Assembly (NCBI GenBank): GCA_043778225.1 | Contig: JAYWGM010000048.1 | Coordinates: 25,238-89,237, forward strand | Direction: 5' to 3' | Length of the DNA: 64,000 nt | Origin: Deinococcales bacterium | GTDB lineage: Bacteria; Deinococcota; Deinococci; Deinococcales; JAAFIG01 | Part shown: positions 1 to 64,000 of the stretch, piece after piece | How positions within the stretch are numbered: position 1 is the stretch's first letter | How the letters are laid out: every line of letters starts with the position of its first letter | Notes under the pieces: generated by a model | The model's input: the letters and a program-made list of their open reading frames with translations, nothing else | Told to the model about the DNA's origin: nothing | Databases searched by the model: none | Translations under genes and position numbers: made by a program

Positions 1-479
1 GCGAACAGGGCAGCGAACTTGCCTTATCCGAGACGTTAAGCAGCAGTTTTGCTGGACAGACCCAAACAATTAGCCGCACTTACTTACTCGAGCGACCGGG
101 GCAAGTGCCTTTACAATTTGAAGGTGGCAAAGACTCGGACAGCACTGTATTGACCTGCAACGCCGTGGCTTTTGGTCCTGGAGCGCGGGTTTCTTTTGCT
201 CGAGCTTCCGAAATTCAGGTGATTGAGTTTCTTGGTCCAAGCGTTAAGCGTTTTGTTTTAGCCAACGACCAAGCCTTCTCGAGTTTTGCGCTTGAAGCTA
301 AATTTAAGTTGGGCTTAAAGCTCGAGGATTACCGCCCACAAGCTGCACCAAGTCTCGAGGAAGCTGGAAAACGTGGACGGCTCGAGTTATCCCGAATCAA
401 ATCCGACCCTATTTTCCCAAGTCGGTTGGTGTTTACCACCACCAATGGCGGTGCGACTTGGACATTTCAAAAACGCTAA
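1..479 (+). CDS. Hypothetical protein, 5'-truncated by the window edge
   Basis: The frame of ORF 105..479 is open back to position 3; no family recognised. Confidence 0.6.
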   Translation, partial: EQGSELALSETLSSSFAGQTQTISRTYLLERPGQVPLQFEGGKDSDSTVLTCNAVAFGPGARVSFARASEIQVIEFLGPSVKRFVLANDQAFSSFALEAKFKLGLKLEDYRPQAAPSLEEAGKRGRLELSRIKSDPIFPSRLVFTTTNGGATWTFQKR

Positions 480-564
480 GCAGTTCGCGTCAGACACCTT
501 AGCCAGATTTGTTACGGTACTGTAACGCCTTTGGCTGTAAAATGACTTGGTAAAGGAGTAAACC

Positions 565-2319
565 ATGAAAAAAAGTTGGGGAGCATTACTTTTGGTTGGA
601 GCGTTACTAAGTTTTCTCGAGGCAAAGGCGCAAAATGCCTATCCGCCAAGTGGATTTATAAAAGTTGGCAGCCAAGTTTCGCTCGAGTTGCGCCAGACGT
701 GGAGCAGCACAGTTTCGGGCAAGGATGCCGATGGTGATTGGACTGGTGATGTTCGTGGCACAAATGGCACAGTGGGTAAATTATTTGCTTTTTCGCAGAA
801 CAACAATGGCTTTGCTTTTCAGGTGGCGTATGCTGGCGCAAGCGAGTTTTGTATTTTGGCTGGTGCAAATGCGGTTGCAAGCTCGAGTGGCTCAAGTACC
901 ACTTATGTTGGAACACGTTTTTATAAACAAGGTACGGGTAGCACCAGCAACGATAACGCGCAATGCCGTGTGACCGTTAGCAATGGTGGTGGCACAGTCA
1001 CGCAACCCGTGCAACCCACACAGCCTATCCAGCCCCCAACGCTACCCAGCCCACAGGCGCAAATTCCAGCCCTGACTTTTCCGCCACGTCTCGAGGTCGG
1101 GCAACGTTGGGAATTTAGGCTCGGCAACCGCCCGGTGATTTATCGCGGTGCTTTAACTGCCCTAGATTCAGCCCGAAATGTCTACACGGGGTCGCTGCTG
1201 ACCGAAAATGCCCCAAATAGTGGTTTTGCTGGAGATACCATCAGAGAGCGTAAACTCGAGATGTTCTTTGCCCAAGATACCTTGGCGGCTTATGCCACCG
1301 ACCCACAAGGCGGCGTGACCGTTTGTAGTTTTGCTGGGGCTGGGACTTTGCAAAATAACGTTTTAACTGGAGCAGTTTTTTACCGTGCGCCGGGTGCAAG
1401 CCAATTTAGCACCTTGACGGCTATCACCGATGCACCTTGTAAAATCAATCTCGAGCCAGTTGCCCAAGCCAATCAGCCCGTCTCCCCTATTCAGCCAATA
1501 CAACCTACTCCGACTTTATCTGCCACCGTGCCAGCCCAAGTTGGCGATACATGGCGGGTTGCTGCTACTGGCTATGAACCTTGGATTCTCAGTTTCACAA
1601 GTTTAGACAAAGGTGATGCCGCCGGAACTGCCACACAAGGCACGGCTCGAGGTGAGACCTTGGGTATAAAACTTAGCAATGGCGGCTACAGTTTTCTGAT
1701 TGGAATTACAAACCGAATTTTTGCTTGTACACTTGCTCCTAACGCAACCGCCCAAGGCGCAACCCTAAATGGTTCGTTGTTTGAAATTGTGACCGTCGGC
1801 AATCAAAACCAAACTAAGGACTTAAATGCTTCTTGTGGTGCAACCCTCACGGCTCGAGGGGCAACAGTTGTGACCCAACCAGTTCAAACATTAAGTGCTA
1901 ATTTCCCACCAAGAGTGGGTCAGACTTGGACAATCACCATAGATGGGTTTGCCCCGTGGGTAATTTTGTTTAAGGATATAGACAAAGACGGCGACCCAAG
2001 CGGCACTGGTTTACAAAATGGAATCGCCCGACAAGGCGTGGCTTTTCTTAACCAAGGTTCAAAAGTATTCTTGATGGCTGGCGATAATAACTTGCTGTAC
2101 TACTGTATTTTTGCCGCCAATGTACAAGCAAATGGAGCTACCTTTTCGGGTGGTGTGGCATCACAAGCTGCCCAAGGCGCACAAAGCCTTACACCACTCA
2201 ATAAGTCTTGTACGGCAACCTTGACGGCACAACAACTCTTAAAGGCTGCCTCGGCTTCAATCGAAACTCGAGCTTCTTATACATTTCCAAACATTCTGCG
2301 ACTGTTGCCGTTATTTTAA
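565..2319 (+). CDS. Secreted protein with four tandem ~110-125 aa beta-rich repeats joined by Q/P linkers
   Basis: SD AAGGAG; signal peptide MKKSWGALLLVGALLSFLEAKA; repeats start (F)PPxxxVGQ/DxW and each has two Cys. Confidence 0.8.
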   Translation: MKKSWGALLLVGALLSFLEAKAQNAYPPSGFIKVGSQVSLELRQTWSSTVSGKDADGDWTGDVRGTNGTVGKLFAFSQNNNGFAFQVAYAGASEFCILAGANAVASSSGSSTTYVGTRFYKQGTGSTSNDNAQCRVTVSNGGGTVTQPVQPTQPIQPPTLPSPQAQIPALTFPPRLEVGQRWEFRLGNRPVIYRGALTALDSARNVYTGSLLTENAPNSGFAGDTIRERKLEMFFAQDTLAAYATDPQGGVTVCSFAGAGTLQNNVLTGAVFYRAPGASQFSTLTAITDAPCKINLEPVAQANQPVSPIQPIQPTPTLSATVPAQVGDTWRVAATGYEPWILSFTSLDKGDAAGTATQGTARGETLGIKLSNGGYSFLIGITNRIFACTLAPNATAQGATLNGSLFEIVTVGNQNQTKDLNASCGATLTARGATVVTQPVQTLSANFPPRVGQTWTITIDGFAPWVILFKDIDKDGDPSGTGLQNGIARQGVAFLNQGSKVFLMAGDNNLLYYCIFAANVQANGATFSGGVASQAAQGAQSLTPLNKSCTATLTAQQLLKAASASIETRASYTFPNILRLLPLF

Positions 2320-2320
2320 T

Positions 2321-2350
2321 TTGCGAGTTTGCCGCCTTTTGCGGTACAAT
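2321..2350 (+). promoter_or_regulatory. Putative sigma70 promoter of efp
   Basis: TTGCGA-18 nt-TACAAT upstream of efp. Confidence 0.45.
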
Positions 2351-2436
2351 ATGCCGTTTTGAATTCTCGAGCGCCCAAAGACTGGGCGCTCGTTTGCCAC
2401 CCAAGCGTCTAAAAAGCGTTTGCAACAAGGAGATTT

Positions 2437-3000
2437 ATGATTAGCGTAACCGAATTAAGAAGCAACACCAAAGTCGAAATGGAAAATGGTTTATGGGAAA
2501 CCATAGACTATATGCACCAAAAAATTGGTCGCGGCGGCGCAAAAGTCGTGGCAAAGTTTCGTAACTTAGAAACTGGCAGCATTGTAGACCGCACTTTTAG
2601 CGCCACCGAAAAATTGCAAGATATTTTTATCGAAGGGCGCACAATGCAGTTTTTATATAAAGACAGCGAAGACTTTGTTTTTATGGACATGGAAACCTTT
2701 GACCAACAAACCCTTCCGATGATTCTGGCTGGCGATTCGGCACGGTTCTTAAAAGAAAATACCGAAGTTGAAGTCCAGTTTTTCCGTGAAAAGCCATTAA
2801 AAATTAGCTTACCCAACATGGTGGTCTTAAAAATCATCGAAGCTGCCCCAGGCTTAAAAGGCGATACCGCTTCGGGTGGTGGCACAAAAGCCGCCAAACT
2901 CGAGACTGGCACAACCATTCAAGTGCCACTTTTTATTGAACAAGAAGAGTCGGTCAAAGTGGATACCCGCACTGGCGAATACCTTGGACGCTCGAATTAA
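2437..3000 (+). CDS. efp: Translation elongation factor P
   Basis: KIGRGGA loop, KAAKLETG..VPLFI..KVDTRTGEY motifs; SD AAGGAG. Confidence 0.97.
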   Translation: MISVTELRSNTKVEMENGLWETIDYMHQKIGRGGAKVVAKFRNLETGSIVDRTFSATEKLQDIFIEGRTMQFLYKDSEDFVFMDMETFDQQTLPMILAGDSARFLKENTEVEVQFFREKPLKISLPNMVVLKIIEAAPGLKGDTASGGGTKAAKLETGTTIQVPLFIEQEESVKVDTRTGEYLGRSN

Positions 3001-3004
3001 AAGC

Positions 3005-3088
3005 AAGGTAAAAAGGAGAAAGGGTCAAAAGGTTAAATATCTTAGCGAACACTCCATTTAACTTTTTCCCTTTTGACCTTTTTACCTA
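3005..3088. repeat. Inverted pair of degenerate octamer (GGTYAAAA) arrays between convergent efp and ppc; likely bidirectional terminator
   Basis: aaggtaaaaaggagaaagggtcaaaaggttaaat ... atttaactttttcccttttgacctttttacct. Confidence 0.7.
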
Positions 3089-3094
3089 AGTTCT

Positions 3095-5656
3095 TTACCC
3101 CGTGTTGCGTAATCCTGCCGCAATGCCTTGGATGCTCAACAGCAAGGCTCGCTCGAGGGTGGCGCGTTCGGCATTCTCGGTGGGTGTAGAGCGATAACGG
3201 CGCAACAATTCGACTTGGACAATATGAATCGGGTCGACATAAGGGTTGCGGACTTCGATACTGCGCCGCAAGCGTGGTTCGGACTCGAGTAAATCTCCAC
3301 CGATGGCGGCTTTGACGTGCTGCACGGCTCGAGCGTATTCCTCGAGAACCGCGTCCCGCAGTTGCGGTTGCTCGGAAAGTGCAGCATAGCGCTTAAAAAT
3401 ACTCATGTCGGACTTGGCAAGGCTCATCTGGGCGTTATCGAGCAAACTGCGAAAAAATGCCCAATCGCGGTAGAGTTTGGCGCTTAAACCCGCTTGTTGT
3501 TGCTCGAGTGCCGCTAAACCAGCCCCAAGCCCATACCACCCGGGAACAGTCGCACGGTTTTGTGTCCAACTCATGACCCACGGGATGGCTCGCAAATTAT
3601 CCAAAGTCGGTTTACCGGGGCGACGCACTGGGCGGCTGGCAATCCGTAGGCTGGCAATTTCGTTGATTGGCGTAACCGCTTCAAAAAACTCGAGGAAGTT
3701 TGAGTCAAAAACCAAGGCTTGATAGGCTTGGCTCGAGGCAGCCGCCGCCAGATTCAAGGCTTCGCGCCATTGCAGTGGCACAATCTGAGGTTCTTGAGCA
3801 GCAGCTACAATCATCGCGTACAGCAGTTGCTCGAGGTTACGTTTTGCCAATTCTGGACTGGCATAACGGTCGGCAAGGGCTTCGCCTTGTTCGGTCAGGC
3901 GCAAACCCGCACCAATTGTGCCGGGTGGTTGCGCCATGATGCCTCGAGCCGCCGGACCGCCACCACGCCCAATACTTGTACCGCGCCCATGAAAGAAACG
4001 ATACGGCACAGCCAGCGCCGCAAAAAGTTCAGCTAATTTTTCTTGGGCTTGGTAAAGCGCCCAGTTGGCAGCCAAGAAACCCGCTTCTTTGTTGCTGTCC
4101 GAGTAGCCAAGCATCACTTCTTGGACTCGAGAACCCAAGTGAGCGCGGTAAATCGGGCTTTGCAAAAGCGCTTGCATCACACTTGGGCAGTTCTCGAGGT
4201 CGTGTGGTGTTTCAAAAAGCGGTGAGACATCCAGCGCCAAAAAACCAGCCTCGCGCCCAAGAATCAGCGCTTCAAGGACATCCGAAGCACTTTCGCCATG
4301 CGAAATCACATAGCGCCCAAAAGCATGGGGGTTGGTCTCGAGGTGCGCCCGCATGACCCGCAATGGCTCGAGGACGGCTGTAAGCTCCTCTGAACTAGCC
4401 ATACCTATCGGCAACAATGGTCGTCGGGTCTCGAGTTCGCTTTCAAGCAATGCCATACGTTCTGGCTCGGACAGAGCTGCATAGCTTTGGCTAACTCCGC
4501 CTAAGGCAAGTAGCTCGGCGACTGCACTTTCGATTTTACCCGAGAATTCACGAATATCGAGCGCCACCAAATGCGTCCCGAACATTTTTGCCCGCACTAA
4601 GACTGGCTCGACAAAAACCCGAGCCGCCCGTTCTTGTCCAGCTGCCACCAAAGAATCGCGCACTTGCTCGAGGATTGGGACAGCCTCGACTGATTCGGTG
4701 CGTAAGCGCAAATGCAGCGCTTCGAGTTCGGCTCGCCATGGCTCTGGGGCAGTCGAATCTAAATGAACATGAACCCGTTCGCGGTGCTGCGAAAGCACCG
4801 TAAAAAGCTGATTGATTTCTAAGCGCAAGGTTTCTCGAGCTTGGGTCTGGTGATAGCGCAGGGTTTCGGCAGTCACTTCTGGGGTCACAAACGGGTTTCC
4901 ATCGCGGTCGCCGCCAATCCACGAATAAAACTTGAGCGGCAGATTGACCTCGGGCGTACCCGCCCCAAATTCTTGCTGCATGGCGTTTTGTAAATCAACC
5001 TGTAAACTGGGCAGGGCTGCCGAAATTGAAGTTAAATAATGCAGACCATTGACCACTTCGTCGTGAACTGTTGGGTTGCGAGCTTGAAGCTCGAGTGTTC
5101 CCCACAGCACTTCAATTCGAGCCGTGACCCGCTCGATCGCTTCGGAGCGCTCAGACTCAGACTCGAGTAAGTTCAGTTCTTCGGAAATATGCTCGAGGTG
5201 CGCCCGAACAGTGCGGCGGCGCAATTCGGTCGGATGCGCCGTAAAAGTGCTACCCAACTCGACTTGGCGCAGTAAATCGGCAACTTTTTGCGCCGAAAAC
5301 CCCTGTTTTTTAAGCTGAAAAATCGCATCATGCAGGCTTTGTTTGCGTGGCTCGAGAACCGAGGCTCGGGTGTCACGCCAACGCACCCGATGGCGCTCTT
5401 CGGCAAGATTGACCAAATGAAAATACTGGGTAAAAGCCCGAATCAGGGCTTCGGCATCGGCAATGCCCAACTTAGCAGCAATCGTCTCGAGTTGCTGCGG
5501 TGCGCTCTGGTCGCCGCCTCGAGCGCGTTTGGTCAGTTCGCGCACTTCTTCTTCGAGGTCAAAAAATTCTTGACCTTCTTGCTCGATGAGAACCGCACCA
5601 AGGCAGCGCCCAAGTAAATCCACATCTTTAGACAGCGCATCTCGAGTAAAATTCAT
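3095..5656 (-). CDS. ppc: Phosphoenolpyruvate carboxylase
   Basis: FTAHPTE, SWIGGDRDGNP, QEVMLGYSDSNKE, FHGRGTSIGRGG, LRAIPW and C-terminal GLRNTG motifs. Confidence 0.97.
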   Translation of the reverse strand: MNFTRDALSKDVDLLGRCLGAVLIEQEGQEFFDLEEEVRELTKRARGGDQSAPQQLETIAAKLGIADAEALIRAFTQYFHLVNLAEERHRVRWRDTRASVLEPRKQSLHDAIFQLKKQGFSAQKVADLLRQVELGSTFTAHPTELRRRTVRAHLEHISEELNLLESESERSEAIERVTARIEVLWGTLELQARNPTVHDEVVNGLHYLTSISAALPSLQVDLQNAMQQEFGAGTPEVNLPLKFYSWIGGDRDGNPFVTPEVTAETLRYHQTQARETLRLEINQLFTVLSQHRERVHVHLDSTAPEPWRAELEALHLRLRTESVEAVPILEQVRDSLVAAGQERAARVFVEPVLVRAKMFGTHLVALDIREFSGKIESAVAELLALGGVSQSYAALSEPERMALLESELETRRPLLPIGMASSEELTAVLEPLRVMRAHLETNPHAFGRYVISHGESASDVLEALILGREAGFLALDVSPLFETPHDLENCPSVMQALLQSPIYRAHLGSRVQEVMLGYSDSNKEAGFLAANWALYQAQEKLAELFAALAVPYRFFHGRGTSIGRGGGPAARGIMAQPPGTIGAGLRLTEQGEALADRYASPELAKRNLEQLLYAMIVAAAQEPQIVPLQWREALNLAAAASSQAYQALVFDSNFLEFFEAVTPINEIASLRIASRPVRRPGKPTLDNLRAIPWVMSWTQNRATVPGWYGLGAGLAALEQQQAGLSAKLYRDWAFFRSLLDNAQMSLAKSDMSIFKRYAALSEQPQLRDAVLEEYARAVQHVKAAIGGDLLESEPRLRRSIEVRNPYVDPIHIVQVELLRRYRSTPTENAERATLERALLLSIQGIAAGLRNTG

Positions 5657-6444
5657 AGGCGCACCTCACCTTCATACGTTCCTAGTTCGTTGGTCTCGAG
5701 GAACGTATAGCGCACACCTCGAGTCACTTTGCCAGCAATCAAATCAAAGGCAAGCGCCGACATCTGAACCGCGCCCTGGGCAACTTCGGCTTTCATCGGT
5801 AAACCAGTGCGGAGTTTATAGATACTGGCTTCTAAACCCATACCGATGCTCGAGTTCAAAACACCCGTCATACCAACATCGCTCTGAAACAGTGTGCCAT
5901 TGGGCAAAATACGGGTGTCAGCCGTCGCTACATGGGTATGCGTGCCGATACAAGCAGCAATCTGACCATCAAAATAGGAGGCAAAACAGATTTTTTCCGA
6001 AGTGGCTTCGGCATGAAAATCCACAAAGATTGGCGAATCCACATTCTCGAGGACTGACTCGAGGGCATCATAAGGGTTATCGTTGGGCTGCATAAAAACC
6101 CGCCCCAAGAGATTGACAACCGTAATTTTTTCGTCTCCGACCACAAATGTACCGTAGCCACGTCCGGGGGCTTCTTTGACCGCATTGAGCGGACGAATCA
6201 AACGCGGGTCGTTGGTCAGTTGCAGCACTTCTTTGTTGTCCCACGCATGGTTGCCAAGCGTGATGCAATGCACCCCAGCTTTACAGAGTGCATCGAATGA
6301 ATCTTTATTGATTCCATGTCCACCAGCCGCATTTTCACCGTTGGCAATAATAAAATCAAAATTGGATTTAATTCGCGGCAAATGGCTCGAGATTAAATTT
6401 CGCCCGGGTTTACCAAAGACATCGCCAATAAAAAGCACTCGCAC
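5653..6444 (-). CDS. ymdB: YmdB/TIGR00282-family metallophosphoesterase
   Basis: LFIGDVFG, NGENAAGG, TLGNHAW, DFHAEATSEK, GTHTHV, DVGMTG motifs. Confidence 0.92.
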   Translation of the reverse strand: MRVLFIGDVFGKPGRNLISSHLPRIKSNFDFIIANGENAAGGHGINKDSFDALCKAGVHCITLGNHAWDNKEVLQLTNDPRLIRPLNAVKEAPGRGYGTFVVGDEKITVVNLLGRVFMQPNDNPYDALESVLENVDSPIFVDFHAEATSEKICFASYFDGQIAACIGTHTHVATADTRILPNGTLFQSDVGMTGVLNSSIGMGLEASIYKLRTGLPMKAEVAQGAVQMSALAFDLIAGKVTRGVRYTFLETNELGTYEGEVRL

Positions 6445-6532
6445 GTGGTTAGGCTAACAGGAATTGGCGCGAAAATGTGCGAACAAGCGTTCAGTTGCTC
6501 GGTTTACAAGATTTATCAAGTATACTCAAAGC

Positions 6533-7429
6533 GTGAAACGACTGGCAGTATTGTTGGCAATCCTTAGCTCGAGCTTTTTGATGGTTCAAGCCACAACCCT
6601 TTCAGTGGTCATGACCGACTTTACTGGCGAACGAATTGAAATTTCCAGCACTGCCAGAATCGTGACGCTTGGCAGCAGTCTGACCGAAATAGTCTATGCC
6701 TTAAATGCCCAGCAGCGCTTAGTGGCGGTCGATGCCACCAGCAATTTTCCACTCGAGACCAAAAACTTAATGCAGTTGCCATCTGCTCGAAGCGCCACGC
6801 TCGAGGGCGTACTCAATGCCAAACCGAGCTTGGTCTTAACGCTCGATACCGCCCTGCCCGAAACGATACAAGGTTTACGAAAATTTAACATTCCAACCGT
6901 GGTCATCAGCGCCAAAGAGAACCTTGAAAACAGCCAAAATAAAATTCGTTTTGTGGCTCAAGCCCTGTCACTCGAGACTCGAGGACTGGAACTAATTCGC
7001 AATTATCAAAAAGACCTTGCCTTGGCAAAAAGCCTCTACTCGAGCATCCGAAACCGCCCTAAAGTGATGTTTTTATATAGTGGCTCTGGCGGCAAAATCA
7101 CGGTTTCTGGGCGCGATACCGCCGCCGATGCGGTGATTAAATTGGCGGGTGGCACAAATCCGTTCCAGAGCTACACGGGTTATGCACCACTCTCGCAGGA
7201 AGCCACAATTCTTGCCAATCCAGACATCATTTTGATGACCAGCCTTGGGTACAGTGGGGCTGGAGAAACCCAAGGTTTACTGCGCCTACCGGGGCTTGCC
7301 AACACCAAAGCTGGACGAAATAAAAACTTTTTGCACTTTGAAGGCAATTATTTACTTGGCTTTGGTCCACGCATTGGGCAAGCGGTGCTAGAACTGATGT
7401 ATGCGATTCACCCAGAACTTAAAAAATAG
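6533..7429 (+). CDS. Periplasmic substrate-binding protein, heme/siderophore/B12 class (HmuT-like)
   Basis: Signal peptide; RIVTLGSSLTEIVYAL, LVAVDATS, NPDIIL, LLGFGPR motifs; GTG 6 nt after TATACT. Confidence 0.85.
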   Translation: MKRLAVLLAILSSSFLMVQATTLSVVMTDFTGERIEISSTARIVTLGSSLTEIVYALNAQQRLVAVDATSNFPLETKNLMQLPSARSATLEGVLNAKPSLVLTLDTALPETIQGLRKFNIPTVVISAKENLENSQNKIRFVAQALSLETRGLELIRNYQKDLALAKSLYSSIRNRPKVMFLYSGSGGKITVSGRDTAADAVIKLAGGTNPFQSYTGYAPLSQEATILANPDIILMTSLGYSGAGETQGLLRLPGLANTKAGRNKNFLHFEGNYLLGFGPRIGQAVLELMYAIHPELKK

Positions 7430-7478
7430 GTTCTCGAGTAGAAAATGAATTTAGCAAATCCTAAACAAATTAAAATAA

Positions 7479-7510
7479 AAAGCCCTACGCAAAACGCGCA
7501 GGGCTTCTCA
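7479..7510. terminator. Hairpin terminator between the convergent binding-protein gene and ilvD
   Basis: aagccctacgc-aaaac-gcgcagggctt stem flanked by A/T tracts. Confidence 0.6.
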
Positions 7511-7544
7511 AAACTATTTTTTTAACCCTCGAGTGCGTTACGAT

Positions 7545-9203
7545 TTAATCCTCGAGAATTGCACCGTACCTGGCACTCGAAACCTGCTTGGCATATCGTG
7601 CAAATAGCCCAGTCTTGAACTCGAGTTCTGGCGCAACCCAACTTTTGGCTCGAGCCGCCAAGGTTGCTTCGTCTACCCGCACCTCCAGTAAACCTGTATC
7701 GCAATTGATATGGATAATATCGCCTTCATGCACATGGGCAATCGTGCCGCCAACTTGGGCTTCTGGCGACACATGACCAATCATCAAGCCTTTTGTACCG
7801 CCACTAAAACGCCCGTCTGTGACCAGCGCCACAAATTCACCAATGCCTTCGCCAACAATCGCACTGGTCACACTTAACATCTCGGGCATTCCCGGTGCGC
7901 CTTTTGGTCCGACGTAGCGAATAACCACCACATCGCCATGGTTAATTTGTTTATGCAGCACAGCTTTCATGGCGGCTTGTTCGGTATCAAAAACCCGAGC
8001 CGGACCAGTGTGTTCGTGGCGCTCCGTGCCAGCCAGTTTTAAGACCGCGCCGTCGGTGGCAAGGTTGCCGTGCAGCACCAGCAAACCGCCTGTAGGCTTA
8101 AAGGCATTTTCTCGAGTCACCACGACTTGCTGACCGGGCGTTTCGGTCACACCCTCGACTTCTTGTGTCAAAGTTTTACCCGTAATCGTCTGTTGGTTGC
8201 CATCAATCATGCCGCCGTCTATTAAATTCTTAATAATCAGCGGAATCCCGCCAGCCTCCCAGAGTTCCCACGCGGTGTAGACACCCCAAGGGCGCATATT
8301 GGCAATTACGGGGGTGCGCCTCGAGACATCATCAAAATCTTGTAACTCGAGGTGAATATCTGCTTCTCGAGCAATTGCCATTAAGTGCAGTACGGCATTG
8401 GTGCTGCCGCCTGTAGCCGAAACGGCGGCAATGGCGTTTAAGAAACTCTGGCGGGTCAAAAAATCCTTGGGTTTACGGTTGTGCTTAATCGCGTCCATCA
8501 AGACATGACCCGCTTTTCGGGTGGCTTCTTTTTTCTCTGGCGCGGTGGCGGGAATACTGTTGTAGCCGACGGGCGATAAGCCCAGCACCTCGAGCGCCAT
8601 GCTCATGGTGTTGGCGGTGTACTGCCCACCACACGCCCCAGCCCCCGGAATGGCGACCCGTTCAACCGCATCGAGTTCGGCATCGGTAATTTTACCAGCC
8701 GCGTGCTGTCCGACGGCTTCAAAGACACTGACCACAGTTAGGTTTTTATCGCCCAAGCGCCCCGGCGCGATGCTCCCACCGTACAAGACAAGCCCCGGGA
8801 CATTAGCGCGAATAAGTCCCATCGCACCGCCCGGATTGGTTTTATCGCACGCCACCAGTGCCACCATCGCGTCGTACATATAGCCTTGGGCGACAATCTC
8901 GACACAATCAGCAATTAACTCCCTCGAGACCAGACTGGCTCGCATTCCCGGTGTTCCCATGCTGATACCATCCGAAATAGCGGGCGCACCAAATTCAAAC
9001 GGATGAATTCCAGCTTCTTTACAGCCAATTTTGAGGTCTTCGGCTAAATCGCGTAAATGGAAATTACATGGCATTCCTTCTGTCCACGTGTTGATAATCC
9101 CGACCCACGGAATCTTAAATTCGGCATCGCCAATACCAATGGCACGGAGCATGGCTCGAGCGGGGGCTTGTTGTGGTCCTTGTTTGATGGTGTCGCTTTT
9201 CAC
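7545..9203 (-). CDS. ilvD: Dihydroxy-acid dehydratase
   Basis: [51 protein letters not shown] motifs. Confidence 0.97.
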
Positions 9204-9234
9204 GCTGGGTATTCTAACAGGCTAGACTAGGCTG

Positions 9235-9909
9235 GTGAATATCCAGCGCCTGACCCTCGAGACGAATAACTTAGAAACCATGAAAGATTTTTACAGTCGT
9301 ATTCTCGAGTTACCCACAAGGCTCGAGAATGGTATTTTATACATTCAGATTGGCAGTAGCGAACTGGTCTTTCTCGAGAACCCACAAACAAAGGCTCGAT
9401 ACCATTTTGCTTTCAACATCCCCGAACAGCAAATAGACCAAGGTATTCAATGGCTCGAAGCTCGAGTACCACTTATTCTCGAGAATGGCACTAAAAAAGT
9501 GGATTTCCCAAATTGGAACGCCTACGCGGTTTACTTCGCTGACCCTGCTGGGAATATCCTCGAATTGATAGCTCGACGCGAATTGACCCATTCAGAAATA
9601 ATCCCCTTTGATTCGAGTGGTTTATTGAATATTTCAGAAATTGGTATTTCAGTACCAGATGCAACAGTTTTTGCAAATTGGACAGAAGAAATTTTAGGCA
9701 TAACCAGATACCGCACTGGCTCGAGTAGCTTTACATCAATCGGAGATGCAAATGGGTTAATCATTGCGGTTTCTATTGGGCGCGAATGGCATCCGAATAC
9801 AGGAATTCTTGCCGAACCGTTTTACACAAAAATCGAATTTGTGGGCGAAGAAAGCCCCATCTCTGGGGTTCAGTATTTGGATTTACCGTACTTCTTCTCG
9901 AGGGTCTGA
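9235..9909 (+). CDS. VOC/glyoxalase-family protein
   Basis: DFYSRILEL, YHFAFNIP, YFADPAGNILELIAR, ISEIG motifs. Confidence 0.85.
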   Translation: MNIQRLTLETNNLETMKDFYSRILELPTRLENGILYIQIGSSELVFLENPQTKARYHFAFNIPEQQIDQGIQWLEARVPLILENGTKKVDFPNWNAYAVYFADPAGNILELIARRELTHSEIIPFDSSGLLNISEIGISVPDATVFANWTEEILGITRYRTGSSSFTSIGDANGLIIAVSIGREWHPNTGILAEPFYTKIEFVGEESPISGVQYLDLPYFFSRV

Positions 9910-9931
9910 CAAAAGCGTGTACAATGCCAGA

Positions 9932-11146
9932 ATGCTCAAAGGTCTGCATCTCAAAAATTTTAAGTCATGGCGCGAAGCGAACGTAACTTTAGCGCCAATT
10001 ACAGGTTTTTTTGGAGCAAACAGCAGTGGCAAAAGCAGCTTATTGCAAGCGCTTTTACTGATGAAACAGACAGTAGAAAGTTCTGACCAGCAGCAATTAT
10101 TCGATTTTGGTAATGAAAAGACGTATGTTGACTTAGGTTCTTACAAGAATATTATTTTTCAAGCTCAATTTCAGCAAAAGTTAAGTCTAGGATTAAAATT
10201 TCAACATAAAGATAATAATTTTTATTTAGGTACTACGGTTGGATTTGATAAAGAGAATCAGGATTCTGTTATTAGTTATGGTGTATTTTTTGAGTTAGAT
10301 GGGATAATCGTAGATAGTAGTCCAAATACAAAAAATGGTAAGTTTTATAGTGCTTATGATGAAAAAAATACGCATGATCCAAAAGGAATAATTTGGAAAG
10401 TAGACCTATTTTTTGAACATACTTTGTCAAATCTTCGGTATGTTGGACCTTTGCGTGAACCCCCGAAAAGAACCTATCTCTGGTCTGGGTCTGCACCTTC
10501 TAACGTTGGTAAATCTGGCGAAAATACTGTTGCTGCACTACTCGCGGCTCGAGCCAAAGGTACTCTGGTCAATGGTCAACCGCTCGAGGTGGTGATTTCC
10601 GAAAAACTCCAACAACTTGGATTAATTCATTCTTTTCGGCTCGAGGAACTGCGCGAAGGTACAAATATCTTTCGGGTGTTGTTACAACTGACTCCCGAAT
10701 CGCCCGAAGTTTCGCTGACCGATGTGGGCTTTGGTGTTTCGCAGCTTTTGCCTGTGCTGGTACTGCTTTATTATGTGCCAGAAGGCAGCACGATTATTCT
10801 TGAGCAGCCAGAATTGCATTTGCATCCGAGTGTCCAATCGGGTTTGGCAGATATTCTCATAGATGCCCATAAAACCCGTGGGGTACAGATTTTGCTCGAG
10901 AGTCATTCGGAGCATTTGTTGCAGCGTTTGCAGCGCCGAATTGCCGAAGAAAGCATCACACCTGAAGATGTAAAATTATACTTTTGTTCGCTCGAGCATG
11001 GTGAATCAAAACTAACGCCGCTCGAATTGGACGAGTATGGCAATATCCATAATTACCCTAAGGATTTTTTCGGAGACCGATTTGATGAAGTTGCTGCAAC
11101 AGCCGAAGCTGGGATTAAACGCCGATTGGATCTCGTGGGTACTTAA
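9932..11146 (+). CDS. ABC-type ATPase (AAA_15/AAA_21-like) with C-terminal DUF3696-like domain
   Basis: LKNFKS, Walker A GANSSGKSS, signature DVGFGVSQ, Walker B ILEQPELHLHP, ESHSEH, LDEYGNIHNYPKDFF; ATG 6 nt after TACAAT. Confidence 0.88.
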   Translation: MLKGLHLKNFKSWREANVTLAPITGFFGANSSGKSSLLQALLLMKQTVESSDQQQLFDFGNEKTYVDLGSYKNIIFQAQFQQKLSLGLKFQHKDNNFYLGTTVGFDKENQDSVISYGVFFELDGIIVDSSPNTKNGKFYSAYDEKNTHDPKGIIWKVDLFFEHTLSNLRYVGPLREPPKRTYLWSGSAPSNVGKSGENTVAALLAARAKGTLVNGQPLEVVISEKLQQLGLIHSFRLEELREGTNIFRVLLQLTPESPEVSLTDVGFGVSQLLPVLVLLYYVPEGSTIILEQPELHLHPSVQSGLADILIDAHKTRGVQILLESHSEHLLQRLQRRIAEESITPEDVKLYFCSLEHGESKLTPLELDEYGNIHNYPKDFFGDRFDEVAATAEAGIKRRLDLVGT

Positions 11147-11661
11147 TGCCAGCTTTTGTGGTAGATGACAATTTGCTGATTGTGGCAGAAAAAGCGGTTG
11201 CTGATGAACATACTTCCGAAACTTGTCGGCAAAATTGTATTTATGCTTTGCGGCAAGCTCAAAAAAATGTAGTCGTGCTGGATAAATCCGATCAAATTCT
11301 AGCTGGTTATCTTCAAAAACTTCGACCGCTGCGTAAGGGTTTAGCAGGCTCAGAATTTTTAATCTGGTTGCTGCAAAATCAGTATCATCCAAGTTATTGC
11401 GAACGGGTAGCAATTACGCCACTCAATGATAGTTTTGCAGAAGTACCACCTGAGATTAGAGAAAAGAGCGCATCTGGACAGCGTTTTGACCGTAAGGATC
11501 ACAAATGGTTGGCTGTGGCTCGAGCTAGTGCAAACAGCCCTGTAATTTTGAATGCAACGGATACGGACTGGCGTGATTGGTTGGGGTTACTCGGGCAGAA
11601 TGATTTTTTGATTCGGTTTGTCTGTCCAGAATTGATGGTTACTGATGCTAAACCAGCTTAA
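11146..11661 (+). CDS. Putative PIN-like nuclease, translationally coupled to the ATPase
   Basis: N-terminal FVVDDNLL, later DRKDHKWLAVA and NATDTDW acidic motifs; TAATG overlap with the ATPase stop. Confidence 0.6.
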   Translation: MPAFVVDDNLLIVAEKAVADEHTSETCRQNCIYALRQAQKNVVVLDKSDQILAGYLQKLRPLRKGLAGSEFLIWLLQNQYHPSYCERVAITPLNDSFAEVPPEIREKSASGQRFDRKDHKWLAVARASANSPVILNATDTDWRDWLGLLGQNDFLIRFVCPELMVTDAKPA

Positions 11662-13303
11662 AACGCAACTCGAGGACAGCAAAGCGCCGTTTTTACTGGC
11701 GGTGTCTGGTGGGCGTGACTCAATGGCATTACTGCATTTAGCTCATGCCGCTAAGCTCGAGATTTGTGTGGCGCACCTTGACCATACCCTGCGTGAAAAC
11801 TCGAGCCTCGATGCAGAATTTGTCCGAGAAGTCTGTGCAGGACTCGAGATACCTTTTTTTTCGGAAACCATTGCAGTCTCGAGCATTGCCACCAAACGCG
11901 GCTGGTCGCTCGAGGAAGCCGCCCGAAATGTGCGCTATGAATTTCTGTCTCGAGTTGCCAAGAAAAATAGCTGCCAAACAATCCTAACCGCTCATACGCT
12001 CGAGGACAATGCTGAAACGATTTTAATGCAACTGCTGCGCGGTACAGCCAAGGCGACTGGCATACCGCCACAAAATGGACGAGTGTTCCGACCGCTACTG
12101 GGGATTTCAAAAACAGAACTCGAGACTTATTTGCTCGAGCATGGTCTAACTTGGCGTGAAGACCCTAGCAACACCAGCCCCCAATTTACCCGAAACTGGG
12201 TGCGTCTTGAGATTCTGCCGCGCTTAACCGAACGTTTTCCCAACACTGTTCAACGCCTTGCAAGATACGCCACAATTTCGAGGGATGAAGACACGTTTCT
12301 CGAGCAGCTTTCGACAATTCCAGTCTGGACTGACCTACGACTCGAGCAAAAAGCCATTCAACGCCGTGTGATTCGTAAAATCCTTGAGCAAAGTGGTGTG
12401 CCAATAGATTATACCCACATTGAGAGCCTTAGAACTGCCCTCGAGCAATCGCAGACCACCAGAATTTCATTGCCCAATGATTTTGTGGGTCTTGTCCAAA
12501 ACGGTAAAATCAATATCCATCCATCAACCGTAGGGGCGACCCTTGTGGTCGCCCTGCTCAATTCAAATGCTGTTACAGGGCGGGTACAAGACCCGCCCCT
12601 ACAAAATCAGGGGTTTGAATCAGCGCTCGAGTTGGCGCAAAAGGCTTTTCCAAATGCGGTTTTGCGTATCCGAGAAAACGGCGATTTTATAACTTTGTCT
12701 GGTGGCACAAAAAAACTTTCTCAAGTCCTGATTGACCGTAAAATTACTCGAGAAATCCGCGACCACATTCGGGTGTTGGCGATTGGGCAAAAAATTGTTT
12801 TTGTCGGTCTCGAGCCACCACTTTTGGATGCCAGTTTGCCAGCCCCCAAAGACCCCGAACTCGAGGCAATGAAAGTGGCAATACAACAAGCCCAAATCGC
12901 GGCAACTCTGGGCGAAGTGCCAGTTGGGGCGGTCATTTTGTACAACAACTCAGTGATTGCCAAAGCCCACAACCAATCTCGAGCTTTATCCGACATGACC
13001 CAACACGCTGAAATTGAGGTTCTACGGACGGCGGCTCGAGTTTTGAAGACACCATACCTGACCGATTGTACTCTGGTCGTCACGCTCGAGCCATGCCTGA
13101 TGTGCCTTGGTGCAGCCCTTGAAGCTCGGGTGGGGCGGATTGTTTTTGCGGCTCGCAATCCAAAGAGCGGTGCATTAGGCAGTGTTTTGGATGCGACTCG
13201 AGCCAATTGGAATCATGGCTTTACGGTGCGAACGGGTTTACTCGAGCAAAAAGCACAATTGTTGTTAAGCACTTTTTTCTCGAGCAAACGCGACAAACCG
13301 TAG
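11645..13303 (+). CDS. tilS: tRNA(Ile)-lysidine synthase fused to a C-terminal TadA-type tRNA adenosine deaminase
   Basis: PP-loop AVSGGRDS, HLDH, ARNVRY, AHTLEDNAET, EDPSN, RNWVR; C-terminal GEVPVGAV, HAE, TLEPCLMC. Confidence 0.93.
   Translation: MLNQLKTQLEDSKAPFLLAVSGGRDSMALLHLAHAAKLEICVAHLDHTLRENSSLDAEFVREVCAGLEIPFFSETIAVSSIATKRGWSLEEAARNVRYEFLSRVAKKNSCQTILTAHTLEDNAETILMQLLRGTAKATGIPPQNGRVFRPLLGISKTELETYLLEHGLTWREDPSNTSPQFTRNWVRLEILPRLTERFPNTVQRLARYATISRDEDTFLEQLSTIPVWTDLRLEQKAIQRRVIRKILEQSGVPIDYTHIESLRTALEQSQTTRISLPNDFVGLVQNGKINIHPSTVGATLVVALLNSNAVTGRVQDPPLQNQGFESALELAQKAFPNAVLRIRENGDFITLSGGTKKLSQVLIDRKITREIRDHIRVLAIGQKIVFVGLEPPLLDASLPAPKDPELEAMKVAIQQAQIAATLGEVPVGAVILYNNSVIAKAHNQSRALSDMTQHAEIEVLRTAARVLKTPYLTDCTLVVTLEPCLMCLGAALEARVGRIVFAARNPKSGALGSVLDATRANWNHGFTVRTGLLEQKAQLLLSTFFSSKRDKP
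12530..12602. repeat. GTAG-type REP doublet (REPIN-like) inside the tilS reading frame
   Basis: GTAGGGGCGACCCTTGTGGTCGCCC (12530-12554) and inverted GGGCGGGTACAAGACCCGCCCCTAC (12578-12602). Confidence 0.85.
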
Positions 13304-13316
13304 CCTCGCTCTGATT

Positions 13317-15032
13317 TTAGGCATATTGCAATTTGACTTGCTGCTCTGCTATAAACTGCGTCTCGAGCCTAGCCCGATGCTCGAGAACAGCACTGGTGAT
13401 GGCGTGCTTTAATTCAGGTAAACCAAGTTTTTGCTGTGCCGAGACACGAATTCCGCCAAGTCGATCTTCGAGGGTGTCCATATCAAATGGGTCGGCTCGG
13501 TCGCTTTTATTTAAGACCAAAAGCCGTGGAATACCATCTAGCTCGAGTTCGCTTAAAATCCCTTCGACCGCCTTATGGCGCTCAAGGGCATCTTCGGCAC
13601 TGGCATCCAACACGTGCATCAGTACATCGACATCCAAAAGCTCTTCGAGGGTGCTGCGAAAAGCCCGTTTTAAGTCGGTTGGCAATTCGCGGATAAACCC
13701 GACCGTATCGGTAAAAACAATTTCGCCATAATCTGGCAAAAAACCGCGCCGGCTGGTTGGCGCGAGGGTTGCAAAAAGTTTATTTTCGGCAAGTACACTC
13801 GAGTGGGTCAGTGCGTTCAGCAAGGTAGACTTGCCAGCATTGGTGTAGCCAACGATTGCCACATTGGGAATACCGCTCTTCAAACGGCTCTTGCGCCGTT
13901 CTTGCTGGCGGTTGTTGAGGTCGCGCAGGGTCTGCTCGAGAAAAGTGATGCGGTCGTTGATGCGGCGGCGGTCAAGCTCAAGTTTGGTTTCGCCAGGTCC
14001 GCGAGTGCCAATAGCGCCGCCCGAACCAGCCGCACCACCACCAATTTTACTTAACTTTGTACCTTGCCCAAGTAATCGTGGTTTCATGTACTGCAACTGC
14101 GCCAATTCGACTTGCAGTTTAGATTCTGGTCCACTGGCGTGCTGGGCAAAAATATCAAGGATTAATTGGTTGCGGTCAATGATTTTTAGGTTGGTGGACT
14201 TTTCGATCTCTCGAGCTTGGGCTGGGTTTAAGCCCTCGCCAAAAATCAGCACATCAGCATCCAAATGGTATGCTCGACTGGTCAATTCCTCGAGTTTACC
14301 GCGCCCAATTAAGGTATCGGCTTTGGCAAATTTACGAAAGACCAGTTCTTGGTAAACCACAACCGCGCCAGCCGTGCGGGCAAGCTCGGATAACTCCTCG
14401 AGGGCGGCTTCGGCATTGATTCCAGTGCCTCGGTCGAGTTGCACCAAAATCGCTCGTTCCTCGCTGCTGCGCTTGGTTTCACGCACTTTTTGGGTACGGG
14501 TAAATTCTTCTTCGAGCGCTCGGGTATTGGCGGCAATATCCCAGTTCTCGAGGGCTTGGACAGTTTGCGGTGCGTAAATGCGCCAATCTTCTTCCTCGAG
14601 TTTGGCGTTGGGCGGCGTTAAATGTGCCAAGTGTGCATCGCCGGGTATGCCACCACCTTTAACTTCGATTGCCACAATCGCATCCAAGCGATTCAAAAAC
14701 AGGGTGGATAAATCCGACTTAGAAAGCGGCGCGGCTTTGGGATGGGCATGAACCAACCACAGACCACGCAAACGACTTTCGGCTTCGCGCCCACGCTCGA
14801 GGTTTGGAAATTCGGTTCGGCTGGCATCGCCGACCGAAACCGTAACCACTCGCCCACGGCGGTCTATTAAGACACAGACTTCGCGGTTAATCTCGAGTGC
14901 CAGTTCGGTTAGGCTACGTGCCAATTCTGGGGTTACAGCCGTGTTGGGCGGCACTTTACGACGGTACAAATTAGACAAGAGTTTGAGAACGCTGGGCTTT
15001 AAGCCACTGACATGACCATGTACTTTTTCCGT
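13317..15032 (-). CDS. hflX: Ribosome-splitting GTPase HflX (long form); probable non-canonical ACG start
   Basis: LILDIFA, RGPGETKLE, GYTNAGKSTL, DTVGF, NKSD; frame extends 18 codons upstream of TTG 14978 to ACG, with SD AGGAGGT at 15037-15043. Confidence 0.93.
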   Translation of the reverse strand, partial: TEKVHGHVSGLKPSVLKLLSNLYRRKVPPNTAVTPELARSLTELALEINREVCVLIDRRGRVVTVSVGDASRTEFPNLERGREAESRLRGLWLVHAHPKAAPLSKSDLSTLFLNRLDAIVAIEVKGGGIPGDAHLAHLTPPNAKLEEEDWRIYAPQTVQALENWDIAANTRALEEEFTRTQKVRETKRSSEERAILVQLDRGTGINAEAALEELSELARTAGAVVVYQELVFRKFAKADTLIGRGKLEELTSRAYHLDADVLIFGEGLNPAQAREIEKSTNLKIIDRNQLILDIFAQHASGPESKLQVELAQLQYMKPRLLGQGTKLSKIGGGAAGSGGAIGTRGPGETKLELDRRRINDRITFLEQTLRDLNNRQQERRKSRLKSGIPNVAIVGYTNAGKSTLLNALTHSSVLAENKLFATLAPTSRRGFLPDYGEIVFTDTVGFIRELPTDLKRAFRSTLEELLDVDVLMHVLDASAEDALERHKAVEGILSELELDGIPRLLVLNKSDRADPFDMDTLEDRLGGIRVSAQQKLGLPELKHAITSAVLEHRARLETQFIAEQQVKLQYA

Positions 15033-15177
15033 AATGACCTCCTAAGACGACAAAACCTCGAGAACGCTTGGTGCGTCGTCTCGAGGTGGGATGAATGTTT
15101 TCAACTTGGAGGTATTGTACCGCGTTTTTTTAAGAAGATTGTGCGCCAGTTGACTTAAAACCACTAAGCCCAAGGGC

Positions 15178-15378
15178 TTAGGCTTCGGGTAGGATGCCGC
15201 GATTACGGCGACGGTCTACACTGTTTTGCAGGGTTTCGGCTTCGCGTTCTTCGGCAAGCATATCTGCCCATTCGCCAAGGTTGCGGATACCGGCTTCGAC
15301 TGCTTCGACTGGAGTACGGAATTTTGTACCCTCGAGAAAACGCAGTGTGGCTCGTTTCATGTAATTTGTACGCTTCAT
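15178..15378 (-). CDS. Small hypothetical protein
   Basis: SD GGAGG before ATG; 66 aa, helical and charged. Confidence 0.55.
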   Translation of the reverse strand: MKRTNYMKRATLRFLEGTKFRTPVEAVEAGIRNLGEWADMLAEEREAETLQNSVDRRRNRGILPEA

Positions 15379-15532
15379 AAACCCCTCCAGGGTGGTGTTA
15401 GGTTGTGCCTAACCTTTGAATGGATTTATCCTAGCAAACCAAGCGTCATACAATCGTCAAAAACTTTTTTGGAGGTGAGTACCTAAGTACACGTCAAAAC
15501 TTTTAACCCGCACCTAAAAGCGTGAATTCCGA

Positions 15533-15969
15533 TACGGTAATCGTGCCAAAACGAACCGAAAGGAATTCACCTATGCAGCATACCGCAACTAAATTACTCG
15601 AGCTAACCCAAGCCAATCTCAACTAGGACATCCGAAGACAACGTTTCATCATTGCTTTCGTCCTCGCTTTAATTGCAGTACGAACCGTCAATCTGACCCA
15701 AATAGCTGTTCACATGAACGCAAGTCAGTCAAAGCTAATGTACCGTACAATCCAACGTTTTTTCTTGATCCCAACACGCACTTGACGGGCGGGATCGCTT
15801 TCAGAGTTTTCGTCCTGATAGTCACGCTTTCCTCAAATTTCTACTATCCCTACTACCAGATGAACCATTGACCTTAATCATGAACCGAACCAACTGGGAT
15901 TACGGCAAGATTCACATTAACTACTTGGTGATTGGTGTTCTTTACCAAAGCACAGTCATACCCTTTTGA
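15533..15969 (+). pseudogene. Decayed IS4-family (IS10/ISAba1-like) transposase 5' fragment
   Basis: ATG 15573, stop 15624; LIAVRTVNLTQIA..YRTIQRFF; frameshifted LIMNRTNWDYGKIHINYLVIGV..IPF (first catalytic D appears as N); truncated. Confidence 0.8.
15763..15798 (-). mobile_element. Micro-element copy (36 bp) inserted in the IS remnant
   Basis: Reverse complement GCGATCCCGCCCGTCAAGTGCGTGTTGGGATCAAGA; removal restores IQRFFSEF. Confidence 0.85.
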
Positions 15970-16446
15970 GCAAAGTTTATTTCGTATTGGACTGGATTTT
16001 TTACGTGGACTAATTTTTGATGGTTCTCTCGAGAAACGTGAAAATCGACTTGTCTTTGGAGTTTTGACGTGTACTTAGATTTACCATAGAAGGTTTCTCG
16101 AGTCTGACTGCTTATCGGGCTAACTTTGTTCAATCGGTGCATTTGCTTAAAGTAGCTTTACTCGGCGAGAAAGCGGGGACTTTGCCTAAAATTCAAGAAC
16201 GAATTCTCGAGTATGGGCAACAGCATTAAATACCTTCGGACTCAAATTAAAAAACCGTACAGAATTCTAGGTAGCTCATCACAATTTGACTTGGGCGCTG
16301 ATTAAATCCGCCAAGGCTCGAGCCGCATTGCTTTGCTTTGCCAACCAAGTTTCGACCAATTTCATTGTCTTGGATGGTGCAGTACAGAGTAGTATTACAA
16401 ATTCTCCCACTCTGTACAGAACCGTCATTAGCTCGAGATAAAAAGT

Positions 16447-19116
16447 TTACGGCAAGCGAATGGTCAATGCCCCAAGGATAACGTCAATCGGAGTAAGTTG
16501 GTCGCCTGTTGTTACTCCGTTACCAAGTTGCCCTTCGGTGTCATCGCCCCAACTGAACATTTTACCGTCTGACTTGAGTGCCAACGAATGCAAACCGCCA
16601 GCCGCAATCGCCACAATGTTGGTCGCACCACCAACGACGGTTGGAGTGGATTTATCGGCAAGTGGTGTTCCATCGCCAAGTTGTCCTTTTTCGTCCGAAC
16701 CCCAAGTCAGCACCGTTCCGTCCTTTTTTAATGCCACAGAATGATTGAGACCAGCCGCAATTGCCACGATGTTGTTGGAGTTACTGCCGCCAACTGCAAC
16801 TGGTGTCGTTCTATCTGTACTTGAGCCGTCGCCGAGTTCGCCACTAAAATTTGCGCCCCAAGCCAGCAGTGTGCCGTCTGATTTGAGGGCTAAAGAAAAA
16901 CTCCGACCCGCCGCAATTGCCACAATGTTGGTTGCATCTTGTACTGGTACAGGTGTCGTCGAAGACACTCCGCCAGCAGCATTATCGCCAAGTTGCCCGA
17001 AATCATCCGAACCCCAAGCCAGTATTGTTCCGTCTGATTTGAGTGCCAAAGAATGTTTTTCACCGGCTGCAATGGCAACAGTGTTGCTTGTGCCTGGCAC
17101 TAAGGTTGGTGTCGTGTTGTTAGGTGCAGTGTTGCCTAGTTGTTTGTCACGATTATCACCCCAACTGTACACATTGCCGTCGTCTCTTAATGCCAGTGAA
17201 TGGTTTGTGCCTGTGGCTATCGAAGTAAATTTGAAGGTCACGCCGACATCTACAGGAACGGATGTCGAATTAATAGAGCCTTGTAGGTTATTGCCAAGTT
17301 GTCCGTGGGTGTTATCGCCCCAACTGATGAGCGAACCATCGGTTTTGAGTGCCAGCGAATAAAATCCACCTGCGGAAACCGCCACGATGTTGGTGTTCTT
17401 TGCGCCACTGACCGCTACAGGTGTGGGTGAGTTATTCAGGTTACTTGTGCCGAGTTGACCAAAAGCCCCTTGTCCCCAAGCCAAGACGGTGTTGTCTGAT
17501 TTTAAGGCTAAAGTATGGTGTTGACCACCACTGATACTGGCTTGGTTTGGATTGATGCTGATAAAAATGGTTTTTTTCTGGGTTGGGTCTTGGACACTAC
17601 TTGCAGTAATCCGTACAATCCGTCCAACAGAAGTGTTTGGGGCGGAATAGGTGTTGGTGGTGCCAAATCCGGTATTTTGCAGCGAACCATTGCCACTCGA
17701 GAGTGTCCCAATACCATCGTTTTCGATCTTCCAAGTCGAGTTTGGATTGAATTGATTCACATTACCACTCGAGGTCACTGTGGCGCTCAGTTGGGTTGAC
17801 TCACCAGTTTTTAAGGCTGACTTTGCGGCGGTCAAGGTCACACCCGTGATACTGGCTGGTTTGATGGTCATGGTGATTGTGCCAAATTTGCTCGAATCCC
17901 CAGTGCTGGTAGCTTTAATCTCCACTGTACGTTCTCTGGCATCGGCACCTGGAACACTAAAAGTGATGGATGAACCTGTGGGGTTAATCAGAATTGCATT
18001 GTCAGTGGTGACAATGCTCCAAGTCACGGCATTACTAAACGTACCATTGCCTGTAACCGTGGCGGTCAGCGTGGTGTTTGTGGCAGGCAACACAGTTGTG
18101 GCAGGCGCACTGATGGTCACGGCAGTCACACCTGGAGTGGCGGCTGTGATGCTCAGGCTGACTTCGCCAAATTTGCTGGCATCCTGATTGCTGGTGGCAC
18201 GAATCACAGTTGTGCCATTTGGGGCAGTAGCAGGAATCGAAAAAACCACGGGTGAACCTGTCGTGGCAGACAATGAACCTACTCCACTGGTAATGCTCCA
18301 AGTGACTGCATTACTAAACGTACCTGTTCCTACGACCACAGCACTTAAATTGGCTTGTGTTCCGCCACTGACAATCGGCATGTCTGAACTGGCAGTCACC
18401 GAAGTAATACTCGAGTTTGTGCCTTGAAACGTAGTCAGGATTGTATTTTGTAATGTCAGAGTATAGGCGTTCCCAGCCAAATCGGTTAGGCTCGAGCTAA
18501 CCAGCAGTGCATAGGAAATAGCGGATTGTGCCGAGGTTGTCAGGGTCACGGTTTTGTTATCTGCCGCAACACTGGCAGCACTTACAGTTAATCCCTGTGA
18601 TGGAAAACTAAAATTCGTAGCTAAATTCCCCCCTGCAATGGCTTCACTAAAGACCACGGTCACACTGGTGTTGCTTGCGGCGGTTGTACTTACCACCGTT
18701 GGAGGCGTGGTATCCCCAGTAACAGGTGCGGCGGTCACGGTCAATTTGAAGGGAATGGTTTTGGTCAGAGAACCCGAAATGCCTTTGATAGTCAGGGTTG
18801 TCTCGCCCAGAGCAGCATTAGCGGCAACGTTCACAGTCAAGGTGCTGGTGCTTGAGGTCGAAACTGGATTAAAGCTGCTGGTCACACCTGTAGGCGCTCC
18901 TTCGAGACTCAGCGCTACCGAATTTGCAAAACCCCCCGTTTTGGTTAAGCTAACCGCAAGTGTCCCTGATTGGGTTCTTTTAACCGTGAGGCTCGAGTTA
19001 TCCAAACTTAAACTAAAATCTGGTACTGGAGCAGGGGCTGGCGGACAGGCAACCAAACCAACCATCAAGAAACCCGCCAAAAGTGTTTTGCCAATAAAAC
19101 CAATCTTGAACTGCAT
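16447..19116 (-). CDS. Surface lipoprotein with several Ig-like domains and a C-terminal RCC1/BLIP-II beta-propeller
   Basis: Lipobox GLVAC; DFSLSL, DTTPPTV, AVTWSI Ig-like repeats; seven AIAAGxxHSLALKSDGTxxxWGxxxxGQLG repeats; SD GGAGGT. Confidence 0.9.
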   Translation of the reverse strand: MQFKIGFIGKTLLAGFLMVGLVACPPAPAPVPDFSLSLDNSSLTVKRTQSGTLAVSLTKTGGFANSVALSLEGAPTGVTSSFNPVSTSSTSTLTVNVAANAALGETTLTIKGISGSLTKTIPFKLTVTAAPVTGDTTPPTVVSTTAASNTSVTVVFSEAIAGGNLATNFSFPSQGLTVSAASVAADNKTVTLTTSAQSAISYALLVSSSLTDLAGNAYTLTLQNTILTTFQGTNSSITSVTASSDMPIVSGGTQANLSAVVVGTGTFSNAVTWSITSGVGSLSATTGSPVVFSIPATAPNGTTVIRATSNQDASKFGEVSLSITAATPGVTAVTISAPATTVLPATNTTLTATVTGNGTFSNAVTWSIVTTDNAILINPTGSSITFSVPGADARERTVEIKATSTGDSSKFGTITMTIKPASITGVTLTAAKSALKTGESTQLSATVTSSGNVNQFNPNSTWKIENDGIGTLSSGNGSLQNTGFGTTNTYSAPNTSVGRIVRITASSVQDPTQKKTIFISINPNQASISGGQHHTLALKSDNTVLAWGQGAFGQLGTSNLNNSPTPVAVSGAKNTNIVAVSAGGFYSLALKTDGSLISWGDNTHGQLGNNLQGSINSTSVPVDVGVTFKFTSIATGTNHSLALRDDGNVYSWGDNRDKQLGNTAPNNTTPTLVPGTSNTVAIAAGEKHSLALKSDGTILAWGSDDFGQLGDNAAGGVSSTTPVPVQDATNIVAIAAGRSFSLALKSDGTLLAWGANFSGELGDGSSTDRTTPVAVGGSNSNNIVAIAAGLNHSVALKKDGTVLTWGSDEKGQLGDGTPLADKSTPTVVGGATNIVAIAAGGLHSLALKSDGKMFSWGDDTEGQLGNGVTTGDQLTPIDVILGALTIRLP

Positions 19117-19212
19117 ACCTACCTCCATAGAGAACTGCGAATAACCTTAACAAGCGGGGTGAGTGGCTTTGATGTTTTCAAAAGCAGCAATGAACGCAAA
19201 CCCGTTAGATAC

Positions 19213-19268
19213 ACAGTACAAAGTAGAGCGTAAATTGGGCGTAAACTCGAGAATTCTCGAGTTTACGC
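19213..19268 (-). promoter_or_regulatory. Putative SARP/AfsR-type operator-promoter of the RCC1 lipoprotein
   Basis: TTTACGC direct repeats with 11-bp period (19228-34, 19239-45), 9 nt upstream of -10 TACTGT (19213-18); 30-bp perfect palindrome 19239-19268. Confidence 0.55.
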
Positions 19269-19337
19269 TCTGGGTTCTTGTTGCATTCTCAAAAACAGCA
19301 CTTAGGTTTACTCGAGAAATTTGTCTATAATGAATCC

Positions 19338-22181
19338 ATGCACTTGAGGACGTTGGGCAAACTGGCTTTGGATTCCGTGGAATTTCCACGCCCCAAGCTG
19401 TTGTTGCTCCTTTCGTACTTGGCTATCGAAGGCAGCAAAGAAAAACGTCATTTGTACGAATTGTTTTGGTCTGGTGCAAGCGACCCTGCTACCAGTTTAC
19501 GGATGGCTTTGGGGCAGTTTCGCAAAGTTGCCCCCGATTTGGTGGTTACGGATGAACGCACTGTGTCTACAAAAGTCGCGCATGACCTGACCGAATTGCA
19601 AAGTATTATTGCCCAGCACGACCCGAACAAGCTCGAGGCGTTTTATACGGGCGAGTTTTTGCAGGGGTTTTCCTTGCCCGATTGGAGTTCCGAACTCGAG
19701 GAATGGGTTTATAGCACCCGTGAGTTTGTGGCGCGGGGGGTGCGGGGTGCTTACCTTCGTGCTGCCGAACAACACGCAAACCAAGGTGCGTTTTTTGCGG
19801 CTGTACAGTGGGCAGAAAAAGCCTTTTGTTTGGGCAAGCAAGACGACCTATCGCCAGAAGACCTCGAGCGTTTGTACCCGTTGCTGCTGGCAGGGGACAG
19901 TTCGCTTTGTAGCCAAGCCAAGAAGCTGATTAACGTGTTTGGTCTCGAGCTTAGCCAGACTCGAGACCAAGCCCAAGCGCGTTTTTTTTCGGCATCTACT
20001 CGCCCAGAAACCAAATCCGAAGGTACACCTCACAATTTGCCTCGAGCCAAGACTTCATTTGTTGGGCGTGACCCCGAGTTGGTCGAGTTGGGGCAATTGC
20101 TTTCCCAACGCGAAGTGCTGCTGATTACCCTCTTGGGGATGGGCGGCATTGGCAAGACCCGCCTTGCCTTGCAATTGGCAAGCCAACAGGTACAAGAGCA
20201 GAATTTTCCCGATGGTGTCTATTTTGTGCCGCTCGAGTCGCTGACTGAAGCCAACCAAATACCCTTAGTTTTAGCCCAAACACTTCATATTACCGTGAAG
20301 GAAAACCCTTTTGCCTCGGTTGCGGTCGGCATAGGCAACCAGAGATTGCTGTTGGTTTTGGATAACTTCGAGCATCTGATGGACGCGGCGCTACTTATTT
20401 CCCAAATGCTGGAGGTATGCCCTCACTTACGGATTGTGGTCACATCGCGCGAACGGCTGCACCTCGAGGAAGAACACGTCATGCCCTTGCAGGGTTTGCC
20501 TTGCCCAAGCCACATTCGTTTTGCCGAAAGCGAGTATGTGGATGCGATTCGGCTTTTTGTGCAACGTGCCAAACGAGCGCGGCTGGACTTTGAGCTAACG
20601 AAGGAAAACCTGCCGCAAGTCCTCGAGATTTGCCGTTTGGTCGAAGGTTCACCTCTGGGCATCGAATTGGCAGCCGTTTGGTTGGGTTCGTTATCCTTAA
20701 CCCAGATTGCCCGGGAGATTGGTCAGAACATTGGGTTGCTCGAGACCAACAGCCGCAATATTGTCGGTCGGCATCAAAGTATCCAAGCCGTTTTTGAACA
20801 CTCTTGGCAGCTCTTAAAACCCAAAGAGCAACGCATTCTTGCTCAACTTTCGGTTTTTCGTGGTGGGTTTACCCGTCTGGCTGCCTCGAGCGTGTCGGAC
20901 TCCAATTTGGCGCTGCTGTCTGGACTGGTTAATAAATCGGTGCTGCGCCTAGATGACCCCCAAGGACGGTACGATTTTCACCCTTTGCTGCTCGAGTATG
21001 CCAGTCAAAAGTTGGTCGGGTTGGGCGAGGTTACCCGCCAACAGCACGCGCAGTATTTTCTCGAGTTGGTCAAAGCCAGCCAGGATAATTTGCAAGCCCA
21101 AATCAAATGTTGCCAACAAGAATACGAAAACTTGCTGGCTGCCTTGGCTTGGTCACAAGAAAATCATCAGGGGATGTTTGGCTTGCAGTTGGGCTTGCTG
21201 CTTGGTGCTTTGTGGCAATCTCAGGGTTATAGCTCTGAAGGCATTCATTGGCTCAGAACTGTGCTGTCACATCCAGACGCAGCCACCGCCAGCGTCGAAC
21301 GGGTTCAAGCCTTACTTTTGCTTTCACGCATTGCTTCGCTGCACAGTGAACACCAACGGCTGGCGCTTGAGTCTGGCAAAGAAGGGCTAAGACTGGCTCA
21401 AATCCTCGAAGCCGACGAACAGATTGTCCAAGCCTACTTGCGTTTGAGTCTGGTGGCACAAAAGCAACAAGACTGGACTGCCATGCAGGAGTACGGACAG
21501 GCGGGTCTGTCCTTGGCACGGCAACTCGAGCATCCAAAACTGACCGCCAATGCACTTTGGATTGTTGGTGGTAATTTGGCAATCATCACTGGTGATTATG
21601 TGGGCGGACGCAAGTACCTTGAAGAAAGCCTGAGCCTCAATCGTCACTTCGGCTCACGCCTTGACATTGGGTTATCGCTCAACAATTTGGGCTTTTTGGT
21701 GTTTTTGCTCGGCGACTTGCAGGCTGCCAAAACCTATCTCGAGGAATCACTGCACATTGCTCAGGACTTGCCCGACCACTATCTGACAAGCGTTGCCCAA
21801 GATAGCTTGAGCGCTGTGATGCAAGACCTTGGCGAACTCGAATCGGCACGTTTACTGGTAGAACAATCGCTGCAATACAGTTGGCAAATCAAAAACACCA
21901 TGAACATTCACAATGCGCTCGAGAACTTTGCCAGTCTGGCTGCACTGCAAGGGCAACCAAAACGCGCCATTCAGTTGTGGGGCGCAGCCGAACGCTTCCA
22001 ACCGCAAGACAACTCGCGCATTACCATGCTCTGGCATGAACGCAATAAACGATTCATGTCCATGACCAGAGACCAACTGGGTGACATCAGCTTTCAAGCC
22101 CACTGGAAGACTGGCAAAGTCATGAAGCTCGAGGATGCGGTGCGTTTCGCGCTCAAAGTGACAGCCTTGGTTGCCGACTAA
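19338..22181 (+). CDS. AfsR/SARP-like transcriptional regulator: wHTH/BTAD + NB-ARC (STAND) ATPase + TPR
   Basis: LRTLGKL..LLLLSYLA, YTGEFLQG, HNLP..SFVGR, GMGGIGKTRLA, LLVLDNFEH, VTSRERL, EGSPLGIELAA, TPR repeats; ATG 6 nt after TATAAT. Confidence 0.9.
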   Translation: MHLRTLGKLALDSVEFPRPKLLLLLSYLAIEGSKEKRHLYELFWSGASDPATSLRMALGQFRKVAPDLVVTDERTVSTKVAHDLTELQSIIAQHDPNKLEAFYTGEFLQGFSLPDWSSELEEWVYSTREFVARGVRGAYLRAAEQHANQGAFFAAVQWAEKAFCLGKQDDLSPEDLERLYPLLLAGDSSLCSQAKKLINVFGLELSQTRDQAQARFFSASTRPETKSEGTPHNLPRAKTSFVGRDPELVELGQLLSQREVLLITLLGMGGIGKTRLALQLASQQVQEQNFPDGVYFVPLESLTEANQIPLVLAQTLHITVKENPFASVAVGIGNQRLLLVLDNFEHLMDAALLISQMLEVCPHLRIVVTSRERLHLEEEHVMPLQGLPCPSHIRFAESEYVDAIRLFVQRAKRARLDFELTKENLPQVLEICRLVEGSPLGIELAAVWLGSLSLTQIAREIGQNIGLLETNSRNIVGRHQSIQAVFEHSWQLLKPKEQRILAQLSVFRGGFTRLAASSVSDSNLALLSGLVNKSVLRLDDPQGRYDFHPLLLEYASQKLVGLGEVTRQQHAQYFLELVKASQDNLQAQIKCCQQEYENLLAALAWSQENHQGMFGLQLGLLLGALWQSQGYSSEGIHWLRTVLSHPDAATASVERVQALLLLSRIASLHSEHQRLALESGKEGLRLAQILEADEQIVQAYLRLSLVAQKQQDWTAMQEYGQAGLSLARQLEHPKLTANALWIVGGNLAIITGDYVGGRKYLEESLSLNRHFGSRLDIGLSLNNLGFLVFLLGDLQAAKTYLEESLHIAQDLPDHYLTSVAQDSLSAVMQDLGELESARLLVEQSLQYSWQIKNTMNIHNALENFASLAALQGQPKRAIQLWGAAERFQPQDNSRITMLWHERNKRFMSMTRDQLGDISFQAHWKTGKVMKLEDAVRFALKVTALVAD

Positions 22182-22234
22182 AGAGCGCCTTACCCTTGGT
22201 TTTGTGCCATCAAAGCCGTTACACTGCAAACCAG

Positions 22235-23314
22235 ATGAATCATTCTTATTTCGATTTTCTACCGCTTCAAAACGGTGCGTTGACCAAACCCGGCTTACCG
22301 AGTTTCCCGTGGTTAGAACTCAGTCAAGTGCTGCTGCTCGAGGCGCTAGAAAAAGAAAAACTGGGTTCAGTCATGGATTTATCGGCTCGAGGTGGGGCGG
22401 TGGCTTTGGCATTGGCAGCCAATGGCGCAAAAGTGATGGTCTCGGATTCAAGCGCGGCGGCTTTATCGTGCTTGGCTAAAACTGCTTTAGAAATTGGCAT
22501 ACAAGAAAATGCTGATACTGTGATTGCCATTTTGAATGGTGAACGTGGCAATGCTCGGGTGATGCACACGATTCTCGAGTCGTGGCATTGTTGCAAAGCT
22601 GGTGGAACAGTTTTTCTGGCAGGCGATAAAGACAAAGGTTTTGAGCGTTACTTGAAGCAAGCCAAAACCATTTTTGGGGCTGGCGAAATTATTGCTCGAG
22701 GTAAAGGTTTTCGGGTGGCGAAACTCGAGAAAACGCTGCTTGAAATTCCAGAAGCACTCGAGCCACTCATCTTTGCTGTCGAAGCTCGGGGGCAGACGCT
22801 CCAAGCTGTGGCGCACGCCGGTACGTTTGCTTCGGGTAAACTCGATGCGGCGAGTGCCTTATTGCTCGAGCATTTGCCAAGTGGGGCTGGTCGGATGGTG
22901 CTGGACATTGGCGCGGGTTATGGGGTGCTGTCTGGGTTCTTAGCCCTTGAGGGCGCAAAGATTAGTCTGCTCGAGGATGATGCCTTGAGTGTCCAAAGTT
23001 GCACCGACACGCTTAAAGCCAATGGTTTGACTGGCACAGTGCTGCATTCAGATGTGGATTCGGCACTCGAGAAAACTGCCAAGTTCGATTTGATTGTTAT
23101 GAATCCACCATTTCATGTCGGTAAGGAAATGCGAATAGATGTGGCGCTCGAGTTTATCGCGGCTGCTAAACGTCATGCCACGAAAAACACCGAGATTTTC
23201 TTGGTTGCCAATCACTTTTTGCCTTATGAAACACCATTCGCCAGCCTTGGGAAACTCGAGACGGTGGTCAATGCCAAAGGCTTTAAGGTGCTTAAAGTGG
23301 CAATGTCAGGCTGA
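22235..23314 (+). CDS. Class I SAM-dependent methyltransferase (RsmC/MTS-like, two-domain)
   Basis: GTFASGKLDAAS, VLDIGAGYG, MNPPFH, VANHFLPY motifs. Confidence 0.88.
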   Translation: MNHSYFDFLPLQNGALTKPGLPSFPWLELSQVLLLEALEKEKLGSVMDLSARGGAVALALAANGAKVMVSDSSAAALSCLAKTALEIGIQENADTVIAILNGERGNARVMHTILESWHCCKAGGTVFLAGDKDKGFERYLKQAKTIFGAGEIIARGKGFRVAKLEKTLLEIPEALEPLIFAVEARGQTLQAVAHAGTFASGKLDAASALLLEHLPSGAGRMVLDIGAGYGVLSGFLALEGAKISLLEDDALSVQSCTDTLKANGLTGTVLHSDVDSALEKTAKFDLIVMNPPFHVGKEMRIDVALEFIAAAKRHATKNTEIFLVANHFLPYETPFASLGKLETVVNAKGFKVLKVAMSG

Positions 23315-24067
23315 CTGGGTTTTGGCAACCACATCAATGGTTTTGTCATCGTCTTCAAAATCTTCATCATCATCCTCGGCTCGCGTAAATTCTAAATTGT
23401 CAAAGTCAATTTCATCCAAGAAATCTTCGTCGCCACCAATCATAAATTCATAATTCCCCTCACCAACGGTACGGTTTAAGGTATTCATAATTCTGGTGAC
23501 ATTATCGTAAGGTCCGCTGAAAAAAAACGGACGACCGTTCTCGTCACCTGTTGGGATGTCGTCTGTACAATTTTCTGGGTGTGCCTCGCCTAGAATGGGC
23601 ATGGCTTTACGGGCATCTTTATGTGGTTCAAAACCAAGTCCTTTGGCGTAAGCAATCGCAGTCTGAATCATTTTGGCGGCAAAATCAAGGCTGCAAGGCT
23701 GCATGGTTTGGGTTTCGTTAAGCAATTCTAAAAACTCGCCTCTGAATTGGAATTCAGAATCAAAACCTCGAGTCATGGCATTTTTGATTCCCAAACAGCC
23801 AAGGTCTACTAAAAATAAGCCAATTGCCACAACCCCAACAGCATTTTTTCGAGCCACCACCAATTGATTGATTGAACGGTAATCTGCCCAATCTTGATTG
23901 ACCCAACAACCAAGCAGCGACCAAGACCCCGATTGCTTGGCATTGACCCTCGAGACATCTGGAAGGCTTTGAATTTGTTCTTTGCGAGCATTATCTTTTG
24001 CTTTACGGGCATCGCGCCGCGCTTGTTTGGCAAGGGCTTTCTCGAGTTTGGCTGGGTCTTTAGACAT
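23306..24067 (-). CDS. Hypothetical protein with basic N-terminus and acidic C-terminus
   Basis: 253-aa ORF; ATG 6 nt after TATACT; FLVDLGCLGIKNA and GRPFFFSGPYDN blocks. Confidence 0.75.
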   Translation of the reverse strand: MSKDPAKLEKALAKQARRDARKAKDNARKEQIQSLPDVSRVNAKQSGSWSLLGCWVNQDWADYRSINQLVVARKNAVGVVAIGLFLVDLGCLGIKNAMTRGFDSEFQFRGEFLELLNETQTMQPCSLDFAAKMIQTAIAYAKGLGFEPHKDARKAMPILGEAHPENCTDDIPTGDENGRPFFFSGPYDNVTRIMNTLNRTVGEGNYEFMIGGDEDFLDEIDFDNLEFTRAEDDDEDFEDDDKTIDVVAKTQSA

Positions 24068-24081
24068 GAGGTGAGTATAAC

Positions 24082-25086
24082 CTAAACTGTAGCAATGACT
24101 TTGATGGTGTGTTCAATCATTTCGTCGGTAATCTGAAAATGCGTCACCAAGCGCACCAGATTCTCCGCCATGATTCCAGCCCGAACACCCTGGGCTGCCC
24201 ACGCCTCGAGTTTTTCTGGGGCATTCTCGAGCGTAATGTAAACCATGTTGGTCTGAACCCGCTCAAGGTCAATCTTGAAGCCTCGAGCCTCAAGCGTGGT
24301 TGCCAAGTGCATGGCTTGGTGGTGGGTCTGCTCGAGGTGGCTACGGTGATGCCTCAGGGCGTACATTCCAGCAGCCGCGAGGCTGCCCGCTTGGCGCATT
24401 CCACCGCCCAACATTTTTCTGTAGCGGTGGCATTCTTTAATAAACGCCTTTGAACCCGCCACAAGGCTACCGACGGGCGCACCAAGTCCTTTAGATAAAC
24501 ATACAGCAGCGCTATCAAAATGCTTGGTGACTTCGCTTGCTTCGAGTTTTTGGGCTGCCAAGGCGTTCCAGATTCGCGCTCCATCCAAATGCAGTGGAAT
24601 ACCTTCCTCAAGTGAAATTTGACGAATTCCTGCAATCACCTCGAGCGGCAAAACTGTACCACCTGCTCGATTATGGGTGTTCTCGAGTGCGATTAAACCA
24701 CTTGGGCTTTGATGGACACTGCGCCGAATTGCTTTACGCACATCCGACGGGTCTGGTACACCTTGAGGCGCATCAACAAAACGCGGTACAACCCCAGCAA
24801 AAGCCGCCATCATGCCGAGTTCGTACTCGTAAATATGTGCGCCTTGGGTACAAATCACTTCCTGCCCACGTTGGGTGTGGGCTGCTATCGCAATTTGGTT
24901 GGCTTGCACGCCACTGCTGGTAAACAGCGCCGCTTCAAACCCCAGTAAATCTGCCACGTAATCTTGCAACGCATTGACGGTTGGGTCTTCGCCATAAACA
25001 TCGTCGCCAACTGGCGCATCAAACATCACTTGGCGCATCTCGAGGGTCGGCGTGGTAACAGTATCGGAGCGTAAATCTACAATCAT
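24082..25086 (-). CDS. ltaE: Low-specificity L-threonine aldolase
   Basis: [51 protein letters not shown]. Confidence 0.95.
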
Positions 25087-25096
25087 AAAATCCTCT

Positions 25097-25168
25097 GGGT
25101 TAAAAGGTCAAAGGGTTAAAAGGTTAAAAGTTAAACACCCACCTTTTCTACTTTTAACCTTTTAACCC
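25097..25168. repeat. Inverted octamer (GGTYAAAA) arrays forming a long hairpin
   Basis: gggttaaaaggtcaaagggttaaaaggttaaaag ... cttttaaccttttaaccc. Confidence 0.8.
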
Positions 25169-25174
25169 TGCCTT

Positions 25175-25846
25175 TCACCCTACCGTACTCGGGTCAATCC
25201 AACCGCGTTTAATCCCGAACAGCACGGCTTCAGTTCTCGAGCCAACCCCGAGTTTAGAAAAAACATTTGCCAAGTGTACTTGGACTGTGCGCGGCGAAAT
25301 ATCCAAGACCTTGGCGATTTCTTTGTTGGTGCTGCCACTGGCGGCGGCGCGTAAAACCTCGAGTTCTCGAGGTGAAAGCCCTTCGCCGTCAAAGGCAACG
25401 GTCGGTTGTTGCGAAAACCGATTTAAGACTTTTTTGGCGATGCTGGGATGGAGCGCACTTTCACCATGAAAAACTGCCCGAATCGCGTTAATCAGTTCTT
25501 CTTCTCGAGCGTTTTTAAGAATGTACCCTGCTGCTCCAGCCTCGAGCAGCGCAAAGACGTAGGCATCGTCGTCAAAACTGGTTAAGACCAGCACTGCTAC
25601 ACTGGGATGGTGCTGTTTAATTTGCTTGGTCGCATCAATGCCGTTCATGCCGGGCATCGAGACATCCATTAAAATCACATCGGGGCGGGTGGCATTGACA
25701 AAAGCTAAGGCTTCGCGTCCATCGGCGGCTTCGCCAATCACCAGAAAATCGGCGTGAGGCTCGAGCATTTCTTTTGTGCCTTTGCGGACAATGGGATGGT
25801 CGTCTACCAATAAAATCTGGATTTGTCGTTCAATCATTTCTTCCAT
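25175..25846 (-). CDS. NarL/LuxR-family response regulator
   Basis: LVDDH, DVILMD, GYILK receiver; LSPRELEVL..NKEIA..TVQVH HTH; no adjacent kinase. Confidence 0.95.
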   Translation of the reverse strand: MEEMIERQIQILLVDDHPIVRKGTKEMLEPHADFLVIGEAADGREALAFVNATRPDVILMDVSMPGMNGIDATKQIKQHHPSVAVLVLTSFDDDAYVFALLEAGAAGYILKNAREEELINAIRAVFHGESALHPSIAKKVLNRFSQQPTVAFDGEGLSPRELEVLRAAASGSTNKEIAKVLDISPRTVQVHLANVFSKLGVGSRTEAVLFGIKRGWIDPSTVG

Positions 25847-25898
25847 ACGAGATTCTAACCCGTTTCTTAACGGCTCGAGTCGCGTAGAATAGACCAAT

Positions 25899-26300
25899 AT
25901 GAGCCGAACCCCCAAAGCCGAACTCAACGAATTGGCACAAGCCAAGAATACCTCGCTCGAGTTTCAAACCGAACTGCTCGACCCAAACCGTCCCAACGAA
26001 GGGTTTATTAGCGTCGTACAGTGGAATGAAACTGAATATAAAGGTTATGGGCGCAGCAAAAAAGATGCCGAACATGAAGCCGCCCGAATTGCTTTAACCC
26101 AAGTCAGTGAAGGAATAGAAGAAACCGAAGACCAAGAAATGCTCGAGCGCTGGCAAATCTACCCCGAGCTATTGGCGGAGTGTTTACGCATTGCTGCCAA
26201 AACCGATACAAATCTCGAGACCATCCGTGAGAATGCGGTGGCGTTGTATCAGGACTTGTTGCTTGATTTGGGCTATGAACCCGAAGAACTCGAGGGGTAA
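25899..26300 (+). CDS. Stand-alone double-stranded-RNA-binding-motif protein
   Basis: PKAELNELAQ ... F ... GYGRSKKDAEHEAARIAL matches the dsRBM consensus. Confidence 0.8.
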   Translation: MSRTPKAELNELAQAKNTSLEFQTELLDPNRPNEGFISVVQWNETEYKGYGRSKKDAEHEAARIALTQVSEGIEETEDQEMLERWQIYPELLAECLRIAAKTDTNLETIRENAVALYQDLLLDLGYEPEELEG

Positions 26301-26351
26301 AAGGTTCTACTTTTACCCTTTTGACCTTTTCTACTTTTCACCTTTTAACCC
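26299..26351. repeat. Octamer array (TTTTRACC)
   Basis: cttttacccttttgaccttttctacttttcaccttttaaccc. Confidence 0.7.
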
Positions 26352-26354
26352 GCC

Positions 26355-27140
26355 CTAAGAACTCGCACTGGTGTATGAACGCAGCGCAAAACGCCAGAAC
26401 CATCTCGAGGCAGCAAAAAAAACCACGGCTAAAGCCAACGAAATCCAAACCGAATTGGTCTCGAGTTTGCCAACTAGGGCTTGGGCGGGAACAGTCGTGA
26501 TAAAAGCAATTGGAATCACAAAAGTAAAAAAAATGCTCATCCAGCCTGGAAAAACCGTGACTGGAAATTGCCCAGCGCGGTAAAAGCCCCAGAATAATTC
26601 GGTGATGTTCTCGACCCTGACAAACCAAAAAGCCGTGGTTGAGAGGGCAAACCAAATGCTGTAAACCATCAGGTACGCCGAAAGTAAAAGCAGTATTCCG
26701 ATGCACAAATTACCAAGACTGACTCGAGGCTCGAGTTGCAACAATGCCCAAATAACGATTGCTATACCAAGCAAGACATCGGGAAAACGCAGCAAATTGA
26801 TGTTGCGAAAGCTGACCAAAAACTGTGCATCTATCGGTTTAAGCAGCGTAAAATCCATTGTGCCGGTGCGGACACCTTCAGCAATTCGGTTTAAGTTGGG
26901 CGCAAGTGCCATGCTCATCAGACCGTCAAAAAAAGTAAAAATACCCAGCACCACGGCTGCCTCGAGCAACGACCAACCACCCAAGCTACGGCTTGTGCCA
27001 ATCAAAATACTGAGACCCAACAGCGACCCGCCGACCCGCAAAACTGTTTCAATCAGGTTGACCACAAAATTAGCACGATACTCGAGTTGGGTGCTGAGAC
27101 TCGCGCCCATAAAAATAGCAATCAGTCTTGAGTAGCGCAT
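26355..27140 (-). CDS. ABC-2 family transporter permease (DUF990-like)
   Basis: LEYRANF, VRTGTMDFTLLKPID, FPVTVFP, ALRSYTSASS; hydrophobic helices. Confidence 0.88.
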   Translation of the reverse strand: MRYSRLIAIFMGASLSTQLEYRANFVVNLIETVLRVGGSLLGLSILIGTSRSLGGWSLLEAAVVLGIFTFFDGLMSMALAPNLNRIAEGVRTGTMDFTLLKPIDAQFLVSFRNINLLRFPDVLLGIAIVIWALLQLEPRVSLGNLCIGILLLLSAYLMVYSIWFALSTTAFWFVRVENITELFWGFYRAGQFPVTVFPGWMSIFFTFVIPIAFITTVPAQALVGKLETNSVWISLALAVVFFAASRWFWRFALRSYTSASS

Positions 27141-27802
27141 TAACGACGTGAACTGGCTTGTTGTAAGCGGCTGCTCGGTAAAATTGCTGATGGATTAAGG
27201 ATTGTACCACCGCGACGGACTTCAAAATGCAAATGTGGACCACTGCTGTTGCCCGTGCTACCAACCCTCGAGATCATCTGCCCTTGGCGCACCCGTTGCC
27301 CTTTGGAGACCAAACGCCTCGAGTTATGGGCATAGTAATAATCGCGCCCATCTATACCGCGAATTGTAATCAGTTGACCATAGCCAAATACATTCCAACC
27401 CGAAAATGTAACCGTTCCAGAGAGCGCCGCGTAAACTGGTGTGCCGGTTGGGGCAGCCAAATCTAAACCAGCATGACCACTCTTTGGACCTCGGTAGGAA
27501 TAGCGTTGGGTGATTACACCCATCAAAGGCCAGAGCGGGCGCTCGTAGCTACTCGAGACTTGAGCCACTGGACTGCTGCTCGAGCCAGGAAGCTGTAGCA
27601 CTTGCCCAATGCGAATGCGGTCAGCAGAAAGCTGATTGGCAGCCCGCAACCCAGAAAGACTCACTCCATTGCGTCTGGCAATACTCGAGAGCGTATCGCC
27701 TGTGCGAACAGTCACGCTTTGAGCGCTGGCGACTGCGACTAGAGCGGCTGTGGCTAAACCCAGTACAATTTTGCCGAATCGGTTCTTGATAAAATCAATC
27801 AT
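27140..27802 (-). CDS. LysM + M23 peptidase
   Basis: Signal peptide; VRTGDTLSSIA LysM; HAGLD, YAH, GPHLHFEVR. Confidence 0.93.
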   Translation of the reverse strand: MIDFIKNRFGKIVLGLATAALVAVASAQSVTVRTGDTLSSIARRNGVSLSGLRAANQLSADRIRIGQVLQLPGSSSSPVAQVSSSYERPLWPLMGVITQRYSYRGPKSGHAGLDLAAPTGTPVYAALSGTVTFSGWNVFGYGQLITIRGIDGRDYYYAHNSRRLVSKGQRVRQGQMISRVGSTGNSSGPHLHFEVRRGGTILNPSAILPSSRLQQASSRR

Positions 27803-27874
27803 TGCCTAAGGACAGTAGCACACCAGATATAGAGATGGAAGTGCAAATTTCACACGGGCTTCATAACCACGCCC

Positions 27875-27903
27875 TTTACAAATCAAATTGTTTTTGCTAA
27901 GTT
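27875..27903 (+). promoter_or_regulatory. Promoter of rplJ-rplL
   Basis: TTTACA-17 nt-TAAGTT with extended TG. Confidence 0.55.
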
Positions 27904-27969
27904 AGCACGGCTGCCCTAAAAAGCAGCACTTCTCGAGCCTCGCTCGGGACACGGCTTAAAAACCCGTGG

Positions 27970-28060
27970 GCATTGGAGACAGCGGGGGCTGCCGAGCTTA
28001 ATGATCCCGCCGAGATGCGCGCCAACTTAAATTAAAGTGAAGCCGCGTTTTAGAGTTTTT
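27970..28060 (+). ncRNA. Ribosomal protein L10 leader (autogenous control element)
   Basis: GAGACAGCGGG..CTTAAT..CCCGCCGAG core upstream of rplJ; boundaries approximate. Confidence 0.75.
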
Positions 28061-28114
28061 AGTCTGTCAAATGTGGCGTTTTGTCATGTCTGACTACACG
28101 AAGGAGAAAGCAAC

Positions 28115-28612
28115 GTGGCGAACATCCGCAATACCCAAACACTCGCCTCGCTTCGGGTTGCCCTCGAGGGACAGTCGAGCTTTTATATCGTTGATTACCA
28201 AGGTTTACCCAGCAATCAAATCGTCGCTTTGCGTAAGGATTTACGCACGGTCGGCGCTACGATTCTGGTTGCCAAAAATACCCTGATTCACAAAGCCGTA
28301 TCGGAACGTGGTTTCGATATGCGCGATGTTTTTCATGGACCCAGTGCGCTTGTGCTGGTTGGCGAAGACGCGGTTACACCCGTCAAAAAACTGGCAGAAT
28401 TTGCGAAGAAGAACGACAAAGGTATTCCACAAGCCAAAGGTGGAATTCTCGATGGTGAAATGCTCGACGCGAAGAAACTTGAAGCCCTGAGCAGTATGCC
28501 CAGCAAAGACGAATTACGCGCCCAAATCGTGGGTGTACTCTCGAGCAAGCTCTCGGAATTCGTTGGTATCTTGGAAGCAAAAGTCACAAAAGACGAAGGC
28601 GTAGCCGCCTAA
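28115..28612 (+). CDS. rplJ: 50S ribosomal protein L10
   Basis: VDYQGL, LRK, VAKNTL, GPSA, KGG motifs; SD AAGGAG. Confidence 0.96.
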   Translation: MANIRNTQTLASLRVALEGQSSFYIVDYQGLPSNQIVALRKDLRTVGATILVAKNTLIHKAVSERGFDMRDVFHGPSALVLVGEDAVTPVKKLAEFAKKNDKGIPQAKGGILDGEMLDAKKLEALSSMPSKDELRAQIVGVLSSKLSEFVGILEAKVTKDEGVAA

Positions 28613-28651
28613 ACAGCAACGGGCGTATGCGCCTAATCTCGGAGGTAATTT

Positions 28652-29020
28652 ATGGCATTAGATATTGCAAGCATTAAAGAACAACTTTCTGGCGCAACCG
28701 TCCTCGAGCTTAAAAGCCTGATTGACGACCTGAAAGAAACTTGGGGCGTGACCGCCATGGTTGCCGCAGGTCCAGCCGGCGCAGCCGTCGCCGAAGTGGT
28801 CGAAGAGAAAACCGAATTTGACGTTATCTTAAAGAGCATTGACGCAGCCAAGAAAATCGCCGTGATTAAAGAAGTCCGTGCGATTACTGGTTTGGGTCTT
28901 GCCGAAGCCAAAGCCCTAACCGAAAATGGTGGCAACATCAAAGAAGGTATCGGCAAGGACGATGCAGCCAAGCTCAAAAAGCAACTCGAAGACGCTGGTG
29001 CAGTCGTCGAAGTCAAGTAA
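28652..29020 (+). CDS. rplL: 50S ribosomal protein L7/L12
   Basis: [39 protein letters not shown]. Confidence 0.98.
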
Positions 29021-29055
29021 TTGTGTTACCATACTCGAGAGCTTTCTCGAGTTTT

Positions 29056-29130
29056 GGGCAGATAGCTCAGCGGTAGAGCGGTCGCCTTACAAGCGACTGG
29101 TCGCAGGTTCAATCCCTGTTCTGCCCACCA
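29056..29130 (+). tRNA. tRNA-Val(TAC)
   Basis: Acceptor GGGCAGA/TCTGCCC, D arm TAGCTCAGCGGTAGAGC, anticodon loop CTTACAA, GGTTCAATCC, encoded CCA. Confidence 0.96.
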
Positions 29131-29134
29131 CGCT

Positions 29135-29172
29135 AGAGACGCAGATTTTAAAATCTGCGTCTCTTCTTTTTC
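29135..29172 (+). terminator. Intrinsic terminator after tRNA-Val
   Basis: agagacgcagatttt/aaaatctgcgtctct stem followed by a T tract. Confidence 0.85.
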
Positions 29173-29257
29173 TTGGTTTTACACCCTAACTAATCCAGTA
29201 AAGCCAGTCCAATTAAGCCATTGATTGTTTTAAAACCATCCAAGGTGACAAATCAGT

Positions 29258-29725
29258 TTACCCATCTTGCAAAACCATCTCGACCAACTGATCTAAACAG
29301 ATTCCCCAACCAACATGAAAGCCCATCTCTTCGTGCTGTTGGCGGCTGGCTTGGTCTTTGTGCATTGCAATCGCGCTGTATTTTGTGCCAGTGCCATGAG
29401 GCTCGAGTAAAATTGTGGCGGTAAAAAAAGCCTTTTCGTTAGGTCTGAAATCTGCGCCAAGAGCATCGGTAAAAACCAATTTGCGATGAGGGATAATCTC
29501 GAGGTAACAGCCAGTGTTGGGGAATTCCTGCCCTTCTGGCGAACGCATCGTGGTCTGGCACAGTCCACCAACACGCAAGTCTATTTGGCAATCCGAGACT
29601 GTCCATGGACGTGGTGCAAACCATTTTTTGAGGTGTTCTGGTTGTGTCCAAGCCGCCCAGACAAGTTCGGGGGCAACAGGCACAATACGCTCGAGGATTA
29701 AATCGGTTTCGGGGTTAAAATTCAT
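29258..29725 (-). CDS. SRPBCC/AHSA1-family protein
   Basis: [33 protein letters not shown]. Confidence 0.9.
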
Positions 29726-30062
29726 GGTTTTTCTCCTTGGCTAGCTGAGGTAAGTATTGATCGAGTTGGTCAAGGCGTTGTTCCCAGAGATGGCGTTGCT
29801 GACTTAACCAATTTTCAACTTGCTGTATGGCTTTTGTCTCGAGGCTGTAGGTTCGTACCCGACCTGTTTTGGTCGAATGAACCAAGCCGCTTTGCTCGAG
29901 AACGTTCAGATGCTGCATAAACGAAGGGAGTGCCATAGAAAACGGAGTCATCAATTGACTGGCACTGGCTGAACCTTGACCAAGGCGCTCGATCACAGCG
30001 CGACGGGTGGGGTCTGCAAGGGCATGGAACAATTGGTTGTACTCGAGTAATTGCTTAGGCAC
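29715..30062 (-). CDS. ArsR/SmtB-family regulator
   Basis: [24 protein letters not shown]; typical ArsR-SRPBCC pair. Confidence 0.92.
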
Positions 30063-30135
30063 TTACCTAAGTATATATCCTAATACCATTCTTGTCAAGT
30101 CGCATTTTTGTTGCTTTTTCTGTTCTTGGCAGATT

Positions 30136-30966
30136 CTAATAGATTGATGTGGCATCTCGAGGTAGACCCTGCACGTGTTTGAGATACGCGCTGACTTTGG
30201 CATCGTCTTGAAATGGATACTCGAGCCTAAAATGGCTGGCGACCTCGAGAGCGGCACTTCTAAATAACTTAGTCAATGCCCTTAACGCCCGCCAAGCCTG
30301 TGTAAATTCTGCATTGCTATAGGTTTGGAGAAATTGCTGTTGCTGCTCAAGCATCAGATAATTGGGTAGGTGTTTACCCAATTTGCCAAGTGGCAGCATA
30401 AAATTGGTTTTTGCCCCAATTTGCCAAGTCAGCATTTGTAAAAGCTGTTGGCGCAAAATCTCGAGGTGATGCTGGGCGTAAATCATTTCTTTGCGCCATA
30501 ATCCTTTCGCCACATACGGACAAACCCACCAAAATTCGTTACAACACTCAAAAAAAGTCTGGTTGCTTGGTGGTTGGGGCAGGTAATCAGCTAGACTGGG
30601 TGGCGCTAGGGCTGGCACAAGATTGTCTTTATCAAGTAAAAGCAGGCTTAGACTGTCGGCATTAAACTGCCCGATTTTAAGCGTCAAATCGAGCCTTTGA
30701 CCATCCATAAACTGCATTAGGTAAGTATAAGAATCTTTTGAGGCTTGGTCTCCAAAGTCGTCTGGGCATTGCAAAACCATCCGTTGACCAAAGCAATCAA
30801 TCCAATTGGCATTGGCTTTATACGACTCGAGTTCAGTCACCAAATACACGATGTCAAAATCCTCGAAAATATCGTGGTTGGCAAAGGGGTTGGCTTTTGA
30901 ACCATTGAGCATCACCGCGCGGACTCGAGGGTCGTTCTGGGCTGTCGAAATAATCAGTTCGAGCAT
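30136..30966 (-). CDS. Aminoglycoside 6-adenylyltransferase family protein (AadK/ANT(6)-like)
   Basis: RAVMLNGS, DFDIVY, YLMQF.DG.RLDL, LLDKD, NEFWW..PYVAKGLWR. Confidence 0.85.
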   Translation of the reverse strand: MLELIISTAQNDPRVRAVMLNGSKANPFANHDIFEDFDIVYLVTELESYKANANWIDCFGQRMVLQCPDDFGDQASKDSYTYLMQFMDGQRLDLTLKIGQFNADSLSLLLLDKDNLVPALAPPSLADYLPQPPSNQTFFECCNEFWWVCPYVAKGLWRKEMIYAQHHLEILRQQLLQMLTWQIGAKTNFMLPLGKLGKHLPNYLMLEQQQQFLQTYSNAEFTQAWRALRALTKLFRSAALEVASHFRLEYPFQDDAKVSAYLKHVQGLPRDATSIY

Positions 30967-30995
30967 TGGTATGACCTTATCACTTCTAAAAATAA

Positions 30996-31030
30996 AAAAC
31001 ACCCTCAAGGCAACTCGAGGGTGTTTGCAA
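30996..31030 (-). terminator. Terminator after fusA
   Basis: aaacaccctc...gagggtgttt stem with a T-rich tract on the minus strand. Confidence 0.7.
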
Positions 31031-31041
31031 AAAACGATGCT

Positions 31042-33144
31042 TTACTTGTTGTTCTTGACCAAGGTTTCCATGATTGAACGTGGAACTTCGGAGTAATGAT
31101 CAAAAAACATACTGTAACTGGCTCGTCCTTGGGTCATCGAACGCATATCGGTGGCGTAACCAAACATTTCTGAAAGTGGCACGTGAGCTTTGACCAAGCG
31201 GGCATTGCCGCGTTCGTCCATGCCTTGGATTTGTCCACGACGACCGTTCAAATCGCCGATGATGCTGCCCATGTATTCTTCTGGTACAACCACTTCAACC
31301 CGCATGATTGGCTCGAGAATGGCGGGTGCGCCTTTTTGGACGGCTTCCTTAATTGCCATGCTGCCAGCAATCTTAAACGCCATTTCCGAGGAGTCAACGT
31401 CGTGGTAACTGCCACCGGTCATGGTCACTTTTAAGTCAACAATTGGGAAACCAATCAGTGGACCGGAGTGCAGGCTTTCTTCCATTCCTTTTTGGGCAGG
31501 TCCGACAAATTCACGTGGAACTTCGCCACCGACCACAGCGTTCTCGAATTGGAAACCAGCCCCACGCTCGAGTGGCTCAGCGGTAATTTTAACGTGACCG
31601 AATTGTCCACGACCACCGGACTGACGCACAAACTTACCTTCGCAGTCCACCCGTCGGGTGATGGTTTCACGGTAGGCGACTTGTGGTGCGCCAACTGTGC
31701 TTTCGACTTTGAATTCGCGGCGTAAACGGTCTACCAGAATCTCGAGGTGAAGTTCACCCATGCCGCTAATGATTGTTTGACCACTTTCTTGGTTGGTCTC
31801 AACGCGGAAAGTTGGGTCTTCTTCGGCGAGCTTGGCTAAGCCAGCCCCCATGCGGTCTTGGTCAGCTTTGGTTTTTGGTTCGACCGACAAGCTAATTACG
31901 GGGTCTGGAATTTCGATTCGCTCGAGCATCACGACGTTATCGTTATCACCAATAATCGTGTCACCGGTCGAGGCATCTTTCACGCCCACAACCGCACCGA
32001 TGTCGCCAGCCCTAAGTTCAGCAATTTCTTCACGGTGATTGGCGTGCATTTTCAGTAAGCGCCCAACCCGTTCTTTTTTGCCTTTGCTCGAGTTATAGAC
32101 ATAGCTGCCGCTGACCAATGTTCCCGAGTAAACGCGCACAAAGGTTAAGCGACCCACATACGGGTCGGTCATGATTTTGAAAGCCAAACCAGCCAATGTT
32201 CCTTTTGGATCACTTGGGAATTCAACTTCGTTACCCTCTTCGTCTGTACCTTTAATCGGTGGGACATCGAGTGGGCTTGGGAGGTAATCAATCACCGCGT
32301 CAAGCATCAGTTGAACGCCTTTATTCTTGAGCGCACTGCCACAAAGTACGGGGAACATAATCATGCTAATTGTTCCGACGCGCAAAGCAGCTTTGAGTTC
32401 CATTTCCTCGACTTCTTGTCCCTCGAGGTACTTTTCCATGACACTTTCAGAGGCATCGGCAGCCACTTCGACCAGTTCTGCACGAGCAGTTTTGGCACGC
32501 TCGAGCCAATCGGCTGGTATCTCGGTTTCTTCGATATTTGTGCCAAGGTCGTTATGGAATAAATGCGCCCGCATCCGCACCAAATCAATAATCCCAATAA
32601 ACTTGTCCTCTGCACCCATCGGCAATTGAATCGGGGCTGGTTTAGCACCAAGGCGTTCTTTGATGTCGTTGACCACCAAGTTAAAGTCCGCACCGGTTTT
32701 GTCCATCTTGTTGCTAAAAGCAATCCGTGGCACTCGGTAGCGGTCGGCTTGCCGCCAAACGGTTTCGGATTGTGGTTCTACGCCTTGCGAGGAGTCAAAG
32801 ACGGCTACAGCGCCGTCAAGGACGCGCATACTGCGTTCGACTTCGATCGTAAAATCAACGTGACCGGGGGTATCAATGATATTAACCACAAAGGGAATAC
32901 CGTACTGGGCGTGAGTCCATTCAGCAGTTGTGGCGGCGGCAGTAATCGTGATACCACGTTCGCGCTCTTGCTCCATCCAGTCCATTGTGGCTAACCCTTC
33001 ATGAACCTCGCCGATTTTGTGAACCTTGCCTGTGTAATACAAAATCCGCTCGGTGGTGGTGGTTTTACCAGCGTCAATGTGCGCCGCAATACCGATGTTA
33101 CGGGTGGTGTTTAAGTAGTTTTTAAGATCAAGGTCTTTGAACAT
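31042..33144 (-). CDS. fusA: Elongation factor G
   Basis: [42 protein letters not shown]. Confidence 0.99.
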
Positions 33145-33196
33145 ATAGATTTGCTCCTAGTGAGCTTTTGAAGCCAATTGGCTCGAGAGAGACGAA

Positions 33197-33292
33197 TTAC
33201 CAGAATCGAATCACAGCAGCTTGCCGTAATGCCAGAAGGCAACCAGACGCACCTATTAAGGTTTCATCGGTTACTAATTCCATTTGATTCAC
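33197..33292 (-). CDS. Candidate 31-aa small ORF between rpsG and fusA
   Basis: Strong SD AGGAGGTG 7 nt before GTG; MNQMELVTDETLIGASGCLLALRQAAVIRFW; too short for the ORF track. Confidence 0.4.
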   Translation of the reverse strand: MNQMELVTDETLIGASGCLLALRQAAVIRFW

Positions 33293-33436
33293 TTCGACTC
33301 ACCTCCTGACCCTCAAACCCGAGCGACACTCGAGATTCTGCACTTAAATGTGTTGGCTGAATGTCAGCCAGATACCACATCAAGAGACCGCCCTGTCGCA
33401 AGGGTGCGCTGGCGGTCTCGAGGAATTTATACCAGA

Positions 33437-33907
33437 TTACCAGCGATAATGGGCGTAAGCGCGGTTGGCTTCTGCCATACGTTCAACATCATCTTTCTTT
33501 TTGATTGCACCGCCACGACCTTGGGCAGCATCGAGGATTTCTCCTGCGACTCGCTCGATGGCAGTGCGTTCTGGGCGGGTATTGGCTGCGCCGACCAACC
33601 AACGCAGCGCAAGGCTTTGTTGACGGCGAACCGAAACTTCGACTGGTACTTGGTAAGTGCTACCACCGACGCGGCGGCTACGAACTTCGACGCGGGGTTT
33701 GATATTATCAAAAGCGCTCTTAAAGACACGCATTGGTTCTTGACCGCTTTTATCTTGAATCAGGCGGCACGCGCCATAAAAAATTTTGCTGGCAAGGTTT
33801 TTCTTGCCGCGCTCCATCAGGCGGTTGATTAAACTCGAGACGATGACATCGTTATAAACGAGGTCTGGTTGGATAACTCTGACTTCTGCTTGGCGACGAC
33901 GCGACAT
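33437..33907 (-). CDS. rpsG: 30S ribosomal protein S7
   Basis: RRVGGSTYQVP, MAEANRAYAHYRW. Confidence 0.99.
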   Translation of the reverse strand: MSRRRQAEVRVIQPDLVYNDVIVSSLINRLMERGKKNLASKIFYGACRLIQDKSGQEPMRVFKSAFDNIKPRVEVRSRRVGGSTYQVPVEVSVRRQQSLALRWLVGAANTRPERTAIERVAGEILDAAQGRGGAIKKKDDVERMAEANRAYAHYRW

Positions 33908-33917
33908 GGTTTACCCC

Positions 33918-34325
33918 TTACTTCTTCTTGGCTGGGGCTGCGCCTTTTGCGCCTGCCTTGGCTTTCTTCGTACCGTACTTGCTGCGGCTCTTATTGCGGT
34001 CTTTGACACCTTGGGTGTCCAGTGTGCCACGAATAATGTGGTAACGCACGCCCGGCAAGTCCTTGACACGCCCACCACGAATCAGCACCACGCTGTGTTC
34101 TTGGAGGTTGTGACCCTCGCCCGGAATATAAGCGGTGACTTCAAAAGCACTGCTTAAACGCACACGGGCGATTTTACGAAGCGCCGAGTTTGGCTTCTTC
34201 GGGGTGGTGGTCTTGACCACGGTGCAAACACCACGGCGAAATGGGCTACCTTTGAGGGCTGGCACTTTGCTCTTTTTGACCAGCACACGGCGACCTTTTC
34301 TTAATAACTGCTGAACTGTAGGCAT
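33918..34325 (-). CDS. rpsL: 30S ribosomal protein S12
   Basis: [37 protein letters not shown] before ATG 34325. Confidence 0.99.
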
Positions 34326-34483
34326 TCGACTCCTTCTCGAGTTCGACAACGGGTTTCTAATGTCCCCCGCAGATGCTTTAAGTGTAAACGGATTGTTAAT
34401 TTCAATCCCACTCGAGCAAACTTTGCAAATATACTCGAGAAGACAGCAAAACACAAGAGGCGTTTTGAAGAAGTTTATAGTTC

Positions 34484-35002
34484 TTAACCTTCACTGACCA
34501 CAAATTTTTCAAACCAAGCAGCCACTTGACTACCATGGGCTGCTTTCCAGACTGCCCAGACTTCTCTTGCCCAACGCTCGACCAAGCTCGAGCGCTCGAG
34601 TGAGGTTTTACCCGCCACCACATCGGCAACCGTTAGGCAGTTGGCAAACGAGGGCGGGGTCAACCAATGAAAGCGGCTGTGTTTCTTGGTGCTGTCAAAA
34701 CGCCCGGGGCGGATTCGCAACCACATGGCTTGCTCGGGCTTAAAATTGGCTTCAAAAATGCCATACAGCACCATCAAATGAATTGCTACCGAATTGATGG
34801 CTTGGTTGGACAGTACACCAGGATGTTGGATTGCAAAAATATCCACAAGTACAGCGCTAAACGCTGTTGGCTCGAGTACATCAGGCAGAGCATTAAAAGC
34901 TGCCCAGCAAGCTGCACTCGAGTCCATATAACGGTGGGTTGCACCACCCTCAAGAACGGGAAACAGCCCGCCACAACCAATGCAAGGCTCTTGAAATGTC
35001 AT
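34484..35002 (-). CDS. Hypothetical protein (DUF5946-like)
   Basis: [35 protein letters not shown] 6 nt after TAAACT. Confidence 0.7.
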
Positions 35003-35054
35003 CTGTAGAGTTTACAGTCTTGAGCCATCAAAAACATCCAAAAAATTTATTCAC

Positions 35055-37022
35055 CTAGTCTGTTTGTAAAATTTCTACCCCATAAGGCTCGAGATACAGA
35101 ATATCGTAGGTCTTGCCAGTCAAAATACTTCTGGCTGGCTGCTCGAGTTTAATGCTGTGTGGTTTTGGGCTGTGGTTTAGGTAAAAACGCAGACAATGCC
35201 CATCTTTGTGGCGCTCGGTAATCTCGATTTCGGCGTGGCTGGTTGACTCGAGTAACCCAGCCAGCAGCGCTTTAGGCAAAGCAGCATCACCAAGCGCCCC
35301 AACATAAATAACCTGTCCTTTTCCTACCAGATTGCGGCTGATGGCAACACTTTGGGCATAGTGGTCTTGGGTGTAATGGGCGATTGCACTGGCGCTGGTC
35401 AATTCGAGGACATCACACCAAAGGCTGATTGAGATGTCTGGCAGCTGTGCATCAGTCCACCTGATGGCATTGCTGTTTTGGTACAACGAATCGTATTCGA
35501 CCACTTTGACCCCAGCCAGAGGTTGCAGTAAACCCGGCAGGGCTTGATTGACAATCGCGTTGCTGTTGTCTTTGACCCCACTTCGGGCGGTTAAGACCAA
35601 TGTGCCACCGTTTTCTACAAATTGCTCGAGCTTGGCGGTTATTTCTGGGGTCACGAGGTGCAATAAAGGCGCAATGATGATTTTGTAAGGGCTTAAATCG
35701 GCTTGAGTAGAAATCACATCGGTGCTGATATTGCGCCGATGCAAAGCACTGTACCAGTAACCAAATTGTTCGGTGTACGATAAGTTTGGATTATTTGGTT
35801 GGATTTGAAGCGCAAATCTCGAGTCGTAATCTTGAAGCAGCGCGACGGTTGCTTCAATCTTTGAAGCAAGAATCTGGCTGCCAATTTGTTGTAGCTCGAG
35901 TCCAAATTTTTTGGCTTCTTGGTAACGTCGCCCAGTTGTGCCATCATGCTCGAGTAAGCCGTGCCAGTATTGCTCTGTGCCAAAGCGGGCAGTGCGAAAA
36001 CGAAAAAACACAATCCCATCTGCGCCGTGAGCAATGGCTTGGTATGCCCAAAGCCGCAATTCGCCTGGACGTGGGTGAGGCACAACCATTTCCCAGCCGC
36101 CAGCCCCTGCTTGTTGTTCCATGACCCAGAAATTTTGTTGTTTTAAGCCTCGTATGGTGCTGTGTCCAAGGGCGGCTCGAGATGAATCATCATTTGCTTG
36201 GATGTTCCACCAAATTCTTGGGTAATTATCCCAACTGACAAAATCAAGCTCTTTTGCTAAATCAAAATAATCAAGTTGATCGTAGCCAAAGCCCATCAAA
36301 TTATGGGTGATAAAATGTGCTGGGCAAGCGGCGCGAATCAGTTTAATCTGTTCGGCTTGAAACGACACGTAGCCATCGGAGCTAAAACGGGCAAAATCGA
36401 GCGCTAAACCCGGATTATGCGAAGCCCCCGTCTCGAGTGGCAAAGGAATTTGTGACCAAGTTGTGTAGGTCTGAGACCAAAAAATTGTTCCCCAAGCGGC
36501 TTCTAAGGCGTTGAGTGAAGTGTATTTTTGCTCGAGCCAATTTTGAAAGGCAGTTTGAGCAGCACTCGAATACGAACGATCACCAAATTCGTTATCTATT
36601 TGCCAGCCAATAACGTCTGGACAGTTGGCATAGTGGGCAGTCAGGGCAGTCACAATTCGTTTGGCGTGTTGCCGATACCCAAGATGATGTGGACAGTAGC
36701 CACGGCGGTGTCCAAAGGTTACTGCCTGACCACTCGGCATGACCCTAAACAGCGTTGGGTCGCTGCTCATCAGCCAAGCGGGTGGCGAGGCAGTTGGCGT
36801 ACACAGTACAACCTCAAGACCATGGGCTGACAAAATGGCAATCGCTCGGTCAAGCCAAGTAAAATCGAATTTGCCCAATTCTGGCTCGAGTTTGACCCAT
36901 GCAAATTCAGCAAGGCGCACCAAATTAAACCCTGCTTCCTGCATTAGTTTGGCATCGGTTGCCCAACGGTCTTCTGACCACTGCTCAGGGTAATAATCTA
37001 CACCAACATAAAATTTATTCAT
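35055..37022 (-). CDS. GH42 glycoside hydrolase (beta-galactosidase family)
   Basis: GVDYYPEQW, AEFAW, TPTASPPAW, WQIDNE, SWDNYP, FWVMEQQ. Confidence 0.93.
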   Translation of the reverse strand: MNKFYVGVDYYPEQWSEDRWATDAKLMQEAGFNLVRLAEFAWVKLEPELGKFDFTWLDRAIAILSAHGLEVVLCTPTASPPAWLMSSDPTLFRVMPSGQAVTFGHRRGYCPHHLGYRQHAKRIVTALTAHYANCPDVIGWQIDNEFGDRSYSSAAQTAFQNWLEQKYTSLNALEAAWGTIFWSQTYTTWSQIPLPLETGASHNPGLALDFARFSSDGYVSFQAEQIKLIRAACPAHFITHNLMGFGYDQLDYFDLAKELDFVSWDNYPRIWWNIQANDDSSRAALGHSTIRGLKQQNFWVMEQQAGAGGWEMVVPHPRPGELRLWAYQAIAHGADGIVFFRFRTARFGTEQYWHGLLEHDGTTGRRYQEAKKFGLELQQIGSQILASKIEATVALLQDYDSRFALQIQPNNPNLSYTEQFGYWYSALHRRNISTDVISTQADLSPYKIIIAPLLHLVTPEITAKLEQFVENGGTLVLTARSGVKDNSNAIVNQALPGLLQPLAGVKVVEYDSLYQNSNAIRWTDAQLPDISISLWCDVLELTSASAIAHYTQDHYAQSVAISRNLVGKGQVIYVGALGDAALPKALLAGLLESTSHAEIEITERHKDGHCLRFYLNHSPKPHSIKLEQPARSILTGKTYDILYLEPYGVEILQTD

Positions 37023-37023
37023 T

Positions 37024-38514
37024 TTATCTGCCCCAAGCAATCTGGCTAGAGCGCAACTCGAGTTTGAAATCACGAATTTTAGTGTTTTGGTCAATCAGCA
37101 GTATTTCGATGCCAGTCATGGTCGCAAAATCCTCGAGCATTTCGGCAGTCACGCAATAACTGTAAGCTGTATGGTGTGCGCCTCCTGCGTAAATCCAAGC
37201 AGCACAAGCAGTCTTAAAATCAGGTTGGCACTGCCAAACGGCTCGAGCCACAGGTAAGTTGGGCATCGGTGGCGGTTCAATGGCAGTAACACTATTGACG
37301 ATTAAGCGAAAGCGATTGCCTAAATCCACCAGCGAGGCATTGAGGGCTGTGCCAGCAGGGGCATTAAAGACGCTTCGTACAGGATCGGATTTTCCACCAA
37401 TTCCAAGAGGATGAATCTCGAGGCGGGGCTTAGTGGCGGCAATACTTTCACAAACCTCGAGCATATGCGCCCCAAGCACCAGATGATTGTTGACTTCGAG
37501 ATGATAAGTATAATCTTCCATAAAGCTCGTGCCACCAGTTAAGCCGTGTCCCATGACTTTCATGGCGCGTAACAGGGCAGCTGTTTTCCAATCGCCTTCT
37601 GCCCCAAAACCATAGCCTTGTGCCATCAGGCGTTGTACTGCTAAACCGGGTAGTTGCTCGAGTCCGTGTAAATCCTCGAAGGTCGTGGTGAAGCCCTTAA
37701 AGTTACCCTGCTCGAGGAAATCCTTTAATCCAAGTTCGAGTTTGGCACTGTAACGAAATGCTGCGTGGCTCGAGCCAGATGGCTGTAATTCGGGTGCAAT
37801 TTCGTACTGGCGAGTATATTCCTCGAGTAGCGAATCTATTCTTGAATCCGCTATGGCGTTGACTCGAGCCACCAAATCACCAATGCCGTAGCCATTGACA
37901 CTAAAACCAAATTGTTGTTCGGCAGCAACTTTATCACCGTCGGTCACCGAAACAAAGCGCATATTATCGCCAAAGCGAGCCAATGCCGCGCCCTGTAAAT
38001 CGTGCCAAGCCCGTGCTGCTCGAGTCCATGCACTTAAACATTGCAAGACTTCGGGGTCTGACCAATGCCCGACAATCACTTTGCGATTCAGTTTTAATCG
38101 GGTGTGCAAATGCCCAGCCTCGCGGTCGCCATGGGCGGCTTGGTTGAGGTTCATAAAATCCATGTCAATGCTGTTCCACGGTAAATCCTTATTAAATTGG
38201 GTGTGCAGATGACACAAGGGTTTTTGCAATTGCTCGAGACCACGAATCCACATTTTGGCTGGCGAGAAGGTGTGCATCCATAAGACCACGCCAGCGCACT
38301 CGGCACTCGAGTTTGCTTCGAGTAGAGCCGTTGTAATTTCATCGGGCGTGGTGAGTAATTTCTTGAACACAAATGGAATTGGTAATTGCCCACTCGCGTT
38401 TATGCTCAAAGCAACGGCGGCGGCATTGGTGGCAACTTGCTCGAGTGCCGAAGCACCGTACAAATGCTGTGAGCCGCAAAAAAACCAGATTTCGGATTTG
38501 CCAAGATTATTCAT
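37024..38514 (-). CDS. araA: L-arabinose isomerase
   Basis: [49 protein letters not shown]. Confidence 0.97.
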
Positions 38515-39163
38515 GCTGACCTCTTTTTTGTCCGTACTGATTTTGGTAACGCTGATATAAGCGTTCGATGTCATCAGTTGCCAATGGTTTTACATTGCCC
38601 AACTGCATGGCTAGAAACGATGTTTTGGCTACGTCCTCGCACATGATTGCGGCTTTGAGCGCGTCACGCGGGGTTTTGCCAATCGTAAAAACCCCGTGGT
38701 TTTGTAAAATAATCGCTGGGCTACGGTGATGCTCGAGTATCCGCACGACTTCATGTCCGATTTCTTGACCGCCAATCATCGCAAAAGCCCCGCAGGGAAT
38801 TTCACCACCAAATTCGTCTGCCATGGCGGTTAAAAAACACGGTATGGGCGTGGCATTGGCTGCCCAAGCCGTGGCATAGGGGCTATGGGTGTGAACAATG
38901 CCGCCGATTTTGGGCATCTGGCGGTAAATATAGGCATGGGTGGCGGTGTCTGAAGATGGTTTGAAATTGGTCTCGAGTGGCGTGCCGTTTAAGTCGCACA
39001 GCACCATACTTTCGGGGGTTAAATCCTCAAATGTAATGCCACTAGGTTTGATTAAAAAGTCTTGTCCGACTCGAGCGCTGATGTTGCCACTGGTCCAAGT
39101 CACCAAACCATTTTTGGGTAACTCGAGATGCAGGTCTCGTAGGTTCTGGCGTTCTGAATTCAT
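38507..39163 (-). CDS. araD: L-ribulose-5-phosphate 4-epimerase
   Basis: [34 protein letters not shown]. Confidence 0.95.
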
Positions 39164-40815
39164 GCAGCACCTGAGCGCAGGGCTTTGAGGCGTTTCATGA
39201 CATTGTTTGTGCCGCGTCCAAAGTAATCGTGCAGGCTTTGATATTCGCTAAAAATCTGGTCATAAATTTTTTGATGCCTGACAATTGGTGTGTACACATT
39301 TTGCCGTATTTTGCCCATTTTCTCGGCTGCTTCGGTAATACTGGCGTATGCCCCTGCGGCAACGGCGGCATGAATCGCACTGCCTAGGGCTGGGGCTTGG
39401 TCGCTGTCCACAATGCTCAGGGGTCTGCCAGTAATATCGGCATAAATCTGCATCAGCATCTTATTTTTTTGCAGTCCGCCAGCGATGACCAGTTCGTTGA
39501 CTGGCACACCATGGTTATCGAAATTATCGATGATTACTCGAGCGCCAAAAGCGGTGGATTCAATCAAAGCACGGTACATCTCGGCGGCGGTGGTTTGCAG
39601 CGTCGCGCCGAGCATCAAGCCACTCAGTTCGGTGTCCACCAGCACGCTGCGGTTGCCATTGTGCCAATCGAGCGCCAGCAAACCATGTTGACCGGGGCGT
39701 TGTGTGGCAGCTTCGGATTCCAGAATCGCGTGGACACTTTTGTTTTCTCGAGCCGCACGGTTGGTGTACTCGGCAGAAACACTATTTTTAACAAACCAAC
39801 CAAAAATATCGCCAACGCCGCTTTGCCCTGCCTCATAGCCGTACAAACCCGGAATGACCCCGCCGTCCACCACGCCACACATTCCGGGGACTTCTTTTTG
39901 TTGTTGCCCATTGAGAATATGGCAGGTGCTTGTTCCCATAATCGCCACCATACGCCCTGTTTGGGTCACACCTGCGGCGGGTACAGTCACGTGTGCATCC
40001 ACATTGGCGACTGCCACGGCAATTGCAGCCGGTAAACCCATCCAAGCGGCGGCTTCGGGGGTCAGTTCGCCGGCTTTAGCACCGAGGCTCGAGATGGGGG
40101 CGTTCATGCGGGTCTGGACAATATCGGCAAAATTTGGATTGAGTGCGCCCAAAAAGTCGCTGCTCGGATACTGACCATCTTGATAAATGGCTTTGTAACC
40201 CGCCGTGCAAGCGTTGCGGGTTTCAATACCGCACAGTTGCCAGACCACCCAGTCGGCAGCCTCGAGAATCCGCTCTGACGCAGCGTAGACCTCGGGGGCT
40301 TCCTCAAGCAATTGCAGGGCTTTGGCAAAAAACCATTCGGAGGATATTTTGCCACCAAAACGCGGTAGCCAAAATTCGTGGCGCTCGAGGGCAAGGGCAT
40401 TGATTCTATCAGCCTGCGGTTGGGCGGCATGGTGCTTCCAGAGTTTGACCCAAGCGTGTGGCGCATCTCGGAATTCGGGCAGACAACACAGTGGTGTGCC
40501 ATCTTTTAGCGTTGGTAAAATCGTACAAGCTGTAAAATCAATACCAATCCCAATAATCTGTTTTGCATCTATGCCACTTAACTCGAGGGCTTGAGGGACA
40601 GCTTTTTTGAAAACTTCAATATAATCATCTGGGTTTTGTAATGCCCATTCATGCGGCAATGGCACAGCCCTATTGGGTAGGTACTTATCTATCACACCAT
40701 CTTGATATTCATGGACGGCACTGGCGATTTCAAGTCCATCACACACTCGCACAATTACGGCGCGTCCACTGGCTGTGCCAAAGTCAACGCCAACAGTAAA
40801 TAAATCTGGATTCAA
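39160..40815 (-). CDS. araB: Ribulokinase
   Basis: GVDFGTASGRA, DFTACT, KLWKHHAAQ, GTSTCH, DWHNGNRS; upstream of araD-araA. Confidence 0.95.
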   Translation of the reverse strand: MNPDLFTVGVDFGTASGRAVIVRVCDGLEIASAVHEYQDGVIDKYLPNRAVPLPHEWALQNPDDYIEVFKKAVPQALELSGIDAKQIIGIGIDFTACTILPTLKDGTPLCCLPEFRDAPHAWVKLWKHHAAQPQADRINALALERHEFWLPRFGGKISSEWFFAKALQLLEEAPEVYAASERILEAADWVVWQLCGIETRNACTAGYKAIYQDGQYPSSDFLGALNPNFADIVQTRMNAPISSLGAKAGELTPEAAAWMGLPAAIAVAVANVDAHVTVPAAGVTQTGRMVAIMGTSTCHILNGQQQKEVPGMCGVVDGGVIPGLYGYEAGQSGVGDIFGWFVKNSVSAEYTNRAARENKSVHAILESEAATQRPGQHGLLALDWHNGNRSVLVDTELSGLMLGATLQTTAAEMYRALIESTAFGARVIIDNFDNHGVPVNELVIAGGLQKNKMLMQIYADITGRPLSIVDSDQAPALGSAIHAAVAAGAYASITEAAEKMGKIRQNVYTPIVRHQKIYDQIFSEYQSLHDYFGRGTNNVMKRLKALRSGAA

Positions 40816-41840
40816 GAAATGCTCCTTGTTTTTGGTACAGCTGTACTACTTCGGATAATCAATTCTGGCACGAGTACCATCACGTGCTGAAGCTGTTTTG
40901 GGTGCTGAATTAAGGTAATCAATTGTTCTAAACTGCGTTGGGCTAAAGCACTAAAATTTTGATGCAGTGTGGTCAATGGAGGTTCAAGAAAAGCAGATTC
41001 CGGAATATCATCAAAACCAACTACGGACATATCTTGTGGTAACTCAAAACCATGTTCGTGCAGTGCATGCAATGCCCCAAGTGCCATTTGGTCATTGGCA
41101 ACCAGTACACCAGTAAATGGTTTTTTGGTTTTCAGCAATTCAGACATGGCGTTATAGCCACCTTTCGGAGTCCAATCACTTTGTATTTCTGCGCTTGGTT
41201 GTAAGCCAGCTTGCTGTAAAGCACTCAGCCAACCTTGTTGGCGCAAAAGCGCCGCGTACCAATCGAGCGGTCCGTTAATGAAAGCAATTTTTTGATGTCC
41301 CAAGCCAAGTAAATGCTGTGCGCCTAACCGTCCTCCTGTAAATTGATCCACCGAAGTTACAGCATGACCAGGTTGTGGTTCAGCAGCCGTAATCACCATC
41401 GGTAAATCGCCACAAAGTTGTTTAAGGTCGCTCAAAGCAATCTCAACCAAAGGTGCAAATAGAATCACACCATCTACTCGTTGACGGTGCAGGGTTTGGA
41501 TAGCCTTACTGATTTGCAAAAACGTTAAATCGCTAACATTGACATTGCTTAGGGTATAACCAATTTGGTGCGCGGCTTTCTCGAGACTGGCAAGAGTACG
41601 GGCAGGTCCGTAATGCACTGTGCCGTAACTGACAACACCGATCATACCTGAACGCTGAGTGGCTAAATGACGGGCTGCGTTGCTTGGGTGATAGTTAAGG
41701 GCTTGAATGGCTTTTTGCACCCGCTCGAGGGCTTTAGGCGATACAGAAGGGTGTTGATTGATCACCCTCGAGACCGTTTGGTACGATACCCCCGCTAAGG
41801 CTGCCACGTCATTGATGGTTGTGGATTTGGTTTTTTGCAT
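40812..41840 (-). CDS. LacI-family transcriptional regulator of the arabinose cluster
   Basis: TINDVAALAGVSYQTVSRVIN HTH; NDQMALG, VVGFDD, LTT. Confidence 0.95.
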   Translation of the reverse strand: MQKTKSTTINDVAALAGVSYQTVSRVINQHPSVSPKALERVQKAIQALNYHPSNAARHLATQRSGMIGVVSYGTVHYGPARTLASLEKAAHQIGYTLSNVNVSDLTFLQISKAIQTLHRQRVDGVILFAPLVEIALSDLKQLCGDLPMVITAAEPQPGHAVTSVDQFTGGRLGAQHLLGLGHQKIAFINGPLDWYAALLRQQGWLSALQQAGLQPSAEIQSDWTPKGGYNAMSELLKTKKPFTGVLVANDQMALGALHALHEHGFELPQDMSVVGFDDIPESAFLEPPLTTLHQNFSALAQRSLEQLITLIQHPKQLQHVMVLVPELIIRSSTAVPKTRSIS

Positions 41841-41857
41841 TAAAATCCTTTGCTTAT

Positions 41858-41900
41858 TGTGAACGATCACATCTTACATATTAGTTTATGGGGTTGTCAA
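41858..41900 (-). promoter_or_regulatory. Promoter of lacI-araBDA-GH42 with LacI operator
   Basis: TTGACA-18 nt-TAAGAT overlapping operator TGTGAACGATCACA (41858-41871). Confidence 0.8.
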
Positions 41901-42025
41901 CAAGAATTTAGTAGAGTTATTGATTTTAAGATTGGCTAAAAAATAATCTTTTAGTACATGAAACAAGGCAAATTGCTTATTTTAGTCCAATTGGATAGAG
42001 CTTTGTATTTACTATTAAAGTGGAC

Positions 42026-42070
42026 TTGACGTTTTAGGTGGCATATGCTAATTTGTGAACGTTCACAAAT
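42026..42070 (+). promoter_or_regulatory. Promoter of the sugar ABC operon with a perfect 20-bp LacI operator
   Basis: TTGACG-17 nt-TAATTT; ATTTGTGAACGTTCACAAAT at 42051-42070. Confidence 0.85.
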
Positions 42071-42188
42071 ACTTTATACGCATTTTTCCAACTGGCTATC
42101 CAGAGGAAATAACCTTTCACGAAAGGCGGAAAATCTGCACAAAAGTAGTTGTCGAAAGCATTAAAGCGCACCACCTAAGGAGTCAACT

Positions 42189-43472
42189 ATGAAACCAATC
42201 GTTCGAGTTCTCGCAATGGCAGTTCCTGTTGGTTTAGCTGCCCTTATAGGCGCAGCCAGCCAAGCGCAAAACGCCACTCCCAAAGGCGAAATTACCATCT
42301 GGGCTTGGGGCGACCCAATTAAAGCCTTAAAAACTGTGGATGATAATTTTGCTAAAGCCTTCCCCAATATCACCATTAAATACGTGCAAAAAAGCCCAGC
42401 CGATACTTACCAAGGCTTAAAACTTGCGGTTTCAGCAGGTTCAGGCACACCTGACGTGGTGTTACTCGAGGATTCGTACTTGGCACAGTTTGTCAGCCTT
42501 GGTGGATTAGCCGATGTCACCACCCAAACTAAGCCCTACATGAAGAAAATGAATGCTTATAAATGGAATGCGGCAACCCTCAAAGGACGGGTCTACTCGA
42601 TGCCGTGGGATAGTGGTCCTGTTGCGATGTATTACCGCCGTGATGTTTTCCAAAAAGCTGGTGTGGATGTCAACAGTATTAAAACGTGGGATGACTATCT
42701 CAAAGCTGCACGGGTGATTAAATCTAAAACTGGTGCAAAAATGTTGCCGCTTTCAAAAGCCCGTAACGACTCAAGGTTCTTTGAAACACTGCTTTGGCAA
42801 CAGGGTATTGGTTACACCAACAAAGATGGCACTGTGATTTTAGACAAGGATGCTCGAGCCAAAGTTGCTTTGGATTTACTGGCTAAACTCTTCAAAGAAG
42901 ACCTGACGGCTGATTATGAAAGCTGGTCTGACCCTTGGTACAAAACCATGGCGGAAGGCGAAATTGCGACACTCCCAATGGCATCTTGGATGGGTGGCTT
43001 TTTGAAGGGTTGGATTGCACCTAAAACCGTTGGACAATGGGGTATTTTGCCACTGCCAACCTTCTCGGGCAGCCGCGCTCGCACCAGCAACGATGGCGGT
43101 AGCCATTTGGCTATTGCCGAGCTAAGCAAGAACAAAGAAGCGGCTTGGGCGTACATCGAATATCACCTTGGTCGCACCGAATCGCAAGTTGAAATGTACA
43201 AAGCCACCGATATTTTCCCAAGTTTAGAAAGCACTTATAAAGAACCTATTTTTAACGAAGCCGATGCTTTTTTTGGTGGGCAAAAAGCCCGTCAAGTCTT
43301 TGCTGAAGCCGTTAAAACCGTTCCAAATGCCACAGTTTACACTGCCGATTACCCAGAAATTAATGGTCTGGTGACCTTAGAGCTTCAAAAAATGGCAACT
43401 GGTAAACAAAACGCTGCTGATACACTCAAAAATGCAGCCAACCTGATTCGTGAACGAACCCGTCGTAAGTAA
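42189..43472 (+). CDS. Sugar ABC transporter substrate-binding protein
   Basis: Signal peptide; ITIWAW, PDV, MPWDSGP..YYRRDVF, GGSHLAI. Confidence 0.93.
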   Translation: MKPIVRVLAMAVPVGLAALIGAASQAQNATPKGEITIWAWGDPIKALKTVDDNFAKAFPNITIKYVQKSPADTYQGLKLAVSAGSGTPDVVLLEDSYLAQFVSLGGLADVTTQTKPYMKKMNAYKWNAATLKGRVYSMPWDSGPVAMYYRRDVFQKAGVDVNSIKTWDDYLKAARVIKSKTGAKMLPLSKARNDSRFFETLLWQQGIGYTNKDGTVILDKDARAKVALDLLAKLFKEDLTADYESWSDPWYKTMAEGEIATLPMASWMGGFLKGWIAPKTVGQWGILPLPTFSGSRARTSNDGGSHLAIAELSKNKEAAWAYIEYHLGRTESQVEMYKATDIFPSLESTYKEPIFNEADAFFGGQKARQVFAEAVKTVPNATVYTADYPEINGLVTLELQKMATGKQNAADTLKNAANLIRERTRRK

Positions 43473-43484
43473 AACATTCTTCTT

Positions 43485-43520
43485 AAATCCGTGCTGAAAA
43501 CCATTCAGTACGGATTTTTG
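43485..43520 (+). terminator. Intercistronic stem-loop after the binding-protein gene
   Basis: aaatccgtgctgaa-aacca-ttcagtacggattttt. Confidence 0.7.
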
Positions 43521-43540
43521 CCTCAAAAGCGAGCATACTG

Positions 43541-44494
43541 GTGCAAAATCCTTTCCAAAAGAATCAATCTATTTCCATTGGCGCAGAAGGGACTCGAGTC
43601 ATGGCTGCTCGAGTTTCAGTTTGGCAAAGACTCTGGCGTGAACGTTGGGGATTGGTTTTTGTTGCCCCATTTTTTATTTTATTTGCGGTTTTTGCAATTT
43701 ACCCAATTGGATTTTCGGCGTGGCTCAGTCTGCACGAATGGAATGGCGCACCTGGGCGTGAACTTTTTGTTGGCTTAGAAAATTTTAGGTTCGCTATCCG
43801 CGATAGTTTGTTCTGGGAATCCATGACCAATGTGGTCATTATTTTTATGCTGCACTTACCTTTGATGATGTTTTTAGCTTTGATTCTAGCGGTTATTTTA
43901 AACCAGAATTTTTTGCGATTCCAAGGTCTATGGCGCGCTCTGATTTTCTTACCTCACTTAACCAGCATGGTCGCGGCTGGGTTTACTTTTCGTTTAATCC
44001 TCGAGAAAGAATCTGGTTTTGCCAACGCTGCTTTACAATTTCTGGGTTTTGCCGGTATGCCATGGCTCGAGGATGTCTGGTGGGCGCGAATTTCAGTTGC
44101 GCTGTTATTGCTCTGGGCTTGGACTGGCTATCAAATGGTCATTTTTTTGAGTGCTTTACAAACTATTCCGCCCGAACTGAACGAAGCCGCAATGATGGAC
44201 GGCGCAAATCGAATACAAATTTTCTGGAAAATAACTGTACCGCTTTTGCAACCCGTAATTATTTTTTGCTTTACCGTCTCGTTGATTGGTACATTTGCGC
44301 TGTATACCGAACCGACCATTTTAACCGGTGGAGGTCCGATTCATTCGACTGCCACACCAACCATGGAGATTTTTGGCAATGCTTTCTTGAACTTAAAATA
44401 TGGGTATGCCGCTTCGTTAAGTTACATTTACTTTTTAATCGTGATTGTTGCAACGTTGGTGCAACTCAGGTTCACCAACCGAGGTGAAAAATGA
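43541..44494 (+). CDS. Sugar ABC permease 1 (alternative start 43601)
   Basis: FVGLENF, EAAMMDGA loop, KITVPLL. Confidence 0.93.
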   Translation: MQNPFQKNQSISIGAEGTRVMAARVSVWQRLWRERWGLVFVAPFFILFAVFAIYPIGFSAWLSLHEWNGAPGRELFVGLENFRFAIRDSLFWESMTNVVIIFMLHLPLMMFLALILAVILNQNFLRFQGLWRALIFLPHLTSMVAAGFTFRLILEKESGFANAALQFLGFAGMPWLEDVWWARISVALLLLWAWTGYQMVIFLSALQTIPPELNEAAMMDGANRIQIFWKITVPLLQPVIIFCFTVSLIGTFALYTEPTILTGGGPIHSTATPTMEIFGNAFLNLKYGYAASLSYIYFLIVIVATLVQLRFTNRGEK

Positions 44495-45348
44495 TTCAGA
44501 CCAAAAAAGCACCAACTCGAGCCGTACCAACCGACCATTTGGTGCATGGCTTTGTTTATTTGTGCATTATTGCTATGTGTGCTTTTACAATGTTCCCATT
44601 TATTTGGATGTTCTTATCGAGCCTCAAGCCCCTAAGCGAAATTTTTGGACAAGGTATTTTGCCTGCCAATCCAACACTGGATAATTTTGGGCGTTTATTT
44701 GCCGAAACTCCCGCCCTCCAAGCCCTGATTCGCAGTTTTTTAATCGCCATTACGGCAACCGTTTCTTCGGTGTTTTTTTGTGCTTTAGGAGGCTACGGTT
44801 TTGCTAAATTTAACTTCCCCGGACGCGGTATCATGTTTGCCCTGATGCTCGGCACGATGACCATTCCCTTTGCGGTCACACTCGTTCCATTATTTATGAT
44901 GATGCGAAACGTCTTTCATTGGATAGACACACCGTACCCGTTAATTGTACCGGGTATCGCCAATGCCTTTGGTATTTTCTTTATGCGCCAGTATATGCAA
45001 TCTGTGTCAGACGAAATGCTTGATGCTGCCCGTATAGATGGGGCTTCGGAAATACAAATTTTTTTGCGCTTGGTGCTACCAACCATTACCCCAGCCCTTG
45101 CCAGTCTAGGCATTATTTTCTTTATGGGGTCTTGGAATAATTTCTTATTCCCAACAATTATTTTGCGCGACCCAAACAACGCCACGCTGCCCGTACTAAT
45201 TGCATCCTTGCAAGGCAGCGCGGGGCGAACACCTTATGATTTGATCATGGCAGCTTCGGTGGTTAGTACCATTCCAATGCTGATTGTGTTTTTGTTTTTG
45301 CAGCGCTTTTTTTACGCTGGAATTACAGCTGGTAGCGTTAAAGGCTGA
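44491..45348 (+). CDS. Sugar ABC permease 2
   Basis: [32 protein letters not shown]. Confidence 0.94.
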
Positions 45349-45380
45349 CTCGAGCCAAAAAAATAGGTAGAATTCAAATT

Positions 45381-46028
45381 ATGACCAAGAAAAAAGTGCT
45401 GTTTGTCTGGGGTGGCTGGGAAGGTCATGAGCCAAAGCAATGTGTTGACCTATTTGCCTCAATTCTCGAGCAAGAGGGTTTTGAAGTAACCATTTCTGAT
45501 ACCTTGGACACGTACCTCGAGACTGATTTGATGCAGTCTTTGGCTTTAATTGTTCAGTGCTACACCATGAGTACAATTTCGCCCGAACAAGAAGCTGGCT
45601 TACTTGAAACGATCAAAAACGGCACAGGCTTTGCGGGGTGGCATGGCGGCATGGCGGATGCGTTTCGCAACAGCACCGAATACCAATTTATGGTCGGTGG
45701 ACAATGGGTAGCCCATCCGGGCAACATTATTTCGTATACGGTCAATATCGGCTCGAGCGACCCCATTGTGGCTGGACTGTCCGACTTTACCATCCAGTCC
45801 GAGCAATACTATATGCACACCGACCCAAGTAACCAAGTGCTTGCCACAACCACCTTTAATGCCGATTACAACAACTGGATTGATGGTACGGTCATGCCTG
45901 TGGTTTGGAAAAGGCGCTGGGGAAAAGGTAAGGTTTTTTACTGCTCGCTTGGGCATACTAAAAGCGACTTTGATGTCCCCGAAGCTCGAGAAATCGTGCG
46001 GCGCGGTCTGATTTGGGCAGCCACCTAA
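45381..46028 (+). CDS. ThuA-like domain protein
   Basis: [36 protein letters not shown]. Confidence 0.88.
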
Positions 46029-46561
46029 GGAGTCACACCGACTGTCCACTCGAGAACCACAGGGCTTGAACCACGCACATCTATACGGGCTTGGACTCGG
46101 TACGAACCTGTGGCGGTGTTTTTTGGGATACTCAAAAACCCATTGATACTGTAGACCCCAAGTTCAACTCGGGTCGTGGTCTGAATCGTATCAAAGCTGG
46201 TGCTGCTGCTCGAGGCGGTCAGCACTTCGATTGAATCTGCCCCAATTGCAAATTGCCAACCTTCTGGCAGCACCGAACCCGATAACTGCGCCAAGTCGGC
46301 TCGAGCCGAGGTACGACTTGAGCCAGACAAGAGCGTGCTGTTTTCATTTCTTCGATAGAGTGCCGCAGGGCTGAGACCAAGATTTGGCGCATTGCCGACA
46401 AAAACATTAAAAGCGGTACTCGAGCCAGCTTTGAGGTTGAGACTGCTGTTAGGGCGTAAACTGAGCGGATTAAGGCTACCACCCGCTTCAAAAGCACTAC
46501 AGGCAGCCAAGCTCGAGAGCAACCAAAAAACCAAGAAAAAACGCTGTTTCACAAAGTCCAT
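46025..46561 (-). CDS. Hypothetical lipoprotein
   Basis: [21 protein letters not shown] lipobox. Confidence 0.7.
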
Positions 46562-46649
46562 GCTGCTGATTTTGTATGAGAAAAACATGAATTTGAGCCA
46601 AACTGCCCACTGCGTCAAAGCCTCGAATCTTGGGGTATACTCACGGCGC

Positions 46650-47648
46650 ATGAAACGGGTTTTTAGTGGCATTCAACCAACCGGCGAGATTCATATTGGC
46701 AATTACCTTGGCGCAATCCGCAATTGGGTCAAAATTGGTGAGCAAATCGGCAAAGAAGCCATTTTTTGCATTGTGGATTATCACGCCATCACGATTCCAC
46801 ACGATGCCTCGAGCCTACCGCGCCTGACTTTTGAAGCAGCGCTTGCCAACATGGCAGCCGGTTTAGACCCCAATAAAATCACACTTTTTGCCCAGTCTCA
46901 TGTGCGCGAACACGTCGAGCTTGGCTGGATTTTTACCACCCAAACGCCTTTGGGCGAACTCGAGCGGATGACCCAATTTAAGGATAAATCCGAACAACAC
47001 AGCATTCTGGCTGGGCTTTTGATGTACCCCGTTTTGCAAGCTGCCGATATTTTATTGTACAAAGCCGACACCGTACCAGTTGGCGAAGACCAAATCCAAC
47101 ACATCGAACTGACCCGAGAAATTGCACGGCGGTTTAATTACCGCTTTTCGCCGATTTTCCCAGAACCCAAAGCCAGCATTGACCAAGACGCAGCTCGAGT
47201 CCCCGGCTTAGATGGGGCGGGTAAAATGAGCAAATCCAAAAACAACACGATTGGCGTTCTCGAGCCAAAAGACACGATTTGGCAAAATATCCGCGTTGCA
47301 CCAACCGACCCACAACGGGTGCGGCGCAACGACCCCGGCAATCCCGAGGTCTGTGTGATTTTTGCCTACCATAAACTGTTCTCGAGTTTAGAAGATATTC
47401 AAATGGTGGACACCGAATGCCGACGGGCTGGAATTGGTTGTGTGGATTGCAAAAAACTTTTGATGCAGGGCATTTGGAGTACCCTCGAGCCGATTCAAAC
47501 CAAAGCTGCCTACTTGCGCGACCATCCAAGCGAAGTGACCGATGCGCTGGTGGCTGGGGCAGATTATTGCCGTGGCATTGCCCAAAATACGATGCTCGAG
47601 GTACGAGAAGCCATCGGGCTACTCGGTTTAGACAGCCGCCCGTCATGA
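46650..47648 (+). CDS. trpS: Tryptophanyl-tRNA synthetase
   Basis: FSGIQPTG, HIGN, YPVLQAADIL, VPVGEDQ, KMSKS. Confidence 0.97.
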   Translation: MKRVFSGIQPTGEIHIGNYLGAIRNWVKIGEQIGKEAIFCIVDYHAITIPHDASSLPRLTFEAALANMAAGLDPNKITLFAQSHVREHVELGWIFTTQTPLGELERMTQFKDKSEQHSILAGLLMYPVLQAADILLYKADTVPVGEDQIQHIELTREIARRFNYRFSPIFPEPKASIDQDAARVPGLDGAGKMSKSKNNTIGVLEPKDTIWQNIRVAPTDPQRVRRNDPGNPEVCVIFAYHKLFSSLEDIQMVDTECRRAGIGCVDCKKLLMQGIWSTLEPIQTKAAYLRDHPSEVTDALVAGADYCRGIAQNTMLEVREAIGLLGLDSRPS

Positions 47649-48370
47649 CCGCTTTTGAACCGACTTTTGTGGCTCGCTTTGTCGGCTTTGAAGGTTCGCT
47701 GCCCGAATTGGCGGCGGCTTTGCGCTCCGAGCGCATTTTGCCAAGCGCTGTGCCGTTGCTCGAGTTGACCCGTGCGGTGCTGGCTCGCTATGTCGAGGTC
47801 AAAGCCATTCTGCCGCCAGACGAGGCGCTCGAGTTGGCATCCGAAGCCCTGCCGCACCTGTCGGGCGTAATCGAACTCAAAGCACGGTTGTTGCTGCCTA
47901 AGCCGCCTAAACTCGAGGACGATTCCGACGACCCAGACTCAACCTTAGAGGATGTGTTGGAGGGGGTTCAAGCCCTTGCCCAACTCGAGGGCGCAATCTC
48001 TTTTTTGAAGCTGCAACGAGCCTCGCAATCTTTAGTGATGCTGCCAAGCGTGCCGACGATTCGTTTGCCACGCAAAGCCAAACCAGTCTCGAGTGGACTT
48101 GGGGCGTTGCTCGAGGCAGCACGGCGGCGGGTGCGGCAAATCGAATTTTTAGATTTGGCTTTTGAACGCCTGACGATGCCTTTGGCATTGGCACGAATTC
48201 GCACTTTTGGGCGTGGTTTACAAGGCTTTTTTTTTAAGGATGTTCCATGCCAAGATTGGGGCGAACGCACGGTTTTGTTTTCGGCACTGCTCGAGGGTGT
48301 GCGTGATGGCACGTTTAGCGCCGAACAAGAAATGGCATACAGCAACATTGATGTGCGGCTGAATTCCTAA
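47645..48370 (+). CDS. scpA: Segregation/condensation protein A (kleisin)
   Basis: FEGSL, ELKARLLLP, FSALLE..Q..YSNI; ATGA overlap with trpS. Confidence 0.82.
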   Translation: MTAFEPTFVARFVGFEGSLPELAAALRSERILPSAVPLLELTRAVLARYVEVKAILPPDEALELASEALPHLSGVIELKARLLLPKPPKLEDDSDDPDSTLEDVLEGVQALAQLEGAISFLKLQRASQSLVMLPSVPTIRLPRKAKPVSSGLGALLEAARRRVRQIEFLDLAFERLTMPLALARIRTFGRGLQGFFFKDVPCQDWGERTVLFSALLEGVRDGTFSAEQEMAYSNIDVRLNS

Positions 48371-48440
48371 AGTCTTGGCGGATTTGCACTCCCCAAGGTC
48401 AAGGTCGGTGCTAGAATGAAAAACGTTTCATGGTGATCTC

Positions 48441-50846
48441 TTGATTGATTCTTTTTACCCAGTTTTGGAGGCACTTGGTGAGGCAGCTTTGCTGACCGAT
48501 GCCGAGTTAAATTTGGTGGCACTCAATATCGCGGCTCAAAACCTCTATGAGGTCAGCAGCAAAAGTGTTTTAGGGCGCAAACTGGTGGATTTAATCGGCA
48601 CAAGCGTCAGTGATGCACAAAACGAGGGCTGGGCTTCGGTTTTGCGTGGCGATGTTTGGCGCGGTGTGGTCTGGCATCAAAGACCCAACCGCAGCCGTTT
48701 TCGGGCTGAGGTCAGTGTTCGGGCTTTTTTTGACAATACCAATGCACTGGCTGGCATGATTGCGATTGTCAAGGACGTGACCCAAGGCGAAGCCGAATTG
48801 ATACGCCAAAATATTTTAAGTCGTTCTTTAAGAGCCATCGGTGATTCGAGCGACAACCTCTATCAAGTCATGCTTGAGGCACTCACCACCACCCATGGCG
48901 CAGATGGGGCAGTTTTTCGGGTGCGTGAAAACAATGGCTACCGAATTTTGGCTGTGGCTGGGGTTCAAGAGGCTTTACTCGAGCCAATTCGGATTGGCGA
49001 TTTTGAAGCCGAAGAACCCGCTTTTTTGCGTGGTGAAACGGTCAAAATTATTTTTTCGGACAGTGGTACAGCCAGCAAATACAAATTGATTCAAAGCCTT
49101 GGTTTTAGCCAAGCCCATTTGGTGGGGCAGCGTGTGGCAGGTGAGTTAATCGGCAGTATTGCTTTGATTTATCGCCAAGCACCGTGGGTGGATTTGCGCC
49201 CAATTTTACCCGAAGTTGCTGCCGCCCTTGGCTCGAGGCTCGAGCGTCAGCGAACCCATGCACGGTTAGAGCGTGAACGAATTGCTTTGGGGGTTTTAGC
49301 CCAAGTTTCGAGTGCCATGCGTCAAGTTCAAAGCCGTACCGAATTGTACCAACTGGCGACCAGTTTTGTGCTTCGTGCCACTCGCGCCTCAAGTGCCTCG
49401 GTGCTGCTCTGTAACCCAGAACGTACCCAAATGCGCCCTGTGGCGTGCAGTGGAGTCTTGGCAGTCGAAACGCTAGACGTGGTTCTGACTCGAGAACGTG
49501 GTTTATCGTGGTCAGTTTTAGATTCTGGCGAGCCTCGAGTCGAAGCAATTGCGGCTGCCTTGCCCGAAAGCTACACCATGCGACCCTTAAAACAAGGGGC
49601 ATACATTGGTGTGCCAATTCGCCAAGAGGCACAAGTGCTTGGTGTTTTAACCGCCGATACCCAAGACGATGGCGAACATTTTTTGCCAGTAGATTTGGAT
49701 ATTCTGACCGCCATTTCCGAGGCGCTCTCCTCGGCTTTGATTCGTTTAGAAGCCCTCGAGACCGCCCAGCAACGGGCAAGCGCTTTTGCCAAACTGGCGC
49801 AACTCTCGAGCGACCTTGAACAACTCGAGGATGGAAAGGCAATTGCGATTCTGGGCTTGGAAACACTGCTTGATTTAACGGGTCTCGACACCGCCAGCTA
49901 CATGACCGTGAATGGTGATTCGCTCGAGTTTATGGCGGTGGTTGGCACAATAAACGAAACCTATAAAACCTTGCGCCGCAACACACCGATGTCGCCAGAA
50001 GATCCTTTTGGTCAAATCGCGGCTCGAGGCGAAGTGGTTTTAATTGATGATTATTTGGCATCTGACTTCAAATCCCGAGGACAGTTGGGGGAATTTGGTT
50101 TTCGTAGCTGTATCATTGCGCCAGTCTTGATTGATGGCAAAGTTCGGGCTTTTATCAGTGCTGCCAGTTTGCTCGAGGTGCGCCCTTTTCCAGCCAACAC
50201 CCGCGAAATCGTTGAGTTTATTGCGGGGCGCTTAACCCGAGCCCTCGAGCGTGCCGATGCTGTCCAAGAAATCTTAAACACCCGAGCGCAAACTTTTAGA
50301 ACCCTTGGCTTGGCGCTCGAGATGCGCGACTTTGAAACCAAAGGACATACCGACCGTGTTTTAGAATTTTCTTTACGACTTGGTAAAGCAGTACAACTCT
50401 CCGAAAGTCAATTGCAAGCCCTCGAGTGGGGCGCTTTGCTACATGACATCGGCAAGGTGGCTGTGCCAGACCATGTGCTGCTTAAACCAAGCCAACTCAG
50501 TCCAGACGAATGGCTTTGGATCCGTCAGCACCCCACCATTGGTTATCAGATGCTGCAAGGCTTGGCGTTTTTACCACCCGAAACGCTCGAGATTGTCTTG
50601 TATCACCAAGAGCGCACCGATGGCTCTGGCTACCCAGAAAGCCTCAGGCTCGAGCAAATTCCTTATTTGGCACGTTTATTTGCGGTTGTGGATGTCTTTG
50701 ATGCCCTGACTTCCGAGCGCCCTTATAAACAGGCGTGGAGTCTTGAAGCCTCGATAGCCGAGCTAGAGCGCCAAGCCGGTCAAACCCTCGATGCCAGTTT
50801 GGTCAGCGCCTTTTTACAAATTTTGGAAATACCAATTATCGCATAA
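48441..50846 (+). CDS. PAS-GAF-GAF-GAF-HD-GYP signalling phosphodiesterase
   Basis: PAS (WRG..KDVT), GAF repeats, ETKGHTDRV, LHDIGK, DGSGYP, DALTSERPYK. Confidence 0.92.
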   Translation: MIDSFYPVLEALGEAALLTDAELNLVALNIAAQNLYEVSSKSVLGRKLVDLIGTSVSDAQNEGWASVLRGDVWRGVVWHQRPNRSRFRAEVSVRAFFDNTNALAGMIAIVKDVTQGEAELIRQNILSRSLRAIGDSSDNLYQVMLEALTTTHGADGAVFRVRENNGYRILAVAGVQEALLEPIRIGDFEAEEPAFLRGETVKIIFSDSGTASKYKLIQSLGFSQAHLVGQRVAGELIGSIALIYRQAPWVDLRPILPEVAAALGSRLERQRTHARLERERIALGVLAQVSSAMRQVQSRTELYQLATSFVLRATRASSASVLLCNPERTQMRPVACSGVLAVETLDVVLTRERGLSWSVLDSGEPRVEAIAAALPESYTMRPLKQGAYIGVPIRQEAQVLGVLTADTQDDGEHFLPVDLDILTAISEALSSALIRLEALETAQQRASAFAKLAQLSSDLEQLEDGKAIAILGLETLLDLTGLDTASYMTVNGDSLEFMAVVGTINETYKTLRRNTPMSPEDPFGQIAARGEVVLIDDYLASDFKSRGQLGEFGFRSCIIAPVLIDGKVRAFISAASLLEVRPFPANTREIVEFIAGRLTRALERADAVQEILNTRAQTFRTLGLALEMRDFETKGHTDRVLEFSLRLGKAVQLSESQLQALEWGALLHDIGKVAVPDHVLLKPSQLSPDEWLWIRQHPTIGYQMLQGLAFLPPETLEIVLYHQERTDGSGYPESLRLEQIPYLARLFAVVDVFDALTSERPYKQAWSLEASIAELERQAGQTLDASLVSAFLQILEIPIIA

Positions 50847-50893
50847 GTATCTCCCGCCTCCATTTTAGATTTTTCACAAAACGTCAAATCTGT

Positions 50894-50929
50894 TCTTGCT
50901 CATAAGATAGCACCTCACGGGCTACTCGC
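50894..50929 (-). repeat. Degenerate micro-element copy
   Basis: Reverse complement GCGAGTAGCCCGTGAGGTGCTATCTTATGAGCAAGA. Confidence 0.55.
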
Positions 50930-50967
50930 GCTCACTTCGGCGTGAGATACATCGCCCTTACTCCTGT

Positions 50968-51005
50968 TCTTGACCCCAAAGCGCCACCTGACGGGGCTGG
51001 GTCGC
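50968..51005 (-). mobile_element. Micro-element copy (38 bp)
   Basis: Reverse complement GCGACCCAGCCCCGTCAGGTGGCGCTTTGGGGTCAAGA. Confidence 0.8.
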
Positions 51006-51107
51006 TTAGTCGGAAATGTTTTAGCAAAGAACTCTAAAACATTTCAGGGAGGTACTTAGTGGCAGTCACATAGAACCTTGGTGTGGCATTCGCTTAGAAT
51101 ATAGCGC

Positions 51108-52253
51108 ATGAAACCAGATGTGATTGTTCTTGGGGCGGGCATTATTGGCACAAGTGTGGCGCATTTTTTGGCAACTCGAGGCGTAAAAGTGCTGGTTTTA
51201 GAGCAGGATGCTACGCCCGCCACTGACCAAAGCGCCAGCAGCAGTGCGGCTCGAGCCACAGGTGGTTTTCGAGTCCAGTACGGCACGGGTATCAATGTGC
51301 GTTTGTCGTTGTTGGCTCGAGAAATTTTACTGAACTTTGAAGCCATGACCGGAGTCAACCCGCAGTACCAACCACATGGTTATTTGTTTTTGGCAAGTAC
51401 CAACGCCGAACTCGAGTCACTCCAAGCCGCGCAAACAGTGCAACGCCAAGCTGGTCTGGAGGTGGCTCGAACGGTATTACCCAAAGAGATTGCCAGCCTA
51501 AACCCCGCTCTAAATCTTGAAGGTATCGTAGGTGGTACATTCTGCCCGTGGGATGGTTTTATTCGTCCGCTCGAGATGCGCCGTGGTTTTGAGGAAAGTG
51601 CAGTGCGTGATGGTGCAAAATTTTTGTACGGCACACCTGCTAAACTCGAGGCTCGAGGCAATCGTGTGGTGGTCGTTACCCCCAATGCCATGCTCGAAGC
51701 CGACGCGATTGTCAATGCGGCGGGTGCTTGGGCTGGAAACCTTGGCATCAACATTGCTGTTACCCCCGAAAAACGCCAAGTTGCCGAAACTGTCCAGACC
51801 GAAGCATTACCTTACGAAATGCCGATGTCTATTTACTGCGACAGCGGTTTTCATCTCAGGGTGCGCGATAACCGTGTGCTGCTGCTGCGCCCCAGTCCAG
51901 TGAACTCGAGCCACCCGTTTGACCTCGAGCCAGACCCAAACTGGTTAAACCCAATGCACCAAGAAGCCGTTGCTCGAGTTCCCGCCCTAAAAAACTTAGC
52001 AATTGGACGCACTTGGGCTGGACTGTACGAAAACAGCCCAGACAAACACGCCATTTTTGGCAAACACCCCGAATACCCAAATCTGTACTTGGTCAATGGC
52101 TCGAGCGGACACGGCACAATGCACAGCCCAGCCTTTGGAAAACTGATGAGCCAACTGATTCTGGACGGCAAAACCCAAAGCCTCGAGACCCATATTTTGC
52201 GCCCCGAACGCTTTCTCGAGAACGATGCGATTGTCGGCAATAGTCTTTTGTAG
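51108..52253 (+). CDS. FAD-dependent oxidoreductase (DAO/sarcosine oxidase beta-like)
   Basis: GAGIIG, VNAAGAW, WAGLYE.SPD, GSSGHG. Confidence 0.9.
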   Translation: MKPDVIVLGAGIIGTSVAHFLATRGVKVLVLEQDATPATDQSASSSAARATGGFRVQYGTGINVRLSLLAREILLNFEAMTGVNPQYQPHGYLFLASTNAELESLQAAQTVQRQAGLEVARTVLPKEIASLNPALNLEGIVGGTFCPWDGFIRPLEMRRGFEESAVRDGAKFLYGTPAKLEARGNRVVVVTPNAMLEADAIVNAAGAWAGNLGINIAVTPEKRQVAETVQTEALPYEMPMSIYCDSGFHLRVRDNRVLLLRPSPVNSSHPFDLEPDPNWLNPMHQEAVARVPALKNLAIGRTWAGLYENSPDKHAIFGKHPEYPNLYLVNGSSGHGTMHSPAFGKLMSQLILDGKTQSLETHILRPERFLENDAIVGNSLL

Positions 52254-52254
52254 A

Positions 52255-52313
52255 GCAAAGAAAGCAGAAAAATTGCTTTTGATTTATTTCTCTTTTCTCT
52301 TTTCTCTTTCCTC
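52255..52313. repeat. Heptamer (TTTCTCT) array and hairpin between convergent genes
   Basis: tttctcttttctcttttctctttcctct; the complementary AAAGAGG-type array occurs at 63700-63845. Confidence 0.6.
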
Positions 52314-52948
52314 TAGCGCTTATAAGCCCCATCCAGCACCAAAGTTAGGGCTTTTTTGAGTTCATCCTTGACTGGGCGGTTTGGATGAAAAGCACTCCAG
52401 CGCAGGGCAGTCATCAAAAAAGTGTAAGCAATCGTGGCGGCAATTCGTTCAATGCTGACATCATCGCGGATTTTATGGGTCTCGCGCAGTAAAGGTTCAA
52501 TAATCTTCGCCAACGGCATGGCTTCATAGGCAGCTTTGGCACGAACTGGGTCGGGGTTAATCAATTCATAAGTCAGGGGTGGAATTAAATCGCGCTCTTC
52601 TTGGGTGACTCGAGCCAATTCAAGCCACAGTTCCTCGAGCATGGCGGATGCGTCTAAGCCCTCGTTGCGCCGTTCTTCAATCACATCATGCAGATTGGTG
52701 ACGATATACGCCCCGTAATCAAGCAGCACCGCTTCTTTGTACGGGTAGTAATTAAAGAATGTTCCCCTCGAGACATGGGCAGTGCGAGCAATGTCGGTGG
52801 CGGTGGTTTTGTCAAAACCGTTTTCCTTAAAGAGTTGAATTGCCACCTGATAAATGCGGTTGCGGCGGCGAATTTTTTGACGCTCACGCAAGGAGAGTTT
52901 TAAGTCGTCCTGCAAAAGCGGTTTTGGTGCGGGGCTAGAAAAGGTCAT
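52313..52948 (-). CDS. TetR-family regulator
   Basis: LRERQK..AIQLFKENGFDKTT..IARTAHVSRGTFFNYYPYKE. Confidence 0.93.
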   Translation of the reverse strand: MTFSSPAPKPLLQDDLKLSLRERQKIRRRNRIYQVAIQLFKENGFDKTTATDIARTAHVSRGTFFNYYPYKEAVLLDYGAYIVTNLHDVIEERRNEGLDASAMLEELWLELARVTQEERDLIPPLTYELINPDPVRAKAAYEAMPLAKIIEPLLRETHKIRDDVSIERIAATIAYTFLMTALRWSAFHPNRPVKDELKKALTLVLDGAYKR

Positions 52949-52996
52949 CACAGAGCGGGATGATAACACTTTTTTGTCTACAGTCCAAAAAAAGGC

Positions 52997-53124
52997 AGGG
53001 TTAAAAGGTCAAAGGGTTAAAAGCGACCATGCCCGACAGGTGCGTGTTTATGGTCAAGAAGGTTAAAAGGTTAAAAGGTTAAAAAGTTAAAAGGTCAAAA
53101 GGTCAAAAGGTCAAAAGGTCAAAG
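52997..53124 (+). repeat. Octamer tandem array (GGTTAAAA/GGTCAAAA) interrupted by a micro-element
   Basis: About 11 octamer units; insert at 53023-53059. Confidence 0.9.
53023..53059 (+). mobile_element. Micro-element copy (37 bp)
   Basis: GCGACCATGCCCGACAGGTGCGTGTTTATGGTCAAGA. Confidence 0.88.
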
Positions 53125-53209
53125 GGGCTAAGTGAGCAAAGTTGGAGCGTGATGTTGACCTGAATGCGCTGTCAGATAAAAATCAGGTTTTCGGATTAGA
53201 CTACATTTC

Positions 53210-56200
53210 ATGAAACCATTTTTGAGGTTATGGGGCGTTTTGCTGGTCTTGTTAGGGCTGAGTGCCGCCTTTGTCTGGGCGCAGCGCGATTCGCAGTTGT
53301 GGGTCTACTCGAGAGGGATTTTTTTGCCTACTGACGATTTGCGTTTTGAATTGTATAGCTATGGGGCTGACCCTTCAGAAATTACCGTCAATTACAATAA
53401 AGTCACCGACCCTTTAGCCTTATTGCGCTTAAAACCCAACGATGGTTACAGCGCCATTAAAATTCCCGAAAACATCAAAACCACCTTAGTCAAACGCAGC
53501 AACGTCAAAATGGATCGCAATTATGGGCAAGTTAATTTGGGCAAACTCGAGTCGGGGCTGTACTTGTTGGGCTTTGCTTCGGGCAATGCCAAAGGTATCG
53601 GTATTGCATTGGTCACCGATTTGGGGATTTTGGTCAAACGGGCGGATAAAAATGTCTCGGTGCTCAGTGTCAATCGGGTCAATGGTCAGCGTCGCAGCGC
53701 CACGGTGTATGGCATCGAAGGCAATAATGCCCAACAAATTCGCACCGATGTCAACGGGCTGGGTAAACTCTCGCCCTCGAGTGACAAAAATGGTTTGGTG
53801 GTGGCAAACAGTGGCAACAATTGGGCGGTCTCGAGGTCATGGTGGCAAAGTTACGGTCTTGAAAAATGGAAATTAACCGGACAGACCGACCGACCACTTT
53901 ATAAACCCGCTGATGCAGTTTCGTTTCGTGGCACACTGCGCGAAGGCAACACCTTAAAACCAATCAAGCTCGAGAAAATCAGCGTTGTGGCGTGTTACGA
54001 CAACACCGAACTGTGGCGTGGCAAGCAAGCGGTCAATGAATATGGCACATTCAGTGGTTCGTTTAGCTTATCCAGACGCGCCAAGACTTCGGAATACGAC
54101 CAGTACCGCATTTATGTTGCGCCAAGCGGCGAGGCAGCCTGCGGGGCTGGCTTAAATGTGGCATCCTTCAAAGTCGAGGATTACATCAAGCCAGACTTTA
54201 CAGTAGCCCTCGAGAACCCAGAAATTGGGCTGCAAGGCACAAGTGTAAAAATAGCTGCCAGTGCCGAATACCTATTTGGTGGCGGTGTTTCGGGCGGTAA
54301 GGTCAACATTCAGGTTTCTCGAGCCGAGCGCTACCGCCGCGACGACCCGCGCTACTCGGACTTTGGCTATTATTGGGGCGAATGGGATTATTGGCAACCG
54401 CGCCAAGCGATTATTTTAGAGAAAAACACCGTGCTGGGCGAAAGTGGCAAACTCGAGGTGACTGTGCCGCTCGAGCGTGACCCCGATAATGCAGTTGTGG
54501 CGTATAACATTCAGACCACCATCGAGGATGAAACCCGCCGCCCACAGACCACCAGCAGCACCGTGATTGCTTATCCAAGCACCGTGCGAGTGGCAGTGCG
54601 CTCGAGCCGTTATGTGGTCAAGGCTGGCGAAGAAATCGAAATGGATGTTCGCACCCGCGACCTGACTGGCGAAGCTGCCGATGCACCTGTCGAACTGACC
54701 TTGGTGCGCCGCGATTACTGGTACAACGCCAGCCGTTGGACTCCTCGAGAAGAAAAACTCGAGACCCGCACCGTCAGCACCAAAAATGGCAATGCCAAAG
54801 TCAAATTTAAGGTCGCTCAAGGCGGCGGCTACAGTGTGCTTGCCAAAGCCAAAGACCCACAAAACCGTGTTTCGTTGGGCGAGGCGTTTGTTTGGGTCAC
54901 AGAAGACAATCCAAGCTGGTATTGGTACTACGAAAACGCTGGAATGCAGATTAAAATGGATAAACGCGAATATGCAGTTGGCGACACCGCCGTGGCGTTT
55001 ATCAGTGGCATCAAACAAGGTGTGGATGTCTGGCTGACGCTCGAGGGCAGCGAAATTCTCAATCAGCGTGTTACTCGAGCCGCCGGTGGCAATGCCGCTT
55101 GGACATTTAAGGTCACAAAGGAAATGCAGCCCAACATTGTCTTAAAAGCCGCTTATATTGCGGCTGGCGCAAAAAGCCTAACCGAAACAACTTTAGCTGT
55201 TCCTAAAGTCCAAGAACGCCTGAGTATTTCAATTCTGCCCGCCAAGCAAAAATACCAAGCTGGCGAAGCTGGACAAGTCAAATTGCGGGTGCGTGACGCA
55301 AACGGCAAACCAATCAAAACCGAATTGGGCGTGACGGTGGTGGACAAAGGCATTTATTTACTTAAAGAAGACAGCACCCCTAACCCGTTTGATGTGCTGC
55401 ACGGCTACCGCAACAACTTGGTCGGGACAGTCTCGAGCGAAGACGAAACGCTTTATGTGGATGCACCAAGACCTGTGGCAACCGCTTTGGCATCCCCGTC
55501 AGTAGCGGCTCGCCCTCGAGCCGAAGCCCCATCTGCTAACAAAGCCGTGGCGGATTCTGCGGCTTCTGGGGCAGAAGTCAAAGTCCGTAAAGATTTTAGG
55601 GACACTGCTGATTGGCGTGCCAGTTTAATCACCAACGACGAAGGCGAAGTAACCATGACCGTGCCATTTCCCGAGAACCTGACCACTTGGCGGATTACAG
55701 TACGCGGTCAGACCCTCGAGGCAAAAGCTGGGGCTGCGAAAACCGAAGTCATGGTCACCCAAGATATTGTGGCGAGGATTGCCCAACCGACTTTTTTGGT
55801 GCGCGGTGATTCGTTCCAGTTGCGCGGCATTGTCAATAATAACCGCGAAACGCCAATCACTGGGCAGTTCAGCATTGGCTTAAATGGTCTGACTGCCAGC
55901 ACCCCACTCCAAACCAGCCTGAGCATCAAACCCGGACAGCGCGGCAGTTTTGACACCCGTGTGACCGCCACCGAATTTGGGATTGCCAAAGTAACCGCCA
56001 AATTTGCCGATAATCTGGGCGGCGACGCGCTCGAGTTACCGATTAACATTAAACCGCGTGGCTTTACCGATGGGACTGGTTGGGCAGCCGATGCCAAGCG
56101 TGGCGCAAAGAAATTCAGCATCCCAACGGACACCAACCTCGAGAGTGCCAGACTCAAAATCGCCCTGACCCCAAGTTTACTGAGTGCCGTTCGCCCTGCG

Positions 56201-57646
56201 CTCGAGCAACTGATTGGCTACCCTTATGGCTGTACCGAACAAACCCTATCGCGCTTTTTGCCGACTCTGCTGGCACAGCAAGCCTTTCCCCGCGACGACC
56301 TGCCCGAACTCTTGGATGCGGGTTTAAGCCGCCTCGAGACGCTGCGCCACAACGATGGCGGCTGGGGCTTTTGGACTGAAGACAGCAGCACGCTGGAGAT
56401 GACCGGACAAGTGGTGCTGGCATTGGCTCGAGCCAAAACAGTCGGGCTAAAATTTGAGTCGTATTTGTTGGATGGCGCAGTGCAGTGGTTGCGCCAACGC
56501 ATCAACGATGGCAATGGTCAACGTGGCGCACGAGCCGTGGCATACCGCGCTCTTGCCGAAGCAGGCAGCCCAGCTTTGGAGAGCATGGAAGACTTTGCCG
56601 CCCTGCGCGACCTCGAGCCGTATCATCTGGGGCAACTGGCACTGGCATACCACAAACTTGGCAAGCTCGAGGAAGCCCGCACAATGCTGACCCGCCTCAA
56701 AGCCAAGCGCATCGAGACCGACAGCAATGTGCGCTGGGAACGTCCAAATCGTCAGTACCGTTGGTACTACTACTGGGATGATAACCCCGTCTTGGTCACG
56801 GCAGTTGCACTCGAAGCCTTAGCCAAACTCGAGCCACGCAGCAATCTGATTCCAAAAACAATCAATTATTTACTGCAACAACGCCGTGGTTACTGGTGGG
56901 TCTCGACCCAAGACACCGCCGCCACCGTGATTGCCGCGCTTGCACTACCCAAACCTGCCGACAGCAACCAGACCGTTAAAGTGCTGCTGAACGGCAAAGA
57001 AATCGCCACCAAGACCATAGACGAAAAAGGCACAACCCTCGACCTTGACCCAAAGCTCAAAATTGGCGAAAACAGCCTCGAGATTAAAGGCGACCTCAAT
57101 TATGCCGCCAGCCTCGAGTACGTCCGTGAGCCAGAACGCTTGGTGGCTGATTCGGATGGAATTACGGTTAATCCAACCTATTACAAACTCGAGAAAAAAT
57201 GGAACGAAAGCGCTCGTAATTACGATTACACCCCAGTGCCACTGATTAAGGATGGTATTGCCCAACCACTCGAGGTTGGCGAAATGATTGCGGTCAACAT
57301 CCGCATTAAACCCGAAAGTGGCAGTATGCGCCATCTGCAAGTGATTCAGCCCGTACCAGCCGGCTTTAGTGTGGTTAAAGAAACTGGTTGGAATTTCCAG
57401 CCCGGCAGAGCCATTCGCTACTTTGAAAATTATTGGTACTGGAATTATTGGTACTCTGGGCGTGAAATTTACCAAGATCGCGTAGAACTCTATGCCGACA
57501 CCTTTGGCGGCGAGCAAGAATTTACAGTCTATATGCGGGCGCAAACCCCCGGCACATTTACCGCACTGCCAACCATTGCCGAACTGATGTACGACCCCAG
57601 CATTCGCGGTCGCTCGAGTGCCGCAACTTTAACAATTAAAGAATAA
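53210..57646 (+). CDS. Bacterial alpha-2-macroglobulin (YfaS/YfhM-like)
   Basis: Signal peptide; TDRPLYKP, VRKDF, PENLTTWR, thioester PYGCTEQ, DGGWGFW, STQDT, AELMYDP. Confidence 0.93.
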   Translation: MKPFLRLWGVLLVLLGLSAAFVWAQRDSQLWVYSRGIFLPTDDLRFELYSYGADPSEITVNYNKVTDPLALLRLKPNDGYSAIKIPENIKTTLVKRSNVKMDRNYGQVNLGKLESGLYLLGFASGNAKGIGIALVTDLGILVKRADKNVSVLSVNRVNGQRRSATVYGIEGNNAQQIRTDVNGLGKLSPSSDKNGLVVANSGNNWAVSRSWWQSYGLEKWKLTGQTDRPLYKPADAVSFRGTLREGNTLKPIKLEKISVVACYDNTELWRGKQAVNEYGTFSGSFSLSRRAKTSEYDQYRIYVAPSGEAACGAGLNVASFKVEDYIKPDFTVALENPEIGLQGTSVKIAASAEYLFGGGVSGGKVNIQVSRAERYRRDDPRYSDFGYYWGEWDYWQPRQAIILEKNTVLGESGKLEVTVPLERDPDNAVVAYNIQTTIEDETRRPQTTSSTVIAYPSTVRVAVRSSRYVVKAGEEIEMDVRTRDLTGEAADAPVELTLVRRDYWYNASRWTPREEKLETRTVSTKNGNAKVKFKVAQGGGYSVLAKAKDPQNRVSLGEAFVWVTEDNPSWYWYYENAGMQIKMDKREYAVGDTAVAFISGIKQGVDVWLTLEGSEILNQRVTRAAGGNAAWTFKVTKEMQPNIVLKAAYIAAGAKSLTETTLAVPKVQERLSISILPAKQKYQAGEAGQVKLRVRDANGKPIKTELGVTVVDKGIYLLKEDSTPNPFDVLHGYRNNLVGTVSSEDETLYVDAPRPVATALASPSVAARPRAEAPSANKAVADSAASGAEVKVRKDFRDTADWRASLITNDEGEVTMTVPFPENLTTWRITVRGQTLEAKAGAAKTEVMVTQDIVARIAQPTFLVRGDSFQLRGIVNNNRETPITGQFSIGLNGLTASTPLQTSLSIKPGQRGSFDTRVTATEFGIAKVTAKFADNLGGDALELPINIKPRGFTDGTGWAADAKRGAKKFSIPTDTNLESARLKIALTPSLLSAVRPALEQLIGYPYGCTEQTLSRFLPTLLAQQAFPRDDLPELLDAGLSRLETLRHNDGGWGFWTEDSSTLEMTGQVVLALARAKTVGLKFESYLLDGAVQWLRQRINDGNGQRGARAVAYRALAEAGSPALESMEDFAALRDLEPYHLGQLALAYHKLGKLEEARTMLTRLKAKRIETDSNVRWERPNRQYRWYYYWDDNPVLVTAVALEALAKLEPRSNLIPKTINYLLQQRRGYWWVSTQDTAATVIAALALPKPADSNQTVKVLLNGKEIATKTIDEKGTTLDLDPKLKIGENSLEIKGDLNYAASLEYVREPERLVADSDGITVNPTYYKLEKKWNESARNYDYTPVPLIKDGIAQPLEVGEMIAVNIRIKPESGSMRHLQVIQPVPAGFSVVKETGWNFQPGRAIRYFENYWYWNYWYSGREIYQDRVELYADTFGGEQEFTVYMRAQTPGTFTALPTIAELMYDPSIRGRSSAATLTIKE

Positions 57647-57647
57647 A

Positions 57648-57935
57648 CCCTCACCCGCCGCGCCTCTTGACCCCTACAGCAGCACCTTCGGGCTTGGGGG
57701 CGCGACACCCTGTTGGACTGTTTATTGCTCTTTTCCTGCATTTCCACGAGCTTCGCTCGATACTATTGTGTCGCCAAAAAGCGCGGGAGAGGGTTGTTCG
57801 GTTTGTTTTGTTGTTCTAGCGTAAGGATGGAAAAAGCCAAACCCTACCAACCAAAAACCCCCTCAACGAGCGACCCAGCCCGTCAGGTGCATCTTTAGGG
57901 TCAAGAGAGGGGGTCGCCGAAGGCGGGGGGAGTGC
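57648..57935. repeat. GC-rich REP-like palindromic cluster containing two micro-element copies (57665-57703 minus, 57870-57906 plus)
   Basis: ccctcacccgcc.. / ccccctc-aacga-[insert]-gagggggtcgccgaaggcgggggg; inserts match GCCCG..GGTGC..GGTCAAGA. Confidence 0.72.
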
Positions 57936-57993
57936 GTGAGAGAATGTGTCTTCATGTACCGCATCGCACTCCTTGACCTGCCGAACTTGACTT

Positions 57994-58926
57994 CTATAAA
58001 TGGGTCTTAAACCACTCGAGGGTCATACGCCAAGCATCGTCAGCAGCATCTTTTTTATAGTTTGCGCCAGTATCGTTGTTAAAGGCATGATTTGCGCCTT
58101 CATAGATTTTAATTTGGTACTTGGCATTGGCAGCTTTGAGGGCGGTCTCGAGGGCGGGAATTCCAGCATTGATACGGCTGTCGTTACCGCCGTAAATACC
58201 CAGCACCGCCGCTTTGATGTTGGGGACTTTTGTTAAGTCTGGAGCAGGTCCGTAAAATGGCACGGCTGCCAAGAGGTCTTTACTTTCGGTCGCAAGTCGC
58301 CACGTTAAGCCGCCGCCAAAGCAAAAGCCAGTCACGCCAAGGCGCTGAGATTGCACACCAATATAATTTTTAAGCACATGCAGTGCCTCGAGCAAATTCG
58401 TCACGTGTTCGTCGCCGTTGGTCTGAGCCAATAAACTCGAGATTTGGGCTGTATCGGTAAATTTCTTTGTGCCGCCGCTTTTACTGACCAAATCCACGGC
58501 TAGTGCCACATAACCAGCTTTGGCTAAGCGCCGTGCGATGTCTTCGATGTGTGGTTGCAGCCCACGGTTTTCGTGAATCACCAGCACACCCGGCGCACTG
58601 GCAGTGCCAACGGGTTTAGCCAAGTAGCCAAAATGTTCAAACCCCCTTGCCATAAAAGAAATGCTTTTGGCATCGATGCTTGGGTCTTTGGGGTCAACTT
58701 GTTGCGCTCGTAACACGGGTTCGACTTCGGGGATGCTGGCAAAAACTTGGTCCCATTCAGCTTGGCTGGCTGCGGCTATTCCAGCCGAACTTAAAAGCGC
58801 GGTCGCGCCAACGATACCGCCACCCAGCAGTGCCATACGGCGCAGCAGTTCACGGCGACTGATTTCTCCGTGTTGAAAGTCTTCAACAAATTCGTCTACC
58901 ACATACCGATACAAATCTTGCTGCAT
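57994..58926 (-). CDS. Dienelactone hydrolase family protein (YghX-like, twin-arginine-like N-terminus)
   Basis: SRRELL, IHENRGL, GFCFGG, ANHAFNND; SD GAGGAG. Confidence 0.92.
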   Translation of the reverse strand: MQQDLYRYVVDEFVEDFQHGEISRRELLRRMALLGGGIVGATALLSSAGIAAASQAEWDQVFASIPEVEPVLRAQQVDPKDPSIDAKSISFMARGFEHFGYLAKPVGTASAPGVLVIHENRGLQPHIEDIARRLAKAGYVALAVDLVSKSGGTKKFTDTAQISSLLAQTNGDEHVTNLLEALHVLKNYIGVQSQRLGVTGFCFGGGLTWRLATESKDLLAAVPFYGPAPDLTKVPNIKAAVLGIYGGNDSRINAGIPALETALKAANAKYQIKIYEGANHAFNNDTGANYKKDAADDAWRMTLEWFKTHL

Positions 58927-58936
58927 AAAAACTCCT

Positions 58937-59893
58937 CTAGACCACACGACGGTTGAGTTCTCCCGCCGCCAACGAAACAAAAAGTAGAATTCCTGCCAAC
59001 GCGGCTGCCAAATGGGTCACTTCACCAGGGCGGGTTGTCCAACCAATGCTGCGTCCAAGGTTTTTATAAACGGCATTGAGTTGCCCCGCACTGCGAGCTT
59101 CAAAGTATTGTCCGCCAGTCGTGGCGGCGATTTGCTTTAAGGTTTCGGGGTCAAAACCCACCCGAAAACCGCCATTCTCGAGGTTGATTGAACCAGTTTC
59201 TGTGCCAAGCCCAACGGTATAAATTTTAACTTGTTGGTCTCGAGCCATGCTTGCCATTTCGATCGGGTCTGGGTCACGGTTGTTGCGCCCATCGGTCAGC
59301 AACACCACAGCCACAGGTGGTGGATTTTTCTCGAGCTTGGTCTGACCATCACTGTTGCGTCCGGGCAGCGCCGAAACCGATTCACGGATACCCGCCCCGA
59401 TGGCTGTACCACGTCCCATCGATAACTCATCAATCGCTTTTAAGACTTCATCATGATCGGCGGTCGGATTGACATTCACAGCCGCATAACCAGCAAAACT
59501 GACCAGACCAATTTTTGTGCCTTTTGGCAGTTGTTTGATAAAAAGTCGAGCCGCTTCTTGGGCGGCGATAAACCGAGTCGGCACAATGTCTTTGGCATCC
59601 ATCGAAAGCGAAACATCGAGCGTTATCATGATCGTGGTTTTATTGTCTGGTACTGGCACAGGCGCATTGGGGCGAGCCAGTGCCACAACCGACATTCCGA
59701 TTGCCAGTAAAAACACCAGGGTCGGTAAATCGCGTCCTCTCGAGAAACGCTTGGTGCTGAGTCGCTCGAGAAATTCAGCATCGGGGTGCAGCACCACACC
59801 CTCGGCGGGACGTGCCTGACTTTTAAGGTACAACCATGCCAAAATTGGAATCACCAAGAGTGCCAGCAATAACCATGTCCAAGTAAAACTCAT
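58937..59893 (-). CDS. vWA-domain membrane protein (BatA-like)
   Basis: ALARP, MIDAS DVSLSM, GTAIG, LLTDG. Confidence 0.9.
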   Translation of the reverse strand: MSFTWTWLLLALLVIPILAWLYLKSQARPAEGVVLHPDAEFLERLSTKRFSRGRDLPTLVFLLAIGMSVVALARPNAPVPVPDNKTTIMITLDVSLSMDAKDIVPTRFIAAQEAARLFIKQLPKGTKIGLVSFAGYAAVNVNPTADHDEVLKAIDELSMGRGTAIGAGIRESVSALPGRNSDGQTKLEKNPPPVAVVLLTDGRNNRDPDPIEMASMARDQQVKIYTVGLGTETGSINLENGGFRVGFDPETLKQIAATTGGQYFEARSAGQLNAVYKNLGRSIGWTTRPGEVTHLAAALAGILLFVSLAAGELNRRVV

Positions 59894-60903
59894 GTCAACC
59901 TCCGATGCCAAACCAGATTAAATCCAGCCGCAAACAGCAACCAGAGCAGAGCCAAACCCGACAAAACACCGCTTAACTCGAGTTTGGTGGCTTCAAAACG
60001 AATTGCTGTGCCGAGTTCCTTAAAAATTTTGGTCAGTTCGCCTTTGTCAGCCGTCACAGCTTGCCCTTCGCCAAGTTGGGCAATTTGTTTTAGGGTTTCG
60101 GCATTAAAGGGAATAAAGTAATCTTGCCCATCTATTTTGGCAACTGCGCCACCTTGTTTACCGACCGCTACTGTGTAGACCTTGACTTTGTGGGTTTTGG
60201 CAAATTGGGTGGCTAAACGCACATCTGCCCCAGCGTTGCCAACCCCGTCGGAGAGCAGCAAAATTGCGCCGGGCGGCAAAGCGTTAAAATCTATCGGCTT
60301 GGCAGTGGGGTTTTGTTGCCCCGGGCGCGGCGCTCCGGGCAATCCTTGCGGGATAATCGCTGCCGCTCGTCCGGGTAAGGCGCGAACACCCGCCACAATT
60401 GGGTCGGCAAGGCTGGTGGTATTGGAGGTTTTGACTTTCTCGAGCCGCTCGAGCAATTGCACGCGGTCGGTCGTGACCGGCACAACGGCAGCAGCACTCT
60501 CGGAAAATGTCACCAAGCCAATGCGCGTATCTTGCGGCGCAAGTTTAAGAAAATCCTTAATCACACCTTTGGCAACCTCGAGCCGCGTTGGTTCAACATC
60601 TGGCGCAAGCATCGAACGGCTGGTGTCGAGGGCAATCATCACAGCAGCTTTATTTTGTGGCAAAGAAAGGGTGGCGGTTGGGTGTGAAGCGGTCAATAAA
60701 AGCGCTGCCAATGCCAACAATTGCAAAACCCGTGGGATATTGGAGTGTGCTTTTGGGGCGGTTTTAATCGTGCTGCTCAGTAAACTGGCATCAGCATAGA
60801 GCAGCGAGGTATTTTTACGCCGTGCCTCAAGCCGTGTGAGACCAAACCAAGCAAGCGGCACAAGCAGCAACAGCAACAACAATTCGGGGGAAGCAAAAGT
60901 CAT
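59890..60903 (-). CDS. vWA-domain membrane protein (BatA-like paralogue)
   Basis: MTFASP, MIDAS DTSRSM, LLSDG. Confidence 0.9.
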   Translation of the reverse strand: MTFASPELLLLLLLVPLAWFGLTRLEARRKNTSLLYADASLLSSTIKTAPKAHSNIPRVLQLLALAALLLTASHPTATLSLPQNKAAVMIALDTSRSMLAPDVEPTRLEVAKGVIKDFLKLAPQDTRIGLVTFSESAAAVVPVTTDRVQLLERLEKVKTSNTTSLADPIVAGVRALPGRAAAIIPQGLPGAPRPGQQNPTAKPIDFNALPPGAILLLSDGVGNAGADVRLATQFAKTHKVKVYTVAVGKQGGAVAKIDGQDYFIPFNAETLKQIAQLGEGQAVTADKGELTKIFKELGTAIRFEATKLELSGVLSGLALLWLLFAAGFNLVWHRRLT

Positions 60904-61883
60904 CTGCGTCCTTTTCTGCGAATGGCAAACTTGAGCAATGGATTTAAGATGTCATGGGCGGTAATCAACTCTAAATTGTCCACTGTTGCCCTCCTAAATG
61001 CTTTAGAAATGCGGTTTTCACGCTCGAGAACCATAGCCTGATGAGCCGCTTGAACACTTTTATCGGAAGTATCCACCCAAGTTTCACGGCTCGAAACGGG
61101 GTCACGAAAACGCGCCCCGCCAACTTTGGGCAACTCGCGCTCTACGGGGTCTATGGTTCGCACCGCGATTAAATCGTGTTTGATGCCCAAGCGCGAAAGG
61201 TTTTTTTCCCACAAGGCGGGCGGCTCGAGAAAATCAGAAATCACAAAGACCAAACCACGCCGCCGCAGGGTCTTGGCGACTTGCTCGAGGGCAGTGCCTA
61301 AATTGGTCTGCGAAGCTATATTTTGATTCTCGAGTTTTGAAAGTTGGTCTACGATTCTCAAGGCTTGTTGCCGACCGCTGCCGGCTGGAATCAGTTTGAC
61401 CCCGTTAGCACTGACCGCCAATGCCCCAACTTTATCGCCGTGCCGAGTACAGATTCGGGCTGCCATGGCGGCAAACTCGAGCGCCAACTGGAATTTGGTG
61501 ACGCGCCGTGTGCCAAAGTGCATACTTGGGTTGGCATCGACAATAATCCAAGCCGTAATCTCGCGCTCTTCACGGTACTGGCGCACGTGCAACTCACCAG
61601 AACGGGCGGTCACATTCCAGTCAATCCGCCGTACTTCGTCGCCCGGCTGATATGGGCGCACTTCGGCTAAATCCAAACTTGGTCCATAAAAAACGCCAGT
61701 GTAATCGCCAAATAAAAAGCCATCCAAACGCTTTAAGACCGTAAACTCGAGTTGGCGCAGCAATTGCTCGGGGAGGGCATGATGGGCGGCTTTACTCGAG
61801 ACCACGGGTGCAACCGACAAAGCCGGCGGCGCTTTTGGGGTGCGTCGCCAAAATGGGGTACGGCTAGTGCTGGCAATGGTCAC
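60900..61883 (-). CDS. DUF58-domain protein
   Basis: VRPYQPGDEVRRIDWNVTAR, ISDF. Confidence 0.93.
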   Translation of the reverse strand: MTIASTSRTPFWRRTPKAPPALSVAPVVSSKAAHHALPEQLLRQLEFTVLKRLDGFLFGDYTGVFYGPSLDLAEVRPYQPGDEVRRIDWNVTARSGELHVRQYREEREITAWIIVDANPSMHFGTRRVTKFQLALEFAAMAARICTRHGDKVGALAVSANGVKLIPAGSGRQQALRIVDQLSKLENQNIASQTNLGTALEQVAKTLRRRGLVFVISDFLEPPALWEKNLSRLGIKHDLIAVRTIDPVERELPKVGGARFRDPVSSRETWVDTSDKSVQAAHQAMVLERENRISKAFRRATVDNLELITAHDILNPLLKFAIRRKGRR

Positions 61884-61903
61884 AAATTATTCCCTTGATA
61901 GAG

Positions 61904-61927
61904 AGGCGAGGCAAGCCCCGCCCCTAC
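61904..61927 (-). repeat. Single GTAG-type REP
   Basis: Reverse complement GTAGGGGCGGGGCTTGCCTCGCCT. Confidence 0.75.
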
Positions 61928-61929
61928 GG

Positions 61930-62991
61930 TTACAGATTGACTTCGATGTTGTTTAAGCTGCTGCTGTTTGGCACAGCATCGACAGATTTGTACGGGTCGC
62001 CGAGGTGAACTCGAGGCAGCGAAATATTTTGCAAAATCTGAGAGATGATGCCTTCCATGCTGATGCCATCTGCCAAAGCATCGTAACTTGGGATAATCCT
62101 GTGACGCAGCACATCAAATGCCAAATCGCGGACATCTTCGGGCAAGGCGTATTCGCGTCCGCGCATGATTGCCAAGGCTTTTGCACCAAGCACCAAATTG
62201 ACACTGGCTCGAGGGCTTGCACCAATCGAAATAAATTTTTTCAGTTCGGGCAGCTTGGCTTCGGATGGTTCGCGGGTGGCTCGAGCCAAACGCACCGCGT
62301 ATTCGGTCACGCTTGGGTGAACATACACTTGGTCCGCCATGCGCTGTAAATTGACCAATTCCTCGAGGGTCAGCTTAATCTCGAGTTTGTCAAATTTGGT
62401 GCTAACCCTGTCCACGACCGTCATTTCTTCATGGAAACCGGGGTAACTAATCACAACCTTAAACATAAACCTATCCACTTGGGCTTCAGGCAGAAAATAC
62501 GTGCCTTCGGATTCGATTGGGTTTTGGGTAGCAAGTACCAAAAACGGGTTGGGAAGCGGAAAAGTCTGTTGCCCGATGGTCACTTGGCGTTCCTGCATGG
62601 CTTCTAAAAGAGCGCTTTGGATTTTGGCGGGCGCACGGTTAATTTCATCGGCGAGGATTAAATTAGCCACAATCGGACCTAACTCGGTTTCAAACTTGGC
62701 TTCTTTTTGGTTGTAAATCCGTGTACCAATTAAATCGGCTGGCACAAGGTCTGGGGTAAATTGAATGCGCTTAAAACTTGCACCAATTGCGTCGGCGGTG
62801 CTTTTAATGGCGAGGGTTTTAGCCAGACCCGGTACGCCCTCAATTAAAATATGCCCTCGAGCAATTAAAGCCACCAACAAGCGCTCGAGCATCACATCCT
62901 GCCCGACAATTACGCGCTTGACTTCAAATAACAGGGTGCGAACTTTGGCGCTGGCATCCATCACTTCTTTGGGGTTGAGTGGTGTATTCAT
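61930..62991 (-). CDS. moxR: MoxR-family AAA+ ATPase
   Basis: GVPGLAKT, RIQFTPDLVPAD, ADEINRA, ATQNPIE, GASPRA. Confidence 0.95.
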   Translation of the reverse strand: MNTPLNPKEVMDASAKVRTLLFEVKRVIVGQDVMLERLLVALIARGHILIEGVPGLAKTLAIKSTADAIGASFKRIQFTPDLVPADLIGTRIYNQKEAKFETELGPIVANLILADEINRAPAKIQSALLEAMQERQVTIGQQTFPLPNPFLVLATQNPIESEGTYFLPEAQVDRFMFKVVISYPGFHEEMTVVDRVSTKFDKLEIKLTLEELVNLQRMADQVYVHPSVTEYAVRLARATREPSEAKLPELKKFISIGASPRASVNLVLGAKALAIMRGREYALPEDVRDLAFDVLRHRIIPSYDALADGISMEGIISQILQNISLPRVHLGDPYKSVDAVPNSSSLNNIEVNL

Positions 62992-63042
62992 TATTCTCCA
63001 GTCTGCGGTACAGCCATGAAGGGCGTGTGAAGGGAAAAAGAC

Positions 63043-63079
63043 AGGGTTAAAAGGGGAAAAGGTCAAAAGGGGAAAAGTT
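63043..63079 (+). repeat. Octamer array
   Basis: gggttaaaaggggaaaaggtcaaaaggggaaaag. Confidence 0.7.
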
Positions 63080-63085
63080 TTGTGG

Positions 63086-63562
63086 CTAACTTCTTGGGTT
63101 TGGTGGGGTGCTTGGACTCGAGGGGGTGCTTGGCGTGCTTGGCGTACTTGGCGTACTTGGCGTGCTTGGATTTAAGGGAATCAGTTCTTGTCCTTGACCG
63201 GGTTGTCCGGGCTGATTGCCTTGCCCTTGACCGGGCTGCTGTCCGGGTTGTTGTCCGGGGCGCGGAAAAGTAAAGAGTTGTCCATCTTGATAAATTTGCA
63301 CTGGGCAATCTGCGGGGGCTTGTCCTTGTCCGGGCTGAGGTTGTTGCCCCTGTCCTTGACCGGGCTGTTGACCATTTGGACCAAGCGGGATTAACTCTCG
63401 GGAGTCGTTGGGGGCTGGAGCTTGTGGGGTAGGGGCTTGTACCAACTGGATTTTAATTGGTACTCGAGCCTCGAGTTGCGTATTGGGTGTGCTGACCCGA
63501 CCCAGAAAAAAGCCAGCGCTTAAAAGCGCCACGGCAGCCGCGAGCAAACCAAGTGATTTCAT
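63086..63562 (-). CDS. Membrane-anchored low-complexity protein (QPGQG and PST repeats), first gene of the MoxR operon
   Basis: N-terminal hydrophobic helix; duplicated ELIPL; 9-bp tandem repeats; ATG 7 nt after TACAAT. Confidence 0.75.
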   Translation of the reverse strand: MKSLGLLAAAVALLSAGFFLGRVSTPNTQLEARVPIKIQLVQAPTPQAPAPNDSRELIPLGPNGQQPGQGQGQQPQPGQGQAPADCPVQIYQDGQLFTFPRPGQQPGQQPGQGQGNQPGQPGQGQELIPLNPSTPSTPSTPSTPSTPSSPSTPPNPRS

Positions 63563-63680
63563 GCCACCTATTGTAGCGCCTTTGGTGTGAAGGAATTGAA
63601 AAGAAAATGACAGTTTTATTCACACAAACTTCAAAAACACGATGCTCTGGTCATGATTCAAGACTCTGCAAAACACACCC

Positions 63681-63905
63681 TAGTGGGTCATTCGACACGG
63701 AGAAAAGAGGAAAGAGGAAGCGACCATGCCCGTGAGCGACCCAGCCCGTGAGCGACCATGCCCGTGAGGTGCGTCTTTAGGGTCAAGACAGGTGCGTCTT
63801 TAGGGTCAAGACAGATGCGTGTATATGGTCAAGAAAGAGGAAAAATGTGCTGTACGCTATTCTCGAGATAACTCAAAGATACTATGCAAATCGAATGACC
63901 CACTA
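63681..63905. mobile_element. MITE-like element, family B, with perfect 15-bp TIR, containing a heptamer array and a triple-nested micro-element
   Basis: TAGTGGGTCATTCGA (63681-95) / TCGAATGACCCACTA (63891-905). Confidence 0.75.
63720..63834 (+). mobile_element. Three micro-element copies nested inside one another
   Basis: Left halves 63720-35 and 63736-51, full copy 63752-88, right halves 63789-811 and 63812-34. Confidence 0.88.
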
Positions 63906-64000
63906 AGTATCTCCCGCCTGTCTTGACCATAAACACGCACCTGACGGGCATGGTCGCGCATTTTAGATTTTTCACAAAACGGCAAATCTGTTCTTGCTCG
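63904..64000. mobile_element. Second copy of MITE family A (truncated by the window) with a micro-element at 63921-63957
   Basis: Matches 50844-50901 apart from a 37-38 bp insert (reverse complement GCGACCATGCCCGTCAGGTGCGTGTTTATGGTCAAGA). Confidence 0.8.

Follow-up and report, generated by a model that had tools for sequence, protein, structure and literature searches.

CTCGAG is a highly iterated palindrome in a family of Deinococcota, with AddAB as a candidate reader

Results

CTCGAG iteration in the window and the genome

The iteration of CTCGAG in this Deinococcales lineage is confirmed as a genome-wide property that is independent of reading frame and goes beyond codon use. The 64,000-nucleotide stretch analyzed here (the window) holds 389 copies where base composition predicts 15.5, about one per 165 bases, and every one of its 16 bins of 4 kb contains between 12 and 31 (Table 1). 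A preliminary description of this DNA had reported nine copies in the first 1,000 bases and a high density in all frames, in intergenic DNA and in fusA and ppc, and recounting bears out each of these statements. In fusA, six of the seven positions are also occupied by the motif in 7 to 10 of 11 aligned family genomes. Short tandem repeats are present in the window as described (9 rows).

Table 1. Coordinates of features in the window (upper five rows) and of the add genes in the source genome G000 (contig:positions).
Feature	Location	Strand	Remarks
CTCGAG copies, n = 389	87..63867	.	dispersed; genes (all three frames) and intergenic
CTCGAG copies in the first 1,000 bases, n = 9	87..887	.	starts 87, 199, 278, 321, 354, 381, 616, 682, 882
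ppc (PEP carboxylase)	3095..5656	-	23 CTCGAG, 9.0 per kb
fusA (EF-G)	31042..33144	-	7 CTCGAG
Longest CTCGAG-free stretch of the window, 1,264 bases	16432..17696	.	within an 893-aa ORF without NCBIfam match
addA	C79:31168-33813		UvrD family
addB	C32:43473-45914		ADDB_N family; match to B. subtilis AddB 3u44_B, E 0.005

The genome from which the window derives (G000; 4,029,277 bases, a draft in 107 contigs of which the longest is 154 kb) contains 24,877 copies, or 6,174/Mb, roughly one per 160 bases, with a density of 4.0–10.6 per kb on each contig. Observed/expected ratios are 26.7, 47.5, 15.1 and 3.6 for Markov orders 0–3, the higher orders being inflated by CTCGAG itself. The enrichment should have vanished under a control for codon and dipeptide usage if it were a by-product of these; it survives, with 22,377 genic copies against 2,397 in a codon shuffle that holds the proteins and per-gene codon use fixed (9.3-fold overall; 7.9-, 11.5- and 14.7-fold by reading frame). 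Density is 5.86/kb in intergenic DNA versus 6.20/kb in genes. Leu-Glu is over-represented 2.3-fold in the encoded proteins, and 60% of coding sites fall in the Leu-Glu frame; retention of the word is strong enough to alter protein sequences. CTCGAG behaves as a pure hexamer with weak flank preferences only, and extension to a longer word was rejected. Most other palindromes are avoided in this genome, which carries some twenty methylase genes; none of its DNA-methylase family matches lies on the contig of the window (C48). The statement that the window holds no cognate methylase agrees with a scan against NCBIfam, in which none was recognized among 49 of the 61 ORFs that reach 150 aa.

Distribution among relatives

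All 19 genomes of the family (f1) carry CTCGAG at 4,300–6,800/Mb. Its sister family in the tree (f3; support 100/99) has 13–270/Mb and is depleted in the word (22 vs 51.6); by EF-G, G000 groups with Deinococcus-like kin. The f1 density is also two- to threefold that of other lineages that encode the AddAB helicase-nuclease. Among high-GC relatives, codon-shuffle ratios are 1.1–1.9, and much of the raw excess there is codon-driven. In a Thermus-like group (g9), the ratio is 0.64 despite AddAB, and a TaqI-type methylase, found in 22 of 22 genomes, could account for any sparing of CTCGAG there. On a 50-kb sample of an A. silvanus plasmid, CTCGAG is the top palindrome (45 vs 21.7 shuffled).

Evolution and spacing of sites

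Sites are conserved to an unusual degree: 1,842 of 2,897 are common to the compared genomes (0.64 vs a median of 0.30), which ranks CTCGAG first of 1,655 hexamers. Between G003 and G001, gains are 4.1-fold (60/14.8) and losses 0.14-fold (60/418) of background, and between G003 and G005 the values are 4.1-fold (51/12.5) and 0.17-fold (51/304); these comparisons share G003. A fixation bias matching the 27-fold excess, worth about S = 3.3 per site, predicts 3.4-fold gains and 0.13-fold losses. Because losses are suppressed in all nine single-base substitution classes and gains are raised, the data show that CTCGAG is kept by a fixation bias acting on the whole six-letter word and not by a Vsr-type ratchet. 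Flanking synonymous divergence shows no change beyond 3 nt of the motif. Polarization with an outgroup was left out, being biased by the outgroup's own CTCGAG excess and resting on few events.

The benefit of a site depends on its neighbors. At Leu-Glu codon pairs, motif occupancy is 0.31 with a neighbor under 15 bp away and about 0.78 beyond 90 bp, and the best kernel is 15–20 bp, symmetric up- and downstream, and exceeds a generic hairpin effect. Returns diminish for a site with a second CTCGAG some tens of bases away or less. Spacing otherwise approximates an exponential distribution (CV 1.0); neither a preferred distance nor a clear helical phase is seen. Local compensation of lost by gained sites is weak (1.0–1.2-fold), and an effect of frame-dependent deletion between neighboring sites was rejected, in-frame and out-of-frame values differing only slightly.

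A phage fragment and CRISPR spacers

A phage fragment (L488) carries CTCGAG at 9.0/kb (37 vs 3.8 shuffled), more densely than the host, and 43 CRISPR spacers contain 10 sites against a uniform expectation of 0.29. A host-like phage is under the same pressure. The fragment was chosen for holding three CTCGAG sites and is the one host-like locus of 90 from two AT-flanked viral scans; the matches listed in the first scan were mostly high-GC phages, none host-like. It appears to infect this lineage, the host being assigned from composition alone. Against the family genomes it yields short, weak pieces only, mostly a tRNA-like gene, and the spacers matched none of the collected viral loci.

AddAB and its distribution

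G000 encodes AddAB, with an AddB N-terminal domain of the Chi-scanning kind; an apparent absence suggested by PF12705 was overturned by tblastn and protein searches. AddA matches are found in 18/18 f1 genomes (17 strong), 36/37 in f2, 22/23 in f4 and 35/36 in f5, versus 9/36 in f3, all partial. For AddB the counts are 17/18, 36/37, 21/23 and 35/36, versus 4/36 weak matches in f3. Orthologues of both thus occur in nearly all CTCGAG-bearing lineages and are missing from motif-free f3 and from one motif-free genome, G120, which lacks both genes and any excess (4 vs 3.6). Both genes are present in G129, its sister with weak support, where CTCGAG reaches 1,276/Mb. For G120 and G141, the ratios come from samples of 24 kb each, with 4 and 11 sites. 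According to published work, Deinococcus has lost addAB and T. thermophilus is polyploid (PMC9751324, PMC6300522).

The putative recognition pocket follows a similar trend. In f1, AddB retains the motif Ia/Ib/II pocket, and all 11 proteins compared keep B. subtilis Q42 and have aromatic residues at the W73 and F210 equivalents; invariance at Chi-equivalent positions (5/7 vs 39% background) is not significant. Outside f1 and f3, the excess over other TCGA words has a median of 2.98 in 15 genomes with six pocket positions intact versus 1.30 in 10 with decayed pockets, a comparison in which score and ratio measure were picked after seeing the data, DNA samples span 2.5–45 kb, related genomes do not count as independent and GC acts as a confounder (all genomes with a decayed pocket are at 0.62 or more). 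There are exceptions: with intact pockets, G031 and G019 reach 1.24 and 1.40, whereas G045 reaches 2.84 (5 sites) with a decayed one, G003 (94% complete, 5,163/Mb) has no AddB match, and G098 (99% complete) is without both genes and keeps about 1,100/Mb; g9, with AddAB and depleted of the word, is another. Since AddAB is near-universal outside f3, some two losses and two pocket decays underlie the co-occurrence, a profile that many other genes will share.

Discussion

Comparison with known systems

Highly iterated palindromes have been defined as occurring at 300/Mb or more and strongly above expectation (Elhai, 2015; Xu, 2018). By the order-0 (26.7), order-2 (15.1) and codon-shuffle (9.3) ratios at 6,174/Mb, and by its spread over all frames and non-coding DNA and its conservation beyond control words, CTCGAG belongs to this class. 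HIP1 (GCGATCGC) and the alternate cyanobacterial palindromes (PMC4390886; PMC5861425) are likewise short, clade-wide, present in all frames and between genes, and conserved beyond control words. HIP1 proper is nonetheless another word in another phylum: its CGATCG/GATC core is rare here (182 copies of CGATCG, O/E 0.2; GATC O/E 0.2), CTCGAG is a plain hexamer without extension, and HIP1 reaches at most about 2,730/Mb, which every f1 genome surpasses. HIP1 is also nearly coextensive with CGATCG methylases, whereas the queries used found no co-distributed orphan methylase for CTCGAG in the 19 family genomes. A periodicity of 10–90 kb is a further trait of HIP1. No published account of CTCGAG iteration in this lineage was found.

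Chi sites of AddAB/RecBCD resemble CTCGAG as short, over-represented words enriched in phage (as Chi is in P1), in genomes with AddAB (PMC3321194; 10.1101/2021.07.08.451572). A Chi site is recognized by the helicase-nuclease, which leaves a protected 3′ fragment, and acts in one orientation. None of those known is palindromic; they are rich in G and share a GxGG core (PMC3321194; 10.1101/2024.09.10.611283), and the abundance of E. coli Chi has been argued to be codon-driven (10.1101/2021.07.08.451572); CTCGAG, by contrast, is a perfect palindrome with no such core and no orientation, its neighbor effects are symmetric, and its excess lies far above codon usage. The uptake words DUS (Neisseria), USS (Haemophilus) and RAATTY (Campylobacter) share with it the property of a dispersed, self-identifying word. 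DUS and USS, which also reshape encoded peptides, are non-palindromic 9–12-mers at about one per kb, taken up through a sequence-specific receptor. CTCGAG differs as a 6-mer palindrome at about six per kb that saturates at tens of bases, is dense in phage and has no shared methylase. The methylated RAATTY of Campylobacter is palindromic and dense (10.1101/2024.09.10.611283).

The same word is the target of orphan methylases in the same phylum, M.Mru1279II, M.Mhy14884I and M.Mch9957IV, listed in the consulted part of PMC4752239, which reports no genome-wide CTCGAG excess in their hosts; neither query type has an orthologue in f1. Origin clusters are described there for Nocardia. An arrangement of this kind was rejected for G000, where the surroundings of dnaA (dnaA/oriC) hold 1–4 sites per 500 bases without clustering. 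For m5C modification of CTCGAG, the report concerns a haloarchaeon only (PMC8112702), and PMC5317091, considered as a related case, deals with an 18-nt repeat and is irrelevant.

A candidate mechanism and its alternatives

The reading that best fits the comparative data, one that the preliminary description did not consider, is that CTCGAG may be a palindromic Chi-like site of the Deinococcota AddAB; from gene distribution and sequence, we give it a probability of roughly 35%. AddAB would degrade DNA from a double-strand break to the next CTCGAG, which, being palindromic, could act as a stop from either side. An allele bearing the word would persist on the recombinogenic 3′ tail, and an allele without it would be lost to degradation and replaced using another copy of the chromosome. 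Frequent breaks in a polyploid cell (polyploidy of f1 being assumed) would then yield biased gene conversion toward CTCGAG; the methylase genes and avoided palindromes of G000 would fit a high rate of breaks. Alternatively, the stop would bring weak selection in favor of short resection. Phage DNA would acquire the word because CTCGAG-bearing DNA survives AddAB, and the word would be lost in lineages without AddAB or with a decayed AddB pocket. In its fullest form, which we consider slightly less probable, this would be the first palindromic Chi site, read by AddAB in both directions, with biased break repair driving it to its present density, prevailing over the avoidance of restriction sites, raising Leu-Glu more than twofold and forcing phage mimicry. 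Against an AddAB reader, a model with breaks anywhere (flanking gaps, sum or product) fits occupancy worse than the 15–20 bp kernel, and the higher f1 density relative to other AddAB carriers is left without explanation. In Synechococcus 7002, the HIP1 effect persisted after deletion of addAB (10.1101/2024.09.10.611283).

A sequence-specific DNA-binding protein, a nucleoid organizer or protective coat, would produce the same fixation-bias signature through weak direct selection per site, a second site within its footprint adding little. The kernel is footprint-sized, genes and spacers are covered uniformly, and such a protein has been put forward for HIP1 (PMC5861425), but the near-exponential spacing without preferred distance or clear phase, the phage fragment denser than its host and the lack of an identified candidate protein make this the unlikely runner-up. 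Slightly less credible is a role as a self-mark, propagated by molecular drive, that controls natural transformation at uptake or in later processing, or that protects DNA against some foreign-DNA nuclease distinct from AddAB. HIP1 boosts transformation by as much as 100-fold and follows pilus genes in its distribution (10.1101/2024.09.10.611283; PMC13756078), transformation of Campylobacter is gated by the palindrome RAATTY (as relayed in 10.1101/2024.09.10.611283), the near absence of 40 of 64 palindromic hexamers from G000 suggests heavy DNA traffic, and low-GC islands lack CTCGAG over up to 5.6 kb. Uptake bias should however saturate at fragment length and not at the 15–60 bp seen, the phage density is left unexplained, and both known palindromic cases require a methylase, of which the family shares none that was found. 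Moreover, the family of Deinococcus is depleted in CTCGAG although Deinococcus is naturally competent.

The preliminary description was right in calling CTCGAG HIP1-like; its attribution of the word to methylation or repair is not supported, and for the chromosome-organizing system that it offered as the other option, no cluster was seen at dnaA/oriC. A conserved orphan methylase that marks CTCGAG and directs repair, as in Elhai's ratchet or a Dam-like strand signal, that brings a 6-mer up to 4-mer density, and that was missed or repeatedly replaced, is doubtful. In its favor, m6A at CTCGAG is recorded for Marinithermus hydrothermalis, Meiothermus ruber and M. chliarophilus with no restriction partner listed (PMC4752239, S3 table), methylation of CTCGAG and TCGA is common to one hot-spring host–phage group (10.64898/2026.06.24.734251), and a first-look family search can miss genes, as it missed AddB. 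Yet the search across 19 family genomes (drafts, first-look filters) found no common methylase with the queries used: the TaqI-type query matches 0/19 (a protein scan of the genome contigs gave one unrelated locus), PaeR7I-type matches reach 32% identity at best with near-full orthologues in 3/10 g13 genomes only, N6_N4 is absent from closed G013 and C5 from G010, and the largest D12 cluster spans eight genomes among the matches listed. Vsr is found in 0/19 with its positive control matched, and a Vsr/VSP origin was rejected, all nine changes being affected and not one T:G mismatch. The A. silvanus methylome has no CTCGAG row though the word tops its plasmid palindromes, flanks are not protected, and a gain-only ratchet predicts unsuppressed losses. 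For the XhoI-family nuclease, PF04555 had no G000 match, but its control also matched nowhere, which makes this result uninformative. Far less probable than any of these is the absence of a dedicated reader, with codon or dipeptide usage, restriction sparing, or an assembly or cloning artefact behind the excess. The share of sites in the Leu-Glu frame and the codon-driven excess of high-GC relatives point that way, but codon shuffle and site conservation (64% vs 30% for the median hexamer) rule it out for f1, where the excess is carried by 19/19 genomes and intergenic density is equal; contigs of two sequencing runs, possibly the source of this DNA, also match the window.

Implications

HIP1 has been without a mechanism for three decades. 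CTCGAG is an independent and denser instance from a different phylum; its carriers have a sister family free of the motif and graded relatives that can be cultured and genetically manipulated, and the concrete candidate for its reader makes the question of mechanism testable at the bench. If AddAB does read CTCGAG, it would be the first named reader of any highly iterated palindrome, and this could be tested in Thermus or Meiothermus. For the family itself, neither XhoI-type sites nor LE/SS peptides can be taken as neutral, and a force acting at the level of DNA can rewrite proteins across a whole family.

Abundance and distribution of CTCGAG

CTCGAG occurs 389 times in the window against 15.5 expected from base composition, and a recount of the first kilobase agrees with the nine copies tallied in the preliminary description. 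In the whole assembly, G000 (107 contigs totalling 4,029,277 bases; 89% complete), there are 24,877 copies (6,174/Mb), with 4.0–10.6 per kb on every contig; Markov models of order 0, 1, 2 and 3 give observed/expected (O/E) ratios of 26.7, 47.5, 15.1 and 3.6. The concern that the enrichment might vanish under codon and dipeptide control was not borne out: on our own gene calls (3,592 ORFs), 22,377 copies were observed versus 2,397 after synonymous codons were shuffled within each gene (by frame, 13,347 versus 1,699, 4,467 versus 387 and 4,563 versus 311). Intergenic DNA carries another 2,567 copies in 438 kb. The Leu-Glu dipeptide is itself frequent in G000 proteins (19,327 observed versus 8,372 expected) and is encoded as CTC GAG in 69% of cases; Glu-Leu stands at 0.96 times expectation. 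No consensus longer than CTCGAG was found.

Whole-genome counts were made for 151 genomes. All 19 members of the family of G000 (f1) have 4,291–6,784 copies/Mb, all 36 of family f3 have 13–270/Mb, and genomes outside these two are intermediate; an EF-G tree (30 rows) places f1 and f3 as sisters (support 100/99). Our labels Deinococcus-like (f3), Thermus-like (g9) and Meiothermus-like (g13) are inferred, with EF-G and gene content among the bases. The codon-shuffle ratio, from 6–20 kb of each of 20 relatives, was 3.3–7.6 in eight (G059, G147, G103, G126, G042, G113, G128, G013), 1.1–2.1 in seven and below 1 in the remaining two g9 and three f3 genomes. Cyanobacterial HIP1 is reported at 300–2,700/Mb (PMC4390886) or 0.2–2.73/kb (PMC5861425). 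CTCGAG works like a highly iterated palindrome, as first proposed, and has the features of that class, although it is not HIP1 itself. In the literature consulted, mostly outside subscription journals, we found no account of a CTCGAG excess in Deinococcota that would remove its novelty.

The word profile of G000 is otherwise one of extreme avoidance of restriction-type words. Forty of the 64 palindromic hexamers are nearly absent (under 50/Mb), GGCC has 131 sites (O/E 0.01), O/E is 0.12 for CCWGG and 0.2 for GATC, and RTCGAY is depleted. The short tandem repeats said to accompany CTCGAG are present in the window; one has an 8-base unit repeated 8.9 times, and several with units of 9–27 bases lie toward the right end. 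The segments with many sister-genome matches would fit either dispersed mini-repeats or an insertion element. Low-GC islands lack the word: motif density sensitively marks recently acquired DNA.

Features of the window and of the G000 assembly
Feature	Location	Remarks
ORF fusing TilS and TadA-like deaminase domains	window:11645-13303	
ANT(6)-like aminoglycoside adenylyltransferase	window:30136-31008	directly after fusA; match below curated cut-offs
Short tandem repeats	window:53052-53123, 25098-25135, 63045-63834	
Short segments	window:10104-10220, 13080-13680, 16760-16865	many matches in three sister genomes
CRISPR array	C80:16-2662	44 repeats of 29 bases, 43 spacers
addA	C79:31168-33813	881 aa, UvrD families
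addB	C32:43473-45914	813 aa, ADDB_N above cut-off
Densest CTCGAG cluster of G000	C44:70033-70190	intergenic 24-base tandem repeat, one CTCGAG per unit
Motif-free low-GC islands	C44:57429-63066, C41:55252-59552, C40:7693-11073	31-38% GC, 3.4-5.6 kb

Gain, loss and spacing of the word

Among 416 orthologue pairs (762 kb sample of the relative G003, four-fold divergence 0.47), 1,842 of 2,897 CTCGAG sites are common to both members, the highest of 1,655 hexamers. In two closer comparisons, G003 with G001 (75.6 kb) and with G005 (72.4 kb), loss per motif was below background in all nine single-base changes (0.04–0.27; pooled 0.14 and 0.17, respectively), and gain per one-off word was above it in all nine (1.6–21; pooled 4.1 in both pairs); these ratios exclude differences with at least two changes (56 and 31). 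At an assumed equilibrium, a fixation bias e^S of 27 predicts 3.4-fold gain and 0.13-fold loss, a gain-only ratchet 27-fold and 1-fold, and protection alone 1-fold and 0.04-fold. CTCGAG is thus kept by a fixation bias acting on the whole word.

At distances of 4 to more than 400 bases from shared sites, synonymous divergence is 0.98–1.07 of the gene mean; within 3 bases it is 0.86. A local repair shield is therefore not visible, in a test blunted by saturation. The sites are partially redundant at short range. CTCGAG occupies 0.31, 0.58, 0.67, 0.71 and 0.75 of Leu-Glu pairs with a neighbour under 15, 30, 45, 60 and 75 bases, and about 0.78 when the next site is more than 90 bases off. A symmetric exponential kernel of 15–20 bases fits best, and this redundancy is weaker in intergenic DNA. 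For six-base inverted repeats in general, depletion at 9–15 bases goes no further than 0.62–0.73. Between genomes, retention climbs from 0.43 to 0.79 as the next site recedes (logit 0.25 ± 0.04 per distance doubling, with protein identity controlled and shared sites counted twice).

CTCGAG in spacers and phage

The word is present in CRISPR spacers and in a host-like phage. The array of G000, which we take to be type I-E, has 10 CTCGAG in its spacers, where host density would give 7.3 and a uniform expectation 0.29; spacer word content is host-like, and no spacer matched elsewhere in the assembly. The viral contig L488 (IMGVR_UViG_3300049825_000721), retrieved with a search pattern demanding three CTCGAG sites, carries terminase phrog_2 and has 55 copies in 6.1 kb, with GGCC absent; its seven ORFs contain 37 versus 3.8 shuffled. 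Its motif-masked tetranucleotide correlation with the host is 0.81, whereas none of the 169 other viral loci exceeds 0.38, and it probably infects a host of the G000 kind. Four further viral contigs (L337, L468, L476, L454) have 4–8 CTCGAG per kb and a composition unlike the host, most with many GAGCTC as well.

Methylases and Vsr

The preliminary description proposed either a methylation- or repair-driven system or a chromosome-organising one. The former is not supported: no repair shield was seen beside the sites, and with the queries used neither a methylase common to f1 nor Vsr was found. As stand-ins for CTCGAG methylases, not proven the same enzymes, we used L053 (TaqI-type; E 2e-126 to M.TaqI) and L056, presumably PaeR7I-type. 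L053 matched in 24 of 151 genomes and in none of the 19 of f1; L056 matched in 22 of 151, with a best f1 identity of 32%. Family searches of the 19 f1 genomes detected C5 in 18, N6_N4 in 17 (none in the closed genome G013) and D12 in 18, and among the matches listed (30 per search) no C5 or D12 cluster spanned more than nine genomes. G000 itself has some twenty methylase genes or fragments, and profiles built from f1 methylases found no orthologue in it. Vsr was detected in 0 of 19 f1 genomes (control matched in 3 of 14).

In two motif-rich relatives the PaeR7I-type gene is fragmented (L095/L110/L115 in G070, L089/L109 in G030). A TaqI-type methylase (L063–L085) is found in 22 of 22 g9 genomes, where TCGA is fivefold depleted outside CTCGAG (CTCGAC 4 versus 64).

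AddAB as a candidate reader

AddA matches occur in 18/18 f1, 36/37 f2, 22/23 f4 and 35/36 f5 genomes and in 9/36 of f3, all nine partial (E 1e-26 to 1e-40); for AddB the counts are 17/18, 36/37, 21/23, 35/36 and 4/36 (weak). Deinococcus is described as lacking AddAB, apart from a few species that carry a divergent pair (PMC9751324, PMC6300522). The genes adjoin in G006, G011, G013, G015 and most other families; in G000 they lie apart, with addB following recN, and the AddB C-terminal domain keeps four cysteines in three aligned rows. G120 (96% complete) lacks both genes and any CTCGAG excess; G129, its sister at support that is not firm (87/86), has both genes and about a 7-fold excess by base composition.

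Seven residues of B. subtilis AddB are reported as Chi-critical (PMC3321194) and align with S39, Q40, S42, L62, N64, Y67 and Y180. Six positions in common with B. subtilis were scored in 25 genomes that belong to neither f1 nor f3. The median CTCGAG excess over other TCGA words is 2.98 (1.24–12.0) in the 15 with an intact pocket and 1.30 (0.86–2.84) in the 10 with a decayed one; the plain codon-shuffle ratio gives medians of 2.28 and 1.58. A naive p of 0.0006 exaggerates this difference, given a measure chosen post hoc, small samples, shared kin and confounding by GC.

Several observations count against AddAB. AddB was not matched in G003; G098 has neither gene yet keeps 1,100 CTCGAG/Mb; G031 and G019 have an intact pocket and a flat ratio; G141 has both genes, a 5/6 pocket and no excess. 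In g9, CTCGAG is below shuffle (99 versus 155), with other TCGA words far lower (86 versus 425). Occupancy is described less well by gap-sum and gap-product models than by the short kernel. Chi sites known so far are described as non-palindromic, unlike CTCGAG (PMC3321194), and the HIP1 effect is reported to persist after addAB deletion (10.1101/2024.09.10.611283). CTCGAG is only a candidate Chi site; for Chi itself, one source describes enrichment in phage P1 and argues that E. coli abundance is codon-driven (10.1101/2021.07.08.451572).

Interpretation

A doubtful alternative is another DNA-binding protein as the reader, which would leave the same fixation-bias signature and have a footprint about the size of the 15–20-base kernel. 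Slightly less likely is a transformation gate or self-mark; an uptake view exists for HIP1 (PMC13756078). Least probable among these is a CTCGAG methylase missed by our searches. Such methylation is reported in hot-spring communities (10.64898/2026.06.24.734251) and, as m6A with no listed restriction partner, in M. hydrothermalis, M. ruber and M. chliarophilus; the five rows given for M. silvanus include none for CTCGAG (PMC4752239), and the word is the top palindrome over 50 kb of pMESIL01, a plasmid of A. silvanus (45 versus 21.7 shuffled). Against a missed methylase, our searches found none common to f1.

We tentatively prefer, at a probability of roughly one in three, that unmodified CTCGAG is read by a protein, for which AddAB is judged the best candidate. 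The S of about 3 would then be supplied by biased conversion among chromosome copies, with polyploidy assumed by carry-over from T. thermophilus, or by weak selection on resection length.

Follow-up and report, generated by a model that had tools for sequence, protein, structure and literature searches.

A 37-40-nt non-coding insertion element in uncultured Deinococcales

We describe a non-coding, non-autonomous element of 37-40 nt with fixed ends that is specific to one lineage and has been inserted many times, a conclusion we hold with high confidence. With more than 100 copies in one genome it is among the smallest insertion elements seen in bacteria. We tentatively propose movement in the form of a single folded DNA strand, aided by a trans-acting, hairpin-recognising strand-transfer enzyme; inserted element and folded-strand movement together are the best overall explanation we can offer, albeit one held at somewhat less than even confidence. 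The window considered throughout is a 64,000-nt stretch of contig JAYWGM010000048.1 (C48), with window coordinates equal to contig position minus 25237. A sequence-only reading of this window had suggested a minimal mobile element, an interpretation that our analysis partly supports.

Copies, fold and distribution

The core GCCCGTSAGGTGCGT occurs seven times in the window at up to two mismatches, compared to 0.26 expected matches, and none of 100 shuffles reaches seven. The sequence-only reading had listed ten copies, and a profile search with nhmmer finds copies at every one of these places, bearing out the listing:

15762..15798, minus strand: full copy with outer stem GATCCC/GGGATC (nhmmer positions 1-38, E 2e-6), hosted by a dispersed repeat of ~450 bp
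50849..51040, minus strand: host MITE with terminal inverted repeats TAAGTAYCTCCC..., two internal sites filled (BLAST and MAFFT, 16 paralogous copies)
50894..50932, minus strand: copy of a diverged subfamily, 5' GCGCGAGTA..., 3' ...TATGAGCAAGA, at MITE site 2 (nhmmer positions 8-37)
50967..51005, minus strand: full copy with inner-stem variant GCCCC / GGTGG, at MITE site 1 (nhmmer positions 1-38)
53023..53060, plus strand: full copy with stem GACCAT/ATGGTC, within an array of the octamer GGTYAAAR in an intergenic spacer (direct reading; nhmmer E 1.2e-11)
57665..57703, minus strand: diverged copy, GCGCCCCCAAGCCCGAAGGTGC...GGGGTCAAGA, within another small repeat (nhmmer positions 5-37, E 0.099; direct reading)
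57870..57906, plus strand: full copy, hosted by a small palindrome at its loop, CCCCCTCAAC^GAGGGGG (nhmmer E 2e-12)
63720..63835, plus strand: three copies, each nested at the inner loop of another (GCCCGTGA^GGTGC; direct reading and nhmmer)
63921..63957, minus strand: full copy occupying site 3 in another copy of the 50849-51040 MITE, one truncated by the contig end (nhmmer E 2.9e-12)

One more match in the window (47853-47873, E 1.3) is weak; it probably reflects chance. Across the whole genome, a strict regular expression recovers 83 full copies and the profile 219 matches, among them 118 full-length copies, 16 5' halves and 34 3' halves; there are some 50 half copies because nested insertions split them. 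The nest at 63720..63835 is a case in point: two 5' halves (63720-63735 and 63736-63751) precede a whole inner copy (63752-63788) and two 3' halves (63789-63812 and 63816-63835), which nhmmer renders as positions 1-17 twice, one full copy, then 14-38 and 19-38. Copies are found on both strands, either singly or in head-to-tail runs of 2-4 units.

The consensus of the copies at all ten places, GC-GAYYNN-GCCCGNNAGGTGC-NNNTTT-NNRRTC-AAGA(S)A, has fixed termini, GCGA at the 5' end and CAAGA at the 3' end, the latter followed by A, CA or GA and rarely by T, TT, G or C, with the same core occurring alongside different tails. The fold has two levels, forming a small double hairpin. The inner hairpin is kept as GCCC-GNNA-GG[T]GC with a bulged T, while the 6-bp outer stem keeps its pairing as its letters change; the tails, 5' GC and 3' AAGA(S)A, are unpaired and make the element strongly asymmetric. 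All four variable pairs of the outer stem are altered on both sides, giving 82 cells with double changes compared to 31.9 +/- 3.4 in shuffles, 500 of which never reach 82; slid pairings, as a control, yield at most 11. The stem pairs previously quoted as covarying are real, and relatives add further variants (GATCCT/AGGATC, GATTCT/AGAATC, GAACCC/GGGTTC, GATGCC/GGCATC). Single-sequence folding leads to the same structure as covariation; the predicted fold has little thermodynamic stability, with energies of -3.3 to -5 kcal/mol and z of -0.5 to -1.3, and a tally of mismatches, four G.T versus two A.C, does not discriminate between the strands as to which one folds.

The sequence-only reading was also right that the element has neither an ORF nor terminal inverted repeats: GCGA and CAAGA are not inverted repeats of one another. 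Its ends, which read GCGA and TCAAGA in our alignments, lack a GTAG or CGTC tag, and CGTC within the element is a chance occurrence restricted to copies with the loop GTCA.

The element is confined to one family of uncultured Deinococcales. It is present in 17 of 18 other genomes of that family compared to none of 182 genomes from four sister families, with no matches for a reversed-pattern control. Scanning relatives with a covariance model, as had been suggested, gives the same contrast: model R1 finds the element in 17/18 family genomes, and it is near-absent in sister families, with single weak matches in 4 of 82 genomes. Among 80 matches listed from a scan of a wider collection, 78 are Deinococcales or Deinococcota MAGs (15 assemblies). 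Copy number among close relatives ranges from 0 to 188.

Insertion sites and junctions

That the element is inserted follows from 48 pairs of filled and empty sites among paralogous host repeats, two such pairs between genomes, and one orthologous site, the spacer holding the copy at 53023..53060, that is empty in all four congeners examined. The comparison of filled and empty sites proposed by the sequence-only reading thus finds empty sites of all three kinds. Several of them concern copies in the window. Copies of the 450-bp repeat in G075:C733 and G055:C274 lack the element found at 15762..15798. Among 16 paralogues of the MITE, site 1 is filled in two and site 2 in six, the others being empty, so that the copies at 50894..50932 and 50967..51005 each constitute a 39-nt insertion, the former relative to empty MITE copies, the latter relative to C99 and 13 further empty ones; site 3 is empty in the 50849-51040 copy and in other MITE copies. 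The site at 57870..57906, predicted to be a hairpin loop, has an empty paralogue at C53:2334-2372. Overall, we count 87 distinct junction contexts among 121 clusters.

A clear target duplication had been denied, and a fixed one is indeed absent; the junctions do, however, show a duplication or identity of 1-5 letters. Keeping in mind that many of the well-matched pairs are paralogues of one event, so that on our reading of the table the independent number is nearer 25, 37 of 39 such pairs overlap with the joined ends of the element by 1-5 letters, compared to 45% by chance (under the null, 55% have no overlap and 1.6% at least four letters). Overlap length ranges from 0 to 5 (two pairs with 0, 15 with 1, eight with 2, ten with 3, three with 4 and one with 5) rather than being fixed. 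In 88 contexts, GCGA is preceded by A 57 times, by G 21 times, by T eight times and by C twice, and preference at this 5' flank is limited to that one base, with no conserved multi-base target; the base after CAAGA is A in 47, C in 24, G in 12 and T in five. Read on the complementary strand, both borders are usually C|T.

Hairpin loops are favoured as targets. Considering hairpins of at least 6 bp, 16 of 40 sites fall in a loop or within 2 nt of one, compared to 136 of 2000 random positions (6.8%). The claim that every copy interrupts some other repeat comes close to the truth. Out of 117 clusters, GTAG-tagged REP hairpins host 26, octamer arrays 17 and MITEs 16, and most of the remaining 58 lie in other copies of the element or small palindromes. 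Single-copy spacers also serve as hosts; further insertions lie in an IS3-type transposase copy, the element's own loop, a RAYT-like gene and the left end of an IS110 element. Only 30 of 130 copies lie wholly within open frames of at least 150 aa, though such frames make up 90% of the genome. Orientation is not biased with respect to local GC skew (30:33, 27:25, 21:16), so that the classic signature of lagging-strand ssDNA is unsupported.

The element is also a target in its own right. IS110 RNA-guided insertion sequences, which belong to a family named 'IS110 family RNA-guided transposase' in NCBIfam, target its loop at a CT core in the hairpin, and in 8/8 cases the guide in the IS110 left end matches, copy by copy, the letters that vary in the loop of its target.

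Candidate routes of movement

How might such an element move? Mobilisation in trans, which the sequence-only reading had assumed, is required because the element has no ORF. Under the folded-strand proposal, the handle for the trans-acting enzyme would be the inner hairpin, which is conserved; for such an enzyme, an HUH/Y1 type like RAYT or IS200-family TnpA would be the best available model. The outer stem would set 5' GC|GA beside 3' AAGA, allowing both ends to be cut and joined, and the strand would then be joined into exposed ssDNA, typically on the 3' side of a hairpin loop ahead of G, leaving 1-5 letters (mostly G, AG or AAG) common to the target and the joined ends. The C|T borders of the complementary strand would correspond to the dinucleotide cut by the E. 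coli REP transposase, and runs of units might result if the excised strand were copied in a rolling-circle-like manner. In the portions of PMC3333891 drawn on here, TnpA-REP needs a mismatched hairpin and a GTAG tag and cuts ssDNA at a C|T located to either side of that hairpin; the authors propose single-stranded circles and rolling-circle amplification.

Among RAYT-like, IS200/IS605, reverse transcriptase and neighbour-gene candidates, no mobilising enzyme can be tied to the element, and the 1398 ORFs lying up to 1.5 kb from copies include no recurring neighbour. A co-distributed RAYT, as hoped for by the sequence-only reading, does exist in the source genome and in 17/19 family genomes, yet it lacks specificity for the element. 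Of 28 RAYT-like loci examined, 22 have no element within 1.5 kb; in the other six it lies up to 50 nt upstream (three), within the gene (two) or ~500 nt downstream (one), and all six inspected copies sit in a GTAG hairpin. Adjacency therefore looks secondary, the RAYT genes' own GTAG hairpins being targets; for 91/117 clusters, the surrounding 1 kb contains no GTAG hairpin. Among sister-family genomes, which lack the element, 18/82 have RAYT-like genes. Within the family, G025 has five and three RAYT-like matches (two queries) and only 12 element model matches, and in G075 (84% complete) there are 40 copies or more but no RAYT-like match. The sole IS605-type copy (tnpA and tnpB) has different end hairpins, which gives no support to the element being its ORF-less derivative.

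A bolder version of the folded-strand proposal, which strikes us as doubtful, would make the element a minimal transposon defined by its own fold: a ~38-nt strand whose covarying stem would juxtapose the ends and whose invariant bulged hairpin would recruit a protein other than the classical REP/IS200 transposase, or host replication and repair enzymes only, copying into hairpin loops and acting as a landing pad of IS110 elements. If true, a fold-defined strand would be a dedicated, individually addressed landing pad of RNA-guided IS110 elements.

Alternatively, the element might be a replication parasite without a transposase of its own. Here a nascent DNA 3' end stalled in a hairpin would pair, over 1-5 letters, with a circular or tandem copy of the element, be extended across at least one unit and return to its original template, with host enzymes only or none. 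Such copy-choice, which we judge rather unlikely, would fit overlaps that vary in length and match the joined ends, the presence at one site of inserts exactly two units long, the head-to-tail runs of up to four units, the hairpins and slippery arrays as targets, the even orientation relative to GC skew, and the lack of a recurring neighbour. However, switching by microhomology on a circle would leave the opening point free, whereas unit borders are always GCGA ... CAAGA, and all bacteria replicate through hairpins, yet the element belongs to one family only. Loop and end letters are conserved over five genera while the stem covaries, which argues for recognition by a specific factor.

Conservation of sequence and structure across these genera, together with the strongly intergenic location, might also be read as selection on a motif useful to the host (a protein-binding site, a terminator or stabiliser, or a recombination site), spread more by recombination of host repeats than by transposition; REPs have such roles in other bacteria, according to the parts of that literature drawn on here. 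We find this improbable. Nesting in its own loop destroys the fold of the outer copy, a RAYT-like gene, the left end of an IS110 element and a transposase copy of IS3 type have each received an insertion, close relatives differ widely in copy number, and a site filled here is empty in every congener examined. The 87 unrelated contexts, moreover, also argue against spread by host-repeat amplification alone.

An RNA intermediate, with a host-transcribed, folded RNA being reverse-transcribed in a SINE-like or target-primed fashion, seems marginally less probable still. Heterogeneous 3' tails and microhomology at the 3' junction would suit it, and the same pairs fold equally well as RNA. Yet in the source genome (89% complete) we find reverse transcriptases of neither retron nor group II type, which weakens this route; the only reverse transcriptase found there is a UG13b defence type, adjoining an HEC-01B gene. 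Moreover, 5' ends are precise, there is no series of 5'-truncated solo copies, and copies lie on both strands. The suggestion of an ssDNA or RNA intermediate made from the sequence thus fares less well than its other parts, with the RNA route weakened and no strand bias by GC skew.

Finally, mobilisation by the IS110 recombinase, with the border AG (CT on the opposite strand) as its core, is very improbable: IS110 copies sit exactly at the loop AG, with CT on both sides, and nested element insertions use the same loop position, but IS110 occurs in only 8/19 family genomes (E<=1e-20), with stops in several copies and a single copy in the source genome, the element's ends are unlike the IS ends read by the donor loop, no donor loop of a bridge RNA with a match to ...GGTCG-CT-TCTTGA... 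is present in the aligned IS110 left ends, the junction overlaps vary rather than being one set dinucleotide, and a 38-bp double-stranded circle would be an implausible donor.

Comparison with known systems

The sequence-only reading had called the element possibly undescribed, and our searches agree. At gathering thresholds, Rfam 15 recovers only a tRNA in the window, and it gives no match at E<=1 for two element arrays (L175 and L176) and an IS locus (L173); a literature text search with six core strings returned no match, and the single IS200/IS605 copy examined does not end in the element. It is unlike a MITE in having neither terminal inverted repeats nor a fixed target duplication. REP-targeting insertion sequences are reportedly the subject of Tobes and Pareja 2006; the parallel is that the element is a landing pad of an IS110 subfamily, but this concerns a user of the element rather than its nature.

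Like the REPs and REPINs mobilised by RAYTs, as portrayed in the parts of PMC3333891, PMC3733652 and PMC3116915 considered here, the element is a short imperfect palindrome (20-40 nt in REPs), intergenic and, with its 118 full copies, of high copy number; stems differ between copies yet remain complementary, a bulged or mismatched hairpin is important, the borders are compatible with C|T on one strand, and the genomes carry GTAG REPs and RAYT-like genes. It differs in lacking the GTAG or CGTC tag that the same parts of PMC3333891 and PMC3733652 give for REPs, and in its strong asymmetry, its 5' GC and 3' AAGA(S)A tails being single-stranded. Nor does it form the inverted doublets of REPINs or BIMEs: neighbouring copies up to 200 nt apart share their orientation in 16 pairs and oppose each other in three, the latter being copies in GTAG hairpin doublets or unrelated neighbours. 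A REPtron, with a RAYT gene flanked by the repeat, is found at none of the 28 loci; instead the element inserts into REP loops as a separate unit.

With IS200/IS605 elements, whose single-strand mechanism is outlined in the portion of PMC6006769 used here, and with PATEs, it shares hairpin-defined ends with an extrahelical base and the absence of inverted terminal repeats and of a long target duplication, and single-strand logic would explain the loop targets. In contrast to IS200/IS605, however, there is one hairpin module rather than separate left and right ends, no conserved multi-base target beside the left end, and no replication-strand bias by the GC-skew proxy. Unlike a PATE, it has no hairpin in common with the resident IS605-type copy, whose hairpins are unrelated, and its left flank is conserved at one base only.

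The element also resembles the small dispersed repeats (SDRs) of heterocystous cyanobacteria, which are 21-27 nt long, contain neither ORF nor TIR, lie in tandem short repeats, MITEs and other SDR copies, and are lineage-restricted. SDR1-8 of Nostoc punctiforme and relatives were reportedly described by Elhai et al. 2008 (Genome Res 18:1484). Our element is likewise very small and restricted to a lineage, has no ORF or inverted terminal repeats, and nests in arrays, MITEs and itself, in keeping with the SDR analogy drawn by the sequence-only reading. It is, however, longer (37-40 versus 21-27 nt) and found in Deinococcota rather than cyanobacteria, and is therefore at most an analogue of SDRs, with which it was compared by description rather than sequence. 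What sets it apart further is the two-level fold with its covarying outer stem, and for this element both the junction rule and the preference for hairpin loops are quantified.

A folded repeat specific to one family

The element is a real, structured and family-specific repeat, inserted many times and unable to encode its own mobility. In the window its core GCCCGTSAGGTGCGT, allowing up to two mismatches, occurs 7 times where 0.26 matches are expected, a count reached in 0 of 100 shuffles. When we searched the source genome (4.03 Mb in 107 contigs, 48.7% G+C) with a profile made from 83 strict copies, we obtained 219 matches, among them 118 full-length copies, 16 5' halves and 34 3' halves; every place at which the sequence-only reading had put a copy was recovered. 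The unit reads GC-GAYYNN-GCCCGNNAGGTGC-NNNTTT-NNRRTC-AAGA, then A, CA or GA, and the letter after CAAGA is A in 47, C in 24, G in 12 and T in 5 of 88 distinct contexts. Read directly from the window, one copy splits an octamer array (53023), one lies within a small palindrome (57870), and three copies at 63720-63835 are each nested in another's loop. Up to 4 units also follow one another exactly head to tail, and double units occupy some single insertion sites; neighbouring full copies share the same orientation in 16 cases and have opposite orientations in 3.

Covariation was assessed in 98 copies (78 distinct), picked by a pattern that leaves the stem letters free but fixes the inner hairpin and the end letters, which are therefore uninformative in this analysis. 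All four variable pairs of the outer stem are altered on both sides (pair types CG/UA; CG/UA/GC; CG/AU; and UA/CG/UG/AU/GC). There are 82 double-changed cells compared to 31.9 +/- 3.4 in shuffles, none of 500 shuffles reaching 82, although these figures are not probabilities because the copies are related; controls with slid partners give at most 11. The covariation that had been claimed for the outer stem is thus borne out. Folding single sequences as DNA recovers the same two levels of structure, albeit with low stability (-3.3 to -5 kcal/mol, z -0.5 to -1.3), so that the case for structure rests on covariation. Outer-stem mismatches (four G.T versus two A.C) do not tell the folding strand apart.

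In 201 genomes searched across the order, the exact pattern, present in 77 copies in the source genome, is found in 17 of the 18 other family genomes, spanning five genera with 1-188 copies each, and is absent from all 182 genomes of four sister families; the reversed pattern, used as a control, gave 0 matches in every one of the 201 genomes. A covariance model (R1) likewise confirms the element as family-wide (17/18) and near-absent elsewhere (single weak matches in 4/82), the low-load family genomes being G030 with 0 and G025 with 12 matches. In a collection scanned with one genome per species, at least 122 loci carry the pattern; among the matches listed, 78 of 80 loci, from 15 assemblies, belong to Deinococcales or Deinococcota MAGs. 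Matches in Actinomycetes (L013) and Acidobacteriota (L042) lack stem complementarity and are similar to each other, and we treated them as chance or coding. Viral contigs searched with the pattern gave 0 matches, Rfam returned no family either at gathering thresholds or at E<=1, and six core strings had no match in the literature searched.

Insertion sites and junctions

Three kinds of host repeat recur around the copies:

MITEs of ~140 bp with TAAGTAYCTCCC terminal inverted repeats: window 50849-51040 and 63906-64000
GTAG-tagged REP hairpins: window 12530-12554 (+) and 12578-12602 (-), with ~85 further sites genome-wide
Octamer tandem arrays, GGTYAAAR: window 52991-53172; C99:1-61; C7:10209-10268; many other loci

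The same MITE lies at the contig ends of C5, C12, C18, C21, C31, C74 and others and is a main cause of contig breaks. The unit of the octamer arrays resembles the 3' end of the element, GGTCAAGAA. The REP hairpins consist of GTAGGG, a stem and a loop reading CTTGT, CCCYGT or GCTTGCC; their stems covary and inverted doublets are frequent.

Of 117 clusters of element copies, GTAG-tagged REP hairpins hold 26, octamer arrays 17 and MITEs 16. The other 58 are mostly inserted in further element copies or small palindromes, so that the proposal that every copy interrupts another repeat stands for the great majority but not for all. Open frames of at least 150 aa make up 90% of the genome, yet only 30 of 130 copies are entirely inside such frames.

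Filled and empty sites can be compared directly, as the sequence-only reading had proposed. The MITE has three internal sites at which its copies may or may not carry the 38-nt element: among 16 aligned copies, it occupies site 1 in two and site 2 in six, and a third site is occupied in the second MITE copy of the window. More generally, we joined the flanks of each cluster and searched the source genome for empty paralogues, which exist for 51 clusters and show a clean gap in 48; the 121 clusters with usable flanks represent 87 distinct junction contexts. The copy at window 15762 lies inside a ~450-bp repeat with counterparts in two other genomes that do not carry the element. The genes on either side of the single-copy spacer around 53023 are in synteny in four congeners, and all four are empty at the orthologous site: array and element are both missing from G010 and G075, and G055 and G090 carry a short array that differs and no element. 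The stretch is also present in two DNA biofilm-metagenome runs and next to absent in a third run of the same study; no RNA run is listed as carrying it. Logan contigs of the two runs (X1, X2) over window 50000-64000 are broken at repeats and contain one 39-nt skip, at 50966-51006, which at a depth of 6-16x single-copy stems from other, empty MITE copies and says nothing on polymorphism at these loci.

Where does the element insert? At 16 of 40 distinct empty sites the insertion point is inside a hairpin loop or no more than 2 nt from it, counting hairpins with 6 or more uninterrupted pairs; the same holds for 136 of 2000 random positions. The comparison is biased, since only repeated hosts can yield empty sites. 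With this bias in mind, hairpin loops appear to be preferred targets. When the element inserts into itself, it does so either at the inner loop, GNNA^GGTGC, or at CTTTA^GGGTC.

At the junctions, the target and the joined ends of the element have 1-5 letters in common, chiefly G, AG or AAG, in 37 of the 39 pairs that have well-matched flanks (overlaps of 0, 1, 2, 3, 4 and 5 letters in 2, 15, 8, 10, 3 and 1 pairs, respectively). Because many of these pairs are paralogous copies of a single event, the independent number is nearer 25 than 39. Simulated insertion at random sites leaves no overlap in 55% of cases and an overlap of 4 or more in 1.6%. A fixed 2-nt target duplication is ruled out, the overlap being shorter than 2 in 17 of the 39 pairs. 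The earlier statement that there is no clear target duplication therefore holds for a duplication of fixed length but overlooked the shared letters. Over 88 contexts, GCGA is preceded by A 57 times, by G 21 times, by T 8 times and by C twice, and both borders accordingly read mostly C|T on the complementary strand.

Candidate routes of movement

Very small mobile DNA is a puzzle because it is too short to encode or flank anything, and to our knowledge the mover of DNA this small has gone unexplained since the cyanobacterial small dispersed repeats (SDRs) were described. We tentatively favour, at somewhat less than even chances, a scenario in which the element moves through an HUH-like route. 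It would travel as a folded single strand, with the invariant bulged inner hairpin serving as a protein handle; the compensatorily maintained outer stem would juxtapose the 5' GC|GA and 3' AAGA ends for cutting and joining, and integration would occur into exposed single-stranded loops preceding a G. The best available model is an HUH/Y1 enzyme, given how the E. coli REP transposase is reported to behave (PMC3333891): it requires a mismatch-bearing hairpin, cleaves single-stranded DNA at C|T on either hairpin side, and is proposed to act with single-stranded circles and rolling-circle amplification. The element is without the GTAG tag that defines REPs.

Candidates for the mover that we examined in the source genome are:

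C32:27219-27881 (L174): the one RAYT-like (Y1) gene
C28:82846-84487 (L123): a single, intact IS605-type element, tnpA of 141 aa and tnpB of 394 aa
C65:9370-10713 and 10835-11440 (L195:1075-2418 and 2540-3145): a UG13b defence-type reverse transcriptase (PADLOC, 465 bits) and a HEC-01B gene (234 bits)

Against Pfam Y1_Tnp the RAYT-like gene reaches 36 bits (cut-off 23); its 58.9 bits with NCBIfam REP_Tyr_transpos fall short of the cut-off of 80 for that model. Its frame is unbroken and contains an inverted pair of GTAG hairpins (C32:27439-27463 and 27581-27605), and the GTAG REP family is its likely cognate. A 38-nt element sits in a further GTAG hairpin 25 nt upstream of the start, an arrangement repeated in G005 and G085. 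Over 28 RAYT-like loci, the element lies 25-39 nt upstream in three, inside the gene in two and 500 nt away in one, each time embedded in a GTAG hairpin; we attribute this proximity to a preference of the element for GTAG hairpins as targets. The co-distribution hoped for is found in part: 17 of 19 family genomes have RAYT-like genes, but so do 18 of 82 sister-family genomes without the element, and G075 (84% complete), with its element copies, gave no RAYT-like match. A nearby REP in cis is not required, since no GTAG hairpin lies within 1 kb of 91 of the 117 clusters. Overall, the RAYT evidence is neutral to negative. As for the IS605-type copy, its end hairpin is unrelated to the element.

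Other candidates were also sought. No GIY-YIG hairpin nuclease (PF01541) was found in the source genome, a weak negative in an assembly that is 89% complete, and a search for Y2/IS91 transposases returned 0 there, yet 0 in control genomes too. When the 1398 ORFs within 1.5 kb of copies were compared all-against-all, no recurrent candidate enzyme emerged, the recurring families being ABC transporter parts and one IS3-type pair. A copy-choice route would need no dedicated enzyme, and we consider it unlikely. That the repeat is instead a motif with a host function seems very improbable. An RNA route is highly improbable: the sole reverse transcriptase is of the UG13b defence type and adjoins the HEC-01B gene. 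Of the earlier suggestion of movement in trans through ssDNA or RNA, the trans part is upheld by the lack of coding capacity, and the RNA part loses ground. The orientation of copies relative to local GC skew shows no bias (30:33, 27:25, 21:16) and thus lends no support to a classic lagging-strand signature of ssDNA. Element load varies from 0 to 188 exact-pattern copies over the 19 family genomes searched, a range that therefore makes a profile-based hunt for the enzyme possible.

IS110 elements on the repeat, and comparison with known kinds

The element is itself a target:

C26:30448-31608 (L173/L177): an IS110-family element of 1161 bp in the loop of a triply nested element copy
L179, L180, L181, L185, L192 and L193: IS110 left ends carrying the element, ~126-137 nt from the IS start

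The IS110 copy in the source genome, which scores 208 bits against the NCBIfam model 'IS110 family RNA-guided transposase' (cut-off 140), is bordered by CT on both sides in the IS orientation. Relatives (L178-L187) occur in seven further genomes (G075, G045, G050, G065, G085, G010, G080), so that eight genomes of three genera carry it, and the half-elements that they adjoin are split at the same point, model positions 1-17 | 16-38. The left ends have a predicted long stem, with compensatory change at 10 of 23 predicted pairs, which surrounds an internal loop containing a small hairpin at its centre, a layout we take to be that of the target-binding loop of a bridge RNA; Rfam gave no match. The 5' side of the internal loop reads GCACC(T/C). 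Its 3' side, CC(C)GNNAG, matches the variable loop letters of the occupied element copy in all 8 testable copies (8 genomes), with five guide variants (TAAG, TTAG, ATAG, GAAG three times, TCAG twice). This suggests that the IS110 has been naturally retargeted among variants of one repeat: the element offers about a hundred landing pads that are nearly identical, and the RNA-guided IS110 lineage appears to have adapted its guide to individual copies, which would be a natural instance of bridge-RNA retargeting. Conversely, six IS110 copies have one or two 38-nt elements in their non-coding left end, inserted at a single position; the element thus enters the RNA gene of the very IS by which it is targeted. 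That IS110 drives the movement of the element is barely credible.

Present in REPs, MITEs, a RAYT-like gene and IS110 non-coding ends, the element reshapes other elements, and with fixed ends, a covariation-supported fold, dozens of filled/empty pairs and an explicit junction rule its family is unusually clean material. In architecture it comes closest to REPs, but it differs from REPs and REPINs on three counts, having no GTAG tag, not forming inverted doublets and not flanking a RAYT gene; nor does it have the defining features of IS200/IS605 derivatives or of MITEs. In behaviour it most resembles the cyanobacterial SDRs, and we file the element with a known kind, the very small structured dispersed insertion repeats.

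Follow-up and report, generated by a model that had tools for sequence, protein, structure and literature searches.

A hairpin micro-element of about 38 nt, probably integrated repeatedly into its own loop in an uncultured Deinococcales family, and an IS110-family element aimed at the same site

A stack of six half-elements near the end of the window (the whole 64,000-nt stretch of DNA analysed here) very probably represents three copies of a non-coding mobile element of about 38 nt, each integrated in the same orientation in the loop of the previous one. In the proposed course of events, the outermost copy would have landed in an A/G-rich short-period array within a MITE-like repeat, each further copy would have entered the loop of the previous one, in the same orientation, at the AG of GCCCGT-N-AG-GTGC, leaving AG on either side of the insert, and the MITE-like repeat, when copied later, would have taken along at least two levels of the stack. 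A site-specific recombinase acting in trans would exchange strands at a 2-nt core, AG on one strand and CT on its complement. How bacterial genomes come to be populated by repeats only a few dozen bases long is a long-standing question. In the case of REPs, the RAYT transposase was reportedly proposed in the end as the mover, and for smaller self-nesting repeats we know of no mover. A unit nested in itself would show that mobility extends to very small pieces of DNA, and it provides an initial clue to the type of enzyme that may be responsible. The natural record is unusually clean in this respect: each genome has copies by the hundred, the stems fall into over ten subfamilies usable as barcodes, nests reach a depth of up to four, polarity is strict and the crossover point is fixed.

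The stack in the window and its host repeat

In the stack (63719-63835), three left halves of 16 nt precede three right halves of 23 nt, and TRF describes it as a period of 16 in 3.1 copies and a period of 23 in 3.0 copies. Each of the left halves L1-L3 is composed of AGC, a 6-nt stem, GCCCGT and G, and each of the right halves R1-R3 of AG(G/A)TGC, 3 nt, a T-rich stretch, the 6-nt opposite stem, AAGA and N. The order L-L-[L R]-R-R, which the initial annotation had set against a tandem array, is borne out by the sequence, by direct repeats and by TRF. The features are as follows.

63681-63905, + strand: MITE-like repeat of 225 bp with a perfect 15-bp inverted repeat (63681-63695 / 63891-63905), carrying the whole stack
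63700-63719, + strand: heptamer array GAGGAAA, 2.9 copies (TRF), probable landing site of the outermost unit
63719-63734, + strand: L1 (outermost unit, left half), with GACCAT as stem (sequence, direct repeats, TRF)
63735-63750, + strand: L2 (middle unit, left half), with GACCCA as stem (sequence, direct repeats, TRF)
63751-63766, + strand: L3 (innermost unit, left half), same sequence as L1, with GACCAT as stem (sequence, direct repeats, TRF)
63767-63789, + strand: R1 (innermost unit, right half), same sequence as R2, with AGGGTC as stem, non-cognate with L3
63790-63812, + strand: R2 (middle unit, right half), with AGGGTC as stem, cognate with L2
63813-63835, + strand: R3 (outermost unit, right half), an AGATGC variant with ATGGTC as stem, cognate with L1

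Pairing of the stems by nesting level, as described earlier for this locus, holds for the outer pair (GACCAT/ATGGTC, 6/6) and for the middle pair (GACCC/GGGTC, 5/6), and fails for the innermost pair, left out of the earlier description, in which L3 (GACCAT) faces a non-cognate R1 (AGGGTC, 5/6). Similarly, of the claim that both insertions fall at GCCCGT^CAGG, the common insertion point is confirmed, and the exact base given is one of several parses within 2-3 nt: since the insert starts with AG and the host loop goes on with AG, the sequence can be read as GCCCGT^N, as N^AG or as AG^G. Owing to the non-cognate inner pair and the identity of L1 with L3 and of R1 with R2, this locus is compatible with more than one history, and, taken alone, it is the weakest example of nesting. 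At least one extra event is needed to account for it, be it conversion, a chimeric donor or slippage. L2 together with R2 (GCGTCTTTAGGGTC) forms a genuine subfamily unit that is present also on contig C58.

The surrounding repeat was recognized as a MITE with 15-bp terminal inverted repeats in the initial annotation, and the inverted repeat is indeed perfect. The heptamer array, read there as AAAGAGG, is present as well, and is short, with about one further GAGGAAA copy downstream of the stack (63833-63843). Two paralogues of the 225-bp element lie on contig C32, so that the host repeat is found in empty, two-level and three-level versions. The paralogue at C32:11109-11248 lacks the micro-element and reads ..GAGGA-AG-GAGAAAAG.. 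at the position of the stack, and the one at about C32:25680-25830, truncated at its 5' end, carries a two-level stack with the same AGATGC variant as R3. This two-level stack is closest to the outer and inner units of the window, not to its outer and middle units, and hence the two copies are not related through one simple insertion.

The stack lies in repeat-rich sequence, 165 bases short of the contig end, but is hardly conceivable as a product of faulty assembly. The contig does end inside a multi-copy composite repeat, the units do break short-read assemblies (27/102 chains lie at contig edges), and Logan contigs span the stack jointly, none of them singly. However, these contigs, which come from another assembler and from two runs of one study that may be the source of the present assembly, agree with it without a single difference over the covered pieces, namely 63200-63788 in both runs, 63759-63886 in run X1 and 63790-63886 in run X2, all at single-copy depth; the mis-assembly against which the initial annotation had cautioned is thereby countered. 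Moreover, equivalent stacks occur within long contigs of this and 18 other genomes. Contigs from one run of a different study included a joint skipping 85 nt, which matched poorly and probably belongs to a unit of another organism. As for a series of 1x, 2x and 3x alleles, the nearest genomes (70-79% identical) yielded none, all six examined being without the MITE at that place.

Anatomy of the unit and nesting across the genome and the family

The unit, 37-39 nt long, consists of AG-C, a stem of 6-7 nt, GCCCGT-N-AG-GTGC, 3 nt, a T-rich stretch, the complementary stem and AAGA-(N), and would fold as a single hairpin with a 19-nt loop, whose conserved 13-nt motif is at the same time the self-target. 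Watson-Crick pairs occupy 334/438 stem positions against a mean of 254.9 and a maximum of 279 in shuffled sets, and several types of pair, that is compensatory changes, occur at 4/6 stem positions. It is from this covariation only that the predicted hairpin is drawn: folding energies lend no support, the unit scoring -5.0 kcal/mol (z -0.74) and the stack a z of +0.69. An Rfam search with the unit and with the leader of the insertion sequence (IS) treated below returned no family, just two chance-level snoRNA matches. Elsewhere in the window, uninterrupted units are found at these places.

63921-63958, - strand: single unit with an empty loop, GCCCGT-C-AGGTGC, in the multi-copy composite repeat that ends the contig
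53022-53059, + strand: single unit inside an octamer array of GGTTAAAA
57869-57906, + strand: single unit of the GACCCA subfamily
50894-51006, - strand: two single units from distinct subfamilies, GCGAGTA (50894-50932) and GACCCAG (50968-51006), 36 nt apart
15763-15799, - strand: single unit of the GATCCC/GGGATC subfamily

Short-period arrays are a recurrent setting, 10/102 chains lying within 15 nt of an array of period 7 or 8 as compared with 0.5% of random windows, and units occur also in a second MITE-like repeat and within other hairpin families. With respect to genes, which were called crudely, units are not biased in orientation (25 same, 19 opposite) and convergent spacers are not enriched, which gives no support to a role as terminators.

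Counts over this genome and over the family showed nesting to be a habit of the whole family rather than an oddity of one locus. This genome holds 132 units in balanced chains, 17 nested chains and 122 loop junctions, and a census of 121 chains gave LR 80 times, LLRR 11, LRLR 5, LLLRRR 3, LRR 3, LLR 1, LLRRR 1 and LRLRLR 1, besides others; words with at least three halves are balanced in 22/35 cases. The element is carried by 19/19 genomes of one uncultured Deinococcales family, with nests up to four deep, while 120 other genomes of the order show 0-3 chance-level matches each, and a pattern scan located it almost solely in Deinococcales MAGs. This distribution and the rarity of HIP1 led to the rejection of a cyanobacterial origin, to which the heptamers and the nesting had seemed to point. 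Chains were built from same-strand halves only, and within them permuted (R-L) units were not seen; in a search for inverted insertion into the loop, 20 L|L junctions were co-oriented and 0 inverted. Units lie directly in a host loop in 19/132 cases, compared with 79,626 AGG sites in the genome, which amounts to a preference of about 100-fold per site for the own loop over a generic AGG. AG follows AAGA(N), giving AG on both sides of the insert, in 53/96 chains against a background of 5.4%. Such a flank could equal either a 2-nt duplication or a recombination core. A one-base target duplication (N = N') was dropped, the two bases being equal in just 8/19 cases.

A competing origin is local slippage or unequal exchange, in which the 16-nt and 23-nt halves of one or two units already present would have undergone separate tandem expansion with no integration at all. 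The window locus lends itself to this reading through its identical halves (L1 and L3, R1 and R2) and its non-cognate inner pair, and slippage-type events are real in this element family, as seen from LRR (3), LLR (1), LLRRR (1), LRLR (5) and LRLRLR (1). Nevertheless, to arrive at L(A)-L(B)-L(A) followed by R(B)-R(B)-R(A), slippage would require at least three separate events that chance upon three left and three right halves, and the middle level is a subfamily unit with an independent existence on C58. Genome-wide, the copy numbers of L and R are coupled (Fisher p 5.9e-14 in this genome), and stems are cognate by level, with 270 paired positions observed at 22 loci against a permuted mean of 239.9 and maximum of 269 (0/10000). 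The other genomes of the family, represented by 46 nested or tandem loci with LLLLRRRR included, gave the stronger signal, with 683 paired positions against a permuted mean of 502.9 and maximum of 577 (0/10000). In these genomes each level often belongs to a clearly different stem subfamily with matching halves of its own, which local duplication or slippage cannot generate. The locus on contig C42 shows the same arrangement, with GACCAT/ATGGTC around GCCCC/GGGGT around GATTCC/GGAATC. Independent expansions of left or right halves, named in the initial annotation as the signature of slippage, are rare, unbalanced L^aR^b words making up 5/99, with an orphan R on contig C1; their existence implies that slippage or deletion also acts. 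With L/R coupling, co-orientation and stems cognate by level taken together, slippage is a poor explanation and very unlikely as the origin of the stack, so that the data, for the most part from beyond the window, support the sequential, orientation-specific integration into the element's own loop proposed earlier.

An IS110-family element at the same loop and the candidate movers

An IS on contig C26, single-copy in this genome, encodes a protein with PF01548 (3.3e-23) and PF02371 (4.2e-18), that is, the DEDD RuvC-like and Transposase_20 domains of the IS110 family, and sits between LLL and RRR at GCCCGTA-AG|...|AG-GTGC. Among the IS110 copies, 11/11 left flanks (of at least 20 nt) are the right half of the micro-element and 8/8 right flanks its left half. 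The consensus fold of the leader RNA, derived from 10 copies, comprises 18 pairs, 6 of which show compensatory changes, together with an internal loop of 11+11 nt whose sides are the left target with CT and the complement of CT with the right target. The right-side guide, beside the inner hairpin, matches the loop variant that is targeted in 8/8 copies, covering 5 variants. In the predicted donor loop, the guide ACGGCTGC has, by eye, an 8-nt identity to the right end of the IS, and the fold of this second domain varies between copies; the second RNA domain is broken by micro-element insertions in most relatives. In the bridge-RNA gene itself the micro-element has been inserted at one CT, in the form of two different subfamilies. 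Micro-element and IS have in common the target, the core, the relative orientation and the 2-nt flank signature.

As the resident IS enters this very loop at the identical AG, in fixed orientation and with a guide that tracks the loop variant, an IS110-type DEDD recombinase with a bridge RNA is the best candidate for the kind of enzyme that moves the units, a reading put forward tentatively. The ends of the IS are unlike those of the element, which speaks against this candidate. Local alignment of the IS ends to 57 distinct units gave scores equalled by 51/300 shuffles for the right end and 289/300 for the left, and the apparent likeness of the right end (CTTGAC..AACACG) to the right half of the unit was dropped on these grounds. 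The donor guide, compared by eye with the unit ends, agrees at 4/7 left-donor positions, and fits the IS end, not the unit end. Two other IS110 lineages in the family were examined for unit-like ends and had no units at their ends, and a covariance model (R1) run for orphan bridge RNAs retrieved only more IS copies and one divergent IS lineage in genome G003. That second lineage targets a different hairpin family, at its foot. The initial annotation had inferred an active integration enzyme; integration is supported by the present data, and the enzyme is a putative one.

It is quite possible that some other enzyme of neither IS110 nor HUH type, either host recombination or repair or a transposase that was lost or not assembled, inserts the units, and that the IS110 element only uses the abundant loop as a safe landing site in the way that IS621 and ISPpu10 use REP. 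This would agree with the unrelated ends of IS and unit and with a donor guide that fits the IS only. The IS, as RNA model or protein, was detected in 10/19 family genomes as against 19/19 for the element, and no IS110 was detected in some element-rich genomes (265, 195 and 121 loop junctions), all family genomes but one being drafts of 57-94% completeness. The published pattern points the same way, IS110 elements being reported to target repeated stem-loops without moving them (Tobes and Pareja are among those cited), and so does the second lineage of G003 with its different hairpin target. On the other hand, this explanation leaves unaccounted for the sharing of the same AG, motif, relative orientation and 2-nt flanks by unit and IS, and the search turned up no alternative enzyme.

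A bolder extension of the IS110 reading, and a doubtful one, is that RNA-guided IS110 recombinases carry the 38-nt units as passengers, which would then be the smallest known. Each unit would leave as a copy in the form of a single-stranded hairpin circle and enter its new site at a CT core, with a target loop programmed to the 13-nt loop motif of the unit itself, leading to self-homing and hence to Russian dolls, and half-matched sites (..ACCT in AAAAGGTN arrays) would supply the remaining insertions. In the accessible parts of the relevant preprints, IS110 elements are reported to move as single-stranded circles and half-match sites are described, and in that form a 38-nt hairpin would be physically acceptable as a substrate. 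That a small non-coding module can be propagated by an IS110-family transposase has a precedent in ssr9 of ISPpu9 (PMC12288879, as excerpted). According to the same excerpt, ssr9 differs from the 38-nt unit in that it has end boxes in common with its IS and that circles of it have been detected (PMC12288879), whereas the unit has no significant end likeness to the IS. If true, the passenger reading would offer a mechanism for the unexplained self-nesting micro-repeats of cyanobacteria.

Movement as single-stranded DNA by a HUH (Y1) transposase of the IS200/IS605 or RAYT kind, with insertion 3' of a short word (..CCT on the bottom strand), is unlikely. A hairpin with covarying stems, strictly one-way insertions, a short conserved word adjoining the insertion point, the presence of units within other hairpin families and the existence of one IS605 (tnpA and tnpB) in this genome are points in its favour. 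Yet the sole Y1 gene of the genome is that ordinary IS605, with no unit at its ends or flanks, none of the 12 Y1 loci of relatives examined (of 30 fetched) is flanked by units, REPIN-like doublets were not seen in the same-strand chains, and AG on both sides of the insert is not produced by such transposition.

The guide and strand logic and the CT core used here follow IS621, as given in the accessible part of PMC11208160, and homing of IS110-family elements into repeated stem-loops is reported in the available portion of a preprint (bioRxiv 10.64898/2026.03.19.712850). Like IS621 and ISPpu10, the IS of C26 has both Pfam domains, a 5' RNA with a guide loop, a CT core and a repeated hairpin as target; unlike them, its target is the hairpin loop, its guide has diversified with 5 loop variants and the repeat has invaded its RNA gene. 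With an IS110 recombinase at that exact point and a co-diversified guide, enzyme, RNA, donor and target are all defined for the bench, and even if the recombinase is not the mover, the system offers natural bridge-RNA reprogramming across repeat variants together with a repeat in the bridge-RNA gene.

Relation to other small repeats

REP, BIME and REPIN sequences with RAYT are short extragenic palindromes in hundreds of copies, serve as IS110 targets and have been proposed to be non-autonomous (PMC3116915, PMC3733652). The micro-element resembles REP and REPIN in being a short, many-copy hairpin targeted by IS110, and differs from them in that no RAYT-like gene flanked by units was found (one Y1 gene here, 12 in relatives) and in that single hairpins are nested in the loop instead of forming adjacent doublets or mosaics. 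Within the same phylum, the SNRs of Deinococcus radiodurans are described in the accessible text of PMC1978522 as small non-coding repeats in hundreds, with an 'unusual, mosaic structure' and no known function, and it is by this partial description only that the unit is set beside them. Unlike such repeats, the unit motif stays at chance level in the 120 other genomes of the order.

Among known repeats, the small dispersed repeats (SDR) of Nostoc come closest. SDR1-8 of Nostoc punctiforme and relatives, described by Elhai et al. in 2008, are reportedly very small dispersed hairpin repeats of 21-27 nt with compensatory stem changes, and are said to be embedded in short-period tandem arrays and mini-transposons and inserted in their own copies. 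We know of no mover for them. The likeness, drawn by description only, extends to small size, many copies, a compensatory hairpin, self-nesting and a tie to short arrays and mini-transposons; in contrast to SDRs, the micro-element occurs in Deinococcota, is 37-39 nt long, has a 13-nt self-target in its loop and is accompanied by an IS110 element aimed at the same point. A literature search for descriptions of nested SDRs gave nothing usable. As far as the accessible parts of the sources go, SDRs are regarded as possibly mobile repeats of about 20 bp (PMC2884548), and SDR5 is inserted precisely into HIP1 (PMC4390886), a sequence that is rare in the DNA analysed here.

Nested halves in the window, the genome and the family

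At 63719-63835 of the window, sequence and repeat analysis reveal three 16-nt left halves of the micro-element (L1-L3, each made up of AGC, six stem nucleotides, GCCCGT and G) and, after them, three right halves of 23 nt (R1-R3, each made up of AGGTGC, three nucleotides, a tract rich in T, the stem complement, AAGA and a last single base), confirming the order L-L-L-R-R-R read in the initial annotation. Stem pairing by nesting level, claimed in the same annotation, holds for the outer pair (GACCAT/ATGGTC, 6/6 positions) and the middle pair (GACCCA/AGGGTC, 5/6), but the innermost pair, GACCAT/AGGGTC, is non-cognate; L1 is identical to L3 and R1 to R2. The proposed housing of this stack in a heptamer array within a MITE was also borne out, the array being short. 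The accompanying features are as follows.

63921-63958, minus strand: single uninterrupted unit with the L-R joint visible (..GCCCGT-C-AGGTGC..)
Around the stack: short GAGGAAA array, 2.9 copies
Around array and stack: 225-bp repeat with a perfect 15-bp inverted repeat at its bounds

The window is the final 64 kb of contig C48 in an assembly of 4.03 Mb, 107 contigs and 48.7% G+C. Logan contigs were compared for two runs of a single study, from which the assembly itself may derive. They recover 63200-63788 in both runs, 63759-63886 in one of them and 63790-63886 in the second, everywhere with 0 differences and at single-copy depth; none spans the whole stack. Stacks of equivalent form were found inside long contigs elsewhere.

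Upon tokenising the genome into left and right halves and joining adjacent halves into chains, 121 chains were obtained, including LR 80, LLRR 11, LRLR 5, LLLRRR 3, LRR 3, LLR 1 and LLRRR 1, with a few complex or chance words. Nested configurations thus recur genome-wide, and 22 of the 35 words having three or more halves are balanced like brackets. Expansions of left or right halves alone, the pattern that the initial annotation associated with slippage, exist as LRR, LLR and LLRRR, but the coupling of L and R copy numbers in words of the L^aR^b type dominates (table 80/3/1/15, Fisher p 5.9e-14). All 20 co-oriented L|L junctions stand against 0 inverted ones, and stems are cognate by nesting level at 22 loci of this genome (270 paired positions versus a permuted mean of 239.9 and maximum of 269; 0/10000). 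At several loci the stem subfamily changes from level to level, for example, from the outside in, GACCAT/ATGGTC, GCCCC/GGGGT and GATTCC/GGAATC on contig C42, and GACCCT/AGGGTC, GACCAC/GTGGTC and GACCCA/AGGGTC on contig C101, which local duplication cannot produce but insertion of a unit from elsewhere can.

When prokaryotes, at one genome per species, were scanned for the pattern, the unit was, among the matches listed, almost confined to records titled Deinococcales MAGs. These matches comprise at least 122 loci, with words including at least 18 LLRR, at least 9 LLLRRR, at least one LLLLRRRR and many complex balanced ones, and at 46 loci among them 683 stem positions are cognate by level versus a permuted mean of 502.9 and maximum of 577 (0/10000). 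The loop junction is present in 19/19 genomes of the family, with 1 to 318 copies each and 0 in the reversed-pattern control; 120 other genomes of the order gave 0-3 matches each, which is the control level, so the motif is absent there above chance. The observation is confirmed, and the proposed sequential, orientation-specific self-insertion is supported, mainly by evidence from across the family and less by the window locus.

The history of that locus is more intricate. Two paralogues of the 225-bp repeat lie on contig C32, one with only an A/G-rich array (..GAGGA-AG-GAGAAAAG..) where the window has the stack, and the other with a two-level stack sharing the unusual AGATGC outer right half of the window, so at least two levels are older than the copying of the MITE and were carried passively. 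In alignment, the window locus has a single uninterrupted L+R of 39 nt more than the two-level copy. Yet GATCGT, the inner left half of that copy, is closer to L3 of the window than to L2, hence the two copies are not linked by one clean insertion and their relation requires conversion, slippage or a donor unit that was chimeric. Such chimeras exist, e.g. on contig C77, and LRR-type deletions can be their source. The MITE was absent from the orthologous spot in the six species-level relatives examined (70-79% identity).

The unit's hairpin and its insertion sites

Folded as single-stranded DNA, the unit has little stability (-5.0 kcal/mol; 44/200 shuffles fold equally well), and the whole stack folds no better than its shuffles. 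What supports the hairpin is covariation. In a set of 73 distinct units, Watson-Crick pairing is seen at 334/438 stem positions, compared with a mean of 254.9 and a maximum of 279 in shuffles, and most stem positions show several pair types. Two subfamilies, GCGAGTA/TACGAGC (e.g. window 50894-50932) and GCGAACA/TGTGAGC, with 8 units each of the 73, have tandem G-A/A-G oppositions mid-stem in place of Watson-Crick pairs, whose retention points to a constraint on the single-stranded form.

The insert always opens with AG and the host resumes with AG (GCCCGT-N-[AG CGACC...AAGA(N)]-AG-GTGC), so the crossover can be placed only to within 2-3 nt, and the single point GCCCGT^CAGG of the initial annotation is one admissible parse. 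The base beside AG is not duplicated, matching in 8/19 cases. Of the units, 19/132 lie inside a host loop; given 79,626 AGG sites in the genome, the preference for the unit's own loop is estimated at about 100-fold per site. Outside own loops, AG, usually as AGG, occurs within one base after the unit in 53/96 chains against a background of 5.4% per position, and two units are located at the AGG of a host unit's right stem. Units also occur inside other hairpin families, and are central in at least two palindromic repeat families (GGACAGACAC..GGGTCTGTCC and GTAGGGGCGAGGC..GCCTCGCCC), with composites in several copies. Examples of micro-elements within other palindromes in the genome of the window are:

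C13:~7049, C52:~66282, C77:~17391 and C94:~102151
C15:5398, C30:34490 and C66:~15546

The contig's end (63906-64000) is itself a multi-copy composite of two micro-elements of different subfamilies around a conserved ~33-nt spacer (..cagatttgccgttttgtgaaaaatctaaaatgc..), also found at termini of contigs C27, C53 and C105; with 27/102 chains at contig edges, such repeats break the assembly.

Short-period arrays number 253 genome-wide and are mostly octamers (AAAAGGTT, AAAAAGGT, AAAAGGTC), not heptamers, e.g. window 53010-53075. Of 102 chains, 10 have such an array no more than 15 nt away, as compared to 0.5% of random windows, a 20-fold enrichment, and the arrays resemble the unit's right end (GGTCAAGA).

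An IS110-family element in the loop and the candidate movers

Outside the window, on contig C26, LLL and RRR blocks are parted by an insert at GCCCGTA-AG|...|AG-GTGC.

C26:30445-31608 (locus L001, 646-1809): IS110-family element, 1164 bp, located precisely within the innermost loop of a stack with three levels

It is single-copy in this genome and codes for a 336-aa IS110-family transposase (PF01548, 3.3e-23; PF02371, 4.2e-18). Protein search found homologues in 7/18 family genomes, and copies added by an RNA model bring the count to 10/19 including the window's genome. Every homologue occupies the loop of a unit, and its transposase runs antisense to that unit; left flanks of at least 20 nt end in the right-half complement plus CT (11/11), and right flanks start with CT-(N)-ACGGGC..GGTCGC (8/8). 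The ~190-nt leader folds well (z -4.0), and the consensus of 10 aligned copies consists of a stem of 13 bp, an internal loop of 11+11 nt and an inner hairpin of 5 bp; 6 of its 18 pairs show compensatory changes. The 5' side of the internal loop holds ..GCACCT, i.e. left target and core, while the 3' side holds the complement of core and right target, varying with the loop variant hit in 8/8 copies.

Loop variants matched by the guide
Genome of the window: CCGTAAG
L130: CCGTTAG
L131: CCGATAG
L132, L133, L135: CCCGAAG
L134, L136: CCGTCAG

This layout matches the one described for the bridge RNA of IS621, down to the CT core shared by both pairings (PMC11208160). Homing of IS110 elements into repeated stem-loops is already known; the C26 element thus belongs to the known bridge-RNA IS110 type, and its target is the loop of the unit.

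The bridge-RNA gene has in turn been invaded by a unit in most relatives, at the CT within CCGAACGG-CT-GCCTGAACC, and such IS copies have multiplied nonetheless. The site received two different subfamilies, sometimes as 2-3 tandem copies, and is empty in four lineages (including G000, that of the window, and relatives G002 and G004). A further, divergent IS110 lineage (left end TGTATATT.., guide matching GCCTCGCCC-CT) is directed at the 3' foot of a different family of hairpin repeats (GGGGCGAGGC..GCCTCGCCCC), one copy lying in a hairpin that already contains a micro-element in its loop.

Loci L131-L136, L142 and L168 (relatives G005, G009, G012, G013, G015 and G016): micro-elements at the one CT in the bridge-RNA gene
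Loci L158, L164, L169, L172 and L174 (relative G003): divergent IS110 lineage

For the active integration enzyme proposed in the initial annotation, an IS110-type recombinase is a candidate. That the C26-type recombinase moves the units is a tentative and rather unlikely proposition: IS and unit agree in motif, AG/CT, relative polarity and 2-nt flank signature, but their ends are not significantly alike, the presumed donor guide suits the IS end only, and unit-like ends are absent from the two other IS110 lineages examined in the family. An RNA-model search of the family genomes found no free bridge-RNA gene, and no IS was detected in element-rich draft genomes. In favour of the proposition, mobilisation of a small non-coding module by an IS110-family transposase is reported (PMC12288879), and two preprints report single-stranded circles, top-strand transfer and 'half-match' recombination for IS110 elements; a 38-nt substrate would then be conceivable, and insertions at sites that have only ..ACCT in common might be accounted for. 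Less likely is a mover of the HUH (Y1) type, as the only Y1 gene of the genome is an ordinary IS605 and the Y1 loci examined in relatives lack flanking units. As a fallback, another enzyme would move the units, with the IS exploiting an abundant target. The presence of an IS110 element at the unit's own insertion point is a new, testable lead to the enzyme behind a mechanistically unexplained repeat type.

Related repeats and genome composition

The Nostoc SDR families of Elhai et al. 2008 are reportedly tiny hairpin repeats found in heptamer arrays and mini-transposons, some of them self-nested; no mover is known for them. On this description they are the closest described kind to the 38-nt unit. 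REP/BIME/REPIN elements are similar in size class and as IS110 targets, but the RAYT association, tested here for the unit, was not found. 'Mosaic' small non-coding repeats are carried by Deinococcus radiodurans (PMC1978522).

In the window, overlapping tandem repeats with periods of 8, 9, 12 and 27 occupy 63045-63260, within the 5' part of a minus-strand gene starting near 63562 whose predicted product looks like a secreted low-complexity protein. The palindrome CTCGAG is hyper-abundant in a HIP1-like manner, with 24,877 copies in 4.03 Mb (389 in the window), where the average hexamer has 984. Counts are extremely low for hexamers that contain GGCC (GGCCCG 14, GGCCTC 12 and CGGCCG 7 in 4 Mb), which suggests avoidance of a GGCC-type restriction site.
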